Assembly: GCA_964016885.1 (NCBI GenBank)
Contig: OZ024753.1
Span: 44,516,001-44,580,000 of the forward strand
Origin: Eledone cirrhosa
Taxonomy: Eukaryota
Direction: 5' to 3'
Length of the DNA stretch: 64,000 nucleotides
In this document: piece after piece, positions 1 to 64,000 of the stretch
How positions within the stretch are numbered: the stretch's first letter is position 1
How the letters are laid out: each line of letters opens with the position of its first letter
The notes under the pieces: generated by a model
The model's database searches: none
What the model was told of the DNA's origin: nothing
The model's input: the letters and a program-made list of their open reading frames with translations, nothing else
Position numbers and translations under genes: made by a program

Positions 1-81
1 TATATATATATATATATAAAATATTAAAAAAATAATGAATAAAACAATGAAACAGTTCCTTATATTAAACAAAAAAAGTTC

Positions 82-229
82 ATTATTTAACGATCGTTTC
101 TAGGATATATATGTGTTAGAATTGGCATGCATATTCAACAGATCTATGTACAAAATTATACAAAATTATACAAACTATCAAAATTAAATATACATACCAA
201 CACATATATATGCCGTCTTCAGAAATAAT
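82..229 (-). ncRNA. Type I hammerhead ribozyme motif with a very long helix II (family G)
   Basis: Minus strand reads ATTATTT-CTGAAGA-CGGC-ATATATATGTGTTGG...CTAACACATATATAT-CCTA-GAAA-CGATCG-TT-AAATAAT: 7-bp helix I, CUGAAGA and GAAA core, palindromic helix III, GUU cleavage triplet. The base of helix II is imperfect. The element is flanked by (TA)n. Confidence 0.75.
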
Positions 230-380
230 TTTTTTTAATATTTTATCTTGACTCTGTATTCCGTTTATCTTTCACCGAAAGTGATATTTCATTGCATCTC
301 TTCTTTCCATGATATCCGGATTACATTGAGTTCTTCATACGGATTGGACACTACCGTAAACTCTTGGTAGATTTATCTAC

Positions 381-418
<38 letters not shown>

Positions 419-518
419 ATGTATGTATGCTTGTGTATCTATGTGTGTATGTATGTATGTGGTGTATATATATATATATATATACACATATATATTTATA
501 CCTTTATTATATGTGCAT

Positions 519-700
519 ATAAAAATGACTTCTACAGGACTAGAACTGTTTCATTCATATGAAATCATATGAATGAAACAGCTCTAGACCTGTAGAAGTT
601 ATTTCTATATAATAATACAGATGTTATTTCTATATAATAATACCAATGTATTGAGTACCTTTATTAACTGTAGTTGTCCCCTGGCACAACTCGGTAACCT
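519..700 (+). mobile_element. PLE-type fold-back remnant (family D): 44-bp inverted arms plus tail, carrying a 3' half-hammerhead
   Basis: Arms 519-562 and 565-608 have 4 mismatches. Each arm carries GAAA-CAG-N8-CTG-TA. Homologous to 8330-8465, 32331-32465 and 58191-58315. Confidence 0.7.
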
Positions 701-788
701 ACACACATACACATATATATATGTTTATATATGTGATTTAAAACTGCACTATTCACAAGTGTATTTTAACCTTCATATCATGTCTTCC

Positions 789-859
789 TATTTTATCTGA
801 CGAAAACACAAATGTTATTGCATGATGATATTTGTTTTTGAAATGCGCATAATAAAATA
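789..859 (+). ncRNA. Type I hammerhead ribozyme motif (family B)
   Basis: TATTTTAT-CTGACGA-AAACACAAATGTTAT-TGCATG-ATGATATTTGTTTTT-GAAA-TGCGCA-TA-ATAAAATA: 8-bp helix I, about 14-bp helix II, palindromic helix III, AUA triplet. Lies in an element of about 735-895 between TA tracts. Confidence 0.88.
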
Positions 860-2139
860 CATGGAACTCTTTTAACCATCTTTTGATCTTATATATATGT
901 TTATATATATATATATATTTATATATATATCACCATCAGCAACATTTTTTTGTCCATTCTCTATATAACAAATGACATTTTCTTCCTTTTTTCACCTTAC
1001 TTCTTAACTCTACTTTGTTTCAAATCCTGTCAAGGTGAACTTTGCCTTTAATCCTTTTAAGGTCGATAAACAAGGAAGCTGTCCAATAATAGGAATTGGT
1101 TCTTTCCCGATTTCTCTTTCTCATTCTACCTCTTCTTTTTTTACCTCTTTCTGGAATAAATCAGATATTATCACTCCTGAAGAGAAATGAGTTTCACCAG
1201 GTTTAAATCTCCAAGACATAACGACATCCCTACAAATCAAGAAGAATTTCAGAATCCATTGGGTCCCTGCAATGCTGAGATAATCCTTACATTAATGTAC
1301 AGTCTAGTAGACATGAATATTTGGGGGCTACATACTCTGTTAAGGTATTCCTTCCATTAGTGTATGTTTGAGACAGTCAGCCTAGCAGACATGAATATTT
1401 GGGGACTACATATTCCCAAAGAAAGATTCATTTAAATGACAGACAATCAATTATTCAACAAACCTCTTAACTGCCTAATTTCATTTTCCATTTGGAATTT
1501 CTTCTGCTATGTCTTCTTCTGGGCAAGCTTTGAATGTCATGATGTCTAATTATCTCTCAATATTAATTTGAGGCTTTGCTTCTCTATAACAAATTACTTT
1601 ATCATTTGAAATGACAACAAAAAGCTCAGAGAAAAAAAAAACGCAATTGTTATAGTTGTTTTGTTTGTTTTAGTTGTTTTCTTTGCTTTAGTTATTTTGT
1701 TTGACTGGTTTAGCTATAAACAGCCAAGGCCATGGCAAAGCATTGACTTCTATGATTGTTTAAATGTTTCATTTTTCTGAAGTTTTTAGTCTTGGCACAT
1801 TGTTCGGGCGATTGCTTTCACAACCTGATAGCTGTTTTTACTGTTCATGTTTCTGTTGTTTTAGCCCTAAGTCATCAACCTTCGTTGAATAGCTACATGG
1901 TCAAAAGTATTCAAATTATAACTCAGATCATTTATTTAGTAAACTGGTTTGTTTAGTAAATGGGCATTTAGCTGTAAAAATTATTTCAAATAAAGAGCCG
2001 TAAACATTGGCAAATTCCCTATTAATGGTGTCACAATAAAATACACCCAGTACACTCTGTAAAATGGTTGCTGCAGAAATTATGTTAAACTAAGAACTGA
2101 TTGATCAATGCAACACCCTACTCATCAAATTAACAAGCA

Positions 2140-2380
2140 AGTAATTGAGCATTCCACAGACCCTTATGCAGTTCTCAATTCTCAGGGAGATTCAGTGTAA
2201 CACAGTGTGTGACAATGCTGGCACATTGAATTACGGGTACAACTCATTTTTACTAGCCATATGGACTGGAACAATGTGAAATAAAGTATCTTGCTCAAGG
2301 ACACACGGTACCTCCAGTAACCAAACAAATAACCATACAATCACAAAGAAAATACCTTAGCCATTAAACTACGTGCTTCC
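2140..2380 (-). mobile_element. Decayed tRNA-derived SINE with CORE-like domain
   Basis: Minus strand has GTGTCCTTGAGCAAGATACTTTATTTCACATTGTTCCAGTCCA, shared with 11688, 17143, 38994 and 55080. Confidence 0.6.
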
Positions 2381-2649
2381 AGAAACTGAAATATTCCACT
2401 TTTAAATCCTATATTTATTGCTTCACTTTCACAAAAGTTTATTTTTCTCCCAGTAAAATTGAAGAAAAATTGAAAACAAATGCAGCCGAGATAATCATAT
2501 GCTGCATATCTTTGATTCTTATTCCAAAATATTTTTCAATATCATTTTTTTTTTGTTTAACAACACAGAATTATATGACTAGTTCCTGTGTTGACATCTC
2601 TTGTGAGCTGTTTATTTCTTAATCATCATCATCATAATTTTCATCGTCC

Positions 2650-2682
<33 letters not shown>

Positions 2683-3870
2683 CCATTATCATCATTCTTG
2701 TAGTTGATGTTGATGTTTATTGACTGTGAACAAAGATTATAATAGTAGTGTTTATGCTACGCTTCATATAAGTATCTTTGATCAGTAGTCTAGAGAAAAA
2801 CTACAATAAAAAACAACTAACAAACATGCCATGAGAATTTAAAGCCTGGTTTTGGAAATGAAGGCAAAAATAAAATAGATTTCTTCTAAAACAATGCATA
2901 AATCAAACATTGATTACATATTTTCTTTTGCTCTTTCTTGAAGGAAATGAATAATGGTGTCAAAACCAACAGCATATTCATAGAAATATTGATTAAAAAG
3001 TTAAGACAAAGTATAATGTGCCATAATCCCATTGGGCCATGGAGCCATTACTGTAAACTTCCTCCTCGATATATGTGAGGTATTCATGTGTGGATATTGG
3101 GATTCTTTTTCTATGACTATTGTAGAAATTGTGCTCTGTACTGTAAGCTAAAGAAACTTAACCCTCAACATCTTGTAATTTTGTAGCACATGAAGCCACA
3201 TTATCAAAAATAAAACAGCACTGACTGCATTACATTAAATATTTAAATCTTTATTTTAATGCAGTAACTGTACACTAGTAAAGTTACTACAAACATTTTA
3301 TTCAACAACCCTATTAAAATCACATTAGCAAGACATTCTTGAAAAGCAGCACTGTGGCATTAAGAATTTACCAAAGATTCAAATATAAGCCAAGGAATAT
3401 ATGATAAAAAAATCGATGGATTATATTCAAGAACAATATTTTCACCAACTTTAAATTCAACGTAAATAACGTTTTGGATTTTTTGCTCAATTCTCAGATA
3501 TAAAATGGTGGGGCCAGCTTATGCTTATATTCGAGTATATACAGTAAGTATTTACTCTACTACTACAAATTTTCACAACTCAATCACTAGGAAATGTTTG
3601 AATTAACAAGCCACATAAAAATAAAATGTAAGGTTTTCTTTTTCTACCTGAATATGAAGAAGACATTACATCTATTGAACATCAACTATTTCAACCATCT
3701 TATTACAGAATACATTAAAAAGATATCGATTCACTTTTTAGAAAGAGATTGAAAAAATATTGAAAAATATATTTATTGTTTCCTCCCTTTTTAAATGCAA
3801 AGTCGTTGATGTTTTTATATCAGTTTTAAATGTACAAAATAGTAGTCTTGTGTTTTTTTTATTTGAGTGA

Positions 3871-4140
3871 TCACAGCTCTGATACTATGGTCATGTGGTT
3901 AGAATGTCTCAGGAAAGAATCACTGGACTGATATTACAGGCAAAACCAACCGACAGGAGACCCAGGCGGAGACCCCAAGCAAGATGGTTGGATAACATAC
4001 ATGAGCTTGACTGGTCTTGCTTGGGGATCCATCCCTATCAGTTGGAGCTGGTTGCTTCTGACAGAACCAACTGGAAGGAGTGTTTGAAGACTCCCCCAAT
4101 CGACCCTCTCAGGAATAAGTGTGCGAAGTAGTAGTAGCAG
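3871..4140 (+). mobile_element. 3' end of RTE-like LINE (decayed ORF C-terminus)
   Basis: Translates to QL*YYGHVVRMSQERITGLILQAKPTDRRPRRRPQARWLDNI...ASDRTNWKE, matching the LRWxGHVxR...GxRxxGRPxxRWxD...AxDRxxW pattern of RTE ORF ends. Short (GTA)n tail. Confidence 0.8.
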
Positions 4141-4559
4141 TGTTAAAGAATAAAAATTAATGATAAAATATAAATGTATTTTAAAAAACAAGACCCCTGA
4201 GGATGTGAAGCCCAAAGCTATAACTTATTTACCTTATAGATAAGTCCAGCACTGTCCTCCTTCTACACACAAATATCTCAGACAAACACACACACATAAT
4301 GTGAAAATAATTTTGTGTTAGAAACTGTAAGTGTCGAATATTGTTACTTTACGGAATATAGAATATTAAGATTGTAATATTTCTAATTTCAAATTCTCCC
4401 CAAATTTTATGGCATCATTACAAGGATTCATCGAAGTAATAATGTTATAAATAAGTTGACAGTTACAGACAATGTGGAAGTTATAACTGACAATTGTGAG
4501 CTGAACCACTTGATATTAAGTCTTTCTTCCTCATAGCCACAATTATATATAATGGTTGA

Positions 4560-6676
4560 GGCTCTATACCTCATAGCTATGACTGTATATACACCAGTTA
4601 AGGCTCTCATGCTCTACATCATAGCTATGACTGTATATACACCAGTTAAGGCTCTCATGCTCTACATCATAGCTATGACTGTATATACACCAGTTAAGGC
4701 TCTCATGCTCTACATCATAGCTATGACTGTATATACACCAGTTAAGGCTCTCATGCTCTACATCATAGCTATGACTGTATATACACCAGTTAAGGCTCTC
4801 ATGCTCTACATCATAGCTATCACTATATATACACCAGTTAAGGCTCTCATGCTCTACATCATAGCTATGACTATATATACACCAGTTAAGGCTCTCATCT
4901 TTCTACCTCATAGCTATGACTATATATACACCAGTTAAGGCTCTCATCTTTCTACCTCATAGCTATGACTGTATATACACCAGTTAAGGCTCTCATCTTT
5001 CTACCTCATAGCTATGACTGTATATACACCAGTTAAGGCTCTCATCTTTCTACCTCATAGCTATGACTGTATATACACCAGTTAAGGCTCTCATCTTTTT
5101 ACCTCATAGCTATGACTATATATACACCAGTTAAGGCTCTCATGCTCTACCTCATAGCTATGACTATATATACACCAGTTAAGGCTCTCATGCTCTACCT
5201 CATAGCTATGACTATATATACACCAGTTAAGGCTCTCATGCTCTACATCATAGCTATGACTATATATACACCAGTTAAGGCTCTCATGCTCTACATCATA
5301 GCTATGACTATATATACACCAGTTAAGGCTCTCATCTTTCTACCTCATAGCTATGACTATATATACACCAGTTAAGGCTCTCATCTTTCTACCTCATAGC
5401 TATGACTATATATACACCAGTTAAGGCTCTCATCTTTCTACCTCATAGCTATGACTATATATACACCAGTTAAGGCTCTCATCTTTCTACCTCATAGCTA
5501 TGACTATATATACACCAGTTAAGGCTCTCATCTTTCTACCTCATAGCTATGACTGTATATACACCAGTTAAGGCTCTCATGCTCTACCTCATAGCTATCA
5601 CTATATATACACCAGTTAAGGCTCTCATGCTCTACATCATAGCTATGACTATATATTCACCAGTTAAGGCTCTCATGCTCTACATCATAGCTATGACTAT
5701 ATATTCACCAGTTAAGGCTCTCATGCTCTACCTCATAGCTATGACTATATATACACCAGTTAAGGCTCTCATGCTCTACATCATAGCTATGACTATATAT
5801 ACACCAGTTAAGGCTCTCATCTTTCTACCTCATAGCTATGACTATATATACACCAGTTAAGGCTCTCATCTTTCTACATCATAGCTATGACTATATATAC
5901 ACCAGTTAAGGCTCTCATCTTTCTACCTCATAGCTATGACTATATATTCACCAGTTAAGGCTCTCATGCTCTACATCATAGCTATGACTATATATTCACC
6001 AGTTAAGGCTCTCATGCTCTACATCATAGCTATGACTATATATACACCAGTTAAGGCTCTCATCTTTCTACCTCATAGCTATCACTATATATACACCAGT
6101 TAAGGCTCTCATGCTCTACATCATAGCTATGACTATATATACACCAGTTAAGGCTCTCATGCTCTACATCATAGCTATGACTATATATACACCAGTTAAG
6201 GCTCTCATCTTTCTACCTCATAGCTATGACTATATATTCACCAGTTAAGGCTCTCATGCTCTACATCATAGCTATGACTGTATATACACCAGTTAAGGCT
6301 CTCATCTTTCTACCTCATAGCTATGACTATATATTCACCAGTTAAGGCTCTCATGCTCTACATCATAGCTATGACTGTATATACACCAGTTAAGGCTCTT
6401 ATCTTTCTACCTCATAGCTATGACTGTATATACACCAGTTAAGGCTCTCATCTTTCTACCTCATAGCTATCACTATATATACACCAGTTAAGGCTCTCAT
6501 CTTTCTACCTCATAGCTATCACTATATATACACCAGTTAAGGCTCTCATGCTCTACATCATAGCTATGACTATATATTCACCAGTTAAGGCTCTCATGCT
6601 CTACATCATAGCTATGACTATATATTCACCAGTTAAGGCTCTCATGCTCTACATCATAGCTATGACTATATATACA
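4560..6676. repeat. 48/49-bp minisatellite, about 43-44 copies
   Basis: Unit CCAGTTAAGGCTCTCAT(GC/CTT)TCTAC(A/C)TCATAGCTATGACT(G/A)TATATACA with no spacers. Explains the 16-aa repeat ORFs. Confidence 0.97.
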
Positions 6677-7802
6677 GTGTTCAAGTCTCTCTTCCTCAGA
6701 AACAGCCCTGAGCTCCCCAAACATGAACAGCCCTGAGCTCCCCAACACTTAAATAGGGCCCTGAATATATCACAACTATCTAAACTCTTATGATGAAGAG
6801 AGACGAGAGCATTAAACAGTGTATATAGTTTATTCCTACAGATCTGTGTTTTGGCTTGGTTTCTATGGCTGGATGACCTTCCTAACACCAGCCACATTAC
6901 AGTGTGGTCTGGGTGCTTTTTATCATGACACCGAAATGACCACCTTACAGGGTGAATATATCTATCTATTTATACATATATATACACATACATGTATATG
7001 TATGTATATATATGTGTTTAAATATATGTATACTTTTCTATCTATACATATATATATATACACACACATACATACACTGTTTTCAAATAATTTCAACACA
7101 AAATTATCTCAAACATGGCAAGCTCCACAATTTAATGGAAATATTTCTAAAAGTTAGAGAATTCGAATATATTTTTTTATATTTTAAATTTTCATAGTTT
7201 ATAGATACGAAAATTGTAGAAATAAAATGACATTTCCGAACACATCTATTCTATTTTAACAGAATAAAAAAATAAATTCCCCTAAAAATGTTTGAATAAT
7301 ATATTTTCATTTATATTCTATTTATCATTTTATCATTTGCCTGTTTATGGGTGACATTTCTAATTTTTGTTTTTCTCTTTAATACAAACAAACCGTTCTC
7401 TCACTATTTGCCTCGGAATAAATTCCACTTTAGCCAAATTTTTGTAAAGCACTTTATTTCTTCACAAACAAATACAGCAAATGTAGCCTTACCCTCAAGT
7501 GTAATTATTATTAAATAGTTCTTTATGGAAATCAAAGTAAATGTTTTGTTTATTTCATTTTATTTTATTCTTATTTTTATTTTTATTTTATTTTATTTTT
7601 TTTTTTTTTTTTTTTACCAAATTAGTTGCCTCCATCACCTCATTTCAAATATTTGTAATTTCATGACAGAAATGGGAATAGTTCTTTAGAAAAAAGTATC
7701 TAAACATTAACCTAATGCGGTTTCTCCCATGTATTAGTCATTAGAGATTATGAAAGAGAGTTTTACAGGACTAACAAATATCCATTATATATATATATAT
7801 AT

Positions 7803-7924
7803 AGGAAAAGAATCAGGACCCCGATGGCTGAGCTCCAGCCTTTTCGACAGCTAGATCCTATTACCCACTCTACTACCCTCGAGTACTCTGGTGTGTTATG
7901 GTATCTTACCACATCTTCTTTGTT
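7803..7924 (+). mobile_element. PLE-type remnant family C (inverted arm plus tail, second arm deleted)
   Basis: GGAAAAGAATCAGGACCCCGATGGCTGAGCTC...GACAGCTAGAT joined directly to the family tail CCTATTACCCACTCTACTACCC...CTTTGTT. (TA)n on both sides. Confidence 0.75.
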
Positions 7925-8084
7925 ATATATATATATATTTTGAGTGTATGTTGGTTGTTTACCGACACCTCAGTATGCAGATTGGAGCACTCGACGAAGT
8001 ACGCAGGTTGGTTTGTTTACTCCGGAGTAATGTAAAATAAGTAAGTCAAACATGTAAAATTTGGCTTCGTTTATTATAAATTCT

Positions 8085-8137
8085 CTGCTATATATATTTT
8101 GGTGACAGCTATTATTGGCTGTGACCTCTTCAAGCAG
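8085..8137 (-). ncRNA. Degenerate type I hammerhead motif (family F)
   Basis: CTGC-TTGAAGA-GGTCACAGC-CAATAATA-GCTGTCACC-AAAA-TATATA-TA-GCAG. All three helices are present, but the core has C3>U and G12>A, so it is probably inactive. Confidence 0.65.
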
Positions 8138-8140
8138 TAC

Positions 8141-8209
8141 AAATTAATGTGGAAAAGACAGGTAAATTAATGTGGAAAAGACAGGTAAATTAATGTGGAA
8201 AAGACAGGT
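8141..8209. repeat. 23-bp tandem triplication
   Basis: AAATTAATGTGGAAAAGACAGGT x3. Confidence 0.9.
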
Positions 8210-8411
8210 TGTTGAAATATGTTCCACTCTGTCAATTCAACGATATGTCCAGCTCCTGGGTGTGTTGTTAGTCCTCTGAAGAACTGGAATCATATATATA
8301 TATATACATCTGTGTGTGTGTGTGTGAGACCCAGTTTCAATTGGGGTTAAACACAGTAGGTAACGTACTCAATACATTAGTAGAGTGTGAACATCATGTT
8401 TAATATAGAAG

Positions 8412-8465
8412 TGGCTTCTACAGGACTAGATCTGTTTCATTCAAAATAAATCATCAGTAAAGCCA
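8412..8465 (-). ncRNA. Type I hammerhead motif (family D, full core)
   Basis: TGGCTTT-A-CTGATGA-TTTATTTTGAAT-GAAA-CAG-ATCTAGTC-CTG-TA-GAAGCCA: 7-bp helix I offset by one extra A, weak helix II, GUA triplet. The family tail continues to about 8330. Confidence 0.65.
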
Positions 8466-8805
8466 ACTGTCCTTGTAAAATGGTTGTATTTATGTTTTCC
8501 AGAAAACATATGAGAACTAAAAGAGGAGAAAAGCTTGTCAGTTCTATACCATTATGCCCAGCTAGAATGAGAGACATAAGAAAGAGTAAAAACTATAGGA
8601 AGACACAGATAGATAAACATAAATACACCCACCACCACCACAACCAACACACACACACACATGTACACATGCCAAACATAATGCCACACACACAGACACA
8701 GATGCAAACACATGCACAGACAGGGAAGCATATGACAGAAAGACAAGATAGAGTAAACAAAATAAGTCCAGAAGAAGAGGAGGTGCAGAGGAAAACAAAT
8801 AATTA

Positions 8806-8950
8806 TTGAGAGGGTCATAGAATGTGTGATGAAAGAACTTTGAAAATTCCGTACGATAACAAACTAAATAATAATTAATAATAAAACTGAAGTTACAATC
8901 AAATAGATTGGGTATTTTTATTGGCAACATGACCATCCCTTAGTATAACA
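8806..8950 (+). mobile_element. PLE-type remnant family E with degenerate hammerhead core
   Basis: GGTCATAGAATGTGTGAT-GAAA-GAACTTTG and TTGGCAACATGACC...AGTATAACAATAT match the minus-strand copy at 11172-11490. Confidence 0.5.
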
Positions 8951-9038
8951 ATATATATATATATAAATGTATATATATATATATATAAATGTATATATAT
9001 ATATAAATGTATATATATATAAATGTATATATATATAA

Positions 9039-9110
<72 letters not shown>

Positions 9111-9582
9111 AAATATATATATATTTATATATATATATATATTTATTTATGTATATATATGTGTCCCACCCTTGCAAGCAGGGAAAGGCGGACGTAAAAT
9201 GATGATGATGTATACACACACCATCCACACAACTCCCACATCATGTTACACATATATTCGTGAAAAAGATAAAGAGATTATTAAGTGCAGAGGCGAAAAG
9301 TTTATCTCTCACATCACATCACATATCTCATTCTTTTCTGCTAGAGACCAATAATGTTGAGTTCAATAAGTGCTACTACGTTTAACTGTTATATTTATCT
9401 GAACTGTAATTGATCGGTTTATCTCGATGAAGTTGTTTTGTTTTGCTAAGAAAATTCCTATCATTTCATATAATTGTTGCAATGAAGTCTCAAACGCATG
9501 TGGAATAATCACATTATTCATTAACACATGTATGTAGATACCTTCAAGTACCAACCCGATACTACTATATCAATCGCCCCCC

Positions 9583-9624
<42 letters not shown>

Positions 9625-9756
9625 GTATGTATAAAGATCCACATAGTCCTGGATATATATATAGCCAGGGCTATACAGATCTTTATTCCAGTGACTTCAT
9701 TAACAAATTTATATATATATATATATATATATAGCGAGAGAGAGAGAGAGAATATA

Positions 9757-9866
9757 CAGGGTGGCCCAAATGTCGCAATACATAGTTTCCATATTTATTT
9801 ATTTTGAATAAATTATTTCTTATAAAACATAATCATTTTTTTTATCTATCGTGACTTTTGGGCCTC

Positions 9867-9870
<4 letters not shown>
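9757..9870. mobile_element. Tc1/mariner-type MITE
   Basis: TA-CAGGGTGGCCCAAATGTCGCAATA ... TATCGTGACTTTTGGGCCTCCCTA-TA: imperfect terminal inverted repeats of about 24 bp with a TA target site. Confidence 0.75.
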
Positions 9871-9918
<48 letters not shown>

Positions 9919-10265
9919 TCCTATGCGAGCAAGACAACCACTCTTGCCTCAAGTGGGAAAACCCCCGTCCAAACCCATGCAAGCGTGGAACACGGACGCT
10001 AAACCTGATGATGATGATGATGATGAAAAGGGTCAAAACACTTGCTTGAGTGAGGTTCCTTCTCTGAAGACCTTCTGCTGTCCAGATCTCTTGACGGTTT
10101 TTTACCACTATATATATATATATGTATAAAGGGAGAGATAGTAAGAAAAATGGACATTAAATAATGATATGTATATACATATATATTCTTTTAGTGTTAG
10201 TGTTTTAAGTCATTGGATTGTGGTCATATATATTCATGTATATATGTATATATATATATATATAT

Positions 10266-10443
10266 AGGAAAAAAGCTCAAGCCGTTTCGACGGGTATTTC
10301 TGGAGTCCAGAAATAGCCGTCGAAACGGCTTGAGCTCTGCCGTCGGGGGTCATAATCTTTCCTATTTCCCACTCTACTACCCTAAGAGTAGAGTACTCTG
10401 GTGCGTTATGGTCCATCTGGTTCCTTACCACAATTCCTTTGTT
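10266..10443 (+). mobile_element. PLE-type fold-back remnant family C
   Basis: Palindrome centred near 10305. GAAA-CGGC-TTGAGCTCT-GCCG-TC-GGGGGTC at 10322-10351, then the conserved tail. TA flanks. Confidence 0.8.
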
Positions 10444-10908
10444 ATATATATATATAAAGAGAGAGAGAGCTAGGTTTTGTTAGGTTGAGTTTGTATAAAA
10501 AATGTTAGCGTACATTTACATGGATTTTTAAAAGAGAAACCCCATATATAAAAATGTTATTATACACACCAAGTATCATCTAAATAAAAACAAAGATAAA
10601 ATAAGGAGAAGAGGTTACAGTAAAAGGATGAACTAGAAATAGATATGTGTTCATTGTTATTGTTATATGATGACATTACAAATAGTAAAATGATATATTC
10701 CTCCTTATGTCCTTATGTAGCTATAGGAGAATTGTTGGGATAAAGTGAAACTATAGACTGAGAGCTAAGTGATAGAATAACCAGATGTTAGCTCTGAGTT
10801 TGAAATGGATTCCGAAGTAACCCTTTCTATAATCTTCAATTTATTCTGTTGTTATGACATAGGTAAGGCCTTTGGTGGTGTCAGGTAAAACATTTTAGAG
10901 TTTGCATT

Positions 10909-10957
<49 letters not shown>

Positions 10958-10960
<3 letters not shown>

Positions 10961-11086
10961 GAAGGTGAGTAATAGTGTAGAACAATAAAACTATGCATAT
11001 ATCAGATAAGTAGCACTCAACTGCTGTTGTTTTCGAAATGCACATAATAAAATATATGGAACTTTTTTAACCATCTTTTAATTTCT

Positions 11087-11095
<9 letters not shown>
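10958..11095. mobile_element. Internally deleted family B remnant
   Basis: Reverse tail homologous to 32811-32880 joined to GAAATGCACATAATAAAATA...TTTTAACCATC (3' half of the family B hammerhead). Confidence 0.7.
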
Positions 11096-11171
<76 letters not shown>

Positions 11172-11174
<3 letters not shown>

Positions 11175-11490
11175 CGTGAATTTGTTTAGCAAGATTCTTT
11201 ATCTGAAAACGTGTGTTGAAACCCATATTGTTATACTTTGGTAGGGTCATGTTGCCAAAAAGAAACACACGCACCAGTTGCTTTCACTTCAATTTATTAT
11301 AATAAATTTATAAATTTAGGAATTTATAAATTTCCAGTTAGTTGGTTGGTTCCACAACCAGATGGTTGTTTATATATTGTCAAAGTTCTTTCGTCACACA
11401 TTCTGTGACCTCTTCAGTGACTGGGGATTCTTTTCTTTGTTTTTGTGCGTCTCCTTTGTTCTGTCCTACGCCATCTTGTTTTTGTGTGTG
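11172..11490 (-). mobile_element. PLE-type remnant family E with hammerhead core at 11389-11417
   Basis: Minus strand CTGAAGA-G-GTCACA-GAATG-TGTGAC-GAAA: 6-bp helix II with one extra G after A9. Helices I and III could not be reconstructed. Confidence 0.5.
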
Positions 11491-11562
11491 TCATATATAT
11501 ATATATATATATATATATAATCCATCCTGATTTATATTTATATATATATATATATATAAATA

Positions 11563-11663
11563 TAAATCAGGATGGATTCAGTTATAAATTGGTTAGACCA
11601 TTATTCACCACAGTACTCGATACTTGTGAAATAGCTTTTGAAATGGCAAGAGCTCAGTCGTCG
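11563..11663. mobile_element. Diverged, deleted family C remnant
   Basis: GACCATTATTCACCACAGTACTCGATACTT matches the reverse family C tail, followed by GAAA-TGGC-AAGAGCTCA-GTCG-TC-GG. Confidence 0.6.
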
Positions 11664-11687
11664 GTGTGTGTGTGTGTGTGTGTGAAG

Positions 11688-12135
11688 TCGCATGGCTTAG
11701 TGGTTAGAGCATTGGGCTTGCAATCGAAAGGTTGTGAGTTCAATCCTCGGATCAGGTGATGCGTTGTTTCCTTGAGCAAGTCACTTTGTTTCACATTGCT
11801 CCAGTTTACTCAACTGCAGAAATGAGATGATAGGACTGGGGTCCCTATCATTCCACTACAAAGTGGCCGTGGAGGTGCCACGGCAAAAAAAGCACCCAGC
11901 CCTCACTTTAAAGTGGACGTGTAGGCGCTACGGGGGAAAAAAAGCACCCAGCACTCACTGCACTCACTGTAAATGAGGTTGGATTTAGGAAGGGCATCCA
12001 GCTGTAGAAATCAAGCCAGAATCAGTTCCCGTATGAGCAAGACAAAGTCAGCCGACCGGACACTACCTATAACAGGGCAACCCATCTAACCCATGTTAGC
12101 GTGGAAGAACTGACATAAAACGGTGATGATGATGA
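11688..12135 (+). mobile_element. tRNA-derived SINE: A/B boxes, CORE-like domain, internal ~43-bp repeats, (GAT)n tail
   Basis: TGGCTTAGTGG (A box), GAGTTCAATCC (B box), TTCCTTGAGCAAGTCACTTT...CTCAACTG, AGGAAGGGCATCCAGCTGTAGAAA, AACCCATGTTAGCGTGGAA, GATGATGATG. Confidence 0.85.
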
Positions 12136-12145
12136 GGATATATAT

Positions 12146-12361
12146 AGAAAAAGAGTCAGGACTCCGATGGCTGAGCTCTAGCCATTCCGATAGCTAAGTC
12201 TGAACTGAGGTCTGAACTGAGTTCAAATCTAGCTGTCGAAATGGTCGAAGCTCAGCCATTCAGGGTCCTGACTCTTTTCCTATTACCCACTCTACTACCC
12301 TAAGTATCGAGTACTCTGGTGCATTATGGTCCACCTGGTTCCTTACCACACAGCCTTTGTT
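12146..12361 (+). mobile_element. PLE-type fold-back remnant family C (diverged)
   Basis: GAAAAAGAGTCAGGAC... / ...GTCCTGACTCTTTTCC inverted arms plus conserved tail, in TA context. Confidence 0.8.
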
Positions 12362-13674
12362 ATATATATATATATATATATATAAAGTAAGTTAACATTC
12401 AATACATAGGAAAACATTTGTTATTATTTACTCATAAAAGAAAGTCAGTTGGTGTCTATTCCTCTCTGGTTCTCGTTATAACTATATGGAATTTCTGTAT
12501 TTAGTGCAATAAAAAATACAAGAAAATTCCCACCTATTGTGTGAAAAAATATATATATTTTCTTCTGCTAGACACTATTGATCTTTAGGAGAGAAATATC
12601 TGCATTTCTCATGCAAAGACATATAAAGATTAATATATATATATTAATAAATTATCCATAACCGTTCGATAGATTTTTTTTTTCTCATTTTCCAAACCAT
12701 TCTTTGGTAGAAATTGAATATTTCATTACAGCAGAAATCTGTATTCATTCCCCTTTAATTTTTACCAAGGAGTCGTGAAAGCTATGTAGATTTTATTAAA
12801 TCATATATTCCCATTTTGGTTTAGTGCCTTCTTGCACAACAATGTCCACTAACCACGGAGATTTATTCCATTACTGAATATATGTTTATTCTGCTGGCTA
12901 GCATTTCTTTCATCTTTATTCTTTATTAAGCACAAGCTTGACAAACAATTATAAGGATGATATATGACAAATATATTGCTACCGACCGACCGCTACCTGC
13001 TTCACTTATTACAACAACAGCACTGAGCGTTTCTTAGTTACAGAATGCAAGCACTTGGAGAAAGTAAAGTCCATTATGTGATTTGAAAATTTATTGCCCT
13101 CGAAATAGCAAGGCTCGAACATTAAGAAGCAAGGAAATATTCTAGTGAATTCTGATAATATTCAGAATCACAATATAGTAGAGAGCTTTAGAATGACAAA
13201 CTCATATATTAATAAGATAACAGATTGCTTCATTAAACAAACTCTATACTAAATAAAACTTAATTTAAAAGCGTTTCATCACAAATATTTAGCATATTGA
13301 ACAAAAAGAACACCTGTTTGGCAATAGTTGTCAACTTAAAACTGCTGATATATACAATTGAAAGGTTTTAAATTAAATTAAATCTAAAAGGTAACTAGGT
13401 GTAAAGGTAGAGAGAAGTATGATGCCTGCATATGATGTGTTATGTCCAATAAGTTGTCAAGTTTATTCATTTAAAGCATATTTACATGCTGCCTTTCCAG
13501 ATAAGTAGAAATAGAGCATAGAATTTGATCAACAATATCCCAGAACTCATTTGCTTACAATGTTTCTCCTGGTCTTTCCATTGTTGATATCTACCAGTTT
13601 CAACTCCACGCAGATCCAGGTAAATAACATAACCAAAGTTATTCAGTTTGAAGGAAATAAACATATCTTCATTG

Positions 13675-13877
13675 TATATAAGTATAAAGGATTATGTGCT
13701 GAAGCATATATATGCTATAAAATAGCTTATAAAGTAGGACAAAGACCATTAAAACACAGATAAAGAAGTTACCATCACTATAGTGGCCAATGGTAACTTC
13801 TTTTTCCATCTGTCAATATTTTATAAGCTATTTTATAGCATCTGTGTGCTTGAGCATATCTTCCTTTATACTTATAT
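13675..13877. mobile_element. Fold-back/MITE-like element
   Basis: TATATAAGTATAAAGGA...ATGCTATAAAATAGCTTATAAA pairs with TTTATAAGCTATTTTATAGCAT...TCCTTTATACTTATATA. Inner stem AAAGAAGTTACCA/TGGTAACTTCTTT. Confidence 0.65.
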
Positions 13878-13899
13878 ATATATAAATATATATATAGAG

Positions 13900-14492
13900 A
13901 GAGAGAAAGAGTGAAGTTGGAAATAGCACAGAAAATATATTTAAGGGTCTGTTTTTCTTTTTTGATTCGTCCAAGTGACATTATTGAAATTGATAACATT
14001 ATTGAAAAAATGAAAGAGACAATTCTTTTTTAAAAAAATGTTTATAATGTATATTTTAAAAAGAATTGTCCCTCTAATTTTTTCAATAATGTTACCTTTT
14101 CAATAATTGTTTCTACTTTAGGCACAAGGCCAGCAATTACCCAGTGCATTACTGGTACTTTATTTTATCGACCCCGTAAGGATGAAAGGCAAAGTCAACC
14201 TCGGCGGTATTTGAACTCTGATCGTAAAGGGACGTAACTATGCTGGAAAGCATGGCGTCCGACCCTCTACCGATACTGCCAATCCACCGCCCTTTTCAAT
14301 AATTGTTTCTACTTTTGGCACAAGGCCAGCAATTACCCAGTGCATTACTGGTACTTTATTCTATCGACCCCGGAAGGATGAAAGGCAAAGTTAACCTCCC
14401 TTTTCAATAATGTCACTAGGACGAATCAAAAAAGAAAAACAGACCCTTAAATATATTTTCAGTGCTATTTCCAACTTCACCTTTTCTCTATA
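13900..14492. mobile_element. Fold-back element (about 85-bp outer arms, inner palindrome 13993-14097) interrupted by SINE insertions
   Basis: 13900-13990 is the reverse complement of 14402-14492. Confidence 0.75.
14102..14398 (-). mobile_element. Full-length tRNA SINE (Meta-like central domain, ATT tail) plus tandem 5'-truncated copy
   Basis: Reverse complement of GGTGGATTGGCAGTATCGG...GAGTTCAAAT...GACTTTGCCTTTCATCCTTACGGGGTCGATAAAATAAAGTACCAG...GTAGAAACAATTATT. CTTTTCAATAAT occurs at 14096, 14292 and 14400. Confidence 0.88.
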
Positions 14493-14532
14493 TCCACTGT
14501 TTTATATAGAACCTTACTATATATATATATAT

Positions 14533-14729
14533 AAAAGGAAAAAGTATGACCCTGACGGAAGAGCTCAAGCCGTTTCGACGGCTATTTCTGGACTCAGAAA
14601 TAGCCGTCGAAACGGCTTGAGCTCTGCCGTCGGGGTCATACTTTTTCCTTTTTCCCACTCTACTACCCTAAGTATTGAGTACTCTGGTGCGTTATGGCCC
14701 TTCTGGTTCCTTACCACAATTCCTTTGTT
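14533..14729 (+). mobile_element. PLE-type fold-back remnant family C (58-bp arms plus ~77-nt tail)
   Basis: Arms 14533-14590 and 14595-14652, spacer GACT. Half-hammerhead GAAA(14609)-CGGC-TTGAGCTCT-GCCG-TC-GGGGTC. Confidence 0.85.
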
Positions 14730-15202
14730 ATATATATATATATATATATATATGTATTCTCAGTGATTAAAAGTCTGAGAATTCGGCTTACAAACTTTGT
14801 AATTCTTTTTTTGCAAATCTAATTTTAAAGAAAATATGAAACAGTTTATTCTATTTGAATAATTAACTACTGATAGGTATTATATTCTCACAAATATCCA
14901 TCTTTTATTGCCTCTTGGTATCTCTGCTTGATCTGAGATTAAAGAACAACAACAACAACACCTAGATGTAACTGATTAGATAATCAGTCTAGATATGATG
15001 TGTTTCTCCCAGTTGTATCACTTCATCTACATCTGTTAAATGATACAGAATTACGTCAATACTTTACAATTCCTTCTTTTGAATTCAGTTACAAGGATTT
15101 ATATTAACAGTAAATCCTATAAACCTAATAATATTCTCCTGTAAATAGATTCTTACGTTGAAGGTAAGTTGATGTAAATATGTTGATATGGGTGTCGGTG
15201 CA

Positions 15203-15240
<38 letters not shown>

Positions 15241-15768
15241 TGTTATGTGTGTGTGTGTGTGTATTCACTGAGATGTGTAAAAGGATAAAAATATAAAGAT
15301 GGAAGGAAAGGTGCAAATTGTCACATCAGACTCAAGAAAACGTTTCCATGGGTTTTTATTAGTCATAACTCCTGGCAAAAGACAATTGACAAGAATAAGA
15401 AATAAAAGAAATATATATATGTGTGTGTATATCTGTGTGTGTGAATTTAGTATATCTAAAGATATACATTAAATATACGAAATTCACATGCATGTATGTA
15501 TACAGCTATGCTGAAGCTATATATATATATATAGATCTATCATAGATTGTAAACCTATCAACGTCTACCATCTCTCTAGCACACACACATAGTTGGACTA
15601 ATCCATATCTAGACTTCATTATCATATTTTACCCTCCCCTCTGTTTTACCTCAACAACTATGAAAAACCCCCCTATCTCTCTAGTCTTTGTCACATCCTC
15701 CTTCTTCTCTACTTCAACTTCACATGAATTCCTATAAAAACCTGAACATTCTGGTGCGGTAAACATAA

Positions 15769-15883
15769 TCTCTGATGATATGGGATCGATTGTGCATTGG
15801 ATATTGAATGCTCTACTAAATATATAATATTATAGATGTAGCGAGATCTAGGCAAATTGATGTCTATTGAAACGTACGTAAGA
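15769..15883 (+). ncRNA. Type I hammerhead motif with long helix II (family H)
   Basis: TCT-CTGATGA-TATGGGATCGATTGTGC...GCAAATTGATGTCTATT-GAAA-CGTACG-TA-AGA: palindromic helix III, GUA triplet, AATAAA 5 nt downstream, then (TA)n. Helix I is only 3 bp. Confidence 0.65.
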
Positions 15884-15992
15884 ACCGAATAAATCTCTTT
15901 TACTGCATCTTTCTGTTCTTTTTAATTCTTTATATATATATATATATATATAATGTATTAATAAATGGAAACTATATTTATAAAACCATAAT

Positions 15993-16057
15993 TATTTTAT
16001 TATATATATTTCAAGGGCAACCAAGCCAATCTTGGTGCACTTTCATCAGATAAAATA
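15993..16057 (-). ncRNA. Type I hammerhead ribozyme motif (family A)
   Basis: TATTTTAT-CTGATGA-AAGTGCACCAAG-ATTGG-CTTGGTTGCCCTT-GAAA-TATATA-TA-ATAAAATA. The outer inverted repeat TTTATAAAAC/GTTTTATAAA extends helix I. Confidence 0.85.
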
Positions 16058-16350
16058 CAAAATTTGTTTTATAAATAGTGACATAACTATGGAAAACAAC
16101 CTTGACGGTTGAAAATTCGCTGGATAGTCATATTGAATTTTAACTCCAGCATCTGTTGAGTGCTCTATATCAGTTATAAACTTTTAAGTTTGTTGGAATC
16201 CCAACAAATTAAATATAACTTCTACATATATATATATATATATTAGTGTCCGAAACGTTAAGACCCTCTTCCTGCTATATCAAGCGTTAACCTAATATAT
16301 CCCTTCAATTTACTGCACCGATTGTGTTGTTATTTCTGTTTACCTTATAC

Positions 16351-16383
<33 letters not shown>

Positions 16384-16714
16384 CTCATTTATCATGGCTA
16401 AATAGTGAGTTTGTTGCTTTAGAGTTTCACCTGCGTACACACACACAGTGTTGTCAACTCTAAAGTCTGTCTCGAGCCTGGAGGCTCATCACACCAATGT
16501 GTCTCCTGGTTTCCTTGGTGTTTAACAACTAAGAGTAAAAGACTCCTTCCTGGTGAGGAAACCACTTTGCTGAGACATGAACTTCTTTTAATTTTTTTTA
16601 ATTCATTATTTTCTCTTTACTTTCTTCTGTCTTTATCATTCTCTACCAATGCCATACACATTATAGCTTTCATTACCATATTTCCAATGAAAAATATTGC
16701 CTACCATTTTCAAT

Positions 16715-16842
16715 TCTTCTTCTTCTTCTTCTTCTTCTTCTTCTTCTTCTTCTTCTTCTTCTTCTTCTTCTTCTTCTTCTTCTTCTTCTTCTTCTTCTTC
16801 TTCTTCTTCTCCTCCTCCTCCTCCTCCTCCTCCTCCTCCTCC
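16715..16842. repeat. (CTT)n(CCT)n compound microsatellite
   Basis: Direct reading; source of the poly-F/S/E/K ORFs. Confidence 0.95.
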
Positions 16843-16860
16843 TTCTCTCTCTCTATATAT

Positions 16861-16914
<54 letters not shown>

Positions 16915-16916
<2 letters not shown>

Positions 16917-17093
16917 CAAAGACAGTGTGGTAAGAAACCAGGTGGACCATAATGCACCAGAATACTTGATACTTAGGGTAGTAGAGTAGGAAATAGGAAA
17001 AGAGTCAGGACCCCGGCGGCTGAGATCTGGCCGTTTCGGATCTAGCTGTCGAAACGGCCAGAGCTCAACTGTCGGGGTCCTGACTCTTTTCCT
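16915..17093 (-). mobile_element. PLE-type fold-back remnant family C
   Basis: Reverse tail, then TAGGAAAAGAGTCAGGACCCC... / ...GGGGTCCTGACTCTTTTCCTA. TA flanks. Confidence 0.82.
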
Positions 17094-17142
17094 ATATATA
17101 TATATATAACTAGGTAGAAAAAGACATATTTATATATATGAG

Positions 17143-17485
17143 GCACATGGCTTAGTGGTTAGAGCATTGGCCTTGCAATCGAAAGGTTGTGAGTTCAATT
17201 CTCAGACCGGGTGATGTGTTGTTTCCTTGAGCAAGACACTTTATTTCACATTGCTCCAGTTTACTCAGCTGTAGAAATGAGATGATAGGGACTGGGTTCC
17301 CTATCATTCCACTGCAAAGTGGTCGTGGAGGTGCCACGGCAAAAAAGCACCCAGCACTCACTGTAAATGAGGTTGGTGTTAGGAAGGGCATCCAGCTGTA
17401 GAAATCAAGCCAGAATCAGTTCCCGTCCCACCCTTGCAAGCAGGGAAAAGCAGACGTAAAATGAAATGATGATGATGATGATGAT
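17143..17485 (+). mobile_element. tRNA/CORE-like SINE with (GAT)n tail
   Basis: Same family as 11688-12135, with a shorter 3' part. Confidence 0.85.
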
Positions 17486-17497
17486 ATATATACATAT

Positions 17498-17528
<31 letters not shown>

Positions 17529-17573
17529 ACTAGGTAGAAAAAGACATATTTATATATATATATATATACATAT

Positions 17574-17617
<44 letters not shown>

Positions 17618-17634
17618 CTAGGTAGAAATAGACA

Positions 17635-17675
<41 letters not shown>

Positions 17676-17716
17676 ATGATATTAATAAATGGAAACTATA
17701 TTTATAAAACCATATT

Positions 17717-17779
17717 TATTTTATTATATATATATTTCAAGGGTACCAAAACTTTGGTATGCCCTCATCAGATAAAATA
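17717..17779 (-). ncRNA. Type I hammerhead ribozyme motif (family A, second copy)
   Basis: TATTTTAT-CTGATGA-GGGCATACCAA-AGTT-TTGGTACCCTT-GAAA-TATATATA-TA-ATAAAATA. Confidence 0.8.
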
Positions 17780-17843
17780 CAAAATTTGTTTTATAAATGG
17801 TGACTTACCCAAGAAACCAGACCTTATCGGTTCAGGTTCAGTT

Positions 17844-17898
<55 letters not shown>

Positions 17899-18744
17899 CG
17901 TAAAATAAGAAAATTTTTTTAAAAAATTAAAAAAAAAATTAACTTACTTACTTAAATTTTCACTCCAACTAATTAGTTTCTGCAATGGGATAAAGACAAT
18001 TACGTAATGAACTGTTGAGAATTTCATTGCGTCATCAGGGAGGTCATTCTCAGCCAAGTCTCCAGGCAATTTTACGTCTTTTATATTATTGTTCTGCATT
18101 CTCCTGCATTGAACCACCTAGGTACTATGACATAACCTGTGTATTTGCTGGCATTAGCGTACATCTGTGCGCTTATGTTAGTAGATATATTAAATTATCT
18201 ATATATATATATATATATAAACATACATACATATAAATAGGTTGTTGCACCTTTAAATTAAAATTGAACTTGACCGATTTGTTGCTAATATGTATTATGC
18301 ACCTACTGAAATAAACATTACCAACTATGCTTCATGAAGAGATTAGCAAACTGTCTTTATTTTTTTTTTTTTTGTCCCTTTTTTTTGTCCCCTTTTCTTC
18401 AGTATTATTTTTTTTGATTTTTATAAGACAGTGTGTTGAAAATTTAATTAATTCTAAAACATTACAACTGACCCTGCTGTACTGGCTTTCAGAGATAATT
18501 TTTCAGTTTGGGATTAGTTAATTTCCATTCACTAATGTGTAAGGAAAGCTTGCTAAATGCCACTTTCTAATCTCTTTGGCGGCGGAACACATCTTTCAAT
18601 GTGATAGATATTTTTTTACAGACATTATTATTATTATTATTATTATTATTGTTACTTTTTTATTATTGCTATCATTATTAATATTATTATTATTGTTGTT
18701 ATTATTATTTTCTTTTTCCTCTCTCTCTCACTCACTCTCTCTCT

Positions 18745-18782
<38 letters not shown>

Positions 18783-19746
18783 AACCACCCATTTCTTTTC
18801 TGCCAAATACTTTATTTCTTATTTCTTTACCATCACTTATAATTGATGTGGAAAAATCGCAAAAGATTTTCTTGTACTAAAACCTCTGCAATCTCATGCT
18901 GAAATTTAATCACCTGAAAAGGATGTTGTAAAGTAAACAACAACTACAAACAAACATACAAAACAAACACACAAAATATATAAAATAAAACCTGTTAGAG
19001 CCATAACATACACATTAAAACCAACAAAAAAATTAACTAAAGACAGAAGATTCAAAAACAAAAACCTTTAACAAATGATATAAAAATACTCAATGCATTA
19101 TCTTAGTAATAAATTTGCTAAAATGAGGATTCAAATAATGTAAGCTCAAATCAAAACAGAACAACAACAACAACAACAACAACAATGACAACAACAACAG
19201 CAATATATAAGAATAGCTTTCTCCAGGCATCAAAACTGACTGACTGAAAACGTATATGTTGATATATCACTTGAAAACAAATATTTGATTATAATAATCC
19301 ATTTGTGAAAAAGGTGTTTGTGTGTGTGTGTGTGTGTTGGGGCGAAGGTGTAATGTGTGTGTGTGTTGGGGTGAAGGTGTACATGCATGCATGTGTGTAT
19401 ATGCAACAGTGTGTATTTTTGTATGTATATTCACTTATAAAAGCTGATATTTGTATTATTAAAATAACATTCTCAGATACATATTCAATGTTGTTAACCC
19501 CTATTTCAATTGCGCCACACACACACACACATGTACATACACACATACACACACATAAACACATGCTCACACATGTACATAAAAATAAAGACACTGACAT
19601 TCACACATACATACATGCTCACAAACACATACATATATACATAAACACACGCACAAGCTCCATGCACACACAAATACATGCATATATACACCCCTATATA
19701 TATGTATATATATATGTATATATATGTATATATATATATATGTATG

Positions 19747-19783
<37 letters not shown>

Positions 19784-20084
19784 ATGTGTGTGCATACATG
19801 ATGTAGAATCTGGCATGAAGTAAATTAAACCTGATAGAAAGAACTGGAAGAAACTTAACAAGTGGTTCTATTGTAAATATGTTGAATAATGAGGAACTGT
19901 TTCTTGAAGAGAGAGAATGGTAAAGAATAGATCAATAAGAGATCATGGTATCGGCAGGGGTTGGGTTTATTAGGGAGCAACAGGGGTCACTCTCTATCTT
20001 TCTATTTCATCTATTTCTCATTGTATCTTTTGATGAAGGATTAGATTACACTGGGTTGTGGAACAGAAGACTCATCCACACTGA

Positions 20085-20672
20085 CAAGTGGTCGTGTAGG
20101 TGTCACAATAAAAAGTACCCAGCCCATTCTGTAAAGTAGTTGTGTAGATGTTTCAACAAAAAGCACCCAGTCCACACTGTAAAGTGGTCGTGTAGGTGTC
20201 ACAATAAAAAGTACCCAGCCCATTCTGTAAAGTAGTTGTGTAGATGTTTCGACAAAAAGCACCCAGTCCACACTGTAAAGTGGTCGTGTAGGTGTCACGA
20301 CAAAAGCACTCAGTCCACACTGTAAAGTGGTCGTGTAGGTGTCACAATAAAAAGTACCCAGCCCATTCTGTAAAGTAGTTGTGTAGATGTTTCAACAAAA
20401 AGCACCCAGTCCACACTGTAAAGTGGTCATGTAGGTGTCACGACAAAAGCACCCAGTCCACACTGTAAAGTGGTTATTTTGGTGCCACGATATAAAAGGC
20501 ACCCAGCACACATTGTAAATGTTGTTGATATTATGAAGAACATCCAGCCATAGAAACCAAGCCGAAATTGGTCCAGTGAGCAGAACATGGTCATCTACTC
20601 TGACTTAGCTCATATCTGGACAACTCGTCTAACCTACGCTAGTGTGGAAAAATGGACATTAAACGATGATGA
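20085..20672 (+). mobile_element. SINE body with amplified internal ~43-bp repeats (alternating dimer) and GAT tail
   Basis: Units CACACTGTAAAGTGGTCGTGTAGGTGTCACAATAAAAAGTACCCAG alternate with a CATTCTGTAAAGTAGTTGTGTAGATG variant, then run into the family 3' end. Confidence 0.8.
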
Positions 20673-20702
20673 GGATATACATACATTATATATATATATA
20701 AA

Positions 20703-20890
20703 GGGCATGAATTGGCAATATCGGTAGAGGGTTGGACATACTTTCCAGCATAGTTACGTCCCTTTATGATCTGAGTTCAAATCCCGCCGAGGTTAACTTT
20801 GCCTTTCATCCATACGGGGTCGATAAAATAAAGTACTAGTAATGTACTGGGTAATTGCTGGCGTTGTGCCAAAAGTAGAAACGATTATAT
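20703..20890 (+). mobile_element. tRNA SINE, Meta-like family
   Basis: Full match to the 14102 family. Confidence 0.85.
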
Positions 20891-22733
20891 ATATATATAT
20901 ATATATACACATATATATATGCAGTTAAGCACATATTTTACATAAAAATGTTTGAACTCTTTATGCTGATTTCCGTATATATATGTGTCTATGTATTCCA
21001 ACATCAATTTGTATAAAGTCTTATAAACAAACACCTCTCTTTGAATTCTGATACAAATAAAACATATAAATCAAGAATTTGTTTGAAAATATTAAATATT
21101 ATTTAATATGTTTCTAACAATCTTCAATGCTGTTTTTGCATGTATTGAACTAAATAATTAAATCTATTTATCAGGAATTGGATTTGACCCATTGATTATT
21201 TCTTATTAAAATCACAGCTGTTCATTAGAAGAATTTTATATTCTAATTCTAATCTATATTATCATTGAAGAATTCCATTGATTTCTGATCATTATAAAAC
21301 AATACCATGAATGCTTGATCAATATACTTGACGATGCTATCAATTTTGTTAAACATATTTGCCAACAATTAAGGTAGAAATATGGAATTTAGTAAACAAA
21401 CATCTTTATTGAAGTGACTCTGTTTACTTGAATTATATCTTAGAATAAGTAAACAAAAAATATTACTGATCGAATATTATTGTTGTTGCTGTTGTCTACT
21501 CTTAGTTGATACTGTTTGAATAAATCTTTGACTTGGAGATGGTCAATTGAAAAATCTTTTGACCATCAGATCATGTTTGCAGCCAGCTCAGGTTTAGTCT
21601 AGGTGTTTGGTAATTGCCTAATTAAAACCACTCAGCAATACAGACATATAGTTACACTAGCCATGGATAAAGTTATGTTTTATGAGGTAAATTTGGTAGC
21701 TGGGAACTCTGTGGAAGACTGTCAGAGAGTTTGTTTCTGTAATAAACCACCACACTGAAGGATGTTCTTCAAGACTAAACCAGGCTGGGGCCAGGGGAAA
21801 TTCAGAGGACAATGCTGGAGAAGGAACTTTATCATGGCACTTATAATGGATGTATTGAAGATGAATACATCTCTTTGGGTTTTATGCCCCCAGACAACTG
21901 CTTAGTTCTCTTTTGATGGTAGGTCCTGCCATGTATTTATAGTTCAGATGATGTATGATTGGGATAACTGAAGATAAGTGTGACTAGTACTTAGTTAATG
22001 AATGCCACTAGGAAATGTAGACATGAAAATGGTATATTATGTCTAGCAGATTATTAGCCACTATCAGTGACTAGATTAAACAGAATATGGTAAATTGCTG
22101 CTGCTATCCACACTTTACGGAATTAAATGAGGACCAATTATATGTTGTCTAGTTGGATTATTGTAATTTCATACGGTGAAATAAAATTAGTCACATGTGA
22201 TGAAATAAAATTAATTTTTTATGTGATTCAATAAACTCGATTCACAAATAATTAATTTTAAATATTTTCTGCTGGGAAAAAACAGAAAACAAAAAATAGA
22301 GTAAAAAAAAAATCTGTTAAATTTTATCATAAAATAAATTCACTCTTTTGAAATTCTGATTGGATTTCCACCAATTCCAATGAAATATTTGATTTCATCG
22401 TAATTGTTTAATACCAATTCCATCTTGATATCAAAGTTACAAATCAATTTTGACCACTTTATAAAGTGCTCATTACTTTGCTGTCTTTGATCTTTAACTA
22501 CTAAATTGATGGCTTAAAACCATGAAACCTCTTAATGCCAATTATTTGACGTTCAATTCTGTTCATGAGTAGGGCTCATTATTGATTATCTCCCTTGGAT
22601 TCCAATAATCTTCATCCTAATCTATCACTAACAGTAACAGAACAAATCAAGAAATGAAAGGTTGTCATGTTCTTTCATTTGGATGCTCTGTCTTTCTGAG
22701 GTGCAAAGCTTCCGGTGGGGGTCACCTGATGGT

Positions 22734-22830
22734 CACAGCGGAAGAGAGAAGTGCGAGGGTGTTACCATGAAGGATAGCAGGGGAGATATGTTGAAAGAGT
22801 CAGTCCAACACACAGAGTTCGCTCTTGTAG
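22734..22830 (-). mobile_element. Decayed C-terminus of CRE-like non-LTR retrotransposon
   Basis: Translates to ELCVLD*LFQHISPAILHGNTLALLSS, homologous to 28606-28760 and to the EPRxxxWLFQRISLAIxRGNAxSIL ending of CRE-clade ORFs (recalled pattern, not searched). Confidence 0.6.
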
Positions 22831-23087
22831 GGGGTCAACTCCATGCTAACTCCAGTTAGTACGGATCTTTTATGGACCCAGGATGAGAGTTTTCATCACT
22901 AACACAAGAAAACTAATCAACTCAAGATTCAATCAGTCATATAATGTTGTTGTTGCTGTTGTTTAGTCCCTGACCAAAGCTATGATAAATGTATTCAAAC
23001 TGTAACCATCCTCTGCTACAAAAAGCAGGGACGGCCCTTTAGTTGTGTCAAGGACATGACAGCCTACCTAGTGCTGGGAATCTACAC

Positions 23088-23275
23088 AATAATTGTTTCT
23101 ACTTTTGGCACAAAGCCAGAAATTACTCCAGTGTATTACAGGTACTTTATTTTATTGACCCTGTAAGGATGAAAGGCAAAGTTAACCTCAGTGGGATTTG
23201 AACTCAGATCATAAAGGGCTGTAACTCTATGCTGCAAAGCATGGTGTTTGATCCTCTATCGATACTGCCAATCCA
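23088..23275 (-). mobile_element. tRNA SINE, Meta-like family
   Basis: Reverse match to the 14102 family. Confidence 0.8.
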
Positions 23276-24689
23276 TAGCACCCAGTACACACTGTAAAGT
23301 GATTCATTTCAGGAAGGGCATCAAGCCGTAGAAAGCTTGCCAAGCAATTGGGTTGGGAGGACTCTTCAGTTCATGTAAAAAGAGAGAACATCTGTTGTTG
23401 TTGCTGTTGTTCCTTCATCAGTTTCAACAATGAGTGTTTCAGTTGTTTTATCAGCAAAACAGTCTACTTGTAAAATTAACATACAAGTGACTGAGTATTA
23501 CTCAGAATGTTACATATTAAAGAAGTTTTCAAGGTCATGAGCAATGAGAAATAAAATGTCTTGTTCAAGGATACAATATTTAACTGTTGGTCAATCAATG
23601 ATAAACATTGATTGCCAGCTGAATTCTTTATAGAAATACAAAAATATACTGAAGCAAAAACCAAACTAAACAGTGAGTGTGTTTTATTATATATATATAT
23701 ATATATTTTTTGTGGGGGGGGGGGGGGGGGGGTAATATTAGAACAACATAGCCCTCCCCCAAAATATACAATACACTGTGGGGAATCAAACTCATGACTC
23801 AATGATTGTGAGCTGAGCAACTTAACTACTAAACCATTACACATCCATTCTAGAGAACAGCTTGTAGATGTTAACCTAGCTAGAGATATTATTACAGTAG
23901 ATACTGGTATAACTAATATTTCTTACTCAAAATTAAATGTGCATCACTACTTTAAAGTCAATAGTGTAATTGAATTTAAAGAAAATAAAAATATAGAAAT
24001 CAAAATGTTTTTAATATGTTACTTCACAGGTTGGACAGATTTGCAATTTAAATGTAATTTTCCTGGTATCAACCACTAAAGAAAATAGCATTCATGTTTT
24101 GAATTAGCATAACTGTTTTATACAATTTGGCTTCACATGTGTTTTGCTTCTTTGCTAGTTTAAAAAACAAAAATGTTTTCCTACATTTTTACTGTTGGCT
24201 TAGAATAGATAAGTCAAAATGAGAAACTTTTCTTCTATTTTCTTCAAACTTCAATTATTTCCACTAATTAATCTTTTCGGAGTATCTAAATTATTTGTTT
24301 AAATTTGTTTCCTTGCTTTTATTCTATTTAACATCTATTTGTAATTCTTGTGCTGTTTATACTTATATTTTGGTCATTGAAACAAGTTAGATTTAAAAAG
24401 CATCTCATAAAATTTTAACAGCCGAAATAATGTCTATAACAGTTTGATGTGTTAAACTGGTGGATTAGAAGATTGGTTGTCTTATACTCTTTACATATGA
24501 TCTTCTATGATGTGAGTTCAGAGCTGCTTTTGTTGTATATTTCTCCAAACTTAGTTCAGTCTGAAATAATATGATCATGAATACAAGCAGCCAAAAAGAG
24601 GTTCCTTTGAAGGGTCTTTGGCGTAAAGTTACTCGATAGAGTGCATAGCTTGGAGATGAAAGAGTCACTCCAGGTAGAGCTGCTACTTT

Positions 24690-24748
24690 CTCCGAATTAA
24701 GAGATCAAGTTAGTTCAGTCTGAACTAACTTGATCTCTTAATTCGGAG
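24690..24748. repeat. Perfect palindrome with 29-bp arms and 1-nt spacer
   Basis: CTCCGAATTAAGAGATCAAGTTAGTTCAG-T-CTGAACTAACTTGATCTCTTAATTCGGAG. Confidence 0.95.
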
Positions 24749-24895
24749 CATGGCTTTGTGGTTAGAGCATTGGGCTTGTAATCGAAAGGCTGCGAGTTCA
24801 ATTCTCGGACCGGGTAATGTGTTGTTTCCTTGAGCAAGACACTTTATTTTACGTTGTTCCAGTTTACTCAGGTGTAGAAATGAGGATGATAGGAC
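24748..24895 (+). mobile_element. 5' part of tRNA/CORE-like SINE
   Basis: A box, B box and CORE-like segment as at 17143. Confidence 0.8.
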
Positions 24896-27800
24896 AATAA
24901 ATTACCCAAGACACCTCCAACAAGATATACCTTGGAGAAGGCCAGCTAAACCTGCATAGCTGTGAGCTGTCACATATATATATAACAAACATCATTGTTG
25001 TCCTCAACGATATCATAAATCATGGCCTGGATATCGCTGGCTTTTTTTCTCAGCTTGAGCCAGCGGGGCTTGATTGAGGGGATGGTAAAAGACAAGACGG
25101 CATGATAATCTTCCCATTCTGTTGTGGTAGGCACCTTCATCTGGGATACTACATGCTGTGGCACCTTCTCCACTGGTAAGTTGTTGCATTGGGCAACTAA
25201 CCCAGGCTTTGCTGCTCGGTGGGTCAAGGAGGGAAAACTTTTGGGAATTATTCAAATTTTCTAAATTAGATGTATCCATCAATAGGTGATTAATTCTATT
25301 CATTAATCTTATTGATTTTAGAGAAATGTCTTTGTAAGATATAGCCATGGTAGTAGTTTAGCTGAACACTAGAAATCAATGAAATATCTCCTTAATTGCT
25401 CAGTAATCTTGCTTTGTTGTAGATTCCAGTAGGCTAAATGTCTATATAATATCTGTTTACAGCTAGGTGGGTGACACTAGCAGAAGTTAAGTAGCTTTGC
25501 AATGGATACGAGATGCGAAGATGGAATAGAAACCAGTGATTCTTTAACTGATCACTTGTTCTTATATTGATTATACCTTCCATCTATTCACTGCGATATT
25601 GAAACAGATATATCAATTTGGTTTAAATGGAGATTATGTAGAGAGATTGCCATGACACCTTTCATTGTATATATTTAAAACTGTATAGATTAATAATTAC
25701 CACAAAATAATATTTGACATTGGCGGCTTAAACAAAACTAGAGAGTTCCAGATATTTTAGAGCTAATGAAATAGATGATATTAGTGGAACAAAGTTTAAG
25801 CCACAAGTAATATTTATGTAAATATCAATATCAATAGATATCTTTCGTTGGTTATATACAATACTGATTTCAAGAAATATTCAGATTATCTGCCATAATT
25901 ATATGCAATCATTATTATTATTATTATTATTAATATTATTATTATTATTAGGAAGAGAAATGGGTGAATAGCTGTCAATATATGAATGGGAAAGCACTTA
26001 TCTGTAAAGTTAATGCTCTATTAAACACTGCTGTAGCACAATTGATATATGATGTAAACTGCTTTGAGGAGTTACTGTGATATCAGATGGAACCAATGAG
26101 AATGAGTTAACATATGTCTGCATGCTATAAGAGATATTAATCCAGGGACAATGATAAGGATGCTGAAGGGAAAGGAGAAAGTAAATGACAAATATGTCAA
26201 TATATGGAGATTCCCAGTTGGCCATATTGATAGAATATCGCACTACAAGTGAAAATGTTCAACTTCTCTCTCCTACTACTAACATTTGTTAAGGTGTTTA
26301 CCTCTTGTAGGTTCATTGAAGCTGCTAGTAAAAAGCAGCAAGGTGTAATAATATACCTGGAACTACTTTAGACTTTTGTGTGTTGTGTCTGTTATTTACA
26401 CTACTTTACATATGTATGCCTGTTGTGTGTGATATCTTTGGTCTAACAATATACAACGTCCCTTCTCATAGTGGAACTATATTACATGTATAGGTACTGT
26501 GTCTAATATCTCTGGTGTAGTGATACAACACACTACTTCACAGTGGAACTACTTTGTAGCTGCATGTGATATCTTTCATGGAAGTAACTGGGTAGTCATA
26601 TGTCTGTCTGCTTCAAAGATTTACAACAAAATAAACCTCAAAATCTCACCAAAGGTTTCCCTTCTATAAATATAGTGTCATGTTATCACACCAACAATAC
26701 TAAGAGTATTTTAAACTCTAATCATTAAGCCATGCATCTTTACACTTACTGGTGCTGGTAAAAACATTTACTGGTGTTGATAAAAACCAGTCAAACACTA
26801 ATAAAAATGTTAAATTGGTTGATTAGACTTCTTACACACCTGTTATATTTTTCACCATTGATTGCATTGGAATTTGAACTAAGAAACCAGAGGAATAAGC
26901 TAAATCCTGCATGCTATTTTAGTCTGCTAGCTGCCATCTTTTGACATACTCTAGCGCTAATACCTTTAACCTTTCACCTCCAGAAATATATCAAAACATC
27001 AAAGTCAATCTAAATGTCTATAAGCTTCTTACCTAGTTCAAGCTGATCATTATTATCTGTGTTTCTGTTCTAGTCTTTTCTTAAAATACATCCCTATACG
27101 TTAAGATCTTAAGCCTTTAATGGGTATTCTGATCTTATCAGACCTCTTTGAAATACGCCTCTCATTAATTTCAAATTTTCAGAGATTTCTTTCTGAAGAG
27201 AAAAGAAACAAATTGATTTCTTTTGTTTTCTTTTCCAAATGTTTGATGTTATTTTAATGTTACTTACTTTACAGTTATTCACATTTCCTTCGATTAAACA
27301 TTTATCAGGTAAATACTTCCAGTTGTCCATATAATGAGGGATTAAAGGTAACTTGGCTGTCTGTATAAATCATATATTCAATATATTCACAGCACCACCT
27401 GAAAAACTGTCCTTGTTAAATTAATATTACCTTTTCTATACACCCAAACTGATGGCATTGTGTCCCCCATTCCATTCCAAAGAAGGCCAACACCTTTGAG
27501 CCTACCAACTATCAAAAGGAGACAAATATAACAAGATCTTCAATCTCTGCAATTATTCTTGACCTCCATTTGATCCTGCAAACCTTGACTGTGGCAGGCT
27601 TAAGATTTTGTAGCATGAGGGTAGATAGGTTTTCTATCTTCTCTATCTCAAATAAAGAAAGTTTGTTTGTTTGTGTATTTAGCTGTATTGTTGTTATTAT
27701 TTTTAATTATGATGTAATAAATATTTAATATTAAGGTCTATATACTTTTCACCTTTAAAATATCGAAAACATTGAATTTTAAAAATGCTTGTAAAATCCA

Positions 27801-28444
27801 GATAAACATCTGAATTCATTGTATTAAAATTCTAAGAAATTAATAAGTGTAATGAACTTTATGTAATTTATTGTGCACATGTTTACAAATGACTAAACAA
27901 CAACTATATTAATAAGAGCAACAATACACATGTTGAATTTGACAATAAAATCAATTTGGTAAACATATACAATAGAATATTGTTTGCAATTTAGATATTA
28001 GATGAAAAATTTGAATATGTTTAGATATTAGATAAAAATTATATTTATGATTCATCAAACCTTTTGATGTAATAAAAAGTTTCAAATATTTCACAATAAT
28101 TGTAAATATATGATTTGTTGATAGGGATGGTTTTGTTTTGAAATTATCAACAATAAAAATTTTGTGAAAGTGCACGAATTAAGGGAAATGTTTTCACAGT
28201 GACAAGCAAAGTAACTGAGATTCAGTTAGAAGGATAGAAGGAAAAATGAAAATAGCAGCAATATCATTAATGGGAAACAATAACATAGCTGCCATCATGA
28301 AAAAGACAAGAAAATGGAGGAATGAATATTCATACATCATCATCATCATCATTTTATACATATTAATATATTCTGTTTTATGTGAGATTCAAATGTTTCC
28401 TTGTTTAAAAAAATCTTAAAATTTGAATATCCTTTTTTTAATGA

Positions 28445-29013
28445 TTTCGGATTTACCATCAATTATTAATTAATATTAGTATAATATTAAAGACATAACA
28501 GATAGTTTCCCTCAGCCTAGCTTTTTATTAATATTAGTATTTTAAATCATTAAAGGAACTAATTTAGTTTTTGATTACTGAATAACCTTAACAAGTTATA
28601 CTAAATCAAAACTTTGTTATAAGGACCACCTCCCTGCTCTCCACCATCGGCACAAAGTTGGCTACCAACAGCTGTGAACCTTGTAAGCTGGAATGGCTCT
28701 TCCAGCACATCTCTTTGACCATCCTCTGTGGAAAAACCTTCTTTATTCTGTCTGCCAAGTGGCCGTGTATTGGCCCCCAGTTGCTCATATTGTTGAGAGA
28801 TGGGAAGTGTGGGAGAGATGGAGTCAGTGACAGTGGGAGTTTGATTCTTTTGTGTTCAGACCTGGTGTATATGTATATATTTCACAGACATTCTCCTTTC
28901 TCTTTTATGGAATTGTTCTAGCTTAGTAATTAAAAAGCTAGGCTGAGGGAAACTATCTGTTATGTCTTTAATATTATACTAATATTAATTAATAATTGAT
29001 GGTAAATCCGAAA
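28445..29013. repeat. Perfect 83-bp inverted repeat enclosing ~400 bp
   Basis: 28445-28527 is the exact reverse complement of 28931-29013. Confidence 0.92.
28606..28760 (+). mobile_element. C-terminal fragment of CRE-like non-LTR retrotransposon (restriction-like endonuclease region)
   Basis: Translates to VIRTTSLLSTIGTKLATNSCEPCKLEWLFQHISLTILCGKTFFILSA, resembling LLxxIGxRLxxATGEPRExxWLFQRISLAIxRGNAxSILSA. Confidence 0.62.
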
Positions 29014-29290
29014 GTATTTTAAATCATTAAAATTGCTATGGTAAAATTCTATTATTCTCACTCTTTTCTCAGTTGTTATGTCCTATTTTCTCTAATTCCT
29101 ATTTCCTTGGCACTTTTAATCTCACACATATTGTCAGGCTTCCAAATAATTAAACTTATTTCCTAGTTAAATTTGTATCTCTTATACTAATATGTTTTAT
29201 ATTAATTTTGCAGTCCCTTTATATCGACATAACTGATGTTTCTGTGAATGAACATGCTGATTTGAGTTTATTATTTTCTGTTGATTCTAT

Positions 29291-29436
29291 TCCAGCATAG
29301 TTACGTCCCTTTATGATCTGAGTTCAAATCCTGCCGAGGTTGACTTTGCCTTTCATCCTTACTGAGTCGATAAAATAAAGTACCAGAAATGCACTGGGTA
29401 ATTGCTGGCCTTGTGCCTAAAGTAGAAACAATTATT
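29291..29436 (+). mobile_element. 5'-truncated Meta-like SINE with 21-bp target site duplication
   Basis: ATTATTTTCTGTTGATTCTAT at 29270-29290 and 29431-29451. Confidence 0.9.
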
Positions 29437-31947
29437 TTCTGTTGATTCTATATTGTTGCCTGTTTGTTGAGTGAAAATCCTTGGTGATGTGAAAGGGTTG
29501 GGTCTTTTGTATTTTGAGTGTATTGATTTAGTTAAGTGTGAGATGAAGTAGAAAACAGACTTCTCTTGTGTTACTGGAGAGCATCATACATCAGCTCATT
29601 AGATATGTGATTTATCTGGCTTGTTGAATCCTAATAAAGAAAATATAGAATATAACAGTTAGGGAAGCTGTCATAACTAGAGATGGGAGTTAAATAAGAC
29701 AATTTATTAAAGACATTGACATCACTTGAGCAGATGTCAACACCTTTTCAGGTGAACTGCAAATACGGATTTCTTAATAAAGGCTATATATTTATCATTG
29801 GAGCTAAACGACCATGTGAAGAACATCAACTGCTCTTGGCTGGAATACATAATATGGTAAATAAACATTTATTATTTCATCCCAACTTAGCTCATCACAA
29901 GTATTTATATTATTTATTCAGAGCTGGTTAGGTAGTAGACTGTAAAGGTGTGTGGGCTAGTAGTTTGTGTGTTTGATTTGTCATCATAAATTCATGGATA
30001 TCATTCATAAATCAGACAGTGCATTGTGATAAGCAAGACAATTTGTTTTATGTTCTTCATTATAGTTATTAAAAATTCCAAGAAGTCTTATATGAAATGT
30101 AGGAGGGCAGCTAAGCCTACAAATGTGTGAACTGTAAATTTCCTTTTCTTCAAGCAGTTGATTAGCAGCATCATTAGAACATTGAAGAATATGCTTGTAA
30201 TATTTAGTTAGACAGTTCTGTATGAGCAAGATGTGGTCACCTGACCTGGCATTGTTCACAACAGGACAACCCTTCTAACCCATGCTAGTATGGAAGAATG
30301 GATCTAAAACGGTGATGATGATGATATCTTTATAATCCATGTTCAAATCCCACTACAAGCATCCCCCTTTGCTTGGTAAAATAATTGTTTATACTTTTGG
30401 CACAAGGCCAGCAATTACCCAGTGCATTACTGGTACTTTATTTTATGAACCAGGAGTAGACAAGAGAAAGTTGTAATATTCTTCTAAATTTGTCATGATG
30501 AGCTGTTGCTAAAAGACATTATTTATTTATCCTATTGTCTTGAGTTATATCCAAGCTCAGGAAATAAATATATTATATGAAGTTAGTGCATTTAACTATA
30601 CTGATTCCCTGGAAAACATTGGCCCCTTTTCGTGTGAAATCTGCAGTATATAGTCTAACCCATGCTAGCATGGAAAATAGACGTTAAACGATGATGATGA
30701 TGATGATATCATCTCTGGTAAGATTTGAACTCATGGCTTTTATGTTCATAATGTGTCTCATTCAGAATAGGAATTGGTTAATAATAATAAACTTTTCTGG
30801 TCTTCAGACCATTAATTTCACAGTAAAATACATCAACAATGTATTTTATGTCTGCTAGATTGCCAAATAAGTTGTAGACTGTAGGATAAATTTACAATTT
30901 GTCGGTACATTGATCCTCTATTCCACCACAAACAACAGCTATACCAGTAACAATACCATCAGTTACTACTCTCACTACTACTACCAACACTTTCCAGAAA
31001 TCAAAACAAAGGAGGATTTAATGCAGTAATATAGAATTGCATGAAATGGTGTGACATATTACTGTTTACTTTGCAGAAGAAGTTTTATTTTACTGTTACA
31101 AATGAGTTCTGACATGTATTTTTTCAATCTTTCTATTCTATTACATTATAAAGCAAACAGAGAGTTGCTCTGTAGGAGCAGATATATAGAAATTGCAGCA
31201 TTATAAACATTGCTTGTTCTCCTCACTTCATATACATATATATATATATATATATTTGTTTTCTTTTTATTCTGAAATCGTCTGTAACTGTTGCTGTTGT
31301 TGGCAGCAGTATCTTTTCATTCTTCCTTTTAGTTGCAGAATTCACTGCAGCAGATGGAAGCTATTTCCTTCATTTTACGTAATTTTAAGAGATTCAGAGT
31401 GCTGTGTTCTGCTTATACCATTATGTGGATTGGTATGACTTTTTGCCGATTGGATTGTTACCTTCTGTGAACATTCAGACTCAACGAAATTCAAAACAAA
31501 ACCAAAAAACAATATATAATAAAGCAAAACAAATAAAAACAAAAGCCTGTTTCTTGTAGTTATTTCCTAACATTACTATTAGTTTGAATTTCCCATGAGT
31601 CAGTGTAAGTTAGGAAAATGGATTAAACGCCCAAGATTATTTCTCTAAGAAAGAAATAAAATACAACAATAGAAAAATGAATACGAAATTGAAAATATTT
31701 GTTGTTTCTTTGATTGAAGAGCAGAAATTTTATATTTTTAGAATTAGTTGATGGTTCTTACATCAGATAAATAACTTTTATGATATTTTCTATTACTATG
31801 TTTACAAAAACTTCACCAAAGTTCACCAATTTTCTTTATTTTCTCTATTAAATCATAAATAAGAAAATGTTTACTTTCTTCTACTTGGAAGAAAACAACT
31901 TAAGATGTTATATAATAAACTAAGATTATCATAGCAACCATATTTAA

Positions 31948-32140
31948 CCCTTTATCATTTACATTCTTCTATATTTATTATTATATTTTCATGGTAAAGT
32001 CTTTACTTCACATAATTATCTCACATAATATCGAATCTATGAGATTTTACTATTATTTATGTTGAGAACAATACCTTAACATCGGTATGAGTGGCCGGTT
32101 ACAGCCAGTTTGAACAGAAAGAGGTGAGAGAATTCTGACC
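31948..32140 (+). mobile_element. piggyBac-type MITE, partial
   Basis: TTAA-CCCTTTATCATTTAC start; body homologous to 48550 and 57006; right end lost near a SINE at 32160-32312. Confidence 0.7.
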
Positions 32141-32330
32141 ATAGATATATATATATCAGTGAATTGGCAGTATCGGTAGAGGGTTGGGCGCAATTGCTTT
32201 CTAGCATACTTATGTCCCTTTAAGGTCCGAGTTCAAATCCCGGCGAGGCTAACTTTACCTTTCATCCTTACGGGGTCGATAAAATAAAGTACCAGTACAA
32301 GAGTAGAAACAATATATATATATTATTATT

Positions 32331-32464
32331 ATAGAAATGATTTCTACAAGACTAGCACTGTTTCTTTCATCAGGAAAGTGTTTTCTATTTCAAAATAAAT
32401 ATACCTACATTTTGAGTATCTTCTGTAACTGTGGTCACCTCACAGTGTACATCAGGAATCCACC

Positions 32465-32465
<1 letters not shown>
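32331..32465. mobile_element. Decayed family D remnant (inverted arm plus tail)
   Basis: TTCTACAAGACTAGCACTGTTTC arm and TTGAGTATCTT...TAACTGTGGTCACC tail. Confidence 0.6.
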
Positions 32466-32544
<79 letters not shown>

Positions 32545-32656
32545 CTTGAAGGCAGCCACCTGGACTAGCAACTGCCTTCTCGTCTTGGGCATCTCTCTCT
32601 GCTTTTCAGCCCCTTGGATTGTGTCTATTATATTCCTTTGTTGGATAAATTTTGGA

Positions 32657-32714
32657 ATACCTGATGATGTCACCGGGTTGATACTGAACCCTGTCATTGA
32701 AATGTTCATAGTAT
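32657..32714 (+). ncRNA. Type I hammerhead motif (family I)
   Basis: ATAC-CTGATGA-TGTCACCGGGTT-GATACTG-AACCCTGTCATT-GAAA-TGTTCA-TA-GTAT, then a ~45-nt tail into (TA)n. Confidence 0.7.
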
Positions 32715-32758
32715 GATAAACCTTTAAGGAATTACACCAATCCAGTCTCCTGTTATTT

Positions 32759-32811
<53 letters not shown>

Positions 32812-32937
32812 GTAGGAGGTGAGTTTTATTGTAGTACAATAAAGCAATGCAGATATTGGATAAGTAGCACTCTACAGTTTGTAGGACTGGAGTATAAATA
32901 ATATATAAGATCAAAAGATGGTTAAAAGAGTTCCATG

Positions 32938-33008
32938 TATTTTATTATGTGCATTTCAAAAACAAATATCATCATGCGATGACATTTGCGTTTTCGTCAG
33001 ATAAAATA
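32938..33008 (-). ncRNA. Type I hammerhead motif (family B, left arm)
   Basis: Reverse complement of 33071-33141, except helix III reads TGCACA. Confidence 0.85.
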
Positions 33009-33070
33009 GGGAGACATGATATGAAGGTTAAAAAACACTTGTGTTTTTTAACCTTCATATCATGTCTCCC

Positions 33071-33141
33071 TATTTTATCTGACGAAAACGCAAATGTCAT
33101 CGCATGATGATATTTGTTTTTGAAATGCGCATAATAAAATA
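33071..33141 (+). ncRNA. Type I hammerhead motif (family B, right arm)
   Basis: TATTTTAT-CTGACGA-AAACGCAAATGTCAT-CGCATG-ATGATATTTGTTTTT-GAAA-TGCGCA-TA-ATAAAATA. Confidence 0.9.
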
Positions 33142-33169
33142 CATGGAACTCTTTTAACCATCTTTTGAT

Positions 33170-33215
<46 letters not shown>

Positions 33216-33711
33216 TATACACACACAAGGTATGTTCAATATATAATGAGCAAAAACTGCAGAAGAGACATTAGATGTAATTATTCAATTAGATAGCTAC
33301 TTCATAGTAAGGAAAGGGTGAAACCCTTTTTACAGCATCTCTCTCTTTCTCTTCCTATACTGTCATACCTCCAATTTCTTTAACATTAAAAGGATATCCC
33401 CACCAATATTTAATCTACCTCAGCCTTTCATTCACACAATGATTTATGGATGATCATCCAGTTTTTTTTCAAATTCATTTCATGATGAAAAGATCATAGC
33501 AATATTTGTAAATCTCGTGGCTTAAAATATTTTTCTATATTTTCATAATACATGATATATTTCATTCTCATTATATGTAAATATTACATACATACGTATG
33601 TATGTATACATACATAAATATATATATGTACACAAACATATGCATATATATATATGTACTCACATATATAAAGATACATATAACTATCTATCTATCACTC
33701 TCTCTCTCTCC

Positions 33712-33754
<43 letters not shown>

Positions 33755-34126
33755 CATGAATGAATGATGTGTAGGTTGTGTGCTTTTCTTTTGATTAAAA
33801 TAAAATTCACTTCTTTACTTTACTAATCTACCTTACACAACAAATGAAGACCAAGAAATATCTTCAATATTTCATACTTATTTTTTCCTCTCCATAATTT
33901 GCATAATGACATCTTTATGCTTTTGCTTCCCAATATTTCCAAAACTTAATTAGTGAAGAAATTACCCAATAACTTTGATAAGTAAGTTTCCTTATTTCAC
34001 TCCTTTCTCTTTTTTTTAATTGTGTTTTCATTTTTGTTATATTTATATTATTTTAATTATATTTATTTTATATTAGATTGAAGAAGAATTTCTCAACAGA
34101 AAAATCTATCAAATATTTGAATTATT

Positions 34127-34190
<64 letters not shown>

Positions 34191-34226
34191 TATATGAATT
34201 ATTAAACACATATGTATATATATATA

Positions 34227-34280
<54 letters not shown>

Positions 34281-34312
34281 TATATATATATATTATATGA
34301 ATTATTAAACAC

Positions 34313-34372
<60 letters not shown>

Positions 34373-34605
34373 ATATATATATATATACACACATATATAT
34401 ACACACATATATATGTTTATATATATATATATAAACATATAAGAGAGAGAGAGAGAGAGAAAAAGTAAGAAGAGATAGATGGAAGATAGGTTTAGCTATA
34501 GACATAGATATATTACACTGAAACTAATAGTTTACAGTTTTCCACGTTTTTCAGAAATTTTAATATTTAAATGTTTTTTTGCCCCTTGAAATGTCGCATT
34601 ATATT

Positions 34606-35059
34606 GGATTGGCAGTATCAGTAGAGGGTCGGACGCCATGCTGGGGTGGTGGATTGGCAGTATCAGTAGAGGGTCGGATGCCATGCTGGGGTGGTGGATT
34701 GGCAGTATCAGTAGAGGGTCGGACGCCATGCTGGGGTGGTGGATTGGCAGTATCAGTAGAGGGTCGGACGCCATGCTGGGGTGGTGGATTGGCAGTATCA
34801 GTAGAGGGTCGGACGCCATGCTGGGGTGGTGGATTGGCAGTATCAGTAGAGGGTCGGACGCCATGCTGGGGTGGTGGATTGGCAGTATAGGTAGAGGGTC
34901 GGACGCCATGCTTTCCAGCATAGTTACGTCCCTTTACGATCTGAGTTCAAATCCCGCCGAGGTTGACTTTGCCTTTCATCCTTACGAGGTCGATAAAATA
35001 AAGTACCAGTAATGCACTGAGTAATTGCTGGCCTTGTGCCTAAAGTAGAAACAATTATA
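34606..35059 (+). mobile_element. Meta-like SINE with its 45-bp 5' head tandemly repeated (7 heads)
   Basis: GGATTGGCAGTATCAGTAGAGGGTCGGACGCCATGCTGGGGTGGT starts at 34606, 34651, 34696, 34741, 34786 and 34831; a seventh head at 34876 runs into an intact SINE body. ATTATATT flanks both ends. Confidence 0.92.
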
Positions 35060-35679
35060 TTTGTATGTATGTTTGTGTCATTACTGTTGTTGTTCATCAT
35101 AATATGATTTAGATTGGATTTTTAACAGTATGACAGATGCTGTCATAGCGAGGAGCCACAGAATAAGGTGTTACAAACCATTGTAATTTATGTACCTTTT
35201 GTTTTGCTTGCTCTTTATTCTACGGCTCCTTGCTACAATGACCTTACGGTTATTATCAACTATCGTCTGGAGGGGAGCCTTGTAGCGACTAGCGCCACCT
35301 TGTTCAGGGAGAAAAAACTAATTGGTGTTACTTCCCATTGAATTCTAGAAGATTCCTTGAACTTCCAGTCTAGGGATTATAAAGGAGGGAGAAAAGAGAC
35401 ATCTTGGCTTATTTGGCGACCGGCTCTTGGACAGTTCACTCACGAGCGAGTTTGTTAACCTTATTATATCTGTATCGAATTTAATTAGTGGTTGGCCTGC
35501 AGTGGCGTTTATCAAAGTAAATAACCCTGTGACCAATTCACTAAAGGGTAATAGAGAGCTGTGGATTTTGAAAATAACAAATAAATAATATAGAAGTATA
35601 TCATGACAAATTTGAGTGTTTAATATCGAGACGTATCTTAGTATCAAACATGACTGAGGTAGTTGTTGGAAATATGTGA

Positions 35680-35970
35680 CATCATCATCACTGTTTAATG
35701 TCCATTTTCCATGCTAGCATGGGTTAGATGGGTTGTCCTCTTGTGAGACAAGTCAAATCAGGTGTCTGTATCTTGCTTACACAGAACCATTTCTAGCTTG
35801 GTTTCTACAGCTGGATGCCCTTCTTAATGCTAACCAAATTTAGAGTATATAGTATAAAATATATTGACTGCGGTAGTTGTTAGAAATCTGTGCCACCATC
35901 ATCTTCAGGATCATTATCACTGTTTAACATCCATTTTCCCTGCTAGCATGAGTTAGACGGTTTGTCCTGT
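35680..35970 (-). mobile_element. Two 3' fragments of the (GAT)n-tailed SINE
   Basis: CATCATCA...TCCATTTTCCATGCTAGCATGGGTTAGA, repeated near 35915-35970. Confidence 0.7.
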
Positions 35971-37304
35971 ATATAGTATAAAATATATTGACTGGGATGG
36001 TTGTTAGAAATATGTCAGCATCATCATCATCCTCATCACAATCAAAAATAGTTTGGTGCCAATACAGAAATGGTAGATTAACTACCTTACAGTACATAGT
36101 TTTACACTTTTGGTATTTTTCTTTTTCTTTTTGTTTGTTCCTTTGCATAGTTCACATCCTGCTTTAGTCATGATGCATCTATTTTGTTCACCTGTCTCCC
36201 ACCTACAGCCAGATTTATTAAAACACCAACCCACCTTGTACTGCTTATCAATTCAATAAACTACATTCTTCTTTATCAAATTTATGGTTTGGTGCCAATG
36301 TGTGAGAAATCATTATTTTGAGACTTCAATTTTAATCAACAATCTTAGACTTTCAAAGTTGCATGTAAATTGTTAGGTTTGACTTAGAAATTCCAGCAGA
36401 CAAGATAAAGATGCTAACAATTTATCTATCTATATAACGAAATGGTCAATTTTGATATTTCTCATAATATATTATATGTTTTTACCTAAAGTGAAAATAT
36501 TATCCTTCAGATTTGATATTTCACTGAAATAAATCATAAATCTATAAAGATATATACTAAATACAATGTATACATTAGATATGAGATTATTAGAAATATG
36601 ATTACTACAATATAAATATTTACGTATTGTGTCAGCTTAAATTATATATAACATATATAGTCTGTTTACTAATTCTATGTTGAGGTTTCTAAACTTTTAA
36701 AACTTCAGCATTTTGTTAAAAGAGACACATGAAAGAAAAGGTCATAAACCTTGTGAACATCTCGATACTAAATTATTGCATATCCAGAGAACTAAATACC
36801 CATAACTGGCACATCGGTAGCTCTTTACTTAGGGGTCTGATCTACCTGTTATATGCCCCATTCTCCCAAATAAAATAATTTCAAATCACAGTTTGGCAAG
36901 CTGACAAACCTAGATTTTGACAGTTCTGTCCCTGACCACACTAAGAAAATGACTAAGCCTTCGTTTCTACTACACAGTCCACATTCACTTAAACCATACC
37001 ATGTTATGAGTCATAGCGCCATACAACACTTTCCACAGATTTTCATATTTCTACAATGCTGTTATACAGCAAATATGTTTAGTGATTTATTTGACAGAAG
37101 CAACTTTACTGCAGACCAATTACTAAACTGATCAGCAGTGAAGGGACTTCCAGTTAAGTGTCTAACGAGACCTGGCCTTTAGGGGGCAGATCGTTCCTCT
37201 TTACATTTTGTAAATGTTTGTCATGCAATAAACAGCAGTTCAAAAAAACACAGTTTGTTGTTATTTCAAGTATAGCTTAAAATTTCTTAGGAATGAATCA
37301 CTAG

Positions 37305-37525
37305 ACAGGTTTTATGGGCACAACCAACCAGCAAGATAGCCAGGGATAGACCCCGAGCAAGATGGTTGGATAACATCCATAAGCTTGGCTGGACTCGCAT
37401 GGGAATCCAGCCAGACCAGTTGGAGTGGTTGCTTCTGATAGGACTTGCTGGAAAGAGTGTTTGAGGACTCTACCCCAACGACCCTGTCAGGAATAAGAAA
37501 GAGGATTAAGAGAAGAAGCAGAAGC
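37305..37525 (+). mobile_element. RTE-like LINE 3' end, second copy
   Basis: AGACCCCGAGCAAGATGGTTGGATAACATCCAT...GCTTCTGATAGGAC...CGACCCTGTCAGGAATAAG aligns to 3970-4118. Confidence 0.75.
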
Positions 37526-38984
37526 TTAACTAAAGCTATACTCTAAAGGTTGAAAGGTAAATGTGAACTCAGAACACAGAGAGTCAGAATGTATACCAAT
37601 GCTGTAACAACTCAGCTAATTCACCTCATAAGGACACAAGAAGGAACAGTTGTGATTCTCCAGTCAGCTACATTACTTTATTCTCCATTGTTGATGTGTT
37701 TTTTTTTAAATATTATCTGTGTGTAAGATGTGGAATCTTCCAAAACAAAGAGGAATGAATGAAAATTCATTAAAATAATTTTGCTAGATTCTGGCTTAGC
37801 TTTGTGCTTCTAGAAACTATCTTTTCAAGTAATTATGGAATTTTTAGCTGATTTCTTATTTATTTCAAGTGGTTCTCTACTTACCCCCATAACAATATCT
37901 TGTGACTATAGCAACAACTGAATAGAAATTGTGAATAAGGTATTTGGATCTCAGGAAAACATAACAAAACCAAAAAAATGAAGAAATATGAGCAGAATCC
38001 ATAACACCTTGCTTATCAGATAAAAATTGTCTCATATTTCTGGATTCTGTATAATTTTAGATAGTTAATTGAAATTCATATATTGAAATTCTATATTATA
38101 TGAATTAATTCTATTTGTTAAGATTATATGGTAAATTCCAGAACACATCATTAAGATGCCAAAAGAGAGAAATATTATAACGATGATTAAAAATATTGTA
38201 AAATACAAACACAATTTAAAAGTAATTAAAATAAAACTTATCAAAATTTTAAATATAAAAACAGAAATAATTCTAAAGATATTAACCCACAACACATAAA
38301 TTTCTGTGGTTAAATTACCTAACATAGCATATATGAATAGTGGCCATAAAATCTTTACTTTTTGACATTTTCCATTTTTCAAAGGTAACAACAAATTTTC
38401 TCACCATGATTTTTTTTTTTTGTTTTTGTTTACATATTTTTTCTCAATATTTTTTATAAAGACAAGATAAATTTCTTGTTAACGAAAATTTCAGATTTTG
38501 AAAAATAATTAAATAAAAAATATTAGAACCTGAAATATTTCATTCAATCCTTTTTTTTTTTTTACCTCCTTACAAAAAGAATAATAGTAAATGATTGATG
38601 ATGATGATTGTAAAGATTATGAAGATAATAATGGTAATAGGAATAATGTTGGGAACGATGATAATGGTTATGATAGCAATGATGATGATGATGACGATTA
38701 GTTGAAGTCAGTCTAGCAAAAGAACACTTTATAAATGGAGGCAATTCATCAAGAGAACAGTTTGGAAATGACACCTAATTCCATGAACACCAAATATACC
38801 ATGCTTCTATTGGTTCATTAGCAATGGAACTCACTTCCAAAGTAAAGGAATATAACCTTGTCGTTAGCATATTCAGCTCACAATTTTAAGGTTATGAGAT
38901 CAATTTCCAGTAGTCCATTGTTCTCTTGATCTAATTCATTCTTTTCCATGAATTTCTGCGTCCCTGTAAAAGTATAAAAGTCTA

Positions 38985-39245
38985 TAGTCTGTCTCAAGCC
39001 CAGAATCTCATCAGGCTGGTACTTATCCCCGTGTTAAATGACTGAGAGTACAAGACTTCCTCTTGGACAGGACGCCAGTCCATTGCAGGGTTTAACCCCC
39101 AGTTACTGCTGCTGGTACTCATTTTTAGCTGAGTGTACAGGAGCAATGGGAAATGAAGTGTTTTGCTCAAGAACACAACACACAATCCAGTTCAGGAATT
39201 GAACCCATGATATTATGATCGTAAGTCCAACACACTTACCACTAA
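38985..39245 (-). mobile_element. tRNA/CORE-like SINE with a different 3' half
   Basis: A/B boxes and CORE-like block, then CCCTGCAATGGACTGGCGTCCTGTCCA. Second copy at 55080-55330. Confidence 0.75.
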
Positions 39246-39514
39246 GTTATAAGTACTGCTCCTCTTGGTTGTTTTACTAACTCGTGTTAAAAATAAATAT
39301 TGTTTAGTTTCACCTGTGATTATTAACAGGTATTTTCTTCTTAGATATATACATACTATCAGTGATGACATGTGGCTTGAGGGTTAGGGTGTTTAGTGCA
39401 CAGTCATGAGGGTGTGAATTCGATTTCCAGTGATACATTGTGTCTTTGAGCAAAACACATTGCCTCAGTTCACTCAGCTTGCAAAAATGTTACATAAGTA
39501 ATTGAAAGGTCAGC

Positions 39515-39755
39515 TTTTTCACACAGTGTGCCATAGAGTTCCAGGTGGTGTGCCACATACATCCACAGAATGTGTCACATACCTCCACACAGTGTGTCAT
39601 AGGGTTCCACACATTATGCCCCATAAATTCCACACAGTATGCCATAGAGTTCCAGATGGTGTGCCACATAATTTACAGAGCATTTCCACATACTTTACAG
39701 TGTGCCATATATGTCTATACAGTGTGCCATAGGGTTCTAGATGATGTGCCATGAA
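39515..39755. repeat. Degenerate tandem repeat, about 4 units
   Basis: Recurring CACAGTGTGCCATAG(A/G)GTTCCA motif. Confidence 0.65.
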
Positions 39756-42714
39756 ATCAGTGCACCATTTAATACACATGTCCTCCAGTTTTCTATCTAA
39801 CATATATTCATGTTTCAAAGATTTTGACTGTTTTGTCTTGAAAGTTCCACCAAACTGTAATCTTAATATAAAGTAGATTCGCTGCCTAAAAAAACCATCC
39901 TTTTATACGCATATTTAAAATAAAGTCAAACTAAAACCACAACAATATTAATAGGTTTCACCTGCAATTATTAAATGATATTTTATTCTAAGATGCATAC
40001 ATAGTATCAGATTCAATTGAATGAAGGTATATTTACTTCAAAACTATTATGTTGGTCAAAAGTTATTATTAATCTTTGTGTTTTGGTTGTTATGTCTTAA
40101 CTGCCGCGTATTATGTAAGTCAAAAAGCTATATCTACTGAAGATACACAGAATGCTTACAAAAAATGTGATACATTAACATAAAACAGAGAAATTACCTT
40201 GAAAAATAGGTTTGAAAAATATTGGAAAAATTGACAAAAATTGAAAAAGATTTAATGTCAATTTTAGTTGTTTTAACATCCTTATTGGCTTTGATATTTT
40301 TGTATATGGAATCGAGAATAATAGACTTTTCTATATGCAGAGAAATGTGAGCTTGGCTTTATACTAGTTTAAATAGTTATGGTGCCTTTAATGTCAGAAC
40401 ATTTTTCATTTTTCTTTTTTCTTTTGCTCTCTATTACTCTCATATAGATTTTATAATGTTAGCTGATATTCTCATATCATGAGAGTCACTTATGAATCCT
40501 TATATCCTGATCGTTCTATTAAATGTAATTCTAGTTAAATTCTTTCTCAATCTTTTTTAACAGTTGACCCTTGTTCTGCTAAATAATTTTATTCAAAAAG
40601 TGTCATTTCTAATTCATCAACTATATATATATTTTTTTTTCTTCTTCTGAGAGAAGAACTTTACCTAAATATGCTGTCCACTTGATGTCACATCACATCA
40701 AAATACTTTTGTATAGTTTGTATTGTACCAATGACATTGTCGACCAGAAAAATCAGAAAATAATTTATTTCTGTGTAACTGCATCTCCTTTGTGAAATCA
40801 TAATGGAAGTTTATTCCTTCGACTGATCACATTCATGCAGTTACATTTCTCTATCTGCCATGATAATAACATTACATTGTTAAAACCTAAAAGATAAACT
40901 AGATTATGCACTCACTTTTAAAAGTGCATTACATATAAATAGTACATTACTTGGATTAAAATGTTATATTTCATTTTTTCCTTTCTAACCAGTATATTTA
41001 AGTTTCCAAGCTTTAAAATAAATAAAGAATTAAATCACGTTAGAAATTAATCTCTGAAGCTAACTTAGTTTTTTCACCCTTGAACTCAAATTTATTGGTT
41101 CTCTCATGATTAGTTGCTCCAGGAGAGCTGCCACTGAATAAAAACTGATACAGGACTAGAGAGGTCTTTTAAGTCCTAATTGACAACAGCCTCTCTCATG
41201 CTAGTACTATAATAACATACACCTAATCCACTCTATACAGTGATTAATGATAGGAAGATTAGCCAGCCAGAAAAACTATGTCAACAAACATGACCAGTAC
41301 AACTTATAATATAAACACTAATTGTAAATATGTTCAACCCTTAAGGATGACAGTTTTATATCATCAAATGAAATATATAATAATTTCTTGTGATCAATAA
41401 ATAAATCATTAAGCCAAAACTATGGAAAGGGTTGTATTGAGCTATTATCTGTCACATGATTTGATGTAGGTGAATGTGTACTGTTTAGTAGTAAATACAG
41501 GCTTAGTATTATTCTTAATATGGTCAAAATAAGAAATGTCAAAATCTAGGTTTGTCAGCTCACCAAACTGTAAGTTGAAATTATTTTATTTAGGAGAATG
41601 GGGCACATAACAAGAGGAAAGAGGGATGACCATTGTAGGACTGCCCTAGATCACTAAACACTCAGGCACCAGACACCCAGACACCACCTTTGGTATCACC
41701 CCTTCTCTATTTGTATTTTCGTATTTTAGGCTGGTTTTATTGTAAAGGCAGAAGAAATCTTGATTCACCAAATTTCACAGTTGTTTAATATTTAGATATT
41801 TTGTATGCTCTTTACATGAAGAATTCATCTTTTGAAAAGACTGAAATAATTTGAAAAAGTGTTAATAAGGAAATGACATCAGTTCAATATTGATCTAGTG
41901 TTCCAGTAGTTAATTTAAGTAAGTGACTTATTAAAGATACTTGTAAAATTTCATTTCAATCACACAAGCTTATTGAAAATACATATAAATTCCATGGTCC
42001 AATGTTTCCTGTAAAAAGAATTAGTCTGGGTTAATAAGTTTTGAAAACCGTATCAAATCTCCTAAGTATCTACCATAAGCTGGTTTTGAAATTACACAAA
42101 ATTTCTGAAAGAAATGGATTTTTCTTTTTAATATGTCGGACTTTTTATTATTATAGAAACACAATTATAAAAAATTAATATTGTCTGTTGAAAATCAGTG
42201 AGACTGAAAACAAAAAAATGTCTAAAATTAAATATATAATTTCTAATTTGATAAAATAATTTATTGCTAAGTTTTGGACAGGATGTAATGTTTTGTCTCT
42301 TCTATTTGTTACAAGAGAAGCTAAATAAATTATAATATTATCTTTTCTAGCAGAAACATAAATTCACCTTGTAGAAATTGAATAAGATGGTCTTGTCAAT
42401 AATATTTTATTGAAGTAAACAATTATTTTATGAATTAGAAATTTTTATTTAATTTCCTACCAAAATTTCTTTTAATTATATAGTATATGTATATTGAGAG
42501 AGATTTTATTAAAATTTTATAATTAAAATAGACACCCATTATCAAGATATATATGTTGTTTTCACAAATCGTAAACATCCATAGGGTTGATACTAATTTT
42601 TAGTTTCTCTAGTTTAATGAATAAGAAATAGATATACCGGTACTGACAGAGTATTTGTCTAAAGGTAGGAATAGGAAAACAATCAACAAGATCCCAGACT
42701 TCATTTGCTTGCTG

Positions 42715-42928
42715 AGGGTAGTGGATTAGCAGAATCGGTGGAGCAGGAGTCAACATGGTCTGTGTCATAAAGTTAAGGTCCTTTACATCGAGTTCAAATC
42801 CTGTGGAGGTTAGCTTTGCCTTTCATCCTTAATGGTTTGGTAAAATAAAGTACCAGTAACAAACTGGAGTTGATTTAATCGACTTTTTCCTCCCCCAAAC
42901 TTTCTGGCCTTGTGCCTATATAAGAAAC

Positions 42929-42974
<46 letters not shown>

Positions 42975-43205
42975 ATTCTATGAAGGTGGTGGATTGGCAG
43001 AATCGGTAGATCAACAGACAACATGCTCTGTGTTGTAAGGTTAAGGTCCTTTACATTGATTTCAAATCCCGCTAAGGTTAGCTTTGCCTTTCATCCTTAC
43101 AGCGTTGATAAAATAAAGTACCAGTAATACATTGGGGTAGATTTAATCGACTTTCCCCTCCCTGAAAATTGCTGGCCTTGTGCCTAAATCTGAAACCATT
43201 ATTGT
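42715..43205 (+). mobile_element. Two tandem Meta-like SINEs (longer subfamily) separated by an (ATT)n tail
   Basis: Both have GGATTGGCAGAATCGG...TTTGCCTTTCATCCTTA...TAAAATAAAGTACCAG...GATTTAATCGAC...GGCCTTGTGCCTA. Confidence 0.82.
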
Positions 43206-43438
43206 TATAAACTGTATAAATAAATATAGTTGTTGTTGTCTGCCAGTTTCTGTTGCAGAAATACAGCTTATCATCGGTGCAGCTAATGTTGTGTCTACTC
43301 TGGCACTACTAAATCATTTACTAAGAGAAATATCAAAATCTGCAACTTTGTATTTTCCTGCATGCTATTGTTTAGGAGACAGTAGGAGTGTTTTAGGATT
43401 CTTTATAATGTATTTACCAGAATCAACAATGTAAGTTT

Positions 43439-45088
43439 TGCCACCACTATCACTACCACCACTACCACTATCACCACCAACAACACAACTACTACCAATA
43501 CTACCACCACTACCACTATCACCACCAACAACAGAACTACTACCAATACTACCATCACTACCACTATCACCACCAACAACAGAACTACTACCAATACTAC
43601 CACCACTACCACTATCACCACCAACAACACAACTACTACCAATACTACCACCACTACCACTATCACCACCAATACTACCATCACTACCACTATCACCACC
43701 AACAACACAACTACTACCAATACTACCACCACTACCACTATCACCACCAACAACACAACTACTACCAATACTACCACTATCACCACCAACAACACAACTA
43801 CTACCAATACTACCATCACTACCACCATCACCACCAACAACACAACTACTACCAATACTACCATCACTACCACTATCACCACCAATACTACCATCACTAC
43901 CACCATCACCACCAACAACACAACTACTACCAATACTACCATCACTACCACTATCACCACCAATACTACCACCACTACCACCATCACCACCAACAACACA
44001 ACTACTACCAATACTACCATCACTACCACTATCACCACCAATACTACCATCACTACCACCATCACCACCAACAACACAACTACTACCAATACTACCATCA
44101 CTACCACTATCACCACCAATACTACCACCACTACCACCATCACCACCAACAACACAACTACTACCAATACTACCATCACTACCACTATCACCACCAATAC
44201 TACCATCACTACCACTATCACCACCAACAACACAACTACTACCAATACTACCATCACTACCACCATCACCACCAACAACACAACTACTACCACCACTACC
44301 ACTATCACCACCAACAACACAACTACTACCAATACTACCACCACCACCACCAACAACACAACTACTACCACCACTACCACTATCACCACCAACAACACAA
44401 CTACTACCACCACTACCACTACCACCAACAACACAACTACTACCACCACTATCAGTATCACTACCAACAACACAACTACTACTACCAATACTACCACCAC
44501 CCACAACTACTATCACTATCACCACTACCACTATCACTACTAACACCACAACTACTACCAATACTACCACCACTACCACTACCAACAACACAACTACTAC
44601 CACCACCACTATCACTACCAACACCACAACTACTACCAATACTACCACCACTATCACCACCAACACCACAACTACTACTAATTCTATCACCAATAATACT
44701 AGCACCACCACTACCACAACCATCACCAACACCACCACCACCACTTCCACCAATACTAGCAAGACAAATAACACTAACATCATCACCACCACTACTACCA
44801 GCAACAACACTCAATACCACCACCATCACCACCAACAACAACACTATCACCATCACCACCACTACCAAAACCACAACCACCACCACTGTGTCACCCACAA
44901 CCACCACCACAGCATCACCCATAGCACTACAAACCACACTCACCACCATTACCACCACCACCAAAACCACAACCACCACCGCTGTGTCACCCACACCACC
45001 ACCGCTGTGTCACCCACACCACCACCACCGCTGTGTCACCCACACCACTGCAAACTGCACTCACCACCACCACTATCACCACACTACC

Positions 45089-45123
<35 letters not shown>
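43439..45123. repeat. 1.7-kb ACC/ACT/ACA triplet-derived array with higher-order units
   Basis: Recurring TCACCACCAACAACACAACTACTACCAATACTACCA block; almost no G on the + strand; open in several frames on both strands. Confidence 0.93.
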
Positions 45124-46204
45124 CCAAAGGAATAATTAGATTATTATATATAACAATAATTATGATCAATATAATTTATATCAATGGTTGATTTAGAAAT
45201 TAAATTGTTTTGAGGTTGAAAAATAATAATTCTTTGTTGCTTTCTCAGTAAAAGGAGAAACACACAAACCCATAAATACTCCCCCACACACATAGACACC
45301 TCTACACACTTCCACACACACACCTCCACACGCACACACACACTCACCTCCACACACACCTCCACTTCTGTAATTTCCAAGACATATGGTGAGGGGGGGG
45401 GGGGTGAAACAGATTGGCCAAACCTAACATAAAAATGGATGCTATTCTTATATTGGATCATGATAGGTTAAAATCTTATTGTAAAGATTATTTAGGATCA
45501 ATAGAAATGGGAAAAATATTCAATATTTCAGGTCTAACCATTTCTGCTGCACAGATAGAAAAAGGTATAAGGTTACTGGAATGATAGCAGATCTCGAAAT
45601 TTCTATTGAATTCTAAGAATAGAGGATAGATTTGCTGCCTGGGTCAGTATACCTGTTGGACTGGTTTTATTTATTGTATATAAATATCAGTTTTCGATGT
45701 TTCACCTTTCAAGATTTCATTGCTGCAAGGCTAACAATATATATCTTCCATAGACAATGGTATTGAATATTGAATTTTTACAACAGTTAAAACGTAGAAG
45801 GATTTTCATTAACTAAATGCAATAAATACGTATATCCATTTCTTAAAGTCATAAAGTTGAAATGAAATAATTTGATTTGCATAATATTTGAAATATAATG
45901 CAATCCTCCTCAACATCATCATCACTTTTACACCCATGTTTCCACAATTCCATGAGTTGGATGGGTTCGTTGCAGCACAAAATCTCTTCACTTGCCATGT
46001 TCCTTCATCTTCTCCTTTGTGAGTCTCAACGATTTGAGATCAGCTTTCACCAGCTCTGCCCAGTTCTTCCTTGGTCTATATAACATGATAATAATTATAG
46101 ATGAATCTCCCCAATCTCAGAGAGCCTGCAAGGGCTTTGGGCACACTTCCCTCCTCCATTACAAATCATTAGGCAAATAATAATTATATTACCATATTTC
46201 AAAG

Positions 46205-46490
46205 GAGATGCCCAGTTCACACTGTAAAGTGGTCCTGTAGGTGACATGACAAAAAGCACCCAACCTACACTATAAAGTTGTCGTGCAAGTGATATGACAA
46301 AAAGCACCCATTTCACACAGTAAATGTGGTTAGCATTAGGAAGGGCATCCAGCCATAGATACCAAGCCCAAATCAGTTCTGTATGAACAAGACACGGTCA
46401 TCTGATCTGGCTTGTCTTACAGGGACAACTTATCTAACCCATGCTAGCATGGAAAAAATGGATTTTAAATGGTGATAATGATGATGATTG
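46205..46490 (+). mobile_element. 5'-truncated (GAT)n-tailed SINE
   Basis: Internal repeats, AGGAAGGGCATCCAGCCATAG, AACCCATGCTAGCATGGAAAA and GAT tail. Confidence 0.8.
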
Positions 46491-47070
46491 TTTTGATTTA
46501 AAATCTAGGTTTATGGTAAAATATCTCTTAAGTTTTTATGCCTGAAAAGTATTGAAATGCAGGTTGTTTTAAATTTAAGAATCTATAAATATTTATCTAT
46601 TCTACAATTGGGTAGATGTCTTTTGTCTTGGTTGTGTTTATTCTTGTATCAGTTGGTTGGTTGTATCAACAGCCTCTCTAGATAATTGACTTCACTACGT
46701 ATTGATCCAGTTTGACAATGTTTGTTCTCTAGGTAGATGGCTACATCACTTCTTAGATAATTTGTATAAATAATCTCTTGTGGCTGACTGACTGAATACT
46801 AAGATATATTCTTTGATGTTCACTTTTCTTGTCACTTCCCTTCAGATATATATTATCTCTCTCCCTCTGTGTGGATGTTGTAAGACCAAAGAGTTCACTT
46901 TGCAATCATTAGGTTTGATTACCCTTCCTAATATCCTGGATCAAATGTCATTTACTATATCCTTGGATTAACTCATGCCTTATGAGTGAAATTGAGTAGA
47001 TGGAAACTGTTTTGAAGCTTATCAGATACACTTTACCTGAAAGACAGTGACCTGCTTGAGCAGAAAGCTC

Positions 47071-47477
47071 TGTGAGTTGGGGTGGCTGGACCTGACGGAT
47101 GGTGACCCACTCGAGGAGGGAACCTTGTGATGTGAGTTGGGGTGGCTGGACCTGACAGATGGTGACCCACTAGAGGAGGGAACCTTGTGAGTTGGGGTGG
47201 CTGGACCTGACAGATGGTGACCCACTTGAGGAGGGAACCTTGTGAGTTGGGTTGGCTGGACCTGACAGATGGTGACCCACTAGAGGAGGGAACCTTGTGA
47301 GTTGGGTTGGCTGGACCTGACAGATGGTGACCCACTAGAGGAGGGAACCTTGTGAGTTGGGTTGGCTGGACCTGACAGATGGTGACCCACTAGAGGAGGG
47401 AACCTTGTGAGTTGGGTTGGCTGAACCTGACAGATGGTGACCCACTTGAGGAGGGAACCTTGTGAGTTGGGTTGGCT
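47071..47477. repeat. 55-bp GC-rich minisatellite, 7 units plus a partial unit
   Basis: TGTGAGTTGGG(G/T)TGGCTGGACCTGACAGATGGTGACCCACTAGAGGAGGGAACCT. Confidence 0.95.
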
Positions 47478-48549
47478 ATTACTGTGGGTGTCTCTGGGCA
47501 TTTTTTACAGTAATATTTGCCATTTTCTTCAAAGGGCGCAACTAAGGCACCCCTCCCTCAGATCGAAGTGTAATGTCTGCCCCTCCCCTCTCGTTATCTT
47601 TCATTGCTTGATTTTTTTCTTTTTCTTCTTTTCATTTCCTTTTTCTGTTTTGTTCCCTTTAATAGTGTGTTTTGTTTTTGTATAAACAGCTTTGTAAAAT
47701 AAGATAACTTTCCTACATTAGAAAAGAAACTGTACCTATATTTTAAAAGAGCCTGCCATGTCACCCCCAATGCATAATTTTCAAATCATTTTTAAAATAA
47801 TAAAGAATTTGAAAGAGATTTAGTAATGTAAATAACTTTTATTTCACTGCTGTAGCTAAGTATAGAGAATTTATTTGTTTTAAATATATACATAAATAAC
47901 ATTACAAATTGCTCACAATTCTTTTTTTGGAACATAACTTAACAAAGGTTCTTATATAGAATTATAATGGAAGGTTTTTAGATAAATATAAACACTTTAA
48001 AACAAACAGTTTTGTATTGTTGTAGAACCGGGGGCAGTTTTAAGAGTTTCTGTATCAAAAGGATTATACAACATAGTATATAAATGAAAGATAACAAGAA
48101 ATTTCTTTTTTCATAATAATACATTATTATTAATTAGTAAAAAGTGAGATAGAAATCAATAATTACATTTCATCTGGAGAAATCAATATTTAAGTATTAT
48201 TTATAAGCAACATGTTAAGTGTGAGAAATAATGTGATAAGTAATTATTGTTCTCTTATTAAGAATACTGAATGTGATAAAATTGATAGCATTCACCTACA
48301 TTCTCTAAATGATTGTTTTTTTCTTTTGCATTCTACTGAAAGGTAAATATTTTAGATGAAACATAAATGAGGTGTAGCTTTCAGTAAATGTTCATAGAAT
48401 ACTCACAAAACTGAAGGGAATCAAGGGAGTTTGTGGCATAGTGGCAGCACTTGTTTTCATATTAACCCCTTAGATATCAAACCAAATGAAACCAGTCCTG
48501 GTTTTACAATGTAAAACTGTTTCAGTTTTCTAATGTACTTCTTCTTTAA

Positions 48550-48765
48550 CCCTTTAGCATTTACATTACTTTATATATACTATTGTATTTTTGTGATAAA
48601 GGCTTTATATTACTAATTATCTCATATAATATTGAATCTACAAAATTTTGATTTTATTTATTTTGAGGACAATACCTTGAGCAGCTGGTTATGGCCAGTT
48701 TGAAGTTTGAACAGAAAGAGGTGAAAGAATTCTGGCCAGATATGAACAGTTTAAATGCTAAAAGG
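48550..48765. mobile_element. piggyBac-type MITE
   Basis: TTAA-CCCTTTAGCATTTA ... TAAATGCTAAAAGG-TTAA. Confidence 0.82.
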
Positions 48766-48876
48766 TTAAAGGGCCACGCTTTCACCTACTGAGGCCTTAT
48801 GCTAGATGAAATTTGAAGCCCTTGTATAAAACAATATAATTATCATATTTTATATTAGTGTTAATGATAAAGAATA

Positions 48877-49030
48877 AATAATTGTTTCTACTTTTGGCAC
48901 AAAGCCAGCTATTACCCAGCTCATTACTGGTACTCTCAGCAGAATTTGAATTCAGAATGGCAAGGGCCGTAACTCTATGCGTCAAAGCATGGTGTCCGAC
49001 CCTCTACCGATACTGCCAATCCACTGCCCA
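48877..49030 (-). mobile_element. Meta-like SINE with internal deletion
   Basis: Both ends of the family are present; the central domain is missing. Confidence 0.7.
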
Positions 49031-49369
49031 TAAAGAATAAATGTTTGATGTACTCTGCAGACAGAAAGATTAAAGGAGAAAGGGACAGACTCTATACCCC
49101 AGTCTGGCTGTGCCCTGCGGACAAAATGGTGAAGATATTGCCATGAAGAATGGCTAGCAGCATCCACTGCAACAGCCTCTCCACCTCACCTCAATGGTAA
49201 TTTATTTTATCGACCTGGAAGGATAATAAGATAAATTTGACGTCAGTGAAATTTGAACTTAGAACCTTCAGAACTGAAACTGATGCCCTGCAGCAGTTCT
49301 GTCAAATACTCTATCAACTTTACCACTTAATCATTCTCGTCACAAGTTTAACATTATTATTAGTTGATT

Positions 49370-49536
49370 GGAGGGTCGGACGCCATGCTTTCCAGCATAG
49401 TTACGTCCCTTTACGATCTGAGTTCAAATCCCGCCGATGTTGACTTTGCCTTTCATCCTTACGGGGTCGATAAAATAAAGTACCAGTAATGCACTGGGTA
49501 AGTGCTGGCCTTGTGCCTAAAGTAGAAACAATTATT
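49370..49536 (+). mobile_element. Young 5'-truncated Meta-like SINE with 14-bp target site duplication
   Basis: ATTATTAGTTGATT at 49356-49369 and 49531-49544. Confidence 0.9.
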
Positions 49537-51780
49537 AGTTGATTACCTTCTGAATCTCAATTCCTATCATCTAACATTTCTATCTCCCTTTAGGCTTCAT
49601 ATTTCATCCTTTGTTAAAAGTCATTAAATTCTACTTGTACAGCTTGATGCTTAATTAAGAATTTGTTATTAACAAATAAATTAATTAATGATAACAGTTA
49701 AATGACATGCATTAAATGCTATTAACAACCAACATATTGTTAATATTAACAGTTGATTACAGTTAACAGTTTTTTTAGTAAATTAAAATAATAATAATAA
49801 TAATAATGATAATAATAATAATAATAGTAATAATTAATAAAAAGAAAGAAAATATAGTTCATTAGTAAATTTAAAAAAAAAAAATTAAATACAGAAAAAA
49901 ATATCAGCAATCTTTGATTACAGCTTTTTTTTTTAGTAAATTAAAAATAATAATAATTTTAAAAAAGAAAGAAAAATAGTTTATTAGTAAATTTTTTTTT
50001 AAATAATAAAAAAAATTTTTTTTAGTAATTAAAAAAATAGTAATTGAAAACAGAAAGGAGCATTACAGTTTTTTTTAGTAAACTAATAATAATAATAATA
50101 TTAAAAAATAGAAAGAAAATAATAAACAATCTGAGAAACAAAAGAGACTTAGATTAACATTTACTTAAAAGTCAAAATGTTTATTAAAGATTTATTATGA
50201 AAACTTATTTAGTAATTCAAATAATAGAAAGAACTGCTATAATTATACACATCATCATACTAATATACATGTACTATTGTTTCTGTCTTGGCTACTATCC
50301 ATCTTTATTGCCAAGCAAATTGTCCAAATTTATATTTTGGCACAATATTGCCAAATTCCGAGATTTCAAGTAAATTTTATCTGAAATAAGTGGGGATTAA
50401 TTGGTATATATTGTCAGTTTGCCTGAGGAACAAACAATTCAAACTAAAAAGTAATTAAAATTTCTGTTTCACGGAGCTTTTTTAGAAAATCATTTTTTTC
50501 TCTATATTTTTTTTGGTTAAATTTATTGTTATCCTTTTATTTTCTTCTCCCATTAATGTGTTTTTAAAACATTTGCTATAATATACAGATTTTTGTTTTC
50601 CAAATATAAATATAAACTTACGTAGGAAATATATCTAATTTGTCTGTCCATCAATCCATCTGTCTCTATGTCTCCCCTTTCTCTTTCTTTCATCTGTTTG
50701 TCTCTCTCTCTCCCTCTCCATCTCTCTCTTTCAGTATATATATAGATATATGTGTGTCTCTCGCTCTTCTATATATATATATGTGAGTGAGTTTGTGTGT
50801 TTCTCTCTCTTTCTGTATATATATATATATGTGTCTCTTTCACTCTCTCATTACAGAACCATGCACGTTTATCAAAAGATATAAAGTTAATTACTATATA
50901 CAGTAATTAACAGTTTATTTATAAAGTTTGCATTTGCTGCAGGCATTTTATAATGTCTTCGAACAGGATACTTAAATTTGAGAGACTAATTACATATAGG
51001 TGTTGTATAGATACAGCATATCCTTGCCTGTTGATCAGATGACTAAAAGATTTGCCTTTAAGAAGGAAATTTGACTGTAAAATATTACCTAAAAAAACTC
51101 ATGTTGAGTGTGAACTCTGTGATGGGGTCAACAAAGCTAACCCTTAAAGGGTTGATTGTTTTGCTGTTATTGTCATTATATACACATTTAACCCTTACTA
51201 GTGAAGGCATGTGGCTGAGTGGTTAGAGAATTGGATTCACAATCGTGAAGTTGGGAGTTTGATTCCCGGACCAGACGATGCGTTATGTCCTTGAGCAAGA
51301 CACTTTATTTCCCGCGGCTCCTTCTACCTGGAGTTGCGACCAATAAATAGTATTAGCAATTAGAAAGGCCAATGGAAATATTGTTTCCTTGGCCCGATTT
51401 GACAAAAGTCAATCGTTCCTTAACCCTTACTGTACCATATTTCTAAAGAAAAATACTTCCTATGATTTTCAATTCATTTTTCTAATAATTATAATCAAAT
51501 ATTTTGGAGGAATTTAGCAATATATGATAACTTTCTCATAATTAAGCTGGTGTTTAACACAGATATTTACTTAACACAAATACTTACTTGAAATTATAAT
51601 GGAGGGTTTTAAATATAAACATTTTAACCCTTCCATGACAATATTTCGAATGAAAGACACTGTTTATGATTTTCAATTAATTATAGAAATAGTAATTTGA
51701 AAGGATTTAGTAATATAACTTTCTCAATATTAAGCTTTCTCTATTAATTATAAAAATAGTAATTTGGAGGGGTTTAGTAA

Positions 51781-51862
51781 TATTGGGTTATAACATACAT
51801 TCCCGCCGTTGTTATAAAACTTCTTAATAAAAAAACGGCAGGAATTTATGTTACAACCCAAT
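51781..51862. mobile_element. Small palindromic MITE-like insertion
   Basis: TATTGGGTTATAACATACATTCCCGCCGTT / AACGGCAGGAATTTATGTTACAACCCAATA. Confidence 0.7.
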
Positions 51863-52536
51863 AATATAACCAGCTTTTTCATTATTAAGCTGATGTTTGT
51901 AACAAATTATGAAAGTTTTTAGGTAAATATAACACTCTAAAATAAATGATTTTATATTATAGAAACATAGGTTGTTTCTTGTGGTTTGATACCAAAAGTG
52001 TTAAGTTACCAACAATTACACAATATATCAAAGTGGAGATTTTGTCACAAGTCTGTCTTGTTCTCCGCCCCAAGATGTCAGTGTCCCTATTGTGAACTCA
52101 ATCAATACATTGAAATGTCACAGGAAGCATTTGTTATTATTCCATTCCACTTTGAGAATTACTGTCTTTTGATATAAAGTTTTCTGTTCTAGTATGTTCC
52201 ACTGTATTACAGCTCAACCTTACTGTCAACAACAGCTATAGGGCTCTATAAATGGGATTATTCGTTTTAGTATGAACAGTAATATAGTTTACTTCACACA
52301 GATACTATATTTATAAAAACTTAGTTTTTGTGAATCCTTACTTTAACCCTCCTCTTACCAAACTGCTTGAATCTTCTTCAGGTAGGAGATATAAAACTGT
52401 TAGCTTTGTAGTGTTTAAATATATTTATCTAGAACCTTACTTAATAATTTTAGCTAAGAACATTTGCTTTTGATAGGACCCTCTAGAAAATGTGTCTGAG
52501 GACTGAGCCCCCAGGGATAAGTGGACAGTTTAACTT

Positions 52537-52920
52537 CATCATCATCGTTTAATGTCCATTTTACATGCTAGTATGGTTTATATGGGTTGTCCTATTAGAG
52601 GCAAGTTAGGTCAGGTGACCATGTCTTGCTCATATAGGAGTGTTTCTGGCAAGATTTCTATGGCTGGATGCCCTTCCTAACATCAACCACATTGACAGTG
52701 TTGGCTGGGTGCTTTTTGTCGTGACACCTACATGACTACTTTACAGTGTTGACTGGGTGCTTTTTGTCATGACACCTACATGACCACTTTACAGTGTTGG
52801 CTGGGTGCTTTTTGTCATGACACCTACATCACCACTTTACAGTGTTGGCTGGGTGATTTTTATTGTGACACCTACACAACCACTTTAGAGTGTGGGCTGG
52901 GTGCTTTTTGTGACACCAAC
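52537..52920 (-). mobile_element. (GAT)n-tailed SINE 3' part with ~5 internal repeats
   Basis: Reverse match to 20085-20672. Confidence 0.8.
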
Positions 52921-55079
52921 CTAACTAAAGTCATAGTGAGCGCTCTAGTATTAGAGTTTATAATCTTTCAGTGAGTAAACTCAAGGAAACAGGTTCAATT
53001 TCCATTTGCCTCTATTTTATTAATTCTTCTAATTTTATTAATTCTCAGGAAATGTCAATCCTTGATGGATATCACTTAGCATAAAAGGTTAAACAGTTCA
53101 TTTAATTTATCATATTAGTATAAAAGGTATAAATAAATATTTATTAATGTTTAGTATGTAATTAATCATCATTGAAAACCCATTAAAAATAGCCAACCTA
53201 TTTATATCCATCAATAATGTTTAAGAATTTAGAAGACATATTTCTGGCCATTTTAACTCAGCCTTAATTCATCAGGATTTATAGTGTCAACTAATAATTT
53301 TATACACTTGAAATATGTCAAAGTTCAACTTGAGGAATGATATACATGACATTATTCAATAATACTTGACAGTAATCTGTTAATATTATCAAATCAACTC
53401 TCTTCTTTTCAGCATGTTTATGTAGTTATGTAGTTATGCTCTGAATAAGAGTCAATGGTTGTATGGTTTGATAATGAAAGGGATTTGAACTATAAGCTCG
53501 TATCTATGTAAGTAGTTATTGTTGTGATATGAAGTATCTTATGAAGTCTCATACACAATTGTAAGATATTCACCTCCATTTGAAATTTTATAAAGCAATT
53601 TTAATAATATGCTAATTGTGATAAGACTGATGCAATTCCTAATGGCTTTGCAGAAAATGTTTAGAAATAAATTGTTTATTCAAATTTTTATAGTATCTTT
53701 AATAGTGGACAGATTCTTGTTGAAATTTGCAGTATTAGACTAAAGACAATAATATTTAATATAATGTTACCAATGATGTTAAAGATAATGTAGTATATGT
53801 GCATATACATTTCTAATATTTCTACAACAGTTTTGTTAATTCAACTGCTTATAGTATCTGTACCAGTGGACTGGTCCTGGTAGAAATTTTCAGTTGTAGA
53901 CTAAAGAATATGAATTTTAAAGTGATGCAGTTATTTCTGTTTTGTCCTTTTCAAGAACGTCTTGCCAATGCAGTTTCATGTAATGCAAGAGGCTAGGATT
54001 TAATACTTTTACAGAAAGCAAGTACATCACAACATCACCTAATGTCATGTCTTCTCTTTGTAAACTTGTAACCTTGTGTATAAACATGCAACACGGCTGC
54101 CAAATTAATGTTTGAGACATAAATATGTTAACTGTGTCTAAGAATGTATAGAAATACAACAATATTTTTTTTTAAAGCAAGGGGAGTACATGTGGAACAT
54201 ATTAGTTCCAAAAATTTCTTTATTGTTACCAGAAATGGACTTAGTGAAGTGAAACCTGTAAAGTGTTATCTTAACTCTTAACTGAATGGTGTTGTAGCTT
54301 GGAAACTAAACAGTTTTCCATAGATTTTTTTATCTTTCTATGTAACATTATGTTCCTACTTCGGTAATTTCTTAGTTATATTTTATTTTCCTGGTGCTTA
54401 TTTGATCGATATGTTTATAACTTGAGGTCAATATTCTTTCGTAAGGTTTCTACTCTAAGACTTCTCCCTTTGACTAACCTTTACCATTCCTTTTATATTT
54501 TTGATTTTGTATTTTTTTCATCTGACTGCAAATATAACATTTTTTTGTTTTGTTTATTATTATTTTTATCAGCTAAAAATAAATTATCTAAGATTATCTT
54601 TCAATTAGTGAAATAACTTGTTGCTCTTTATTGAACAAGAACAGCAGAATTTCATAGAAAGTGAACTCCTACAGGTGCTCAAATTAGCTTCTGAAACATA
54701 TATTAATAACAACAAAGAAAAGTATTTTTTATCTTTTCTTACAATTTTCTTTTGTTTAAACTTTTAGTTTTTGGTTCCAACAGAACATTTTTACATACAA
54801 TAACTTAACTAGTGCTTCAAATTCTGATATCTGTAAGTTGTATTTACAAAAGTATTTTACTTTTAAATAAATGGTGGTGTATATACTGATTATACTTATG
54901 TAGAAACCAAATTATGGGGACTATTTTTAACAACTTGTACATAAGTACAAATTATTGAGGAGCTAAAATTTACGCTACAATCTAAATTATTCTATCAATA
55001 AGTAGAAACCTAAATGAACTTTAAATGAATAAAAATAAAACAATGATTTACAGTAGTGATGCCAATATATCTGGGAATC

Positions 55080-55330
55080 GGGGATGAAGCTTATCCTGGT
55101 TTCCATAGCATGAAGTGACTGAGACTTTAAGACTCACCCTGGACAGGATGCTAGTCCATCGCAGAGTTAAACCCCCAGCTATTGCTGGTACTCCTTATCA
55201 GCTGAGTATACTGGAGCAACATGAAATAAATTGCTTTTCTCAAGAATGCCTCAACACACAACGCAGTCCAGAAATAAAACTCACAGCATTATGATCATAA
55301 GTCCAACACCCTTACCACTAGGCCACGCAC
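55080..55330 (-). mobile_element. tRNA/CORE-like SINE, same type as 38985
   Basis: CCTGGACAGGATGCTAGTCCATCGCAG...AGTCCAACACCCTTACCACTAGGCCAC. Confidence 0.72.
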
Positions 55331-57005
55331 CTTAACAGAAATATGATCACAAAAGATTTAATCACATGATAATGTTGTCTTTCAAGCATGAAACTACAAC
55401 TGGTAATACCAAACGTTAGTGAAGCCTGTGCTTTAAGAGCGAATGACAGTGTTAAATCGAATGAACAACTACAATATCACTGAGAAGAAAGTATTAGCAT
55501 TAGATCTTAGCTTTGAAAGACATCAAGATGGAAGAATGCCATAGAAATGGTATAATTAATGGAATATATGATACATCCATCATTTTCATCTGACACAAGT
55601 CAAAAGAAGAAAGTACTGCTTCATGAAGGGATATTCAACTCAATAAACTATTTTCCTGTTTAAAATAGATTAAAGTAGCTGATATCAATCTCTTCCTTTT
55701 TAGAAGGAAAATTTCTTCTGTAAACCTAAAGTTAAAATAAAATAAAATAATATTTAAAATGATAACTTCAGAATTACAGTACTGTGTTTGTTGTTGTTAT
55801 TGAGCAAACCTATGATTAAAGGTGTTCCAGTGAGATCATCCTCTCATTTTAGATGTAACTAAAACTAAATTATCAAATATATTCTTTCCTTATTTAGGTA
55901 GAGTAGGATAAGATCTGATTCTAAAGAAATTTGACTGCTATCTCGGACCACATTAGGGCTTGGGTATGCAACAAATACGGGCTTTATCCCTTTTGTTACC
56001 ATATTTCTAATGAAATACATTCTATTTCAATGCATTAATGAAACACATTGAGGGATGTTAAACTTATTAATTATTTCTTTACTGAGATAGTAATTTAACA
56101 AATGGTTATATTACTATCTTTGTAATGAAATAATGAAATAATTAATAATTTTAGTAAAACCCTGAAAATGTCGAATTAATTCATTGAAATAGAAGATATT
56201 TCATTAGAAATATGGTGATAAAAGGTGGAAATAATATTACTAAAAAAGGTGAAGAACAAATAATCAATATATCAGACTATTTTAACCAGAATAAACATAT
56301 ATAAATATTCAAACAAAAACCACAAAACATCTGACTAATGTAGGATATATTGATGAAATGTTGCTACTATTCATACCACTGCACACTCCTTTATTAGAAT
56401 CAAAATGAAGAGAATAGGATACCATTTCCTCTTTTCAAGATACACAAATTGACAATAAGATTTACTGGAATCAATAAGTTAATCTAGTCAGCTGAAAATA
56501 TAAAAAGAAAAAAAAACATCAGTCTTTGTTATAATAAAAATATATAAAAAGTTCCATTGTTTAAATGCATTGATGGTGCCAATTCTTCCTTATACAGCTT
56601 CATTGGAACTATGGAAGGTTAGTAATGAAGAATTGTGAGTAAACCTAAAGTGTGAAAATTAGAGAAAATATCAATAAAGGCAAGTGTAGGGAAAATATAT
56701 TTAAGAAATAAGAAATAAATTGTATAGAATGTTTAAGAAATCTGATACTCTAAACACAGGATGAGCATGAAGTTTTTCCCTCATTATAAAATACCATATA
56801 TTGGATACTATTTCAGATTTTACTTTTTTATTCTTTTGATTTATAAATTTCAAGTTTAAAGATTTTTCTGAACATGTTTTACATTTTATCTTCTACAGGA
56901 AGTAGTTGTAATTTTATCTTCTACAGGAAGTAGTTGTAATTTTCTGTAACAAAATAGCATCAGCTTGTTTTGTGGTTTCAAAGACTTTATCCTCACCCTA
57001 TCTAA

Positions 57006-57225
57006 CCCTTTAGCATTTACATTACTCTATATATACTATTGTATTTTTGTGGTAAATGCTTTAACTCACATAATATCTCACATAATATTGAATCTATGGA
57101 ATTTTGATATTATTAATTTTGAGAACAATACCTTAACATTAGTATGAGTGACCGGTTATGGCCAGTCCAAACAGAAAAAGGTGAGAGAATTCTGGCCGGA
57201 TATGGCCAATTTAAATGCTAAAGGG
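57006..57225. mobile_element. piggyBac-type MITE
   Basis: CCCTTTAGCATTTA ... TAAATGCTAAAGGG with degenerate TTAA flanks (CTAA, ATAA). Confidence 0.8.
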
Positions 57226-57579
57226 ATAAGGGAGTTGCTTCTTATAACTTTATATTTACTTTATTATATTATGATACAAACATTTTAAAGCCAGTTTCCT
57301 TGTTGAAACATCACTTCTCCATTTTGCCCTATCCTTTGCACCCCCACCCCCCTTCATCCCCCCCCCCCTTCACCCACCCCTGGCTTTCATTTCCTCCTCA
57401 ATCTTCTTTAACCACGACTTTCTGGTTCTTTTCATTTCTCGATTTCCTTCCACATTTATTTCCATCACTCTTCTCACCCAATCACATTCACCCTTTCTTG
57501 ACACATGACCCAATAATCTCATTCTTTTTCTTTTCACATCAACTTCTGTTATCCATCATCGTCTGCAATTCATTGTTTG

Positions 57580-57910
57580 TCCTCATCTCCCTCCTCTCTC
57601 TTTCTCTTTCTCTCTCTCTCGCTTTCTCTCCCCCTCTCTCTACCTCTGTCCCTCCTCTCACCCTCCCCTCTCTCTCTCTCTCCCTCCTCTCTCCCTTTCC
57701 TCCTCTCTCTCCCTCCTCTCTCTCTCTCTTTCCTCCTCTCCCCCCTCTCTCTCCCTCTCTCTCCCCCCTCTCCCTCTCCCTATATATCCCCCCTCTCCTC
57801 TCCCCCTCTCCTCTCCTCTCTCCCTCCCCTCTCTCTCATCCCTCTCTCTCCTCTCTCCTTCCCTCTATCTCTTTCTCCCCCCCCCCTCTTTCTCCCTCTC
57901 TTTTTCCTCC
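57580..57910. repeat. Polypyrimidine (CT/CCT) tract
   Basis: Direct reading. Confidence 0.9.
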
Positions 57911-58190
57911 TCATACTCTGAACCATTCTCATATCTGTCCTTGTCAGTTTCTCTCATGTTCCCCTTTCAGTATCCACATCTCACTCATAAAATGTACCGG
58001 CAACATTTATCACACACTAGAGAGTTTGCCATGTATCTTGCAAGACTAAGAAGCACTCAATACTCTACATTATCAGTGTTCATTTAAGACATGTGATTAA
58101 CAAGTTAAATAGAAGAAAGAACAAATACAAAAAAAAAGGATGAGTGGGTGAAAGGAATGGGAGAAACAGAAGGATTGGAGTGCCAGAGGT

Positions 58191-58312
58191 TGATTTCTCC
58201 CGAATGAAACAGTTCTAGTCCTGTAGAAACCTTTCTATAATAAATATGTATACTCTGCTTTGTATTGAGTACCTTGCTTACTGTGGTTACCCCCGATTGA
58301 ACCTGGGATAAA

Positions 58313-58315
<3 letters not shown>
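58191..58315 (+). mobile_element. Family D remnant, 5'-truncated inside the hammerhead core
   Basis: TGA-TTTC-TCCC-GAAT-GAAA-CAG-TTCTAGTC-CTG-TA-GAAACC, then family tail (TGTATTGAGTACCTT) into (TA)n. Confidence 0.72.
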
Positions 58316-58395
<80 letters not shown>

Positions 58396-58397
<2 letters not shown>

Positions 58398-58598
58398 CAA
58401 AGGAAATGTGGTAAGGGACCAGGTGGACCATAACGCACCAAAGTACTCAATACTTAGGGTAGTAGAGTGGGTAATAGGAACGAGTAGGACCCCGACGGCT
58501 GAGCTCAAGCCGTTTCGACGACTAATTCTGGACGGAATTAGCCGTCCAGAATTAGCCGTCAAAACGGCTTGAGCTCAGCCGTCGGGGTCCTACTCGTT

Positions 58599-58603
<5 letters not shown>
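58396..58603 (-). mobile_element. PLE-type fold-back remnant family C (62-bp arms plus ~78-nt tail)
   Basis: Arms 58474-58535 and 58542-58603; tail 58396-58473; long (TA)n on both sides. Confidence 0.85.
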
Positions 58604-58649
<46 letters not shown>

Positions 58650-58766
58650 CATCATGATCATCATTTAAAGTCTGTTTTCCCTGTTAGCAAAGATATATAT
58701 ATATATATGTGTGTATGTAAATTTATATATATATATTTACATGTATATATTCATATATATAAATTT

Positions 58767-58813
<47 letters not shown>

Positions 58814-59389
58814 TATTTACATTTATGGTAAGCTGAAACTTATGAAATCTGTGAAGAAATACAGGAATAAATTCTATATTTTTTTTATATATAATATTGG
58901 ATATGCAAATTTTTGAGTTTATGATCCTTATCTACCGTGAACATCGCTTGAAAATATTTCCAAAATATCCCTAAGAAACATATATTCATGTCTACACACA
59001 ATTTGCATTAAAATGGATGAATTAACATTCATAATGTGGTGACTCTCTTCTGTTATTTATGATGCCTTAAGGGACTTAAACTTTTTTATTGGAAAAGTCA
59101 AACAAATATTCCAGTTTTTCAGACAAAAAAGAAACTTTTTTTTGTTGTGTCTGGAGAGAAATATCAGAATTAGAGGATATGTAAGATTTAAAGTCATAGA
59201 ATGTGCTCTGTTAAGTTTGATTTTGTTTGTATAATTATGCTCTCAGTACTTTCATAAATAGTATTTCACTGGTGGATATATTATACCTGATACCTTTAAA
59301 AATGATATCTATCTGTCTATATAAGTAAGGTCATAGAATGTGGTCTGTTAAGTTTGGTTTTGTGTCTGTACAATTAAGCTCCAGACAGA

Positions 59390-59535
59390 AGCAACCATCT
59401 CCAACTGATCCAGCTGGATCTCCAGGCAAGACCAGCAAAGCTCATGGATGTTATCCAACCATTTTGCTCAGGGTCTCCTGTCAGTTTGTTTTGCCCATAA
59501 AATCTGTCCAACGATTCTTTGCTGAGACAGTCTAA
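59390..59535 (-). mobile_element. RTE-like LINE 3' fragment, third copy
   Basis: GGCAAGACCAG...GCTCATGGATGTTATCCAACCAT is the reverse complement of 3983-4022. Confidence 0.7.
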
Positions 59536-60537
59536 TCACATCTGTAGTATCAGAGCTGTGATATCTCAATTCAGAGAAGTAGCGGCTCTACCTGGAGTGA
59601 TTCTCTGATCTCTGAGCTACACATTCTATTGAGTAATTTACTCTAAAGACTCCTCTTTGGAGGAACCACAATAAAACTAAATACCACAAAAGAAAAAACA
59701 AAGACATTTTAGTTGTTGGTATTATCCATTTATCTACATTTTAAATGGAATATAATATATTGATCTATAATATAAGAAAACCAAAGATTTGAATCAAATC
59801 TCTTGCTGATTATATTTCAAAGCCCTTTTCACTCTTAAAATACACTTGTGTATTTGTGAAACATTTTGATCTAAGGAATGACACCTTGATGAAAAGTGGA
59901 TACATTTATTGAAGTATTTACAGTAAGAGGTAAAGTGAGTGTTCACTTTTAGTGAATATTATCTCTATTTGTTGAATAGTTGTTTCTTCCCACACAGTAA
60001 CCATTGCCTTACAGAAATGTTCAGAATTTTAATGGAAAGCATGTCAAGATATTTCACTTCCTTCAAAGAATTTCTTCCTCAGTTAAGGAAAATGTCACGT
60101 TCTTTTAGTGATGTATTAGTATTTGCTTTGATACTTCAGATATCAGATCGTTACAATCACTACATACAATCACTAACCCTTTCAGAATACTTTTGTTTTT
60201 CTCTAGTTCCACTTCATATATCTCTTGTCATCTTTGTTTTCTTTCTAAGAAACTACACACACACACTATGTGTGAAAATGTTTACGGTTTTATTGTAACA
60301 AGTCTTGTTTCTTCAATGTTTTTATATCTTACTGGATCAAAAAATAGTGTGTACATTTACTACGCTAAAAGAAACATTTAGAAGTTGGTGTTGTTGGTTT
60401 TTTTGCCCATTTTCTTGGGGGGAGGGGGGGGGGGAGATTTTTTTTTATTTCTTTTAAGGTAGTAAGTTTTTAATGTCAGAATTTCTTTTCTTTTTTTTAA
60501 TTTACATTACCTTACTATTTAAAGAGAGAAAAACAAT

Positions 60538-60595
60538 ATATCATCATCAGCAGCATCATCGTCATCGTTACCAACACCATCATCGCCATCATTAA

Positions 60596-60630
<35 letters not shown>

Positions 60631-60905
60631 CCATTGTCATCATTATCATCACTATCATCATTATTATCATCATCATTGTCACCATCATCATTGTCACCAT
60701 TATCATCACCATCATCATCATTACCATCATCAGCATCCCCATCATTACCATCGTCACCATTATCATCAGCATCATCATCATTACCATCGTCACCATTATC
60801 ATCAGCTTCATCATCATTACCATCGTCACCATTATCATCACCATCATCATCATTACCATCATCACCATTATCATCACCATCATCATCCCCATCATTACCA
60901 TCACA
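60538..60905. repeat. Compound (CAT)n array with ~36-bp higher-order unit
   Basis: CATCATTACCATCGTCACCATTATCATCAG recurs. Confidence 0.9.
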
Positions 60906-61307
60906 GTATTACACCTACTTTCCTTACTTGCATGGGTTGGATGGTAAAAGAAATTTTTAAAATTCTTGAAAGGGTTTTAACTAATCCTATCATTGATTAA
61001 ATTCAGAACATATTTCTGCAATCTCTTCTTGTATGGTTTTAGACTATTGAGAAGATTATTGTAGCTAAATTGAATAAAATATTATTCTAGTTGTGTTTTG
61101 GATGTGATGATGTAAAATTGATGTATTGTTGGGTTTCCATAGTTTTGAAATATATATCAGTTTCTAGTTTTATGATTATTTTTGTTATTTGTATATCTAA
61201 AAGGAGTTTTCCGTTACTGAACTCTTTAGGGAATCATTTGATGAGGATTTGAAAACTGCTCAGTTTATCAAGAAACCCCCTCCACAGTATAAGGAAAATA
61301 AACCCAT

Positions 61308-61528
61308 CATCCAGTAATATTATATTGTATATCATATAGTATGTTATATAGTATATCCTCCAGTAATATTATATTGTATATCATATAGTATGCTATATAG
61401 TATATCATCCAGTAATATTATATTGTATATCATATAGTGTGTTATATAGTATATCATCCAGTAATATATTGTATATCATATAGTATGTTATATAGTATAT
61501 CATCCAGTAATATATTGTATATCATATA
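61308..61528. repeat. 49/46-bp AT-rich minisatellite, about 4.5 units
   Basis: CATCCAGTAATATTATATTGTATATCATATAGTATGTTATATAGTATAT-type units starting at 61308, 61357, 61406, 61455 and 61501. Confidence 0.92.
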
Positions 61529-62232
61529 TCTCACTCTTCAATGTTATTGATGTTTTATTTATTAGAATAATCTTGCTAGGTTCAGAAGTAGATACAGGTA
61601 ATAATAATGGTTAAATGAAACACACAGCAGAGTTTCCCACCTGAATAACCACCAAATGCAACTCACTTAAGTTATTTAGATCATGTATATCTCTCTTTAG
61701 AACATAACACCATTAAGTTTAGTTCATGACACCAAAAACTTCATAGATAGGGGAAAAAATAGAAAGACTTTTTTTTTTTTTAACAAAGATACAAGAACCA
61801 CACAGCGTTTCTTCTTGCATAAAGGTTAGAGGAGTAATCAACAGCATTGTCCAACTATGATGGTTAAAAGAAAATAACATCATGTACAGTGTAAAATAGA
61901 TCAGAGAGGAAAGTAGTCCATACACCAACGACAAGGAAACATGTTAATTATGAATGGTAAAGAAAGTCAATACATTAAAAATCTCAATACACATTCTGAA
62001 TATTTTGCAACGTGCTGTCAATTTCAAAAGTACCTATTAAAGTTCTGGCACCTAAAAACACAACCAGGCTAGACACTTGAAGTCTACATAGATCTTGAGA
62101 AACTTTGAAGTAGCAATTATAACCGTCTTGTACTGTATCAATACATATAATTATTCTACTACACCATATTGAGTTCTGTATTTACTTATTCTATAGTGAG
62201 AAGCATTACAACATACACACATACATACATAC

Positions 62233-62263
<31 letters not shown>

Positions 62264-62409
62264 TATAGATATAGATATATATATAGATAGATAGATATAT
62301 AGATATTCGTGTGTACATATGTATATATATATAGATAGATACATAGATATTCATGTATACTTATGTACATATATATATATACATTTATTTATTTATTAGT
62401 GTATACATA

Positions 62410-62456
<47 letters not shown>

Positions 62457-62522
62457 ATATAATGGAAAGAAAGAAAGATAGATAGATAGAGAGAGAGAGA
62501 TCCATGCACTTAGACACACAAG

Positions 62523-62554
<32 letters not shown>

Positions 62555-63059
62555 TATAATCTTTTATCAGTTAGGAATTCATTTTAGCAATGTCAACGTC
62601 CAAAGGGATGAAAGTCTGACAGAATTTTAACTCGGAACTTAATTGAAACTACATTTTCAAAAGCATTTAGTGCAGTGTTCTTTTAAATAGATACAAGAAC
62701 AAACATGGGGCTACAAAACAACAACCGCAGTAATATATATTGAGCCTGGTTCTTTGATATCTATCTATGAGGGTTAACCTTTGTAGGTGGAGGTGAAACA
62801 ACAATAGTTGATATACATTGGATGTGGTTCTTTAGAAAAGATAACCAAACAAAAAAATAACAATGAATGAAGATTTCCTATGTGAAGTTTTGTCAGTTAT
62901 TTTAAACCGTTCTATACATAAAAGTGATGTGAATAACATAAAAGGTACATCTGTTTTCTGCTTGATAATTAGTTTTTAATTAAACTTAAACTCGTTAGAC
63001 AAAAGCATGAGTATATGATAAACTATAATCAAAATATTTACATTAATATTTTAAAAGAT

Positions 63060-63455
63060 ATGTCCCTTTACGTTCTGAGTTCAAATCTCGCAGATGTTAG
63101 CTTTGCTTTTCATCCTTACGGGGTCAATAAAATAAAGTACCAGTAATGTATTGGGGTTGATTTAATCAAGTTTCCCTTCCTCTCCCAAAATTGCTGGCTT
63201 TGTTTCTAAATCAGAAACCATTATTTTAGTGGTGAGGGTGATGGATTGGCAGTATCGGTAGAGCATTGGACAACATGGTTTGTGGCATTGAGTCACGTCC
63301 CTTTACATTCTGAGTTTAAATTCTGCTGAGGTTAGCTTTGGTTTTCATTGTTATGGGGTCGATAAAATAAAGTACCAGTAGTGCATTGGGGTCAATTTAA
63401 TCGTTTCTCCTCCCCAAAAATTGTTGGCCTTGTTCCTAAATCAGAAACTATTATT
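63060..63455 (+). mobile_element. Two tandem Meta-like SINEs (longer subfamily)
   Basis: Truncated copy 63060-63225 and full copy 63235-63455; ATTTTAGTGGT follows both. Confidence 0.8.
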
Positions 63456-64000
63456 CATATTTTAGTGGTTTGGATCATCGGAATATGAATATACTGGAAG
63501 AACTTCTTCAAGAGTTTTAGGCCAGTATTTATTTCTGTTCAGTTATTTCAGGAAAGTCTGATTAGCCTCTGGGTTTCTGACAGACTTCAATTCTTTTTAA
63601 AACACTATTTATAAATTTAGTATAATGTTAATTTATAAGATTATTTATTTTATTATAATACATAACTCATCCTATTTCAGATATTTCTGGTTTTGTTAAA
63701 GGTGAAAAAAAATTACAATTAAGATCTGATAATGAATTAGCAAAAAATATCTAAAATTGATTTTGTTAATTGAAATATTTATAGTATCTTTACTAGTAGA
63801 CAAATAGTTGTGAAAATTTGCAGTATTAGAGTAGTGACTTCAATTTCTAATGTAATGTATGCACTTTTAAGAATGTCTTGCTAATGCATATTCACATTAT
63901 ATCAGATATAAAGGATTAAGTAAATACTTAGCAAGGACATGAAAAATTCCATCCCATGGTAATTTGAAGTGACTAGTTTCTTGAATAAAATACATTTATG

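Follow-up and report, generated by a model that had tools for sequence, protein, structure and literature searches.

Hammerhead motifs in (TA)n tracts of Eledone cirrhosa as probable 3' ends of Penelope-like elements

The closest described relatives of the elements reported here belong to the Hydra clade of Penelope-like elements (PLEs) with a C-terminal endonuclease, which, in the sections of Craig et al. 2021 that treat it (PMC8557442), includes Hydra-1_Obim of Octopus bimaculoides; the PLE class, its hammerheads and its preference for (TA)n are already published there, including this one octopus family. We analysed a window of 64,000 nt of Eledone cirrhosa (GCA_964016885.1, OZ024753.1, positions 44,516,001-44,580,000, forward strand). 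The elements found resemble the Hydra clade, as presented in those sections, in having a single reverse transcriptase (RT) and endonuclease ORF with RW(K/R), DKT, CxCx5C, CxxC and CxH and no CCHH, a type I hammerhead in a terminal repeat, insertion in (TA)n, inverted 5'-truncated copies and an optional tail. They differ in number and in build: one octopus family, with a comment that mentions 4 copies, is given for the clade, whereas six families occur here in the 64-kb window, with tens of thousands of copies; all 26 hammerhead rows of its File S2 have C3-G8 and small helices, whereas family C has U3-A8 or C3/A8 and helix II reaches up to 115 nt; and tails of 30-40 nt and units generally <3 kb contrast with tails of 70-130 nt and units of 3.1-3.7 kb.

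Other likenesses concern the relevant parts of further studies. Like the minimal type I hammerheads that metazoan PLEs carry (Cervera and de la Pena 2014, PMC4209133), those found here have a palindromic helix III and an extra base between positions 9 and 10.1, and occur mostly as single dispersed motifs and as opposite-strand pairs 100-700 bp apart; the U3-A8 core variant is known from PLE hammerheads of Schistosoma mansoni. The counts given in that paper (about 2,000 + 1,300 in S. mansoni, 4,000 in coelacanth and 9,000 in Xenopus tropicalis) compare with an estimated 200,000 or so here. PAc, which belongs to the Poseidon elements and was studied in the green anole (Frangieh et al. 2024, PMC11167929), has two internal RT start sites that define its tail, as we propose for the elements here; both strands of its AT-rich target are cut and extended, and its hammerhead cleaves with the help of protein and is dispensable for insertion in vitro. 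However, PAc belongs to a different clade, its target carries an ATT motif and not (TA)n, and the available portions of that paper describe no long/short rule for back-to-back copies. Metazoan non-LTR retrozymes (Cervera and de la Pena 2020, PMC7229834; Li et al. 2026, 10.64898/2026.07.22.740005), non-coding units with a type I hammerhead that are thought to be mobilised by PLEs, resemble our families D, F and I; as portrayed in the parts of these sources at hand they form tandem arrays with circular RNAs, whereas the copies described here are dispersed, truncated and TA-flanked, with no more than about 1.3 units seen for family I. [quoted passage not shown]

Taken together, we consider it very probable that the hammerhead motifs of the window are the 3' ends of at least seven coding PLE families and three non-coding families, lodged in (TA)n tracts and mostly 5'-truncated.

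Hammerhead motifs of the window

All ten type I hammerheads listed in an earlier, sequence-only reading of this DNA were present, four on the + strand and six on the - strand (Table 1), and two complete motifs that it had overlooked were added (11379-11421 and 17963-18042, both -). The core CUGANGA...GAAA...UH was intact in eight of the listed motifs and, around three helices, in 10 of the 12 complete ones; the exceptions, 8085-8137 (U3 opposite G8, G12 lost) and 8412-8465 (first helix I pair lost), are damaged copies from families with intact motifs elsewhere. Helix I has 8 bp in 789-859, where helix III is a palindromic 8-mer; the short helix I of 15769-15883 is found in most copies of family G. 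Helix III was a perfect palindrome in 62/84 distinct A/B-type copies and self-complementary with G-U pairs in 18 more, and the 6-nt palindrome claimed earlier fails for 8412-8465, where helix III has 4 bp and is closed by a loop of 8 nt. With family anchors we found 27 3' halves, 12 of them within complete motifs and 15 lone or deleted, in line with the dozen or so that had been noticed; two more family C halves were not captured by the anchors. A (TA)4 tract was reached 30-207 nt 3' of the motif in 11 of the 12 complete motifs, the exception being 8412-8465, where (CA)4 is met first. Other parts of that reading had to be revised, as we counted ten families and not roughly eight, the supposedly short tails vary and extend up to about 200 nt, and the flanks, described as sharing little sequence, have a motif common to the tails of several families. 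No tRNA gene was found in the window.

Table 1. Hammerhead-bearing elements and 3' halves along the window (hh, hammerhead)
Element	Position	Strand	Details
Family H back-to-back pair	19..380	both	complete hh 82-229 (-), helix II of 115 nt, helix III palindromic; TA tract 1-18 at short end; hairpin 251-331 in long tail (+), which ends at TA tract 381
Family D fold-back, two 3' halves	517..661		530-556 (-), 571-597 (+)
Family A truncated 3' end	730..903	+	complete hh 789-859; short end; TA both sides
Family C 3' half, inverted tail	7786..7924	-	3' half 7819-7848
Family E 3' end	7991..8145	-	damaged hh 8085-8137; long tail
Family D 3' part	8321..8510	-	hh 8412-8465; tail hairpin 8367-8386
Degenerate E2-type 3' half	8813..8954	+	
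Family C fold-back, two 3' halves	10270..10442	both	long end on +
Family A-type 3' half	11027..11099	+	short end
Family E2 3' end	11201..11430	-	complete hh 11379-11421
Family C degenerate pair of 3' halves	12150..12360		tail hairpin 12289-12312
Family C fold-back	14518..14730	both	short end -, long end +
Family G 3' end	15602..15931	+	hh 15769-15883; helix I of 3 bp, helix II long, helix III palindromic
Family B 3' end	15953..16225		complete hh 15993-16057 (-) with short end; hairpin 16143-16161 in long tail (+)
Family C fold-back	16916..17092	both	long end -, short end +
Family B-type 3' end	17680..17832	-	complete hh 17717-17779
Family I	17894..18208		complete hh 17963-18042 (-), short end; inverted long tail 18069-18208
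Family D copy, helix II deleted	32330..32385	-	
Family F 3' end	32545..32762	+	hh 32657-32714; short end
Family A back-to-back pair	32819..33178		hh 32938-33008 (-), long end; hh 33071-33141 (+), short end; TA outside both
Family D 3' half	58191..58307	+	long tail
Family C fold-back	58397..58600	both	long end -, short end +; tail letters fit C3/A8 subfamily, copy ends before core

Chance resemblance in an AT-rich, repetitive sequence is refuted by the controls as the source of such motifs, and we give this explanation practically no weight. It could appeal to Rfam 15, which had no hammerhead family among 138 window matches up to E=10, to the weak monomer MFE z-scores of 9 of the 10 folded motifs (+0.1 to -2.2; -5.8 for 82-229), and to single matches of the relaxed descriptor such as 21964-22040, which probably is a chance match, but the numbers point the other way: the strict descriptor gave five matches in the window against at most one in each of 200 local dinucleotide shuffles (four against none with a palindromic helix III required), so that the equal counts that would have spoken against the motifs were not seen, and the relaxed descriptor gave nine against one in the reversed window and 41 in 600 kb of random DNA of this genome against 1, 3 and 2 in three controls. 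Genome-wide, a 15-mer was counted 54,815 times versus 276. Moreover, the core is kept while the helices differ among the ten families. The microRNA matches in the Rfam scan correspond to TA/CA repeats and fold-backs.

Coding families with Hydra-clade motifs or a Neptune/Nematis-type endonuclease

The proposal that the motifs are the 3' ends of PLE lineages or their non-autonomous derivatives was borne out when the families were extended 5' in search of RT and GIY-YIG ORFs: PLE coding sequence lies upstream in seven of the ten, and the other three showed no ORF in the loci examined. Genome-wide tracing showed Hydra-clade motifs in six families (A, B, C, E, G and H). In family A, hammerheads at 9745 and 6036 of locus L045 flank an uninterrupted 808-aa frame with RLRW (RWI), DKT, YRDD, CxCx5C, YFGST, CxxC and CxH, the Hydra features listed in section 11 of PMC8557442, and the first match of its protein model (pLDDT 80.9) was a telomerase RT (3du5, E 7e-9). 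Family E has an uninterrupted Hydra-type frame of 894 aa with RWK, DKT and YRDD (L342). The frames of B, C, G and H are broken or partial in the copies found, namely hammerhead, broken ORF, hammerhead in B (L039), two coding loci in C (L137 and L348), hammerhead, ORF, hammerhead in G (L340) and fragments of a Hydra-type RT and endonuclease in H (L203). Terminal hammerheads are direct repeats in L045, L039 and L340, and an inverted plus direct arrangement was found in L137, L342 and L203.

[quoted passage not shown] Pfam detected neither RT nor GIY-YIG in the Hydra-type ORFs of this genome (in the homologue P0004, GIY-YIG scored only E 0.012), a PDB sequence search with these ORFs gave no match, and a protein search returned 34 relatives, nearly all unnamed. 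The unit from hammerhead to hammerhead measures 3.7 kb in A, 3.7 kb in B and 3.1 kb in G, outside the size tendency of the clade, and Hydra-like coding matches occurred in 13 of 60 random 10-kb regions. Judged by these motifs, and by a likeness to Hydra-1_Obim assessed by eye, the six families would be Hydra-clade PLEs. Family E2 appears to be of the Neptune/Nematis type, an assignment based on the endonuclease and linker in the recovered region 3' of the RT core: other copies of this family have upstream a GIY-YIG endonuclease (Pfam PF01541, 23.9 bits, cut-off 22.6) with a CX4CxxC linker followed by YIGET, which fits the CX2-5CxxC linker that precedes this domain in these clades.

Non-coding families, TA flanks and paired copies

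The three remaining families raise the question whether the mini-elements are mainly non-LTR retrozymes, that is, short non-coding units that spread on their own, with small circular RNAs produced through their hammerheads. Elements of this kind are described (PMC7229834, 10.64898/2026.07.22.740005, in the parts at hand), and family I is indeed a non-coding head-to-tail unit with a period of about 540 nt (about 1.3 units seen; no ORF among fewer than ten loci), family D has a fixed 5' end and measures about 620 nt (no ORF and no tandem units in 11 extended loci and 20 more), and one genomic copy of family F has two hammerheads 2.19 kb apart (no PLE ORF in 25 loci, including between the hammerheads of this tandem copy). 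We nevertheless hold this explanation to be unlikely, as in seven of the ten families the sequence continues upstream into PLE-coding DNA, with ragged 5' ends, and neither D nor I showed an array with at least two full short units. Families D, F and I look non-autonomous, the absence of an ORF resting on few long copies, and they likely borrow the enzymes of coding PLE families.

The claim that the elements target TA repeats held up well, with TA flanking most motifs and also standing 5' of some truncated copies. In a random sample, (TA)4 or (CA)4 was found within 230 nt of 35/41 motifs, compared with (TA)4 within 200 nt at 22% of positions. Each family has two fixed 3' ends, a short and a long one, and back-to-back pairs combine them: one short and one long end were found in 20/20 pairs of family A, with 18 different spacings, and in 75 of the 77 classifiable pairs of family C, in which 28/85 pairs share one spacing that is set by the query and may not be independent. 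Unpaired copies are mixed (23 short and 11 long in A, 38 short and 33 long in C). The rule is weaker in the small samples of B (3/7), D (14/21), E (5/6) and E2 (4/5), the end classes of B and D pairs being crude. Our literature search found no paper on such a rule in back-to-back PLE copies. This pattern likely records the mode of insertion.

An explanation from within the elements, in which the RT slips at a TA-rich end as it makes cDNA and so creates the TA tracts, while the pairs come from fold-back of the cDNA, would account for the short end of several families lying at an internal TA-rich site and for the many junctions in or near the self-complementary helix II. It seems to us quite improbable, since simple fold-back of one cDNA would give equal or ragged ends and not one long and one short end in every pair of family A, since among the 28 family A copies examined six truncated unpaired ones are bordered by TA at the 5' junction as well (the others being inverted pairs or extending further 5'), and since different families nest in one another's TA tracts; (TA)n preference is, in addition, listed for 26/27 Hydra families in the pertinent part of PMC8557442. 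Insertion would thus probably take place into pre-existing (TA)n.

Proposed insertion route, estimated scale and meaning

Several families have in common a tail hairpin (ACUC/GAGU). By a loose descriptor, which discriminates weakly when used alone, it was matched eight times in the window against 0-7 in 50 shuffles, and 42 times in 600 kb against 18-30 in controls; it was not found in I, E2 and five other families of the random sample, some of these being short-end copies. The core of family C is U3-A8 or C3/A8, the latter (C3 opposite A8) in a coding subfamily of more than 1,100 copies, and our literature search found no paper on the activity of a C3/A8 core. Two ideas on this family were dropped. 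The centre of its fold-back is not a ribozyme helix II, as the 5' core pattern so predicted had 0 matches genome-wide and L017 supplied the actual 5' half, and a monomer-active ribozyme, suggested by the 6-bp helix III, found no support because folding predicts a competing non-hammerhead structure; two U3 copies gave a helix III probability of 0.23-0.28, and two C3 copies one of 0.10.

For PLE ends inserted in (TA)n we propose the following route. The GIY-YIG endonuclease would cut both strands of a (TA)n tract, and the RT would begin its cDNA 3' of the hammerhead, at one or the other of two fixed internal sites, and leave stubs of 100-300 nt where it stops early. Back-to-back pairs would arise when both cut ends prime on the same RNA, one per site, and the cDNAs join at their truncated ends. 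Fresh TA tracts beside each insertion would be targets for the next one, so that pile-ups result. The hammerheads are predicted to act in full-length tandem transcripts, as dimers through the self-complementary helix III or assisted by the PLE protein, and lone stubs are likely inert passengers.

A wider reading, which we offer tentatively and hold to be somewhat less probable than even, joins these elements: both ends of a cut (TA)n would use one RNA for priming, at two fixed sites to either side of the conserved ACUC/GAGU hairpin, which the Hydra RT would recognise; non-coding parasites would copy the hairpin for mobilisation in trans; ribozyme cleavage would be dispensable, as the C3/A8 coding subfamily would show by having spread to more than 1,100 core-bearing copies once its 3-8 pair was broken, unless this core is a new working register without N7; and the insertion record would amount to hundreds of thousands of events.

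The relaxed-descriptor matches extrapolate to about 200,000 complete folds in the 3.0-Gb genome. The very large unannotated ribozyme population that had been suggested stands as far as the number of folds goes, whereas ribozyme status is a prediction; the majority of copies are single truncated ends, each strand carrying one motif, and could not form the dimer in cis. Family C has 42,297 exact 3'-half matches versus 2,287 5'-core matches genome-wide, an excess expected from 5' truncation. The estimate exceeds all published counts that we found, the next being axolotl with 126,247, the largest in the portions of the literature consulted; giant squid has 235 Rfam hammerhead hits. Our literature search found no paper on hammerheads in octopus, and a curated repeat annotation for octopus from 2026 does not use the words "hammerhead", "ribozyme" or "Hydra" in its main text; given this and the Rfam miss, many short stubs may be filed as SINEs or unknown repeats. 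In the sources as far as consulted we found no precedent for the scale, the long/short pairing, the shared tail hairpin or the C3/A8 coding subfamily of this size. Both the integration route of PLEs and the role of their hammerheads are posed as open in the passages of PMC8557442 and PMC11167929 concerned. In the genome of E. cirrhosa, young elements that are still intact (with frames of 808 aa and 894 aa) occur together with a simple target, a pair of fixed start sites and a natural core mutant, which makes integration and the hammerhead role directly testable.

Hammerhead motifs in the window and across the genome

All ten hammerhead motifs recognised by the sequence-only reading were recovered at their coordinates, together with two complete ones that it had overlooked (see the table). 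The core CUGANGA...GAAA...UH is intact in eight of the ten; at 8085-8137 U3 faces G8 and G12 is absent, and at 8412-8465 the first pair of helix I is gone, with an intact motif present in other copies of both families. The excess over shuffled sequence was borne out (five strict-descriptor matches in the window versus at most one in 200 local dinucleotide shuffles), and no hammerhead model was among the Rfam matches listed for the window. A (TA)n tract follows 11 of the 12 complete motifs within 30-207 nt. Of the 27 3' halves located with family anchors, 15 stand alone or have a deletion. Unusual stability of the monomer fold was not found for the folded window motifs, 82-229 excepted. No coding match to a Penelope-like element (PLE) was found within the 64 kb (G000:C13:44516001-44580000), which have about 32% G+C and many microsatellites and belong to a 3.0-Gb assembly with octopus-like repeat features.

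The motifs are part of a very large population: the whole genome is estimated to hold about 200,000 complete folds (roughly 130,000-270,000, allowing for counting error and clustering). This figure is extrapolated from a random sample of sixty 10-kb regions, two of which overlap by about 1.5 kb, on ten contigs whose length was known and which cover 2.1 of the 3.0 Gb. In this sample a relaxed descriptor gave 41 matches versus 1, 3 and 2 in three controls, with (TA)4 or (CA)4 downstream of 35 of the 41. A stricter descriptor found 15 C3-G8, 6 U3-A8 and 4 other motifs in these regions versus 0-1 in shuffles, and Hydra-like coding fragments occurred in 13 of the 60. With eight credible matches to the same relaxed descriptor, the window is about twice as dense. 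Exact matching also revealed high copy numbers: the genome has 54,815 matches to a 15-mer that A- and B-type ends have in common, versus 276 to its reversed control, and 42,297 to the 3' half of family C, versus 2,287 to the 5' core of that family. Published counts include about 9,000 for Xenopus tropicalis and 4,000 for coelacanth (PMC4209133), more than 6,000 for a coral, about 5,000 for a mussel and 126,247 for axolotl (PMC7229834), and 235 Rfam matches for the giant squid.

Families and their source elements

BLAST grouping resolves the motifs into ten families, where roughly eight had been proposed. The predicted link to PLE ORFs was found for A, B, C, E, E2, G and H, and no PLE ORF was found in the few long copies of D, F and I; the interpretation as 3' ends of PLEs, or non-autonomous derivatives, in TA repeats is correct in substance. 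The source element of family A (locus L045) has an uninterrupted 808-aa frame between a 5' and a 3' UTR, each bordered on its outer side by a hammerhead; a tail and TA follow the second hammerhead. Its protein carries RLRW, DKT, YRDD, CxCx5C, YFGST, CxxC and CxH and lacks CCHH, the set that defines the Hydra clade (PMC8557442, section 11); the protein model has a mean pLDDT of 80.9, and its top five PDB fold matches are all telomerase RTs. The family C proteins are 35-36% identical to that of A.

Hammerhead families and other repeats of the window, with their source or related loci elsewhere in the genome
Feature	Position	Strand	Remarks
Family A	789-859	+	source L045
Family A	32938-33008, 33071-33141		source L045
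Family B	15993-16057, 17717-17779		L039: hammerhead, broken ORF, hammerhead
Family C	only halves		L137 and L348
Family D	8412-8465	-	about 620 nt; common 5' start in the six long copies listed
Family E	8085-8137		L342: 894-aa frame, RWK and DKT
Family E2 (overlooked)	11379-11421	-	upstream frame: GIY-YIG domain, CX4CxxC linker, Neptune/Nematis type
Family F	32657-32714	+	about 1.8 kb upstream common to three loci
Family G	15769-15883	+	L340: ORF between direct repeats
Family H	82-229	-	L203: RT and endonuclease fragments upstream
Family I (overlooked)	17963-18042	-	tail continues into own body, period about 540 nt
Dispersed 165-190 nt repeat	14103-14292, 20724-20888, 29271-29435, 32180-32344, 34894-35058, 42775-43148, 49371-49535, 63028-63402	both
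tRNA-like Rfam matches in a repeat	11693-11750, 17148-17205, 24751-24808		26-28 bits, slightly below gathering score
Minisatellite, 45-bp unit	34605-34912		6.8 copies, 98% alike; derived from 5' end of dispersed 165-190 nt repeat
Minisatellite, 48/49-bp unit	4567-6676		44 copies, 95% alike; higher-order period 437-485 bp
ACC/ACT array, low complexity	43386-45139		several open frames, including a 385-aa threonine-rich one (+)
48-bp tandem units of common dispersed repeat	20075-20519, 46219-46310, 52686-52911
55-bp minisatellite	47071-47477

At one family F locus two hammerheads lie 2.19 kb apart. Frames of another PLE type (DKS, YVDD) adjoin family A copies at locus L034 (G000:C1:339034000-339042500, 1007-3492, minus strand) and resemble the region upstream of E2; such an element could be the source of the missing RT of E2's clade. 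A family H copy (L203, 5566-6030) contains a 230-nt internal triplication repeating the 5' half of the hammerhead. At least eight more hammerhead families occur outside the window (L173, L176, L179, L186, L192, L194, L198, L203 and L213), and U3-A8 cores were seen in three of these further families.

The dispersed 165-190 nt repeat, with up to 98% identity between copies, resembles a tRNA-related SINE head; it too adjoins TA tracts, without a hammerhead. No tRNA gene was found in the window by ARAGORN. The ACC/ACT array may be a microsatellite expansion or a mucin-like exon.

Two 3' ends, back-to-back pairs and a tail hairpin

Two 3' end positions are fixed in every family: the short end falls close to a TA-rich site inside the element, and the long end lies 70-130 nt beyond it. 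Unpaired copies include both kinds of end. Back-to-back pairs combine one short and one long arm in 20 of 20 cases in family A (18 different spacings) and in 75 of the 77 classifiable ones in family C (5 more were unclassifiable); the corresponding counts are 14/21 for D, 5/6 for E, 4/5 for E2, 2/2 for F and 3/7 for B. Where a (TA)n tract is cut, we infer, its two ends would prime on one RNA, each at a different site. Such twin priming would extend the reaction measured for the green anole PLE, in which cutting and extension take place on both strands, RT starts at two internal sites and hammerhead cleavage is not required for insertion in vitro (PMC11167929). Identical junction spacing was observed in 28 family C fold-backs (L047-L076 and window 14518-14730): joining may recur at a preferred spot, or a 200-nt fold-back may have multiplied as a unit in itself.

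Between the two ends lies a hairpin, ACUC-stem...stem-UN-GAGU, in families A, B, C, D, E, G and H, in other copies of F and in one further family; it was not found in I and E2. Its inner stems vary in sequence by family and keep their complementarity, and the hairpin descriptor alone is weakly above chance. The hairpin may be an RT signal.

Of 84 distinct A/B-type copies, 80 have a self-complementary helix III, perfect in 62 and with G-U in 18. Folding predicts that this helix pairs between molecules rather than within a lone one, in agreement with the dimer model of PMC4209133. Since stubs that stand alone and back-to-back pairs both carry one motif per strand, most copies are predicted to lack activity in cis.

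A core variant in family C and relation to earlier work

The family C core is U3-A8, a swap known earlier from Schistosoma (PMC4209133), and all 26 Hydra rows of File S2 of PMC8557442 have C3-G8. Among the first 100 of the 2,287 family C core matches, A8 is found in 100, U3 in 63 and C3 in 37; a 16-mer of the C3/A8 form gave 1,168 exact matches genome-wide, and a search with the helix II letters of this form gave 883. In a midpoint-rooted tree of 82 copies (a non-random sample; topology without support values) the CUGAGAA copies cluster with short branches among U3-A8 lineages, apart from three U3 or other copies inside the group and one C3 copy outside. Near-complete ORFs accompany the C3/A8 form at L137 and L351, and the window copy at 58397-58600 has the tail letters of this subfamily, but ends before the core. 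Breaking the 3-8 pair of the anole ribozyme (C3G or G8C) abolished cleavage (PMC11167929); no activity measurement for a C3/A8 core was found in the literature searched. The lineage would either have spread with an impaired ribozyme or have a core that is shorter by one base, with G7 in the role of G8.

The finding is real, and the families are further examples of an already described kind of element. Hydra PLEs with hammerheads and a (TA)n preference, including Hydra-1_Obim of Octopus bimaculoides, appear in PMC8557442. A 2014 paper (PMC4209133) reported scattered single motifs, and pairs on opposite strands, that stem from truncated PLEs; PLE-derived non-coding hammerhead repeats are described in PMC7229834 and the Li preprint (10.64898/2026.07.22.740005). 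In a curated octopus annotation of 2026, 31 Penelope-like families are given as recently active, and the main text makes no mention of hammerheads. The literature searched yielded no report of motifs on this scale, of the pairing of long with short ends, of the hairpin common to several families or of the C3/A8 subfamily. With these four observations, two open questions on Penelope elements become testable.

Follow-up and report, generated by a model that had tools for sequence, protein, structure and literature searches.

Short head-to-head insertions in Eledone cirrhosa: a jumping gene likely copied into both ends of cut DNA at once

Penelope-like insertions and the family C repeats

Endonuclease-bearing Penelope-like elements insert with an inverted truncated copy, a one-sided tail and targeting of (TA)n, as described in excerpts of PMC8557442, whose listing also gives (TA)n targets for every Hydra-clade family except one and for the octopus Naiads. 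How these elements form their head-to-head ends and tails is stated there as open; one proposal, in an excerpt of PMC3846280, is self-priming on an antisense template. [quoted passage not shown] Part of a preprint describes non-LTR retrozymes as short non-coding, hammerhead-bearing derivatives of Penelope-like elements (bioRxiv 10.64898/2026.07.22.740005).

The window analyzed here is a 64-kb stretch of E. cirrhosa DNA. A reading of this DNA from sequence only had proposed seven palindrome-plus-tail copies, and all seven hairpin-plus-tail repeats of family C were recovered at those places (Table 1). A family profile search of the window yielded no eighth copy (next match, E=3.4). The inverted arm was present in 7/7 copies, and (TA)n was found at both ends in 6/7, against a background of 5% of window bases lying in such runs. 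The exception, copy 11563, was bounded by (GT)n and a separate TA-centred palindrome. The unpaired tail, previously estimated at about 80 nt, measured 80 nt in five copies and 69 nt in copy 7803, and whole insertions spanned 120-215 bp.

Table 1. Family C copies and sister-family insertions in the window
Feature	Position	Strand	Remarks
Copy 14533, inverted (short) arm	14534..14594	-	Starts at (TA)n; its inner limit is 18 nt upstream of GAAA
Copy 14533, tail-side arm	14595..14649	+	GAAA, helix III ACGGC/GCCGT, GUC site 14629-14631, GGGGTC
Copy 14533, unpaired tail	14650..14729	+	80 nt, stops at (TA)n; end constant in reads
Copy 10266	10266..10443	+	Inverted arm (internal deletion close to outer end), centre CTGG-AGT-CCAG, tail-side arm, tail
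Copy 12146 (subfamily 2)	12146..12361	+	Both arms extend to 18 nt upstream of GAAA; centre carries a 12-nt tandem re-copy; arm divergence 21%
Copy 58396	58396..58601	-	Near-perfect arms (2/58) and tail; centre with 12-nt re-copy or variant parent letters
Copy 16915 (subfamily 2)	16915..17093	-	Reach upstream of GAAA: inverted arm 12 nt, tail-side arm only 1 nt
Copy 7803 (subfamily 2)	7803..7925	+	Inverted arm fused directly to tail at short-arm end; no tail-side arm; joint overlap 2 nt, TC
Copy 11563	11593..11666	-	Decayed; inverted arm 11628-11666 fused to mid-tail; no tail-side arm
Sister family E	32810..33178	-	Tail of ~90 nt and 138-nt palindrome in (TA)n
Sister family E	10958..11090	-	Inverted arm fused to part of tail, no tail-side arm, built like 7803 (by eye)
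Sister family D	517..700	+	Palindrome and tail; centre at core/helix II border, 4-nt TCAT overlap
Sister family D	8329..8460	-	Non-inverted; keeps CTGATGA...GAAAC
Sister family D	32330..32462	+	Whole core in inverted arm; tail-side arm begins at helix I, predicted cleavage site (by eye)

Compared with the Penelope-like insertions described in excerpts of PMC8557442 and PMC3846280, family C shares the head-to-head copy, the one-sided tail and the (TA)n targets. The tail is longer (80 nt versus 30-40 bp in those excerpts), only the 3' half of the hammerhead that the elements carry near their 3' end is found, and, unlike in the insertions described there, the inner stop is narrow and family-wide. 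As for PAc in the excerpts, two constant starts bound the tail, both strands of the target would be cut and extended and the target is AT-rich, but the starts lie ~20 and ~100 nt past the cleavage site in family C and roughly 85 nt or more past it in PAc. With type I Hydra-clade and minimal hammerheads, as printed in parts of PMC8557442 file S2 and PMC4209133, family C shares (C)GAA-A-stem, GUC and the palindromic loop III TGAGCTCA; in contrast to those type I motifs, it has no CUGANGA, no helix I 5' strand and no demonstrated helix II. Excerpts on Naiad_Ovul mention a (TA)n preference and a 'half core', as in family C. Identity with the octopus Naiads (Naiad_Obim, Naiad_Ovul) was rejected on their printed 3' ends, which are unlike family C. 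Five exact 10-12-nt family C motifs gave 0 matches in the part of the Naiad supplement searched, where FASTA line breaks can hide motifs, and the 3' end of Hydra-1_Obim was compared by its printed hammerhead row alone. Retrozymes, according to the preprint excerpt, are tandem with whole ribozymes, whereas family C consists of dispersed single copies without a core.

The retroelement (Penelope-like) origin that had been proposed is supported, family C having the truncated copy in inverted orientation, the tail on one side and the (TA)n target of such elements. The palindrome-plus-tail architecture is already known, and family C is a useful mechanistic test case: with many thousands of short insertions, two constant starts and a narrow stop, models are separable by junction counts, for which bench work is not needed. 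In a literature search with most subscription journals outside its reach, no paper was found that applied twin priming to Penelope-like elements or described a helix II breakpoint bias.

Arms, inversion centres and public reads

By eye, the inner ends of all seven inverted arms lay 12-18 nt upstream of GAAA, in keeping with the clustering of centres claimed earlier (P ~4e-5, assuming a uniform 45-nt range and taking copies as independent). The inverted arm was longer than its partner in 4/7 copies (7803, 11563, 16915 and, by 4 nt, 14533), equal in 2/7 and shorter in 1/7, by 2 nt. The inner end of the tail-side arm varied among copies. The arms abutted without a spacer. Every copy had a different centre, and pairwise arm alignments gave no left-with-left clustering; these two observations bear out the view that the inversion formed anew repeatedly. 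Centre letters were re-copied in copies 12146 and 58396, and also in a contig joint that returns from 14594 to 14573.

Each arm had been described as nearest to its own partner. In pairwise alignments this held for the left arm of 14533 (2/53 differences), for 58396 (2/58) and for 16915 (4/44); in 10266 the partner tied with 14533, and in 12146 the partner (13/61) was more distant than 7803. Two of the three arm marks given as examples turned out to be subfamily marks, GTCATA also occurring in 10266 and GTCCTGACTC in 12146. Both arms of 14533 carried a rare T at 14650 (1-3% of reads).

Of the 3' half-hammerhead proposed for the copies, GAAA-stem-loop-GUC was intact in 10266, 14533 and 58396. 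When one arm-plus-tail was shuffled 5000 times, 1.1% of the shuffles contained such a motif with a stem of 5 bp or longer. Helix III was paired in 83% of 66 cells; its covariation did not exceed that of shuffles (48/500 reached the value), and the single two-sided change belonged to the CpG type. ACGGC could pair equally with AGCCGT lying just upstream, and the short motif AGCCGTC is repeated in family C. The absence of CUGANGA was confirmed, with 0/7 copies matching and none of the 11 CTGANGA..GAAA matches in the window falling in family C. Inspection by eye for a type II arrangement, in which CUGANGA lies downstream of helix I, found none. Rfam gave 0 matches at the gathering score, and none of its 83 weak matches in 1-34000 was a hammerhead; this null says little because the whole cores of sister families were also missed.

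Before helix II, a non-inverted parent reading GACCCC-CTGANGA-GACGGCTATTTCTG had been predicted. Instead, the letters upstream of the centre formed an AT-rich stretch ending ...CTAATTTAGTC. Run X1 supplied 78 contigs with this stretch, at a consensus agreement of 0.53, and run X4, from a second organism, supplied one. CTGANGA was absent from the 30 upstream letters seen in the two organisms; the core is therefore not within 44 nt of GAAA there. Because these letters differ from the predicted parent, the 5' strand of the helix II drawn earlier is the inverted arm itself, and placement of the centre in helix II does not stand as an observation. The inversion itself produces the perfect 'ribozyme helix' at the family C centre. 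With 3 mismatches allowed, a 21-nt piece of the upstream sequence matched nothing in the window.

In public data, family C accounted for a very high 0.17% of reads; runs X6-X11 (shares under 0.2) are left out of the read analysis. Loose (TA)n stood behind 14649 in 3248/21215 and 3079/21757 placed reads, so the short-arm end at TTCC-TA, ~20 nt past the cleavage site, is constant across the genome, in thousands of reads. The TA microhomology suggested for this end was supported. The tail end was also constant, lying behind 14725 in 6575 and 7412 reads. These end counts come from RAD libraries and are therefore biased. Among the matches listed (15 of 70), 6/11 arm-to-tail skips landed at 14644-14662, around the short-arm end at 14649. 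Seven contig joints among the matches listed (12 of 41) left the arm at 14592-14596, and 5/7 landed at 14643-14658. Several skip joints come without the letters in between, and these could reflect diverged arms that were misaligned. Small variants of the centre, at least five different ones, each occurred in 12-45 contigs. Sequence upstream of the inner stop was read through in 150 and 78 X1 contigs and in 1867 and 1927 reads. The inner stop is therefore not absolute, as many records run on upstream of it. Some of these records may be palindromes with centres further upstream, and non-inverted extensions past the centre exist in reads.

Models for the inverted arm

The best explanation, which we consider probable, is that the family C copies are truncated, derive from the 3' end of a Penelope-like element and were primed at two constant RNA sites by both strands of the target. 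In its favor are the longer inverted arms, the landing of joints around the short-arm end, the variants and re-copies at the centre, the absence of left-with-left clustering, the behavior of PAc and the whole cores of the sister families. An endonuclease would cut both strands of (TA)n. One target 3' end would prime cDNA at the tail end and the other ~20 nt past the GUC site, at TTCC-TA, and the tail would be the stretch between the two priming starts. Tail-primed cDNA halting near the second primer would yield arm plus tail, as in 7803 and 11563; cDNA running on, by way of a second RNA or displacement, would yield the full palindrome, for which internal cDNA turning back on itself would be an alternative route. 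Joining of the ends would involve an overlap of 0-2 nt and, in some cases, a short re-copy beforehand. The absence of CUGANGA would be an outcome of template start and stop positions, not of helix II pairing, and the shared inner stop may be the RNA 5' end. A shortened tail-side arm could also result from later hairpin-tip deletions. Among 150 of 202 candidate frames scanned against Pfam, the window showed no RT or GIY-YIG partner, and exact family C motifs were absent from metagenome contigs, viral contigs and prokaryote genomes. The missing partner counts against this explanation, as do the half-hammerhead with its covariation at shuffle level and its alternative pairing, the weak similarity to family D, the longer tail and the records that pass the inner stop.

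In LINE-1 twin priming, an inverted segment meets a non-inverted 3' segment with little overlap, and copy 7803 resembles such a product. Together with the several read joints in which the arm is fused to the tail near the short-arm end, it forms a twin-priming pattern. The second primer of L1 acts at variable sites and its two segments do not overlap; unlike in L1, the second start of family C is constant and the arm is duplicated in most copies. A more specific combination, in which twin priming from two programmed RNA starts acts on a self-propagating family C with an RNA initiator inside the hammerhead, appears doubtful. The inner-stop letters may resemble an initiator. If this combination were true, the transcript would carry only the substrate half of the ribozyme and would not cut itself in cis, both cDNAs would run off the RNA 5' end and then join, and the head-to-head orientation would be explained without an antisense template.

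Any snap-back of tail-primed cDNA would, barring later deletion, give an inverted arm with nothing that its partner lacks, a limit that twin priming does not impose, and the longer inverted arm in 4/7 copies speaks against snap-back. Penelope-like stubs could nevertheless arise by snap-back at the template 5' end, with tail-side arms shortened later by hairpin-tip deletions. This would explain the within-copy arm identity of 14533 and 58396, including the rare T, and long palindromes tend to lose their centres. The losses are one-sided, however, the inverted arm always being kept to 12-18 nt; joints gather near the short-arm end, and the constancy of that end has no reason besides a TA match. 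We consider this route unlikely.

The mechanism originally favored is quite unlikely. In it, hammerhead helix II is copied into tail-primed cDNA, which folds back on the ribozyme hairpin, synthesizes the second arm and reconnects through TA, with CUGANGA removed by the fold. Centres do fall between the expected core position and GAAA, an imperfect hairpin with AGAAATAGCC can be made out by eye in the upstream letters, and self-priming at junction palindromes is proposed for Penelope in an excerpt of PMC3846280. The predicted parent was not found, however, the hairpin's loop and 5' strand were clearly left in 0/5 two-armed centres, and the longer inverted arms would need later deletion. In family E copy 32810..33178, each arm has kept a whole core (33079 +, 33000 -), and the fold lies ~40 nt upstream of that core. 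Ribozyme-guided fold-back is not supported for family C.

Sister families in the window

Very unlikely, as one group, are the readings in which the entire palindrome-plus-tail is mobile, whether by way of a SINE-like RNA or of a DNA element that targets TA (MITE/Helentron-like), and in which the arms are homogenized in place, the half-hammerhead being chance or an old relic. The share of reads, constant ends, repeated AGCCGTC, missing core and insignificant covariation would fit. On the other side, no two copies share a centre, reads include non-inverted extensions, one of the repeats sits 80 nt inside rather than at the end, and no transposase was found among the window frames scanned. The differing centres and the internal position of one repeat likewise count against a MITE. 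Helentron/HINE elements have asymmetric subterminal repeats around a spacer, a 3' hairpin and a TT target; with abutting arms and (TA)n targets, family C fits them poorly. Unit mobility is also opposed by four sister TA-inserted families in the window, which keep whole hammerhead cores (797, 33079, 33000, 32373, 17771, 16049 and 11417) and two of which have the palindrome-plus-tail build. Core starts numbered 11 in the window versus 0.43 in 30 shuffles.

That the stop is a splice junction, the AT-rich stretch ending TTAG being an intron end with the hammerhead 5' half in an upstream exon, is hardly credible: Penelope elements keep introns, that of D. virilis ending at helix I (excerpt of PMC4209133), and the upstream letters hold CTAAT and TTAG, but no single AG accounts for the arm ends, a branch point would call for more spacing and the upstream letters seen number only 30.

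By eye, the inverted arm was also longer in family D copies 517 and 32330 and in family E copy 10958. The similarity of family C to family D was weak in the profile search (E 0.17 and 0.38). Ribozyme helices can guide a join, for which family D copy 517-700, not family C, is the one good example: with its parent inferred from 8329-8460, this copy truly joins at the core/helix II border, a point in favor of snap-back at helix II.

Layout and junctions of family C

Seven copies of family C (hairpin-plus-tail repeats, named by their start) were confirmed in the window, and a profile search of the window found no eighth. The surrounding DNA was AT-rich, animal, and crowded with microsatellites and short repeats; no credible gene was found among the reading frames scanned in the window. 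With the tail rightmost, the copies read (TA)n, inverted arm, centre (the fold-back point), tail-side arm, tail, (TA)n. TA runs flanked both ends in six of the seven copies, and the tail measured 80 nt in five. Two subfamilies were distinguished, 10266, 14533, and 58396 versus 12146, 16915, and 7803.

Evidence outside the window came from public reads and contigs aligned to one reference, copy 14533. X1, possibly the sample the window came from, yielded 17862 matching contigs of 16.3 million, and X4, a second organism, 41 of 8.3 million. Raw RAD reads, skewed towards restriction sites, matched in 21215 of 12.5 million (X12) and 21757 of 12.8 million cases (X13), both sets carrying the same species label. 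Both ends were constant genome-wide: (TA)n followed position 14649, the short-arm end, in 3248 (X12) and 3079 (X13) reads and 205 contigs, and position 14725, the tail end, in 6575 (X12) and 7412 (X13) reads.

The inner ends of the inverted arms lay 16, 18, 18, 17, 12, 12, and 12 nt upstream of GAAA in the seven copies, and the respective tail-side arms started 18, 14, 18, 17, and 1 nt upstream and about 43 and 66 nt downstream of it (both by eye). From these positions, the narrow stop belongs to the inverted arm, which exceeded the tail-side arm in four of the seven copies. A longer inverted arm cannot be a snap-back product unless partly deleted afterwards. In copy 7803 the inverted arm meets the tail exactly at the short-arm start, with an overlap of 2 nt; copies 10958 (family E) and 32330 (family D) have the same build. 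Joints of this class in reads and contigs left the arm at 14584-14596. Among the best-supported matches listed, 6 of 11 skips and five of seven lettered joints, some possibly with extra letters between, landed within 14643-14662, and small centre variants were numerous in contigs. A short re-copy at the centre was seen in two window copies and one contig, a pattern that a polymerase realigning at a template end would produce.

The sequence-only reading held each arm to be closest to its own partner. Pairwise arm distances agreed clearly for 58396 and 16915 and narrowly for 14533, gave a tie for 10266, and disagreed for 12146. Between copies, left-left, right-right, and left-right distances were similar (0.03-0.14 in subfamily 1) and gave no sign of a separate left-arm lineage.

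Helix II and the half-hammerhead

It had been proposed that cDNA stalls after hammerhead helix II and snaps back on the ribozyme hairpin, with a parent reading GACCCC-CTGANGA ahead of GACGGCTATTTCTG. Records continuing upstream carried a different, AT-rich stretch instead. One X4 contig, with 97 unaligned letters of which the last 30 were visible, showed it ending in ...CTAATTTAGTC; CTGANGA was absent from those 30 letters. In X1, 78 contigs (agreement 0.53) held the reverse complement of the stretch; the final letters of the stretch recurred in 150 X1 contigs and in 1867 and 1927 reads. At the centre, the perfect stem of 14-17 bp is nothing other than the inversion and so cannot serve as evidence for a helix. 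Centres sit at the 3' edge of the loop of the hairpin that the upstream letters may form with AGAAATAGCC; snap-back on this hairpin would leave its loop and 5' strand behind, and these are clearly kept in none of the five two-armed copies. Helix II-guided fold-back is not supported for family C. A long genuine helix II with the core further upstream may exist, given imperfect pairing of the upstream 30 letters with AGAAATAGCC (by eye), helix II spacers of 26-36 nt in families E and F, and "half core" cases of 35-50 nt noted for Naiads.

GAAA-CGGC-loop-GCCG-UC was unbroken in three family C copies; half-hammerhead motifs of this kind arose in 1.1% of shuffles. Loop III is palindromic, as PMC4209133 reports for Penelope hammerheads. 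Helix III covariation in family C was no higher than in shuffles, and the best computed fold of copy 14533 paired ACGGC with AGCCGT just upstream, leaving GAAA in a loop. The hammerhead reading is backed mainly by neighbouring TA-flanked families with whole cores. Core starts in the window numbered 11 (four of which may be chance) against a mean of 0.43 over 30 shuffles, and whole cores with helices lay at 797, 33079, 33000, 32373, 17771, 16049, and 11417, all in such families. Tail words common to families D and C matched weakly (E 0.17 and 0.38).

Sister families with whole cores

Sister families of family C in the window
Family	Positions	Strand	Description
D	517-700, 8329-8460, 32330-32462, 58196-58311		Hydra-type small hammerhead
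E	32810-33178, 754-895, 10958-11090		TA-flanked, whole type I hammerhead
F	15950-16110, 17672-17845	minus	Non-inverted, TA-flanked, whole hammerhead cores
G	11170-11490, 8813-8950	minus (11170-11490)	Compact hammerhead in TA-flanked element; second copy decayed

The proposal does hold for D 517, joined at the core/helix II border: the inverted arm enters the core (ATGA kept) and overlaps the helix II strand by 4 nt at the join. D 32330 is joined at helix I, where cleavage is predicted (each a single case, by eye), and the family E centre lies 40 nt upstream of the core, with both ribozymes intact. Microhomology can come from helices; a general helix II rule is absent. Family D suits testing of ribozyme-guided joins better than family C.

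The family E hammerhead, not detected by Rfam, has a helix I of 8 bp and a helix II spacer of 36 nt; its copies comprise one perfect 138-nt palindrome plus tail, one non-inverted, and one arm-plus-tail element. Family F elements differ in helix II sequence, and their helix I strand TATTTTAT is identical to that of family E. Family G pairs GTCAC/GTGAC in helix II and GTCA/TGAC in helix I.

Insertion mechanism and neighbouring repeats

The family C observation is genuine and the insertion type itself known: PMC8557442 and PMC3846280 describe truncated copies in inverted orientation, tails, and insertion into (TA)n, and PMC4209133 hammerhead pairs on opposite strands. Family C works like these Penelope-like insertions and is probably one of them; neither an ORF partner among the frames scanned in the window nor a hammerhead core in the copies was found. 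Identity with the published octopus Naiad was rejected because the printed Naiad 3' ends bear no resemblance to family C and five exact 10-12-nt motifs of family C had no hit in the supplementary text searched. The junction asymmetry offers a usable handle on how head-to-head Penelope-like ends form.

PMC11167929 describes a purified Penelope-like protein that cleaves AT-rich DNA on both strands, extends both, and initiates at two sites inside the RNA that bound the tail. In the favoured twin-primed insertion, the two cDNA starts of family C would be the tail end and TTCC-TA, each paired to the target through TA; a pair of antisense cDNAs, one on each strand, would give the head-to-head layout directly. 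Full palindromes would form either where the two cDNAs meet or where the internal cDNA turns back on itself; private letters common to both arms, for example the rare T that copy 14533 carries at 14650, are compatible with both. The inverted-arm stop falls at TTAGTC/TTAGTT, which we take to resemble an initiator element. Many records run on upstream of the stop, and this assignment is a lead only. An internal promoter of initiator type is described for D. virilis Penelope in PMC2377424.

Further repeats were observed in the window. A perfect 60-nt palindrome around a TA run (11519-11578), possibly a target-site inversion, adjoins the tail end of copy 11563. Inverted repeats of 83 nt at 28445-28527 and 28931-29013 (100% identity, 403 nt between) mark a young MITE-like element or a local inversion, and 79-nt inverted repeats (97%) at 13911-13989 and 14402-14480 surround a different abundant short repeat, present as two tandem copies. 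Other perfect or imperfect palindromes without hammerhead motif, some TA-flanked, occur at 13681-13872, 55989-56225, 24690-24748, and 9586-9751. A tRNA-headed SINE-like family ending in (TGA)n (11685-12135, 17143-17490, 24750, 39036-39246, 51201-51322; weak Rfam tRNA matches) adjoins copies 11563, 12146, and 16915. A 28-nt unit flanking copy 16915 (17097-17125) recurs after the SINE at 17528-17555 and 17617-17645, alternating with TA runs, and reads as a large or repeated target duplication.

Follow-up and report, generated by a model that had tools for sequence, protein, structure and literature searches.

This study asks how two opposed copies of a ribozyme-bearing repeat came to be joined head to head at 32811-33178 of a 64,000-nt stretch of Eledone cirrhosa DNA (the window, whose numbering is used throughout), and whether either ribozyme would work from such a site. 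The locus was found to be real sequence of a known architecture and a new family member. Two copies of an abundant repeat with a hammerhead, here called family B, face each other head to head inside a (TA)n tract.

The palindrome and its repeat family

Self-comparison of the window delimited a palindrome of 278 bp with arms of 138 nt each, a 2-nt loop and a single mismatch, bearing out the near-perfect palindrome of about 275 bp described in the first-pass annotation. The mismatch lies between 32950 (T) and 33129 (G) and is a CpG-type change. TA letters make up the outer 6-7 nt of each arm. The features of the locus and of the other family B copies in the window are as follows.

32762-32810, no strand: left (TA)n target microsatellite, seen in the sequence; 474 raw reads enter TA repeats before 32810
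32811-32900, minus strand: 3' tail of the family, 90 nt, on a single arm only; contigs and reads cross the tail/arm junction
32901-33038, minus strand (sense): left arm, the tail-bearing copy; with the loop and the shared GTG it reaches 33043
32938-33008, minus strand: minimal type I hammerhead, core at 33000 intact, predicted cut after 32946
33036-33043, no strand: inversion junction CAC-TT-GTG, 3-nt shared complementarity, 2-nt loop from the tailed arm
33041-33178, plus strand: right arm, the tailless copy; its end point is identical to that of the solo sister
33071-33141, plus strand: minimal type I hammerhead, core at 33079, predicted cut 33133/33134
33172-33205, no strand: right (TA)n target microsatellite, seen in the sequence
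735-895, plus strand: non-inverted tailless sister, 96% identity to both arms, hammerhead core at 797, micro-hairpin at 754-761
10957-11092, no strand: second family B insertion, with 65 nt of tail (minus strand), 5 nt and a tailless 56-nt piece (plus strand); arms non-overlapping

The centre of the palindrome (CAC-TT-GTG, 33036-33043) and the micro-hairpin of the sister (CAC-AA-GTG, 754-761) were both present as claimed. The sister (161 nt) aligned across the entire minus-strand arm, loop included, and its CACAAGTG is the family-standard motif. Loose ends behind 33043, present in 41, 27 and 36 contigs and in 345 raw reads, ran on into the 5' sequence of the sister in reverse complement, indicating that the micro-hairpin is standard for the family. 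Moreover, the two arms shared five differences from the sister and differed mutually at 1 of 138 positions, which indicates that both were copied from one source template.

The region 32805-33185 was aligned with three contig sets of one sample and with one raw-read run from another study. A total of 4,783, 4,132 and 4,044 contigs, respectively, and 5,167 reads matched it, mostly 90-99% alike; these depths are not copy numbers, and judged from them family B is abundant. No match to a 29-nt family motif was found in metagenome and viral contigs, and the family B unit with its tail is not spanned by any open frame.

The junction between the tail and the left arm was crossed by independent contigs (5 records) and by about 1,200-1,350 raw reads per bin, which identifies the 90-nt piece as the 3' tail of the family. 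An initial reading of this piece as a 5' head, taken from the copy at 10957, was overturned by the contig and read alignments. The tail was confined to a single end and lies between two fixed ends. It had also been reported in a deleted copy at 10958-11095; 65 of its 90 nt were indeed recovered there at 83% identity (10957-11021), but that copy is an inversion and not a plain deletion. TA repeats flanked 3/3 family B copies in the window, in agreement with the reads, and none of the three was in tandem; the loose ends at the tail end were TA repeats among the matches listed. No duplication of flanking DNA was observed at the palindrome locus. A MITE or other DNA transposon was rejected, since the two outer ends do not match and the junctions are variable.

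Hammerhead motifs and the predicted fate of a read-through RNA

Both arms and the sister contain the conserved core CUGANGA, GAAA and UH in a three-helix junction, and a hammerhead descriptor detected five cores in the window compared to none in 200 doublet shuffles. The plus-strand motif has an 8-bp stem I, a stem II with 15 of 16 bp paired and a self-complementary 8-nt stem III, and the minus-strand motif is built of stems of these same lengths. On the minus strand the stem III palindrome is broken by the mismatch at 32950, and the calculated energy of the stem III self-dimer was -3.7 kcal/mol in the left arm compared to -10.5 kcal/mol in the right arm and the sister. The proposal of an intact hammerhead on each strand was thus upheld for both cores but not for stem III of the minus strand, which has lost its self-complementarity. 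Within 33071-33141, none of 14 variants fell at the 11 core positions among the matches listed (40 of 87 rows), and 8 of 9 stem variants retained a pair (G-U counted) among the matches listed; several of these variants are CpG sites. The helix II closing pair is A-U in the palindrome copy, not G10.1-C11.1; the family variants include a G at position 33086 and, separately, a C at position 33121. Rfam gave no hammerhead match at the gathering score in the window or at E<=10 in 32700-33300; the matches that it did return were hairpin-driven, miRNA-like and all under the gathering score. The term 'double hammerhead' in its literature sense of two same-strand motifs was rejected because the two motifs lie on opposite strands.

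These motifs resemble the minimal type I hammerheads described for Penelope-like elements (PLEs) in PMC4209133 in the core CUGANGA/GAAA/UH, the long helix II and the short palindromic helix III. They differ in a 16-bp helix II closed by A-U, compared to the highly conserved G10.1-C11.1 of that account, and helix I is 8 bp. The same source describes minimal PLE hammerheads as dimer-dependent, with the short palindromic helix III implying dimer action, and reports pairs of minimal motifs on opposite strands, 100-700 bp apart, in Schistosoma; the two cores of the palindrome are 79 bp apart.

When the palindrome was folded in silico, free energies of -238.6 and -229.6 kcal/mol were obtained for the plus and minus strands, compared to -140.2 and -137.0 kcal/mol, respectively, with the hammerhead forced, and the hairpin was therefore favoured by 93-98 kcal/mol. 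In prefix folds, the duplex zipped from the centre before the core was made. From either side, transcription yields the antisense arm ahead of the sense arm, and the ribozyme is therefore predicted to remain unfolded. A single arm folded as a monomer also preferred an alternative structure, by 5 to 7 kcal/mol, and the presence of a single sense motif per transcript means that the dimer required by such motifs could not form. According to these models, the ribozymes would be switched off in read-through RNA and neither would work from the palindrome locus. The suggestion that a read-through dsRNA competes with the ribozyme fold thus holds in silico and goes further than proposed, with a 138-bp duplex as the predicted winner. 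That duplex would be an ADAR or Dicer substrate as a by-product, and only if the site is transcribed. As described in PMC5625713, palindromic repeats of frogs are heavily edited and the potential-dsRNA fraction of octopus is unusually high. If palindromes were this dense genome-wide, more near-perfect dsRNA would be open to A-to-I editing.

Inverted inserts and the origin of the head-to-head layout

The palindrome is one of 10 inverted inserts with a one-sided tail in the 64-kb window, which belong to three families:

Family B: 32811 and 10957
Family C: 515 and 32304
Family D: 7803, 10265, 12147, 14533, 16915 and 58397

In five of the 10 inserts (10957, 515, 32304, 7803 and 16915) the tailless arm reached 10-90 nt further 5' than the tailed arm, the tailed side of the 32304 insert being aligned to one of two references only. 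The tailed arm was the longer in one insert, the palindrome at 32811, and arm lengths were undecidable in four family D inserts, for which the reference itself came from a palindrome. The tailless end was fixed: the right arm stops at the tail boundary as the solo sister does, and the six family D inserts behaved alike.

The head-to-head layout was seen at the palindrome locus, at 10957-11092 and in at least 20 other distinct family B junctions in independent contigs and reads, among the matches listed. This tally was drawn from 15 of 38 joint rows and 12 of 23 in-between rows; three rows were merged as seemingly one junction, two were shifted for in-between letters and two opposite-strand rows were left out. 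Copies with the window's own centre yield no joint row and therefore fall outside the tally. The arms were offset by 10 nt or less in 6/20 junctions, and another 6/20 left from inside the tail, both among the matches listed; in junctions leaving from inside the tail, the arms share no sequence and thus have no overlap. Junction microhomology averaged 1.7 nt compared to 0.8 nt at random (P about 0.013) in the 11 rows giving it among the matches listed. Inserts with arms that do not overlap could owe this to a later loss of the palindrome centre.

The fixed tailless end, the junctions leaving from inside the tail and the five inserts with a longer tailless arm together favour a reading with two primers. 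On balance, the palindrome is likely to be a non-autonomous Penelope-type insertion in which each strand of the target primed its own cDNA. In this account, a PLE reverse transcriptase/GIY-YIG protein supplied in trans would nick both strands of the (TA)n tract. The first 3' end would start a cDNA at the tail end (32811) and the second would start one at the internal TAT-rich tail boundary (33178), and the template of both cDNAs would be one uncleaved source RNA, read through the ribozyme. These same-sense cDNAs would then join at the self-complementary CAC..GTG, either by direct annealing or after one of them has folded back and paired with its partner, and host repair would fill in the remainder. 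In the in vitro work of PMC11167929, the PLE protein of an anole cuts both strands of the target and extends them, with two start sites spaced by the tail length. No two-primer account of PLE inversions was found in the literature searched, in which few subscription papers were covered.

Same-sense cDNAs can anneal only at a self-complementary site, and a micro-hairpin is therefore expected under both this reading and self-priming; since a micro-palindrome is required either way, the junction itself does not separate snap-back from two primers. The 161-nt sister contains five 3-bp stems with 2-nt loops. A micro-hairpin centre was also found in another inverted copy, the family C palindrome at 517-610, which has a 4-bp stem and a 2-nt loop, the loop being donated by the tailless arm.

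Two cDNAs from two fixed sites, with fold-back of one possibly making the join, is the account towards which we lean, in preference to snap-back alone, which appears rather unlikely. Under snap-back, one tailed cDNA would stop at GTG, fold over the 2-nt loop, copy itself and leave at the TA-rich tail boundary. The geometry of the palindrome locus agrees with this, since the tailed arm is the longer, donates the loop and is offset by 5 nt, and so do the near-identity of the arms, the tight centres of the palindromes at 517-610 and 24686-24752, and the small offsets in 6/20 junctions among the matches listed. Two-base DNA loops of the C-TT-G type are stable. Self-priming has also been proposed in print for Penelope (PMC3846280). 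However, snap-back offers no reason why the copy should stop at the end point of solo tailless copies, and snap-back of one tailed cDNA cannot yield the 6/20 listed junctions that leave from inside the tail or the 5/10 window inserts with the longer tailless arm. A 3-bp hairpin at the cDNA end was not predicted by standard DNA parameters either, a weak objection because the model disallows 2-nt loops. The self-primed fold-back put forward by the first-pass annotation is thus plausible for the join, which lies at a family-standard micro-inverted repeat with the loop from the tailed arm, but this is not proof of it, and it is insufficient for the family, in view of those junctions and inserts.

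Palindromes can also come from break repair, and their arms can undergo conversion. A rearrangement after insertion, either a tailed copy broken near its 5' end with fold-back repair or a second head-to-head insertion followed by homogenisation of the arms, would accord with the CpG-type nature of the single arm mismatch; it is nevertheless improbable, as 10 inserts in 64 kb show this layout, with a link to the tail boundary, and no duplication of flanking DNA is seen. An assembly or chimera artefact of a hairpin-prone repeat was also considered, since none of 24 pieces among the matches listed (contigs and raw reads) spans the palindrome centre and such structures are described as troubling assemblies (PMC8557442). 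Against it, the arms differ at one site with both letters present in the family, the outer ends differ and each is a family-standard end, and head-to-head joints of the family exist in independent short-read contigs and raw reads. Two runs contained 0.67 and 0.66 of the 32545-33600 words, although these runs may be from the assembly's own sample. We regard an artefact as very improbable. Equally small is the probability that the locus is a selected dsRNA element with a host function, as an ADAR/Dicer substrate or a ribozyme switch. The near-perfect 138-bp duplex predicted on both strands and the frog and octopus observations cited above (PMC5625713) speak for such a role, but the copy is young, the family is abundant, no exon or coding neighbour was detected and many similar palindromes lie nearby.

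The ends of the arms in other family B inversions were not evenly placed. Among the matches listed, 20 of 34 arm ends fell in 33134-33148, the 15 nt on the 3' side of the predicted cut, and none fell in 33126-33133; 3.9 ends would be expected in 33134-33148 if they were uniform, the ends being not fully independent. This pile-up could come from ribozyme-cut templates, from reverse transcriptase stalling at stem I, or from the CATG micro-palindrome (33142-33145) together with mapping bias. We tentatively propose, as a possibility that we hold with less confidence than two-strand priming at the palindrome itself, that the genome contains thousands of junctions of ORF-less hammerhead families which record Penelope integration, with both strands priming at two fixed sites on either side of a conserved tail hairpin and most templates ending or stalling at the folded hammerhead. 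If so, the arm ends would amount to genomic support for an in vivo role of PLE hammerheads in shaping the transposition template, the palindrome at 32811 would be a rare product of uncleaved RNA, and such insertions would act as an inherent source of perfect dsRNA. In the anole PLE in vitro, hammerhead cleavage is described as dispensable and no reads ended at the cut (PMC11167929).

Relation to known retroelements and other repeats of the window

No ORF for a reverse transcriptase or GIY-YIG domain was found in the window by Pfam search of 141 stop-to-stop frames of at least 55 aa, low-complexity frames being left out; five weak matches occurred in four of the 141 frames, none at the curated cut-off. 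PLE membership is therefore assigned by architecture, and by that analogy the palindrome appears to behave as a PLE pLTR insertion. Features given as typical of PLEs in PMC8557442 are a 5'-truncated copy in inverted orientation, a tail of 30-40 bp on a single end and a bias to (TA)n, and PMC3846280 describes head-to-head Penelope inversions with junction palindromes, read there as self-priming. The palindrome is like these insertions in its head-to-head inversion, one-ended tail and junction palindrome (PMC8557442; PMC3846280), and also in its (TA)n target, the lack of a discernible target-site duplication and a hammerhead in the repeat. It differs in that the window copies are without an ORF and that the tail is about 90 nt compared to 30-40 nt in the PLEs described in PMC8557442. 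No partial tandem, with direct pLTRs on both sides of an ORF, was seen in the window. Inversion, one-sided tail, (TA)n target, opposite-strand hammerheads and the self-priming idea are thus all already published for PLEs in the sources cited.

Metazoan non-LTR retrozymes are described as tandem and linked to PLEs (PMC7229834; bioRxiv 10.64898/2026.07.22.740005). As these sources present them, they are similarly short, AT-rich, non-coding and high in copy, with a type I hammerhead, and are thought to be mobilised by PLEs; retrozymes are head-to-tail tandems, however, whereas the window copies are monomers or head-to-head pairs with tail ends entering TA repeats.

Taken alone, the locus is an unremarkable instance of an established retroelement architecture, and its value is as a handle. 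The many independent junctions of an abundant family can separate snap-back from two-strand priming and can test whether templates end at the ribozyme cut. In L1 twin priming, the second target strand primes internally and the inverted segment is joined to the 3' segment by short microhomology. The family of the palindrome is unlike this in having a fixed internal start and arms that overlap by up to 138 nt. The origin of the inverted ends and tails of PLEs is described as undefined and unresolved in PMC8557442.

The other repeat families of the window were also surveyed. Family D (7803-7925, 10265-10443, 12147-12361, 14533-14729, 16915-17093 and 58397-58602) was inverted in (TA)n in 6/6 cases, with an 80-nt tail on one side and differing centres; the GAAAC/stem III half of a hammerhead-like motif is kept, and no CTGANGA core was detected in it. 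Family C (517-700, 8330-8475, 32304-32462 and 58185-58312) is a hammerhead-like repeat with a long stem III, and its member at 32304-32462 is an inversion with arms overlapping little or not at all. The family A hammerheads (15953-16200 and 17675-17840, minus strand) have stem I and the core in common with family B, and (AT)n stem III palindromes. After the family A copy at 16049 comes a tail-like segment that is oppositely oriented; its score was equalled in 10 of 2,000 random windows. At 11383-11417 (minus strand) there is an isolated compact hammerhead-like match with a 4-bp stem I and a 6-bp stem II, below the stricter threshold.

A word pair, ACTC..GAGT, was found in 9 of 13 segments, which comprise tails of families B, C and D and the segment beside family A. 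It sits 9-22 nt into the tails at 32811-32900, 12289-12312, 58252-58270, 8367-8386 and 16143-16161. Chance alone also makes the pair frequent: shuffled sequences gave about nine occurrences per strand compared to 20 observed on the plus strand. The pair may be a common cis-element or recognition hairpin across otherwise different families.

A further palindrome at 24686-24752 is tight, with 33-nt arms and a 1-nt loop, and is not flanked by TA; its centre motif recurs 150 nt upstream (24548-24576) and a related sequence lies at 59558-59680. A bacterial promoter scan of the window was at chance level (6 compared to 7.9), the model being bacterial and irrelevant to a eukaryote. Minisatellite arrays occupy 4519-6805 (units of 48-49 nt), 34560-34964 (45 nt), 43347-45130 (9-12/78 nt) and 47016-47515 (55 nt). 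The window contains 12 occurrences of a 15-nt motif from a dispersed repeat, compared to 0.2 expected (at 1040, 14180, 14376, 20797, 23167, 29344, 32253, 34967, 42814, 43082, 49444 and 63101). This 12-copy repeat is presumably an octopus SINE, and several of its copies are oppositely oriented with 93-98% complementarity over 150-190 nt.
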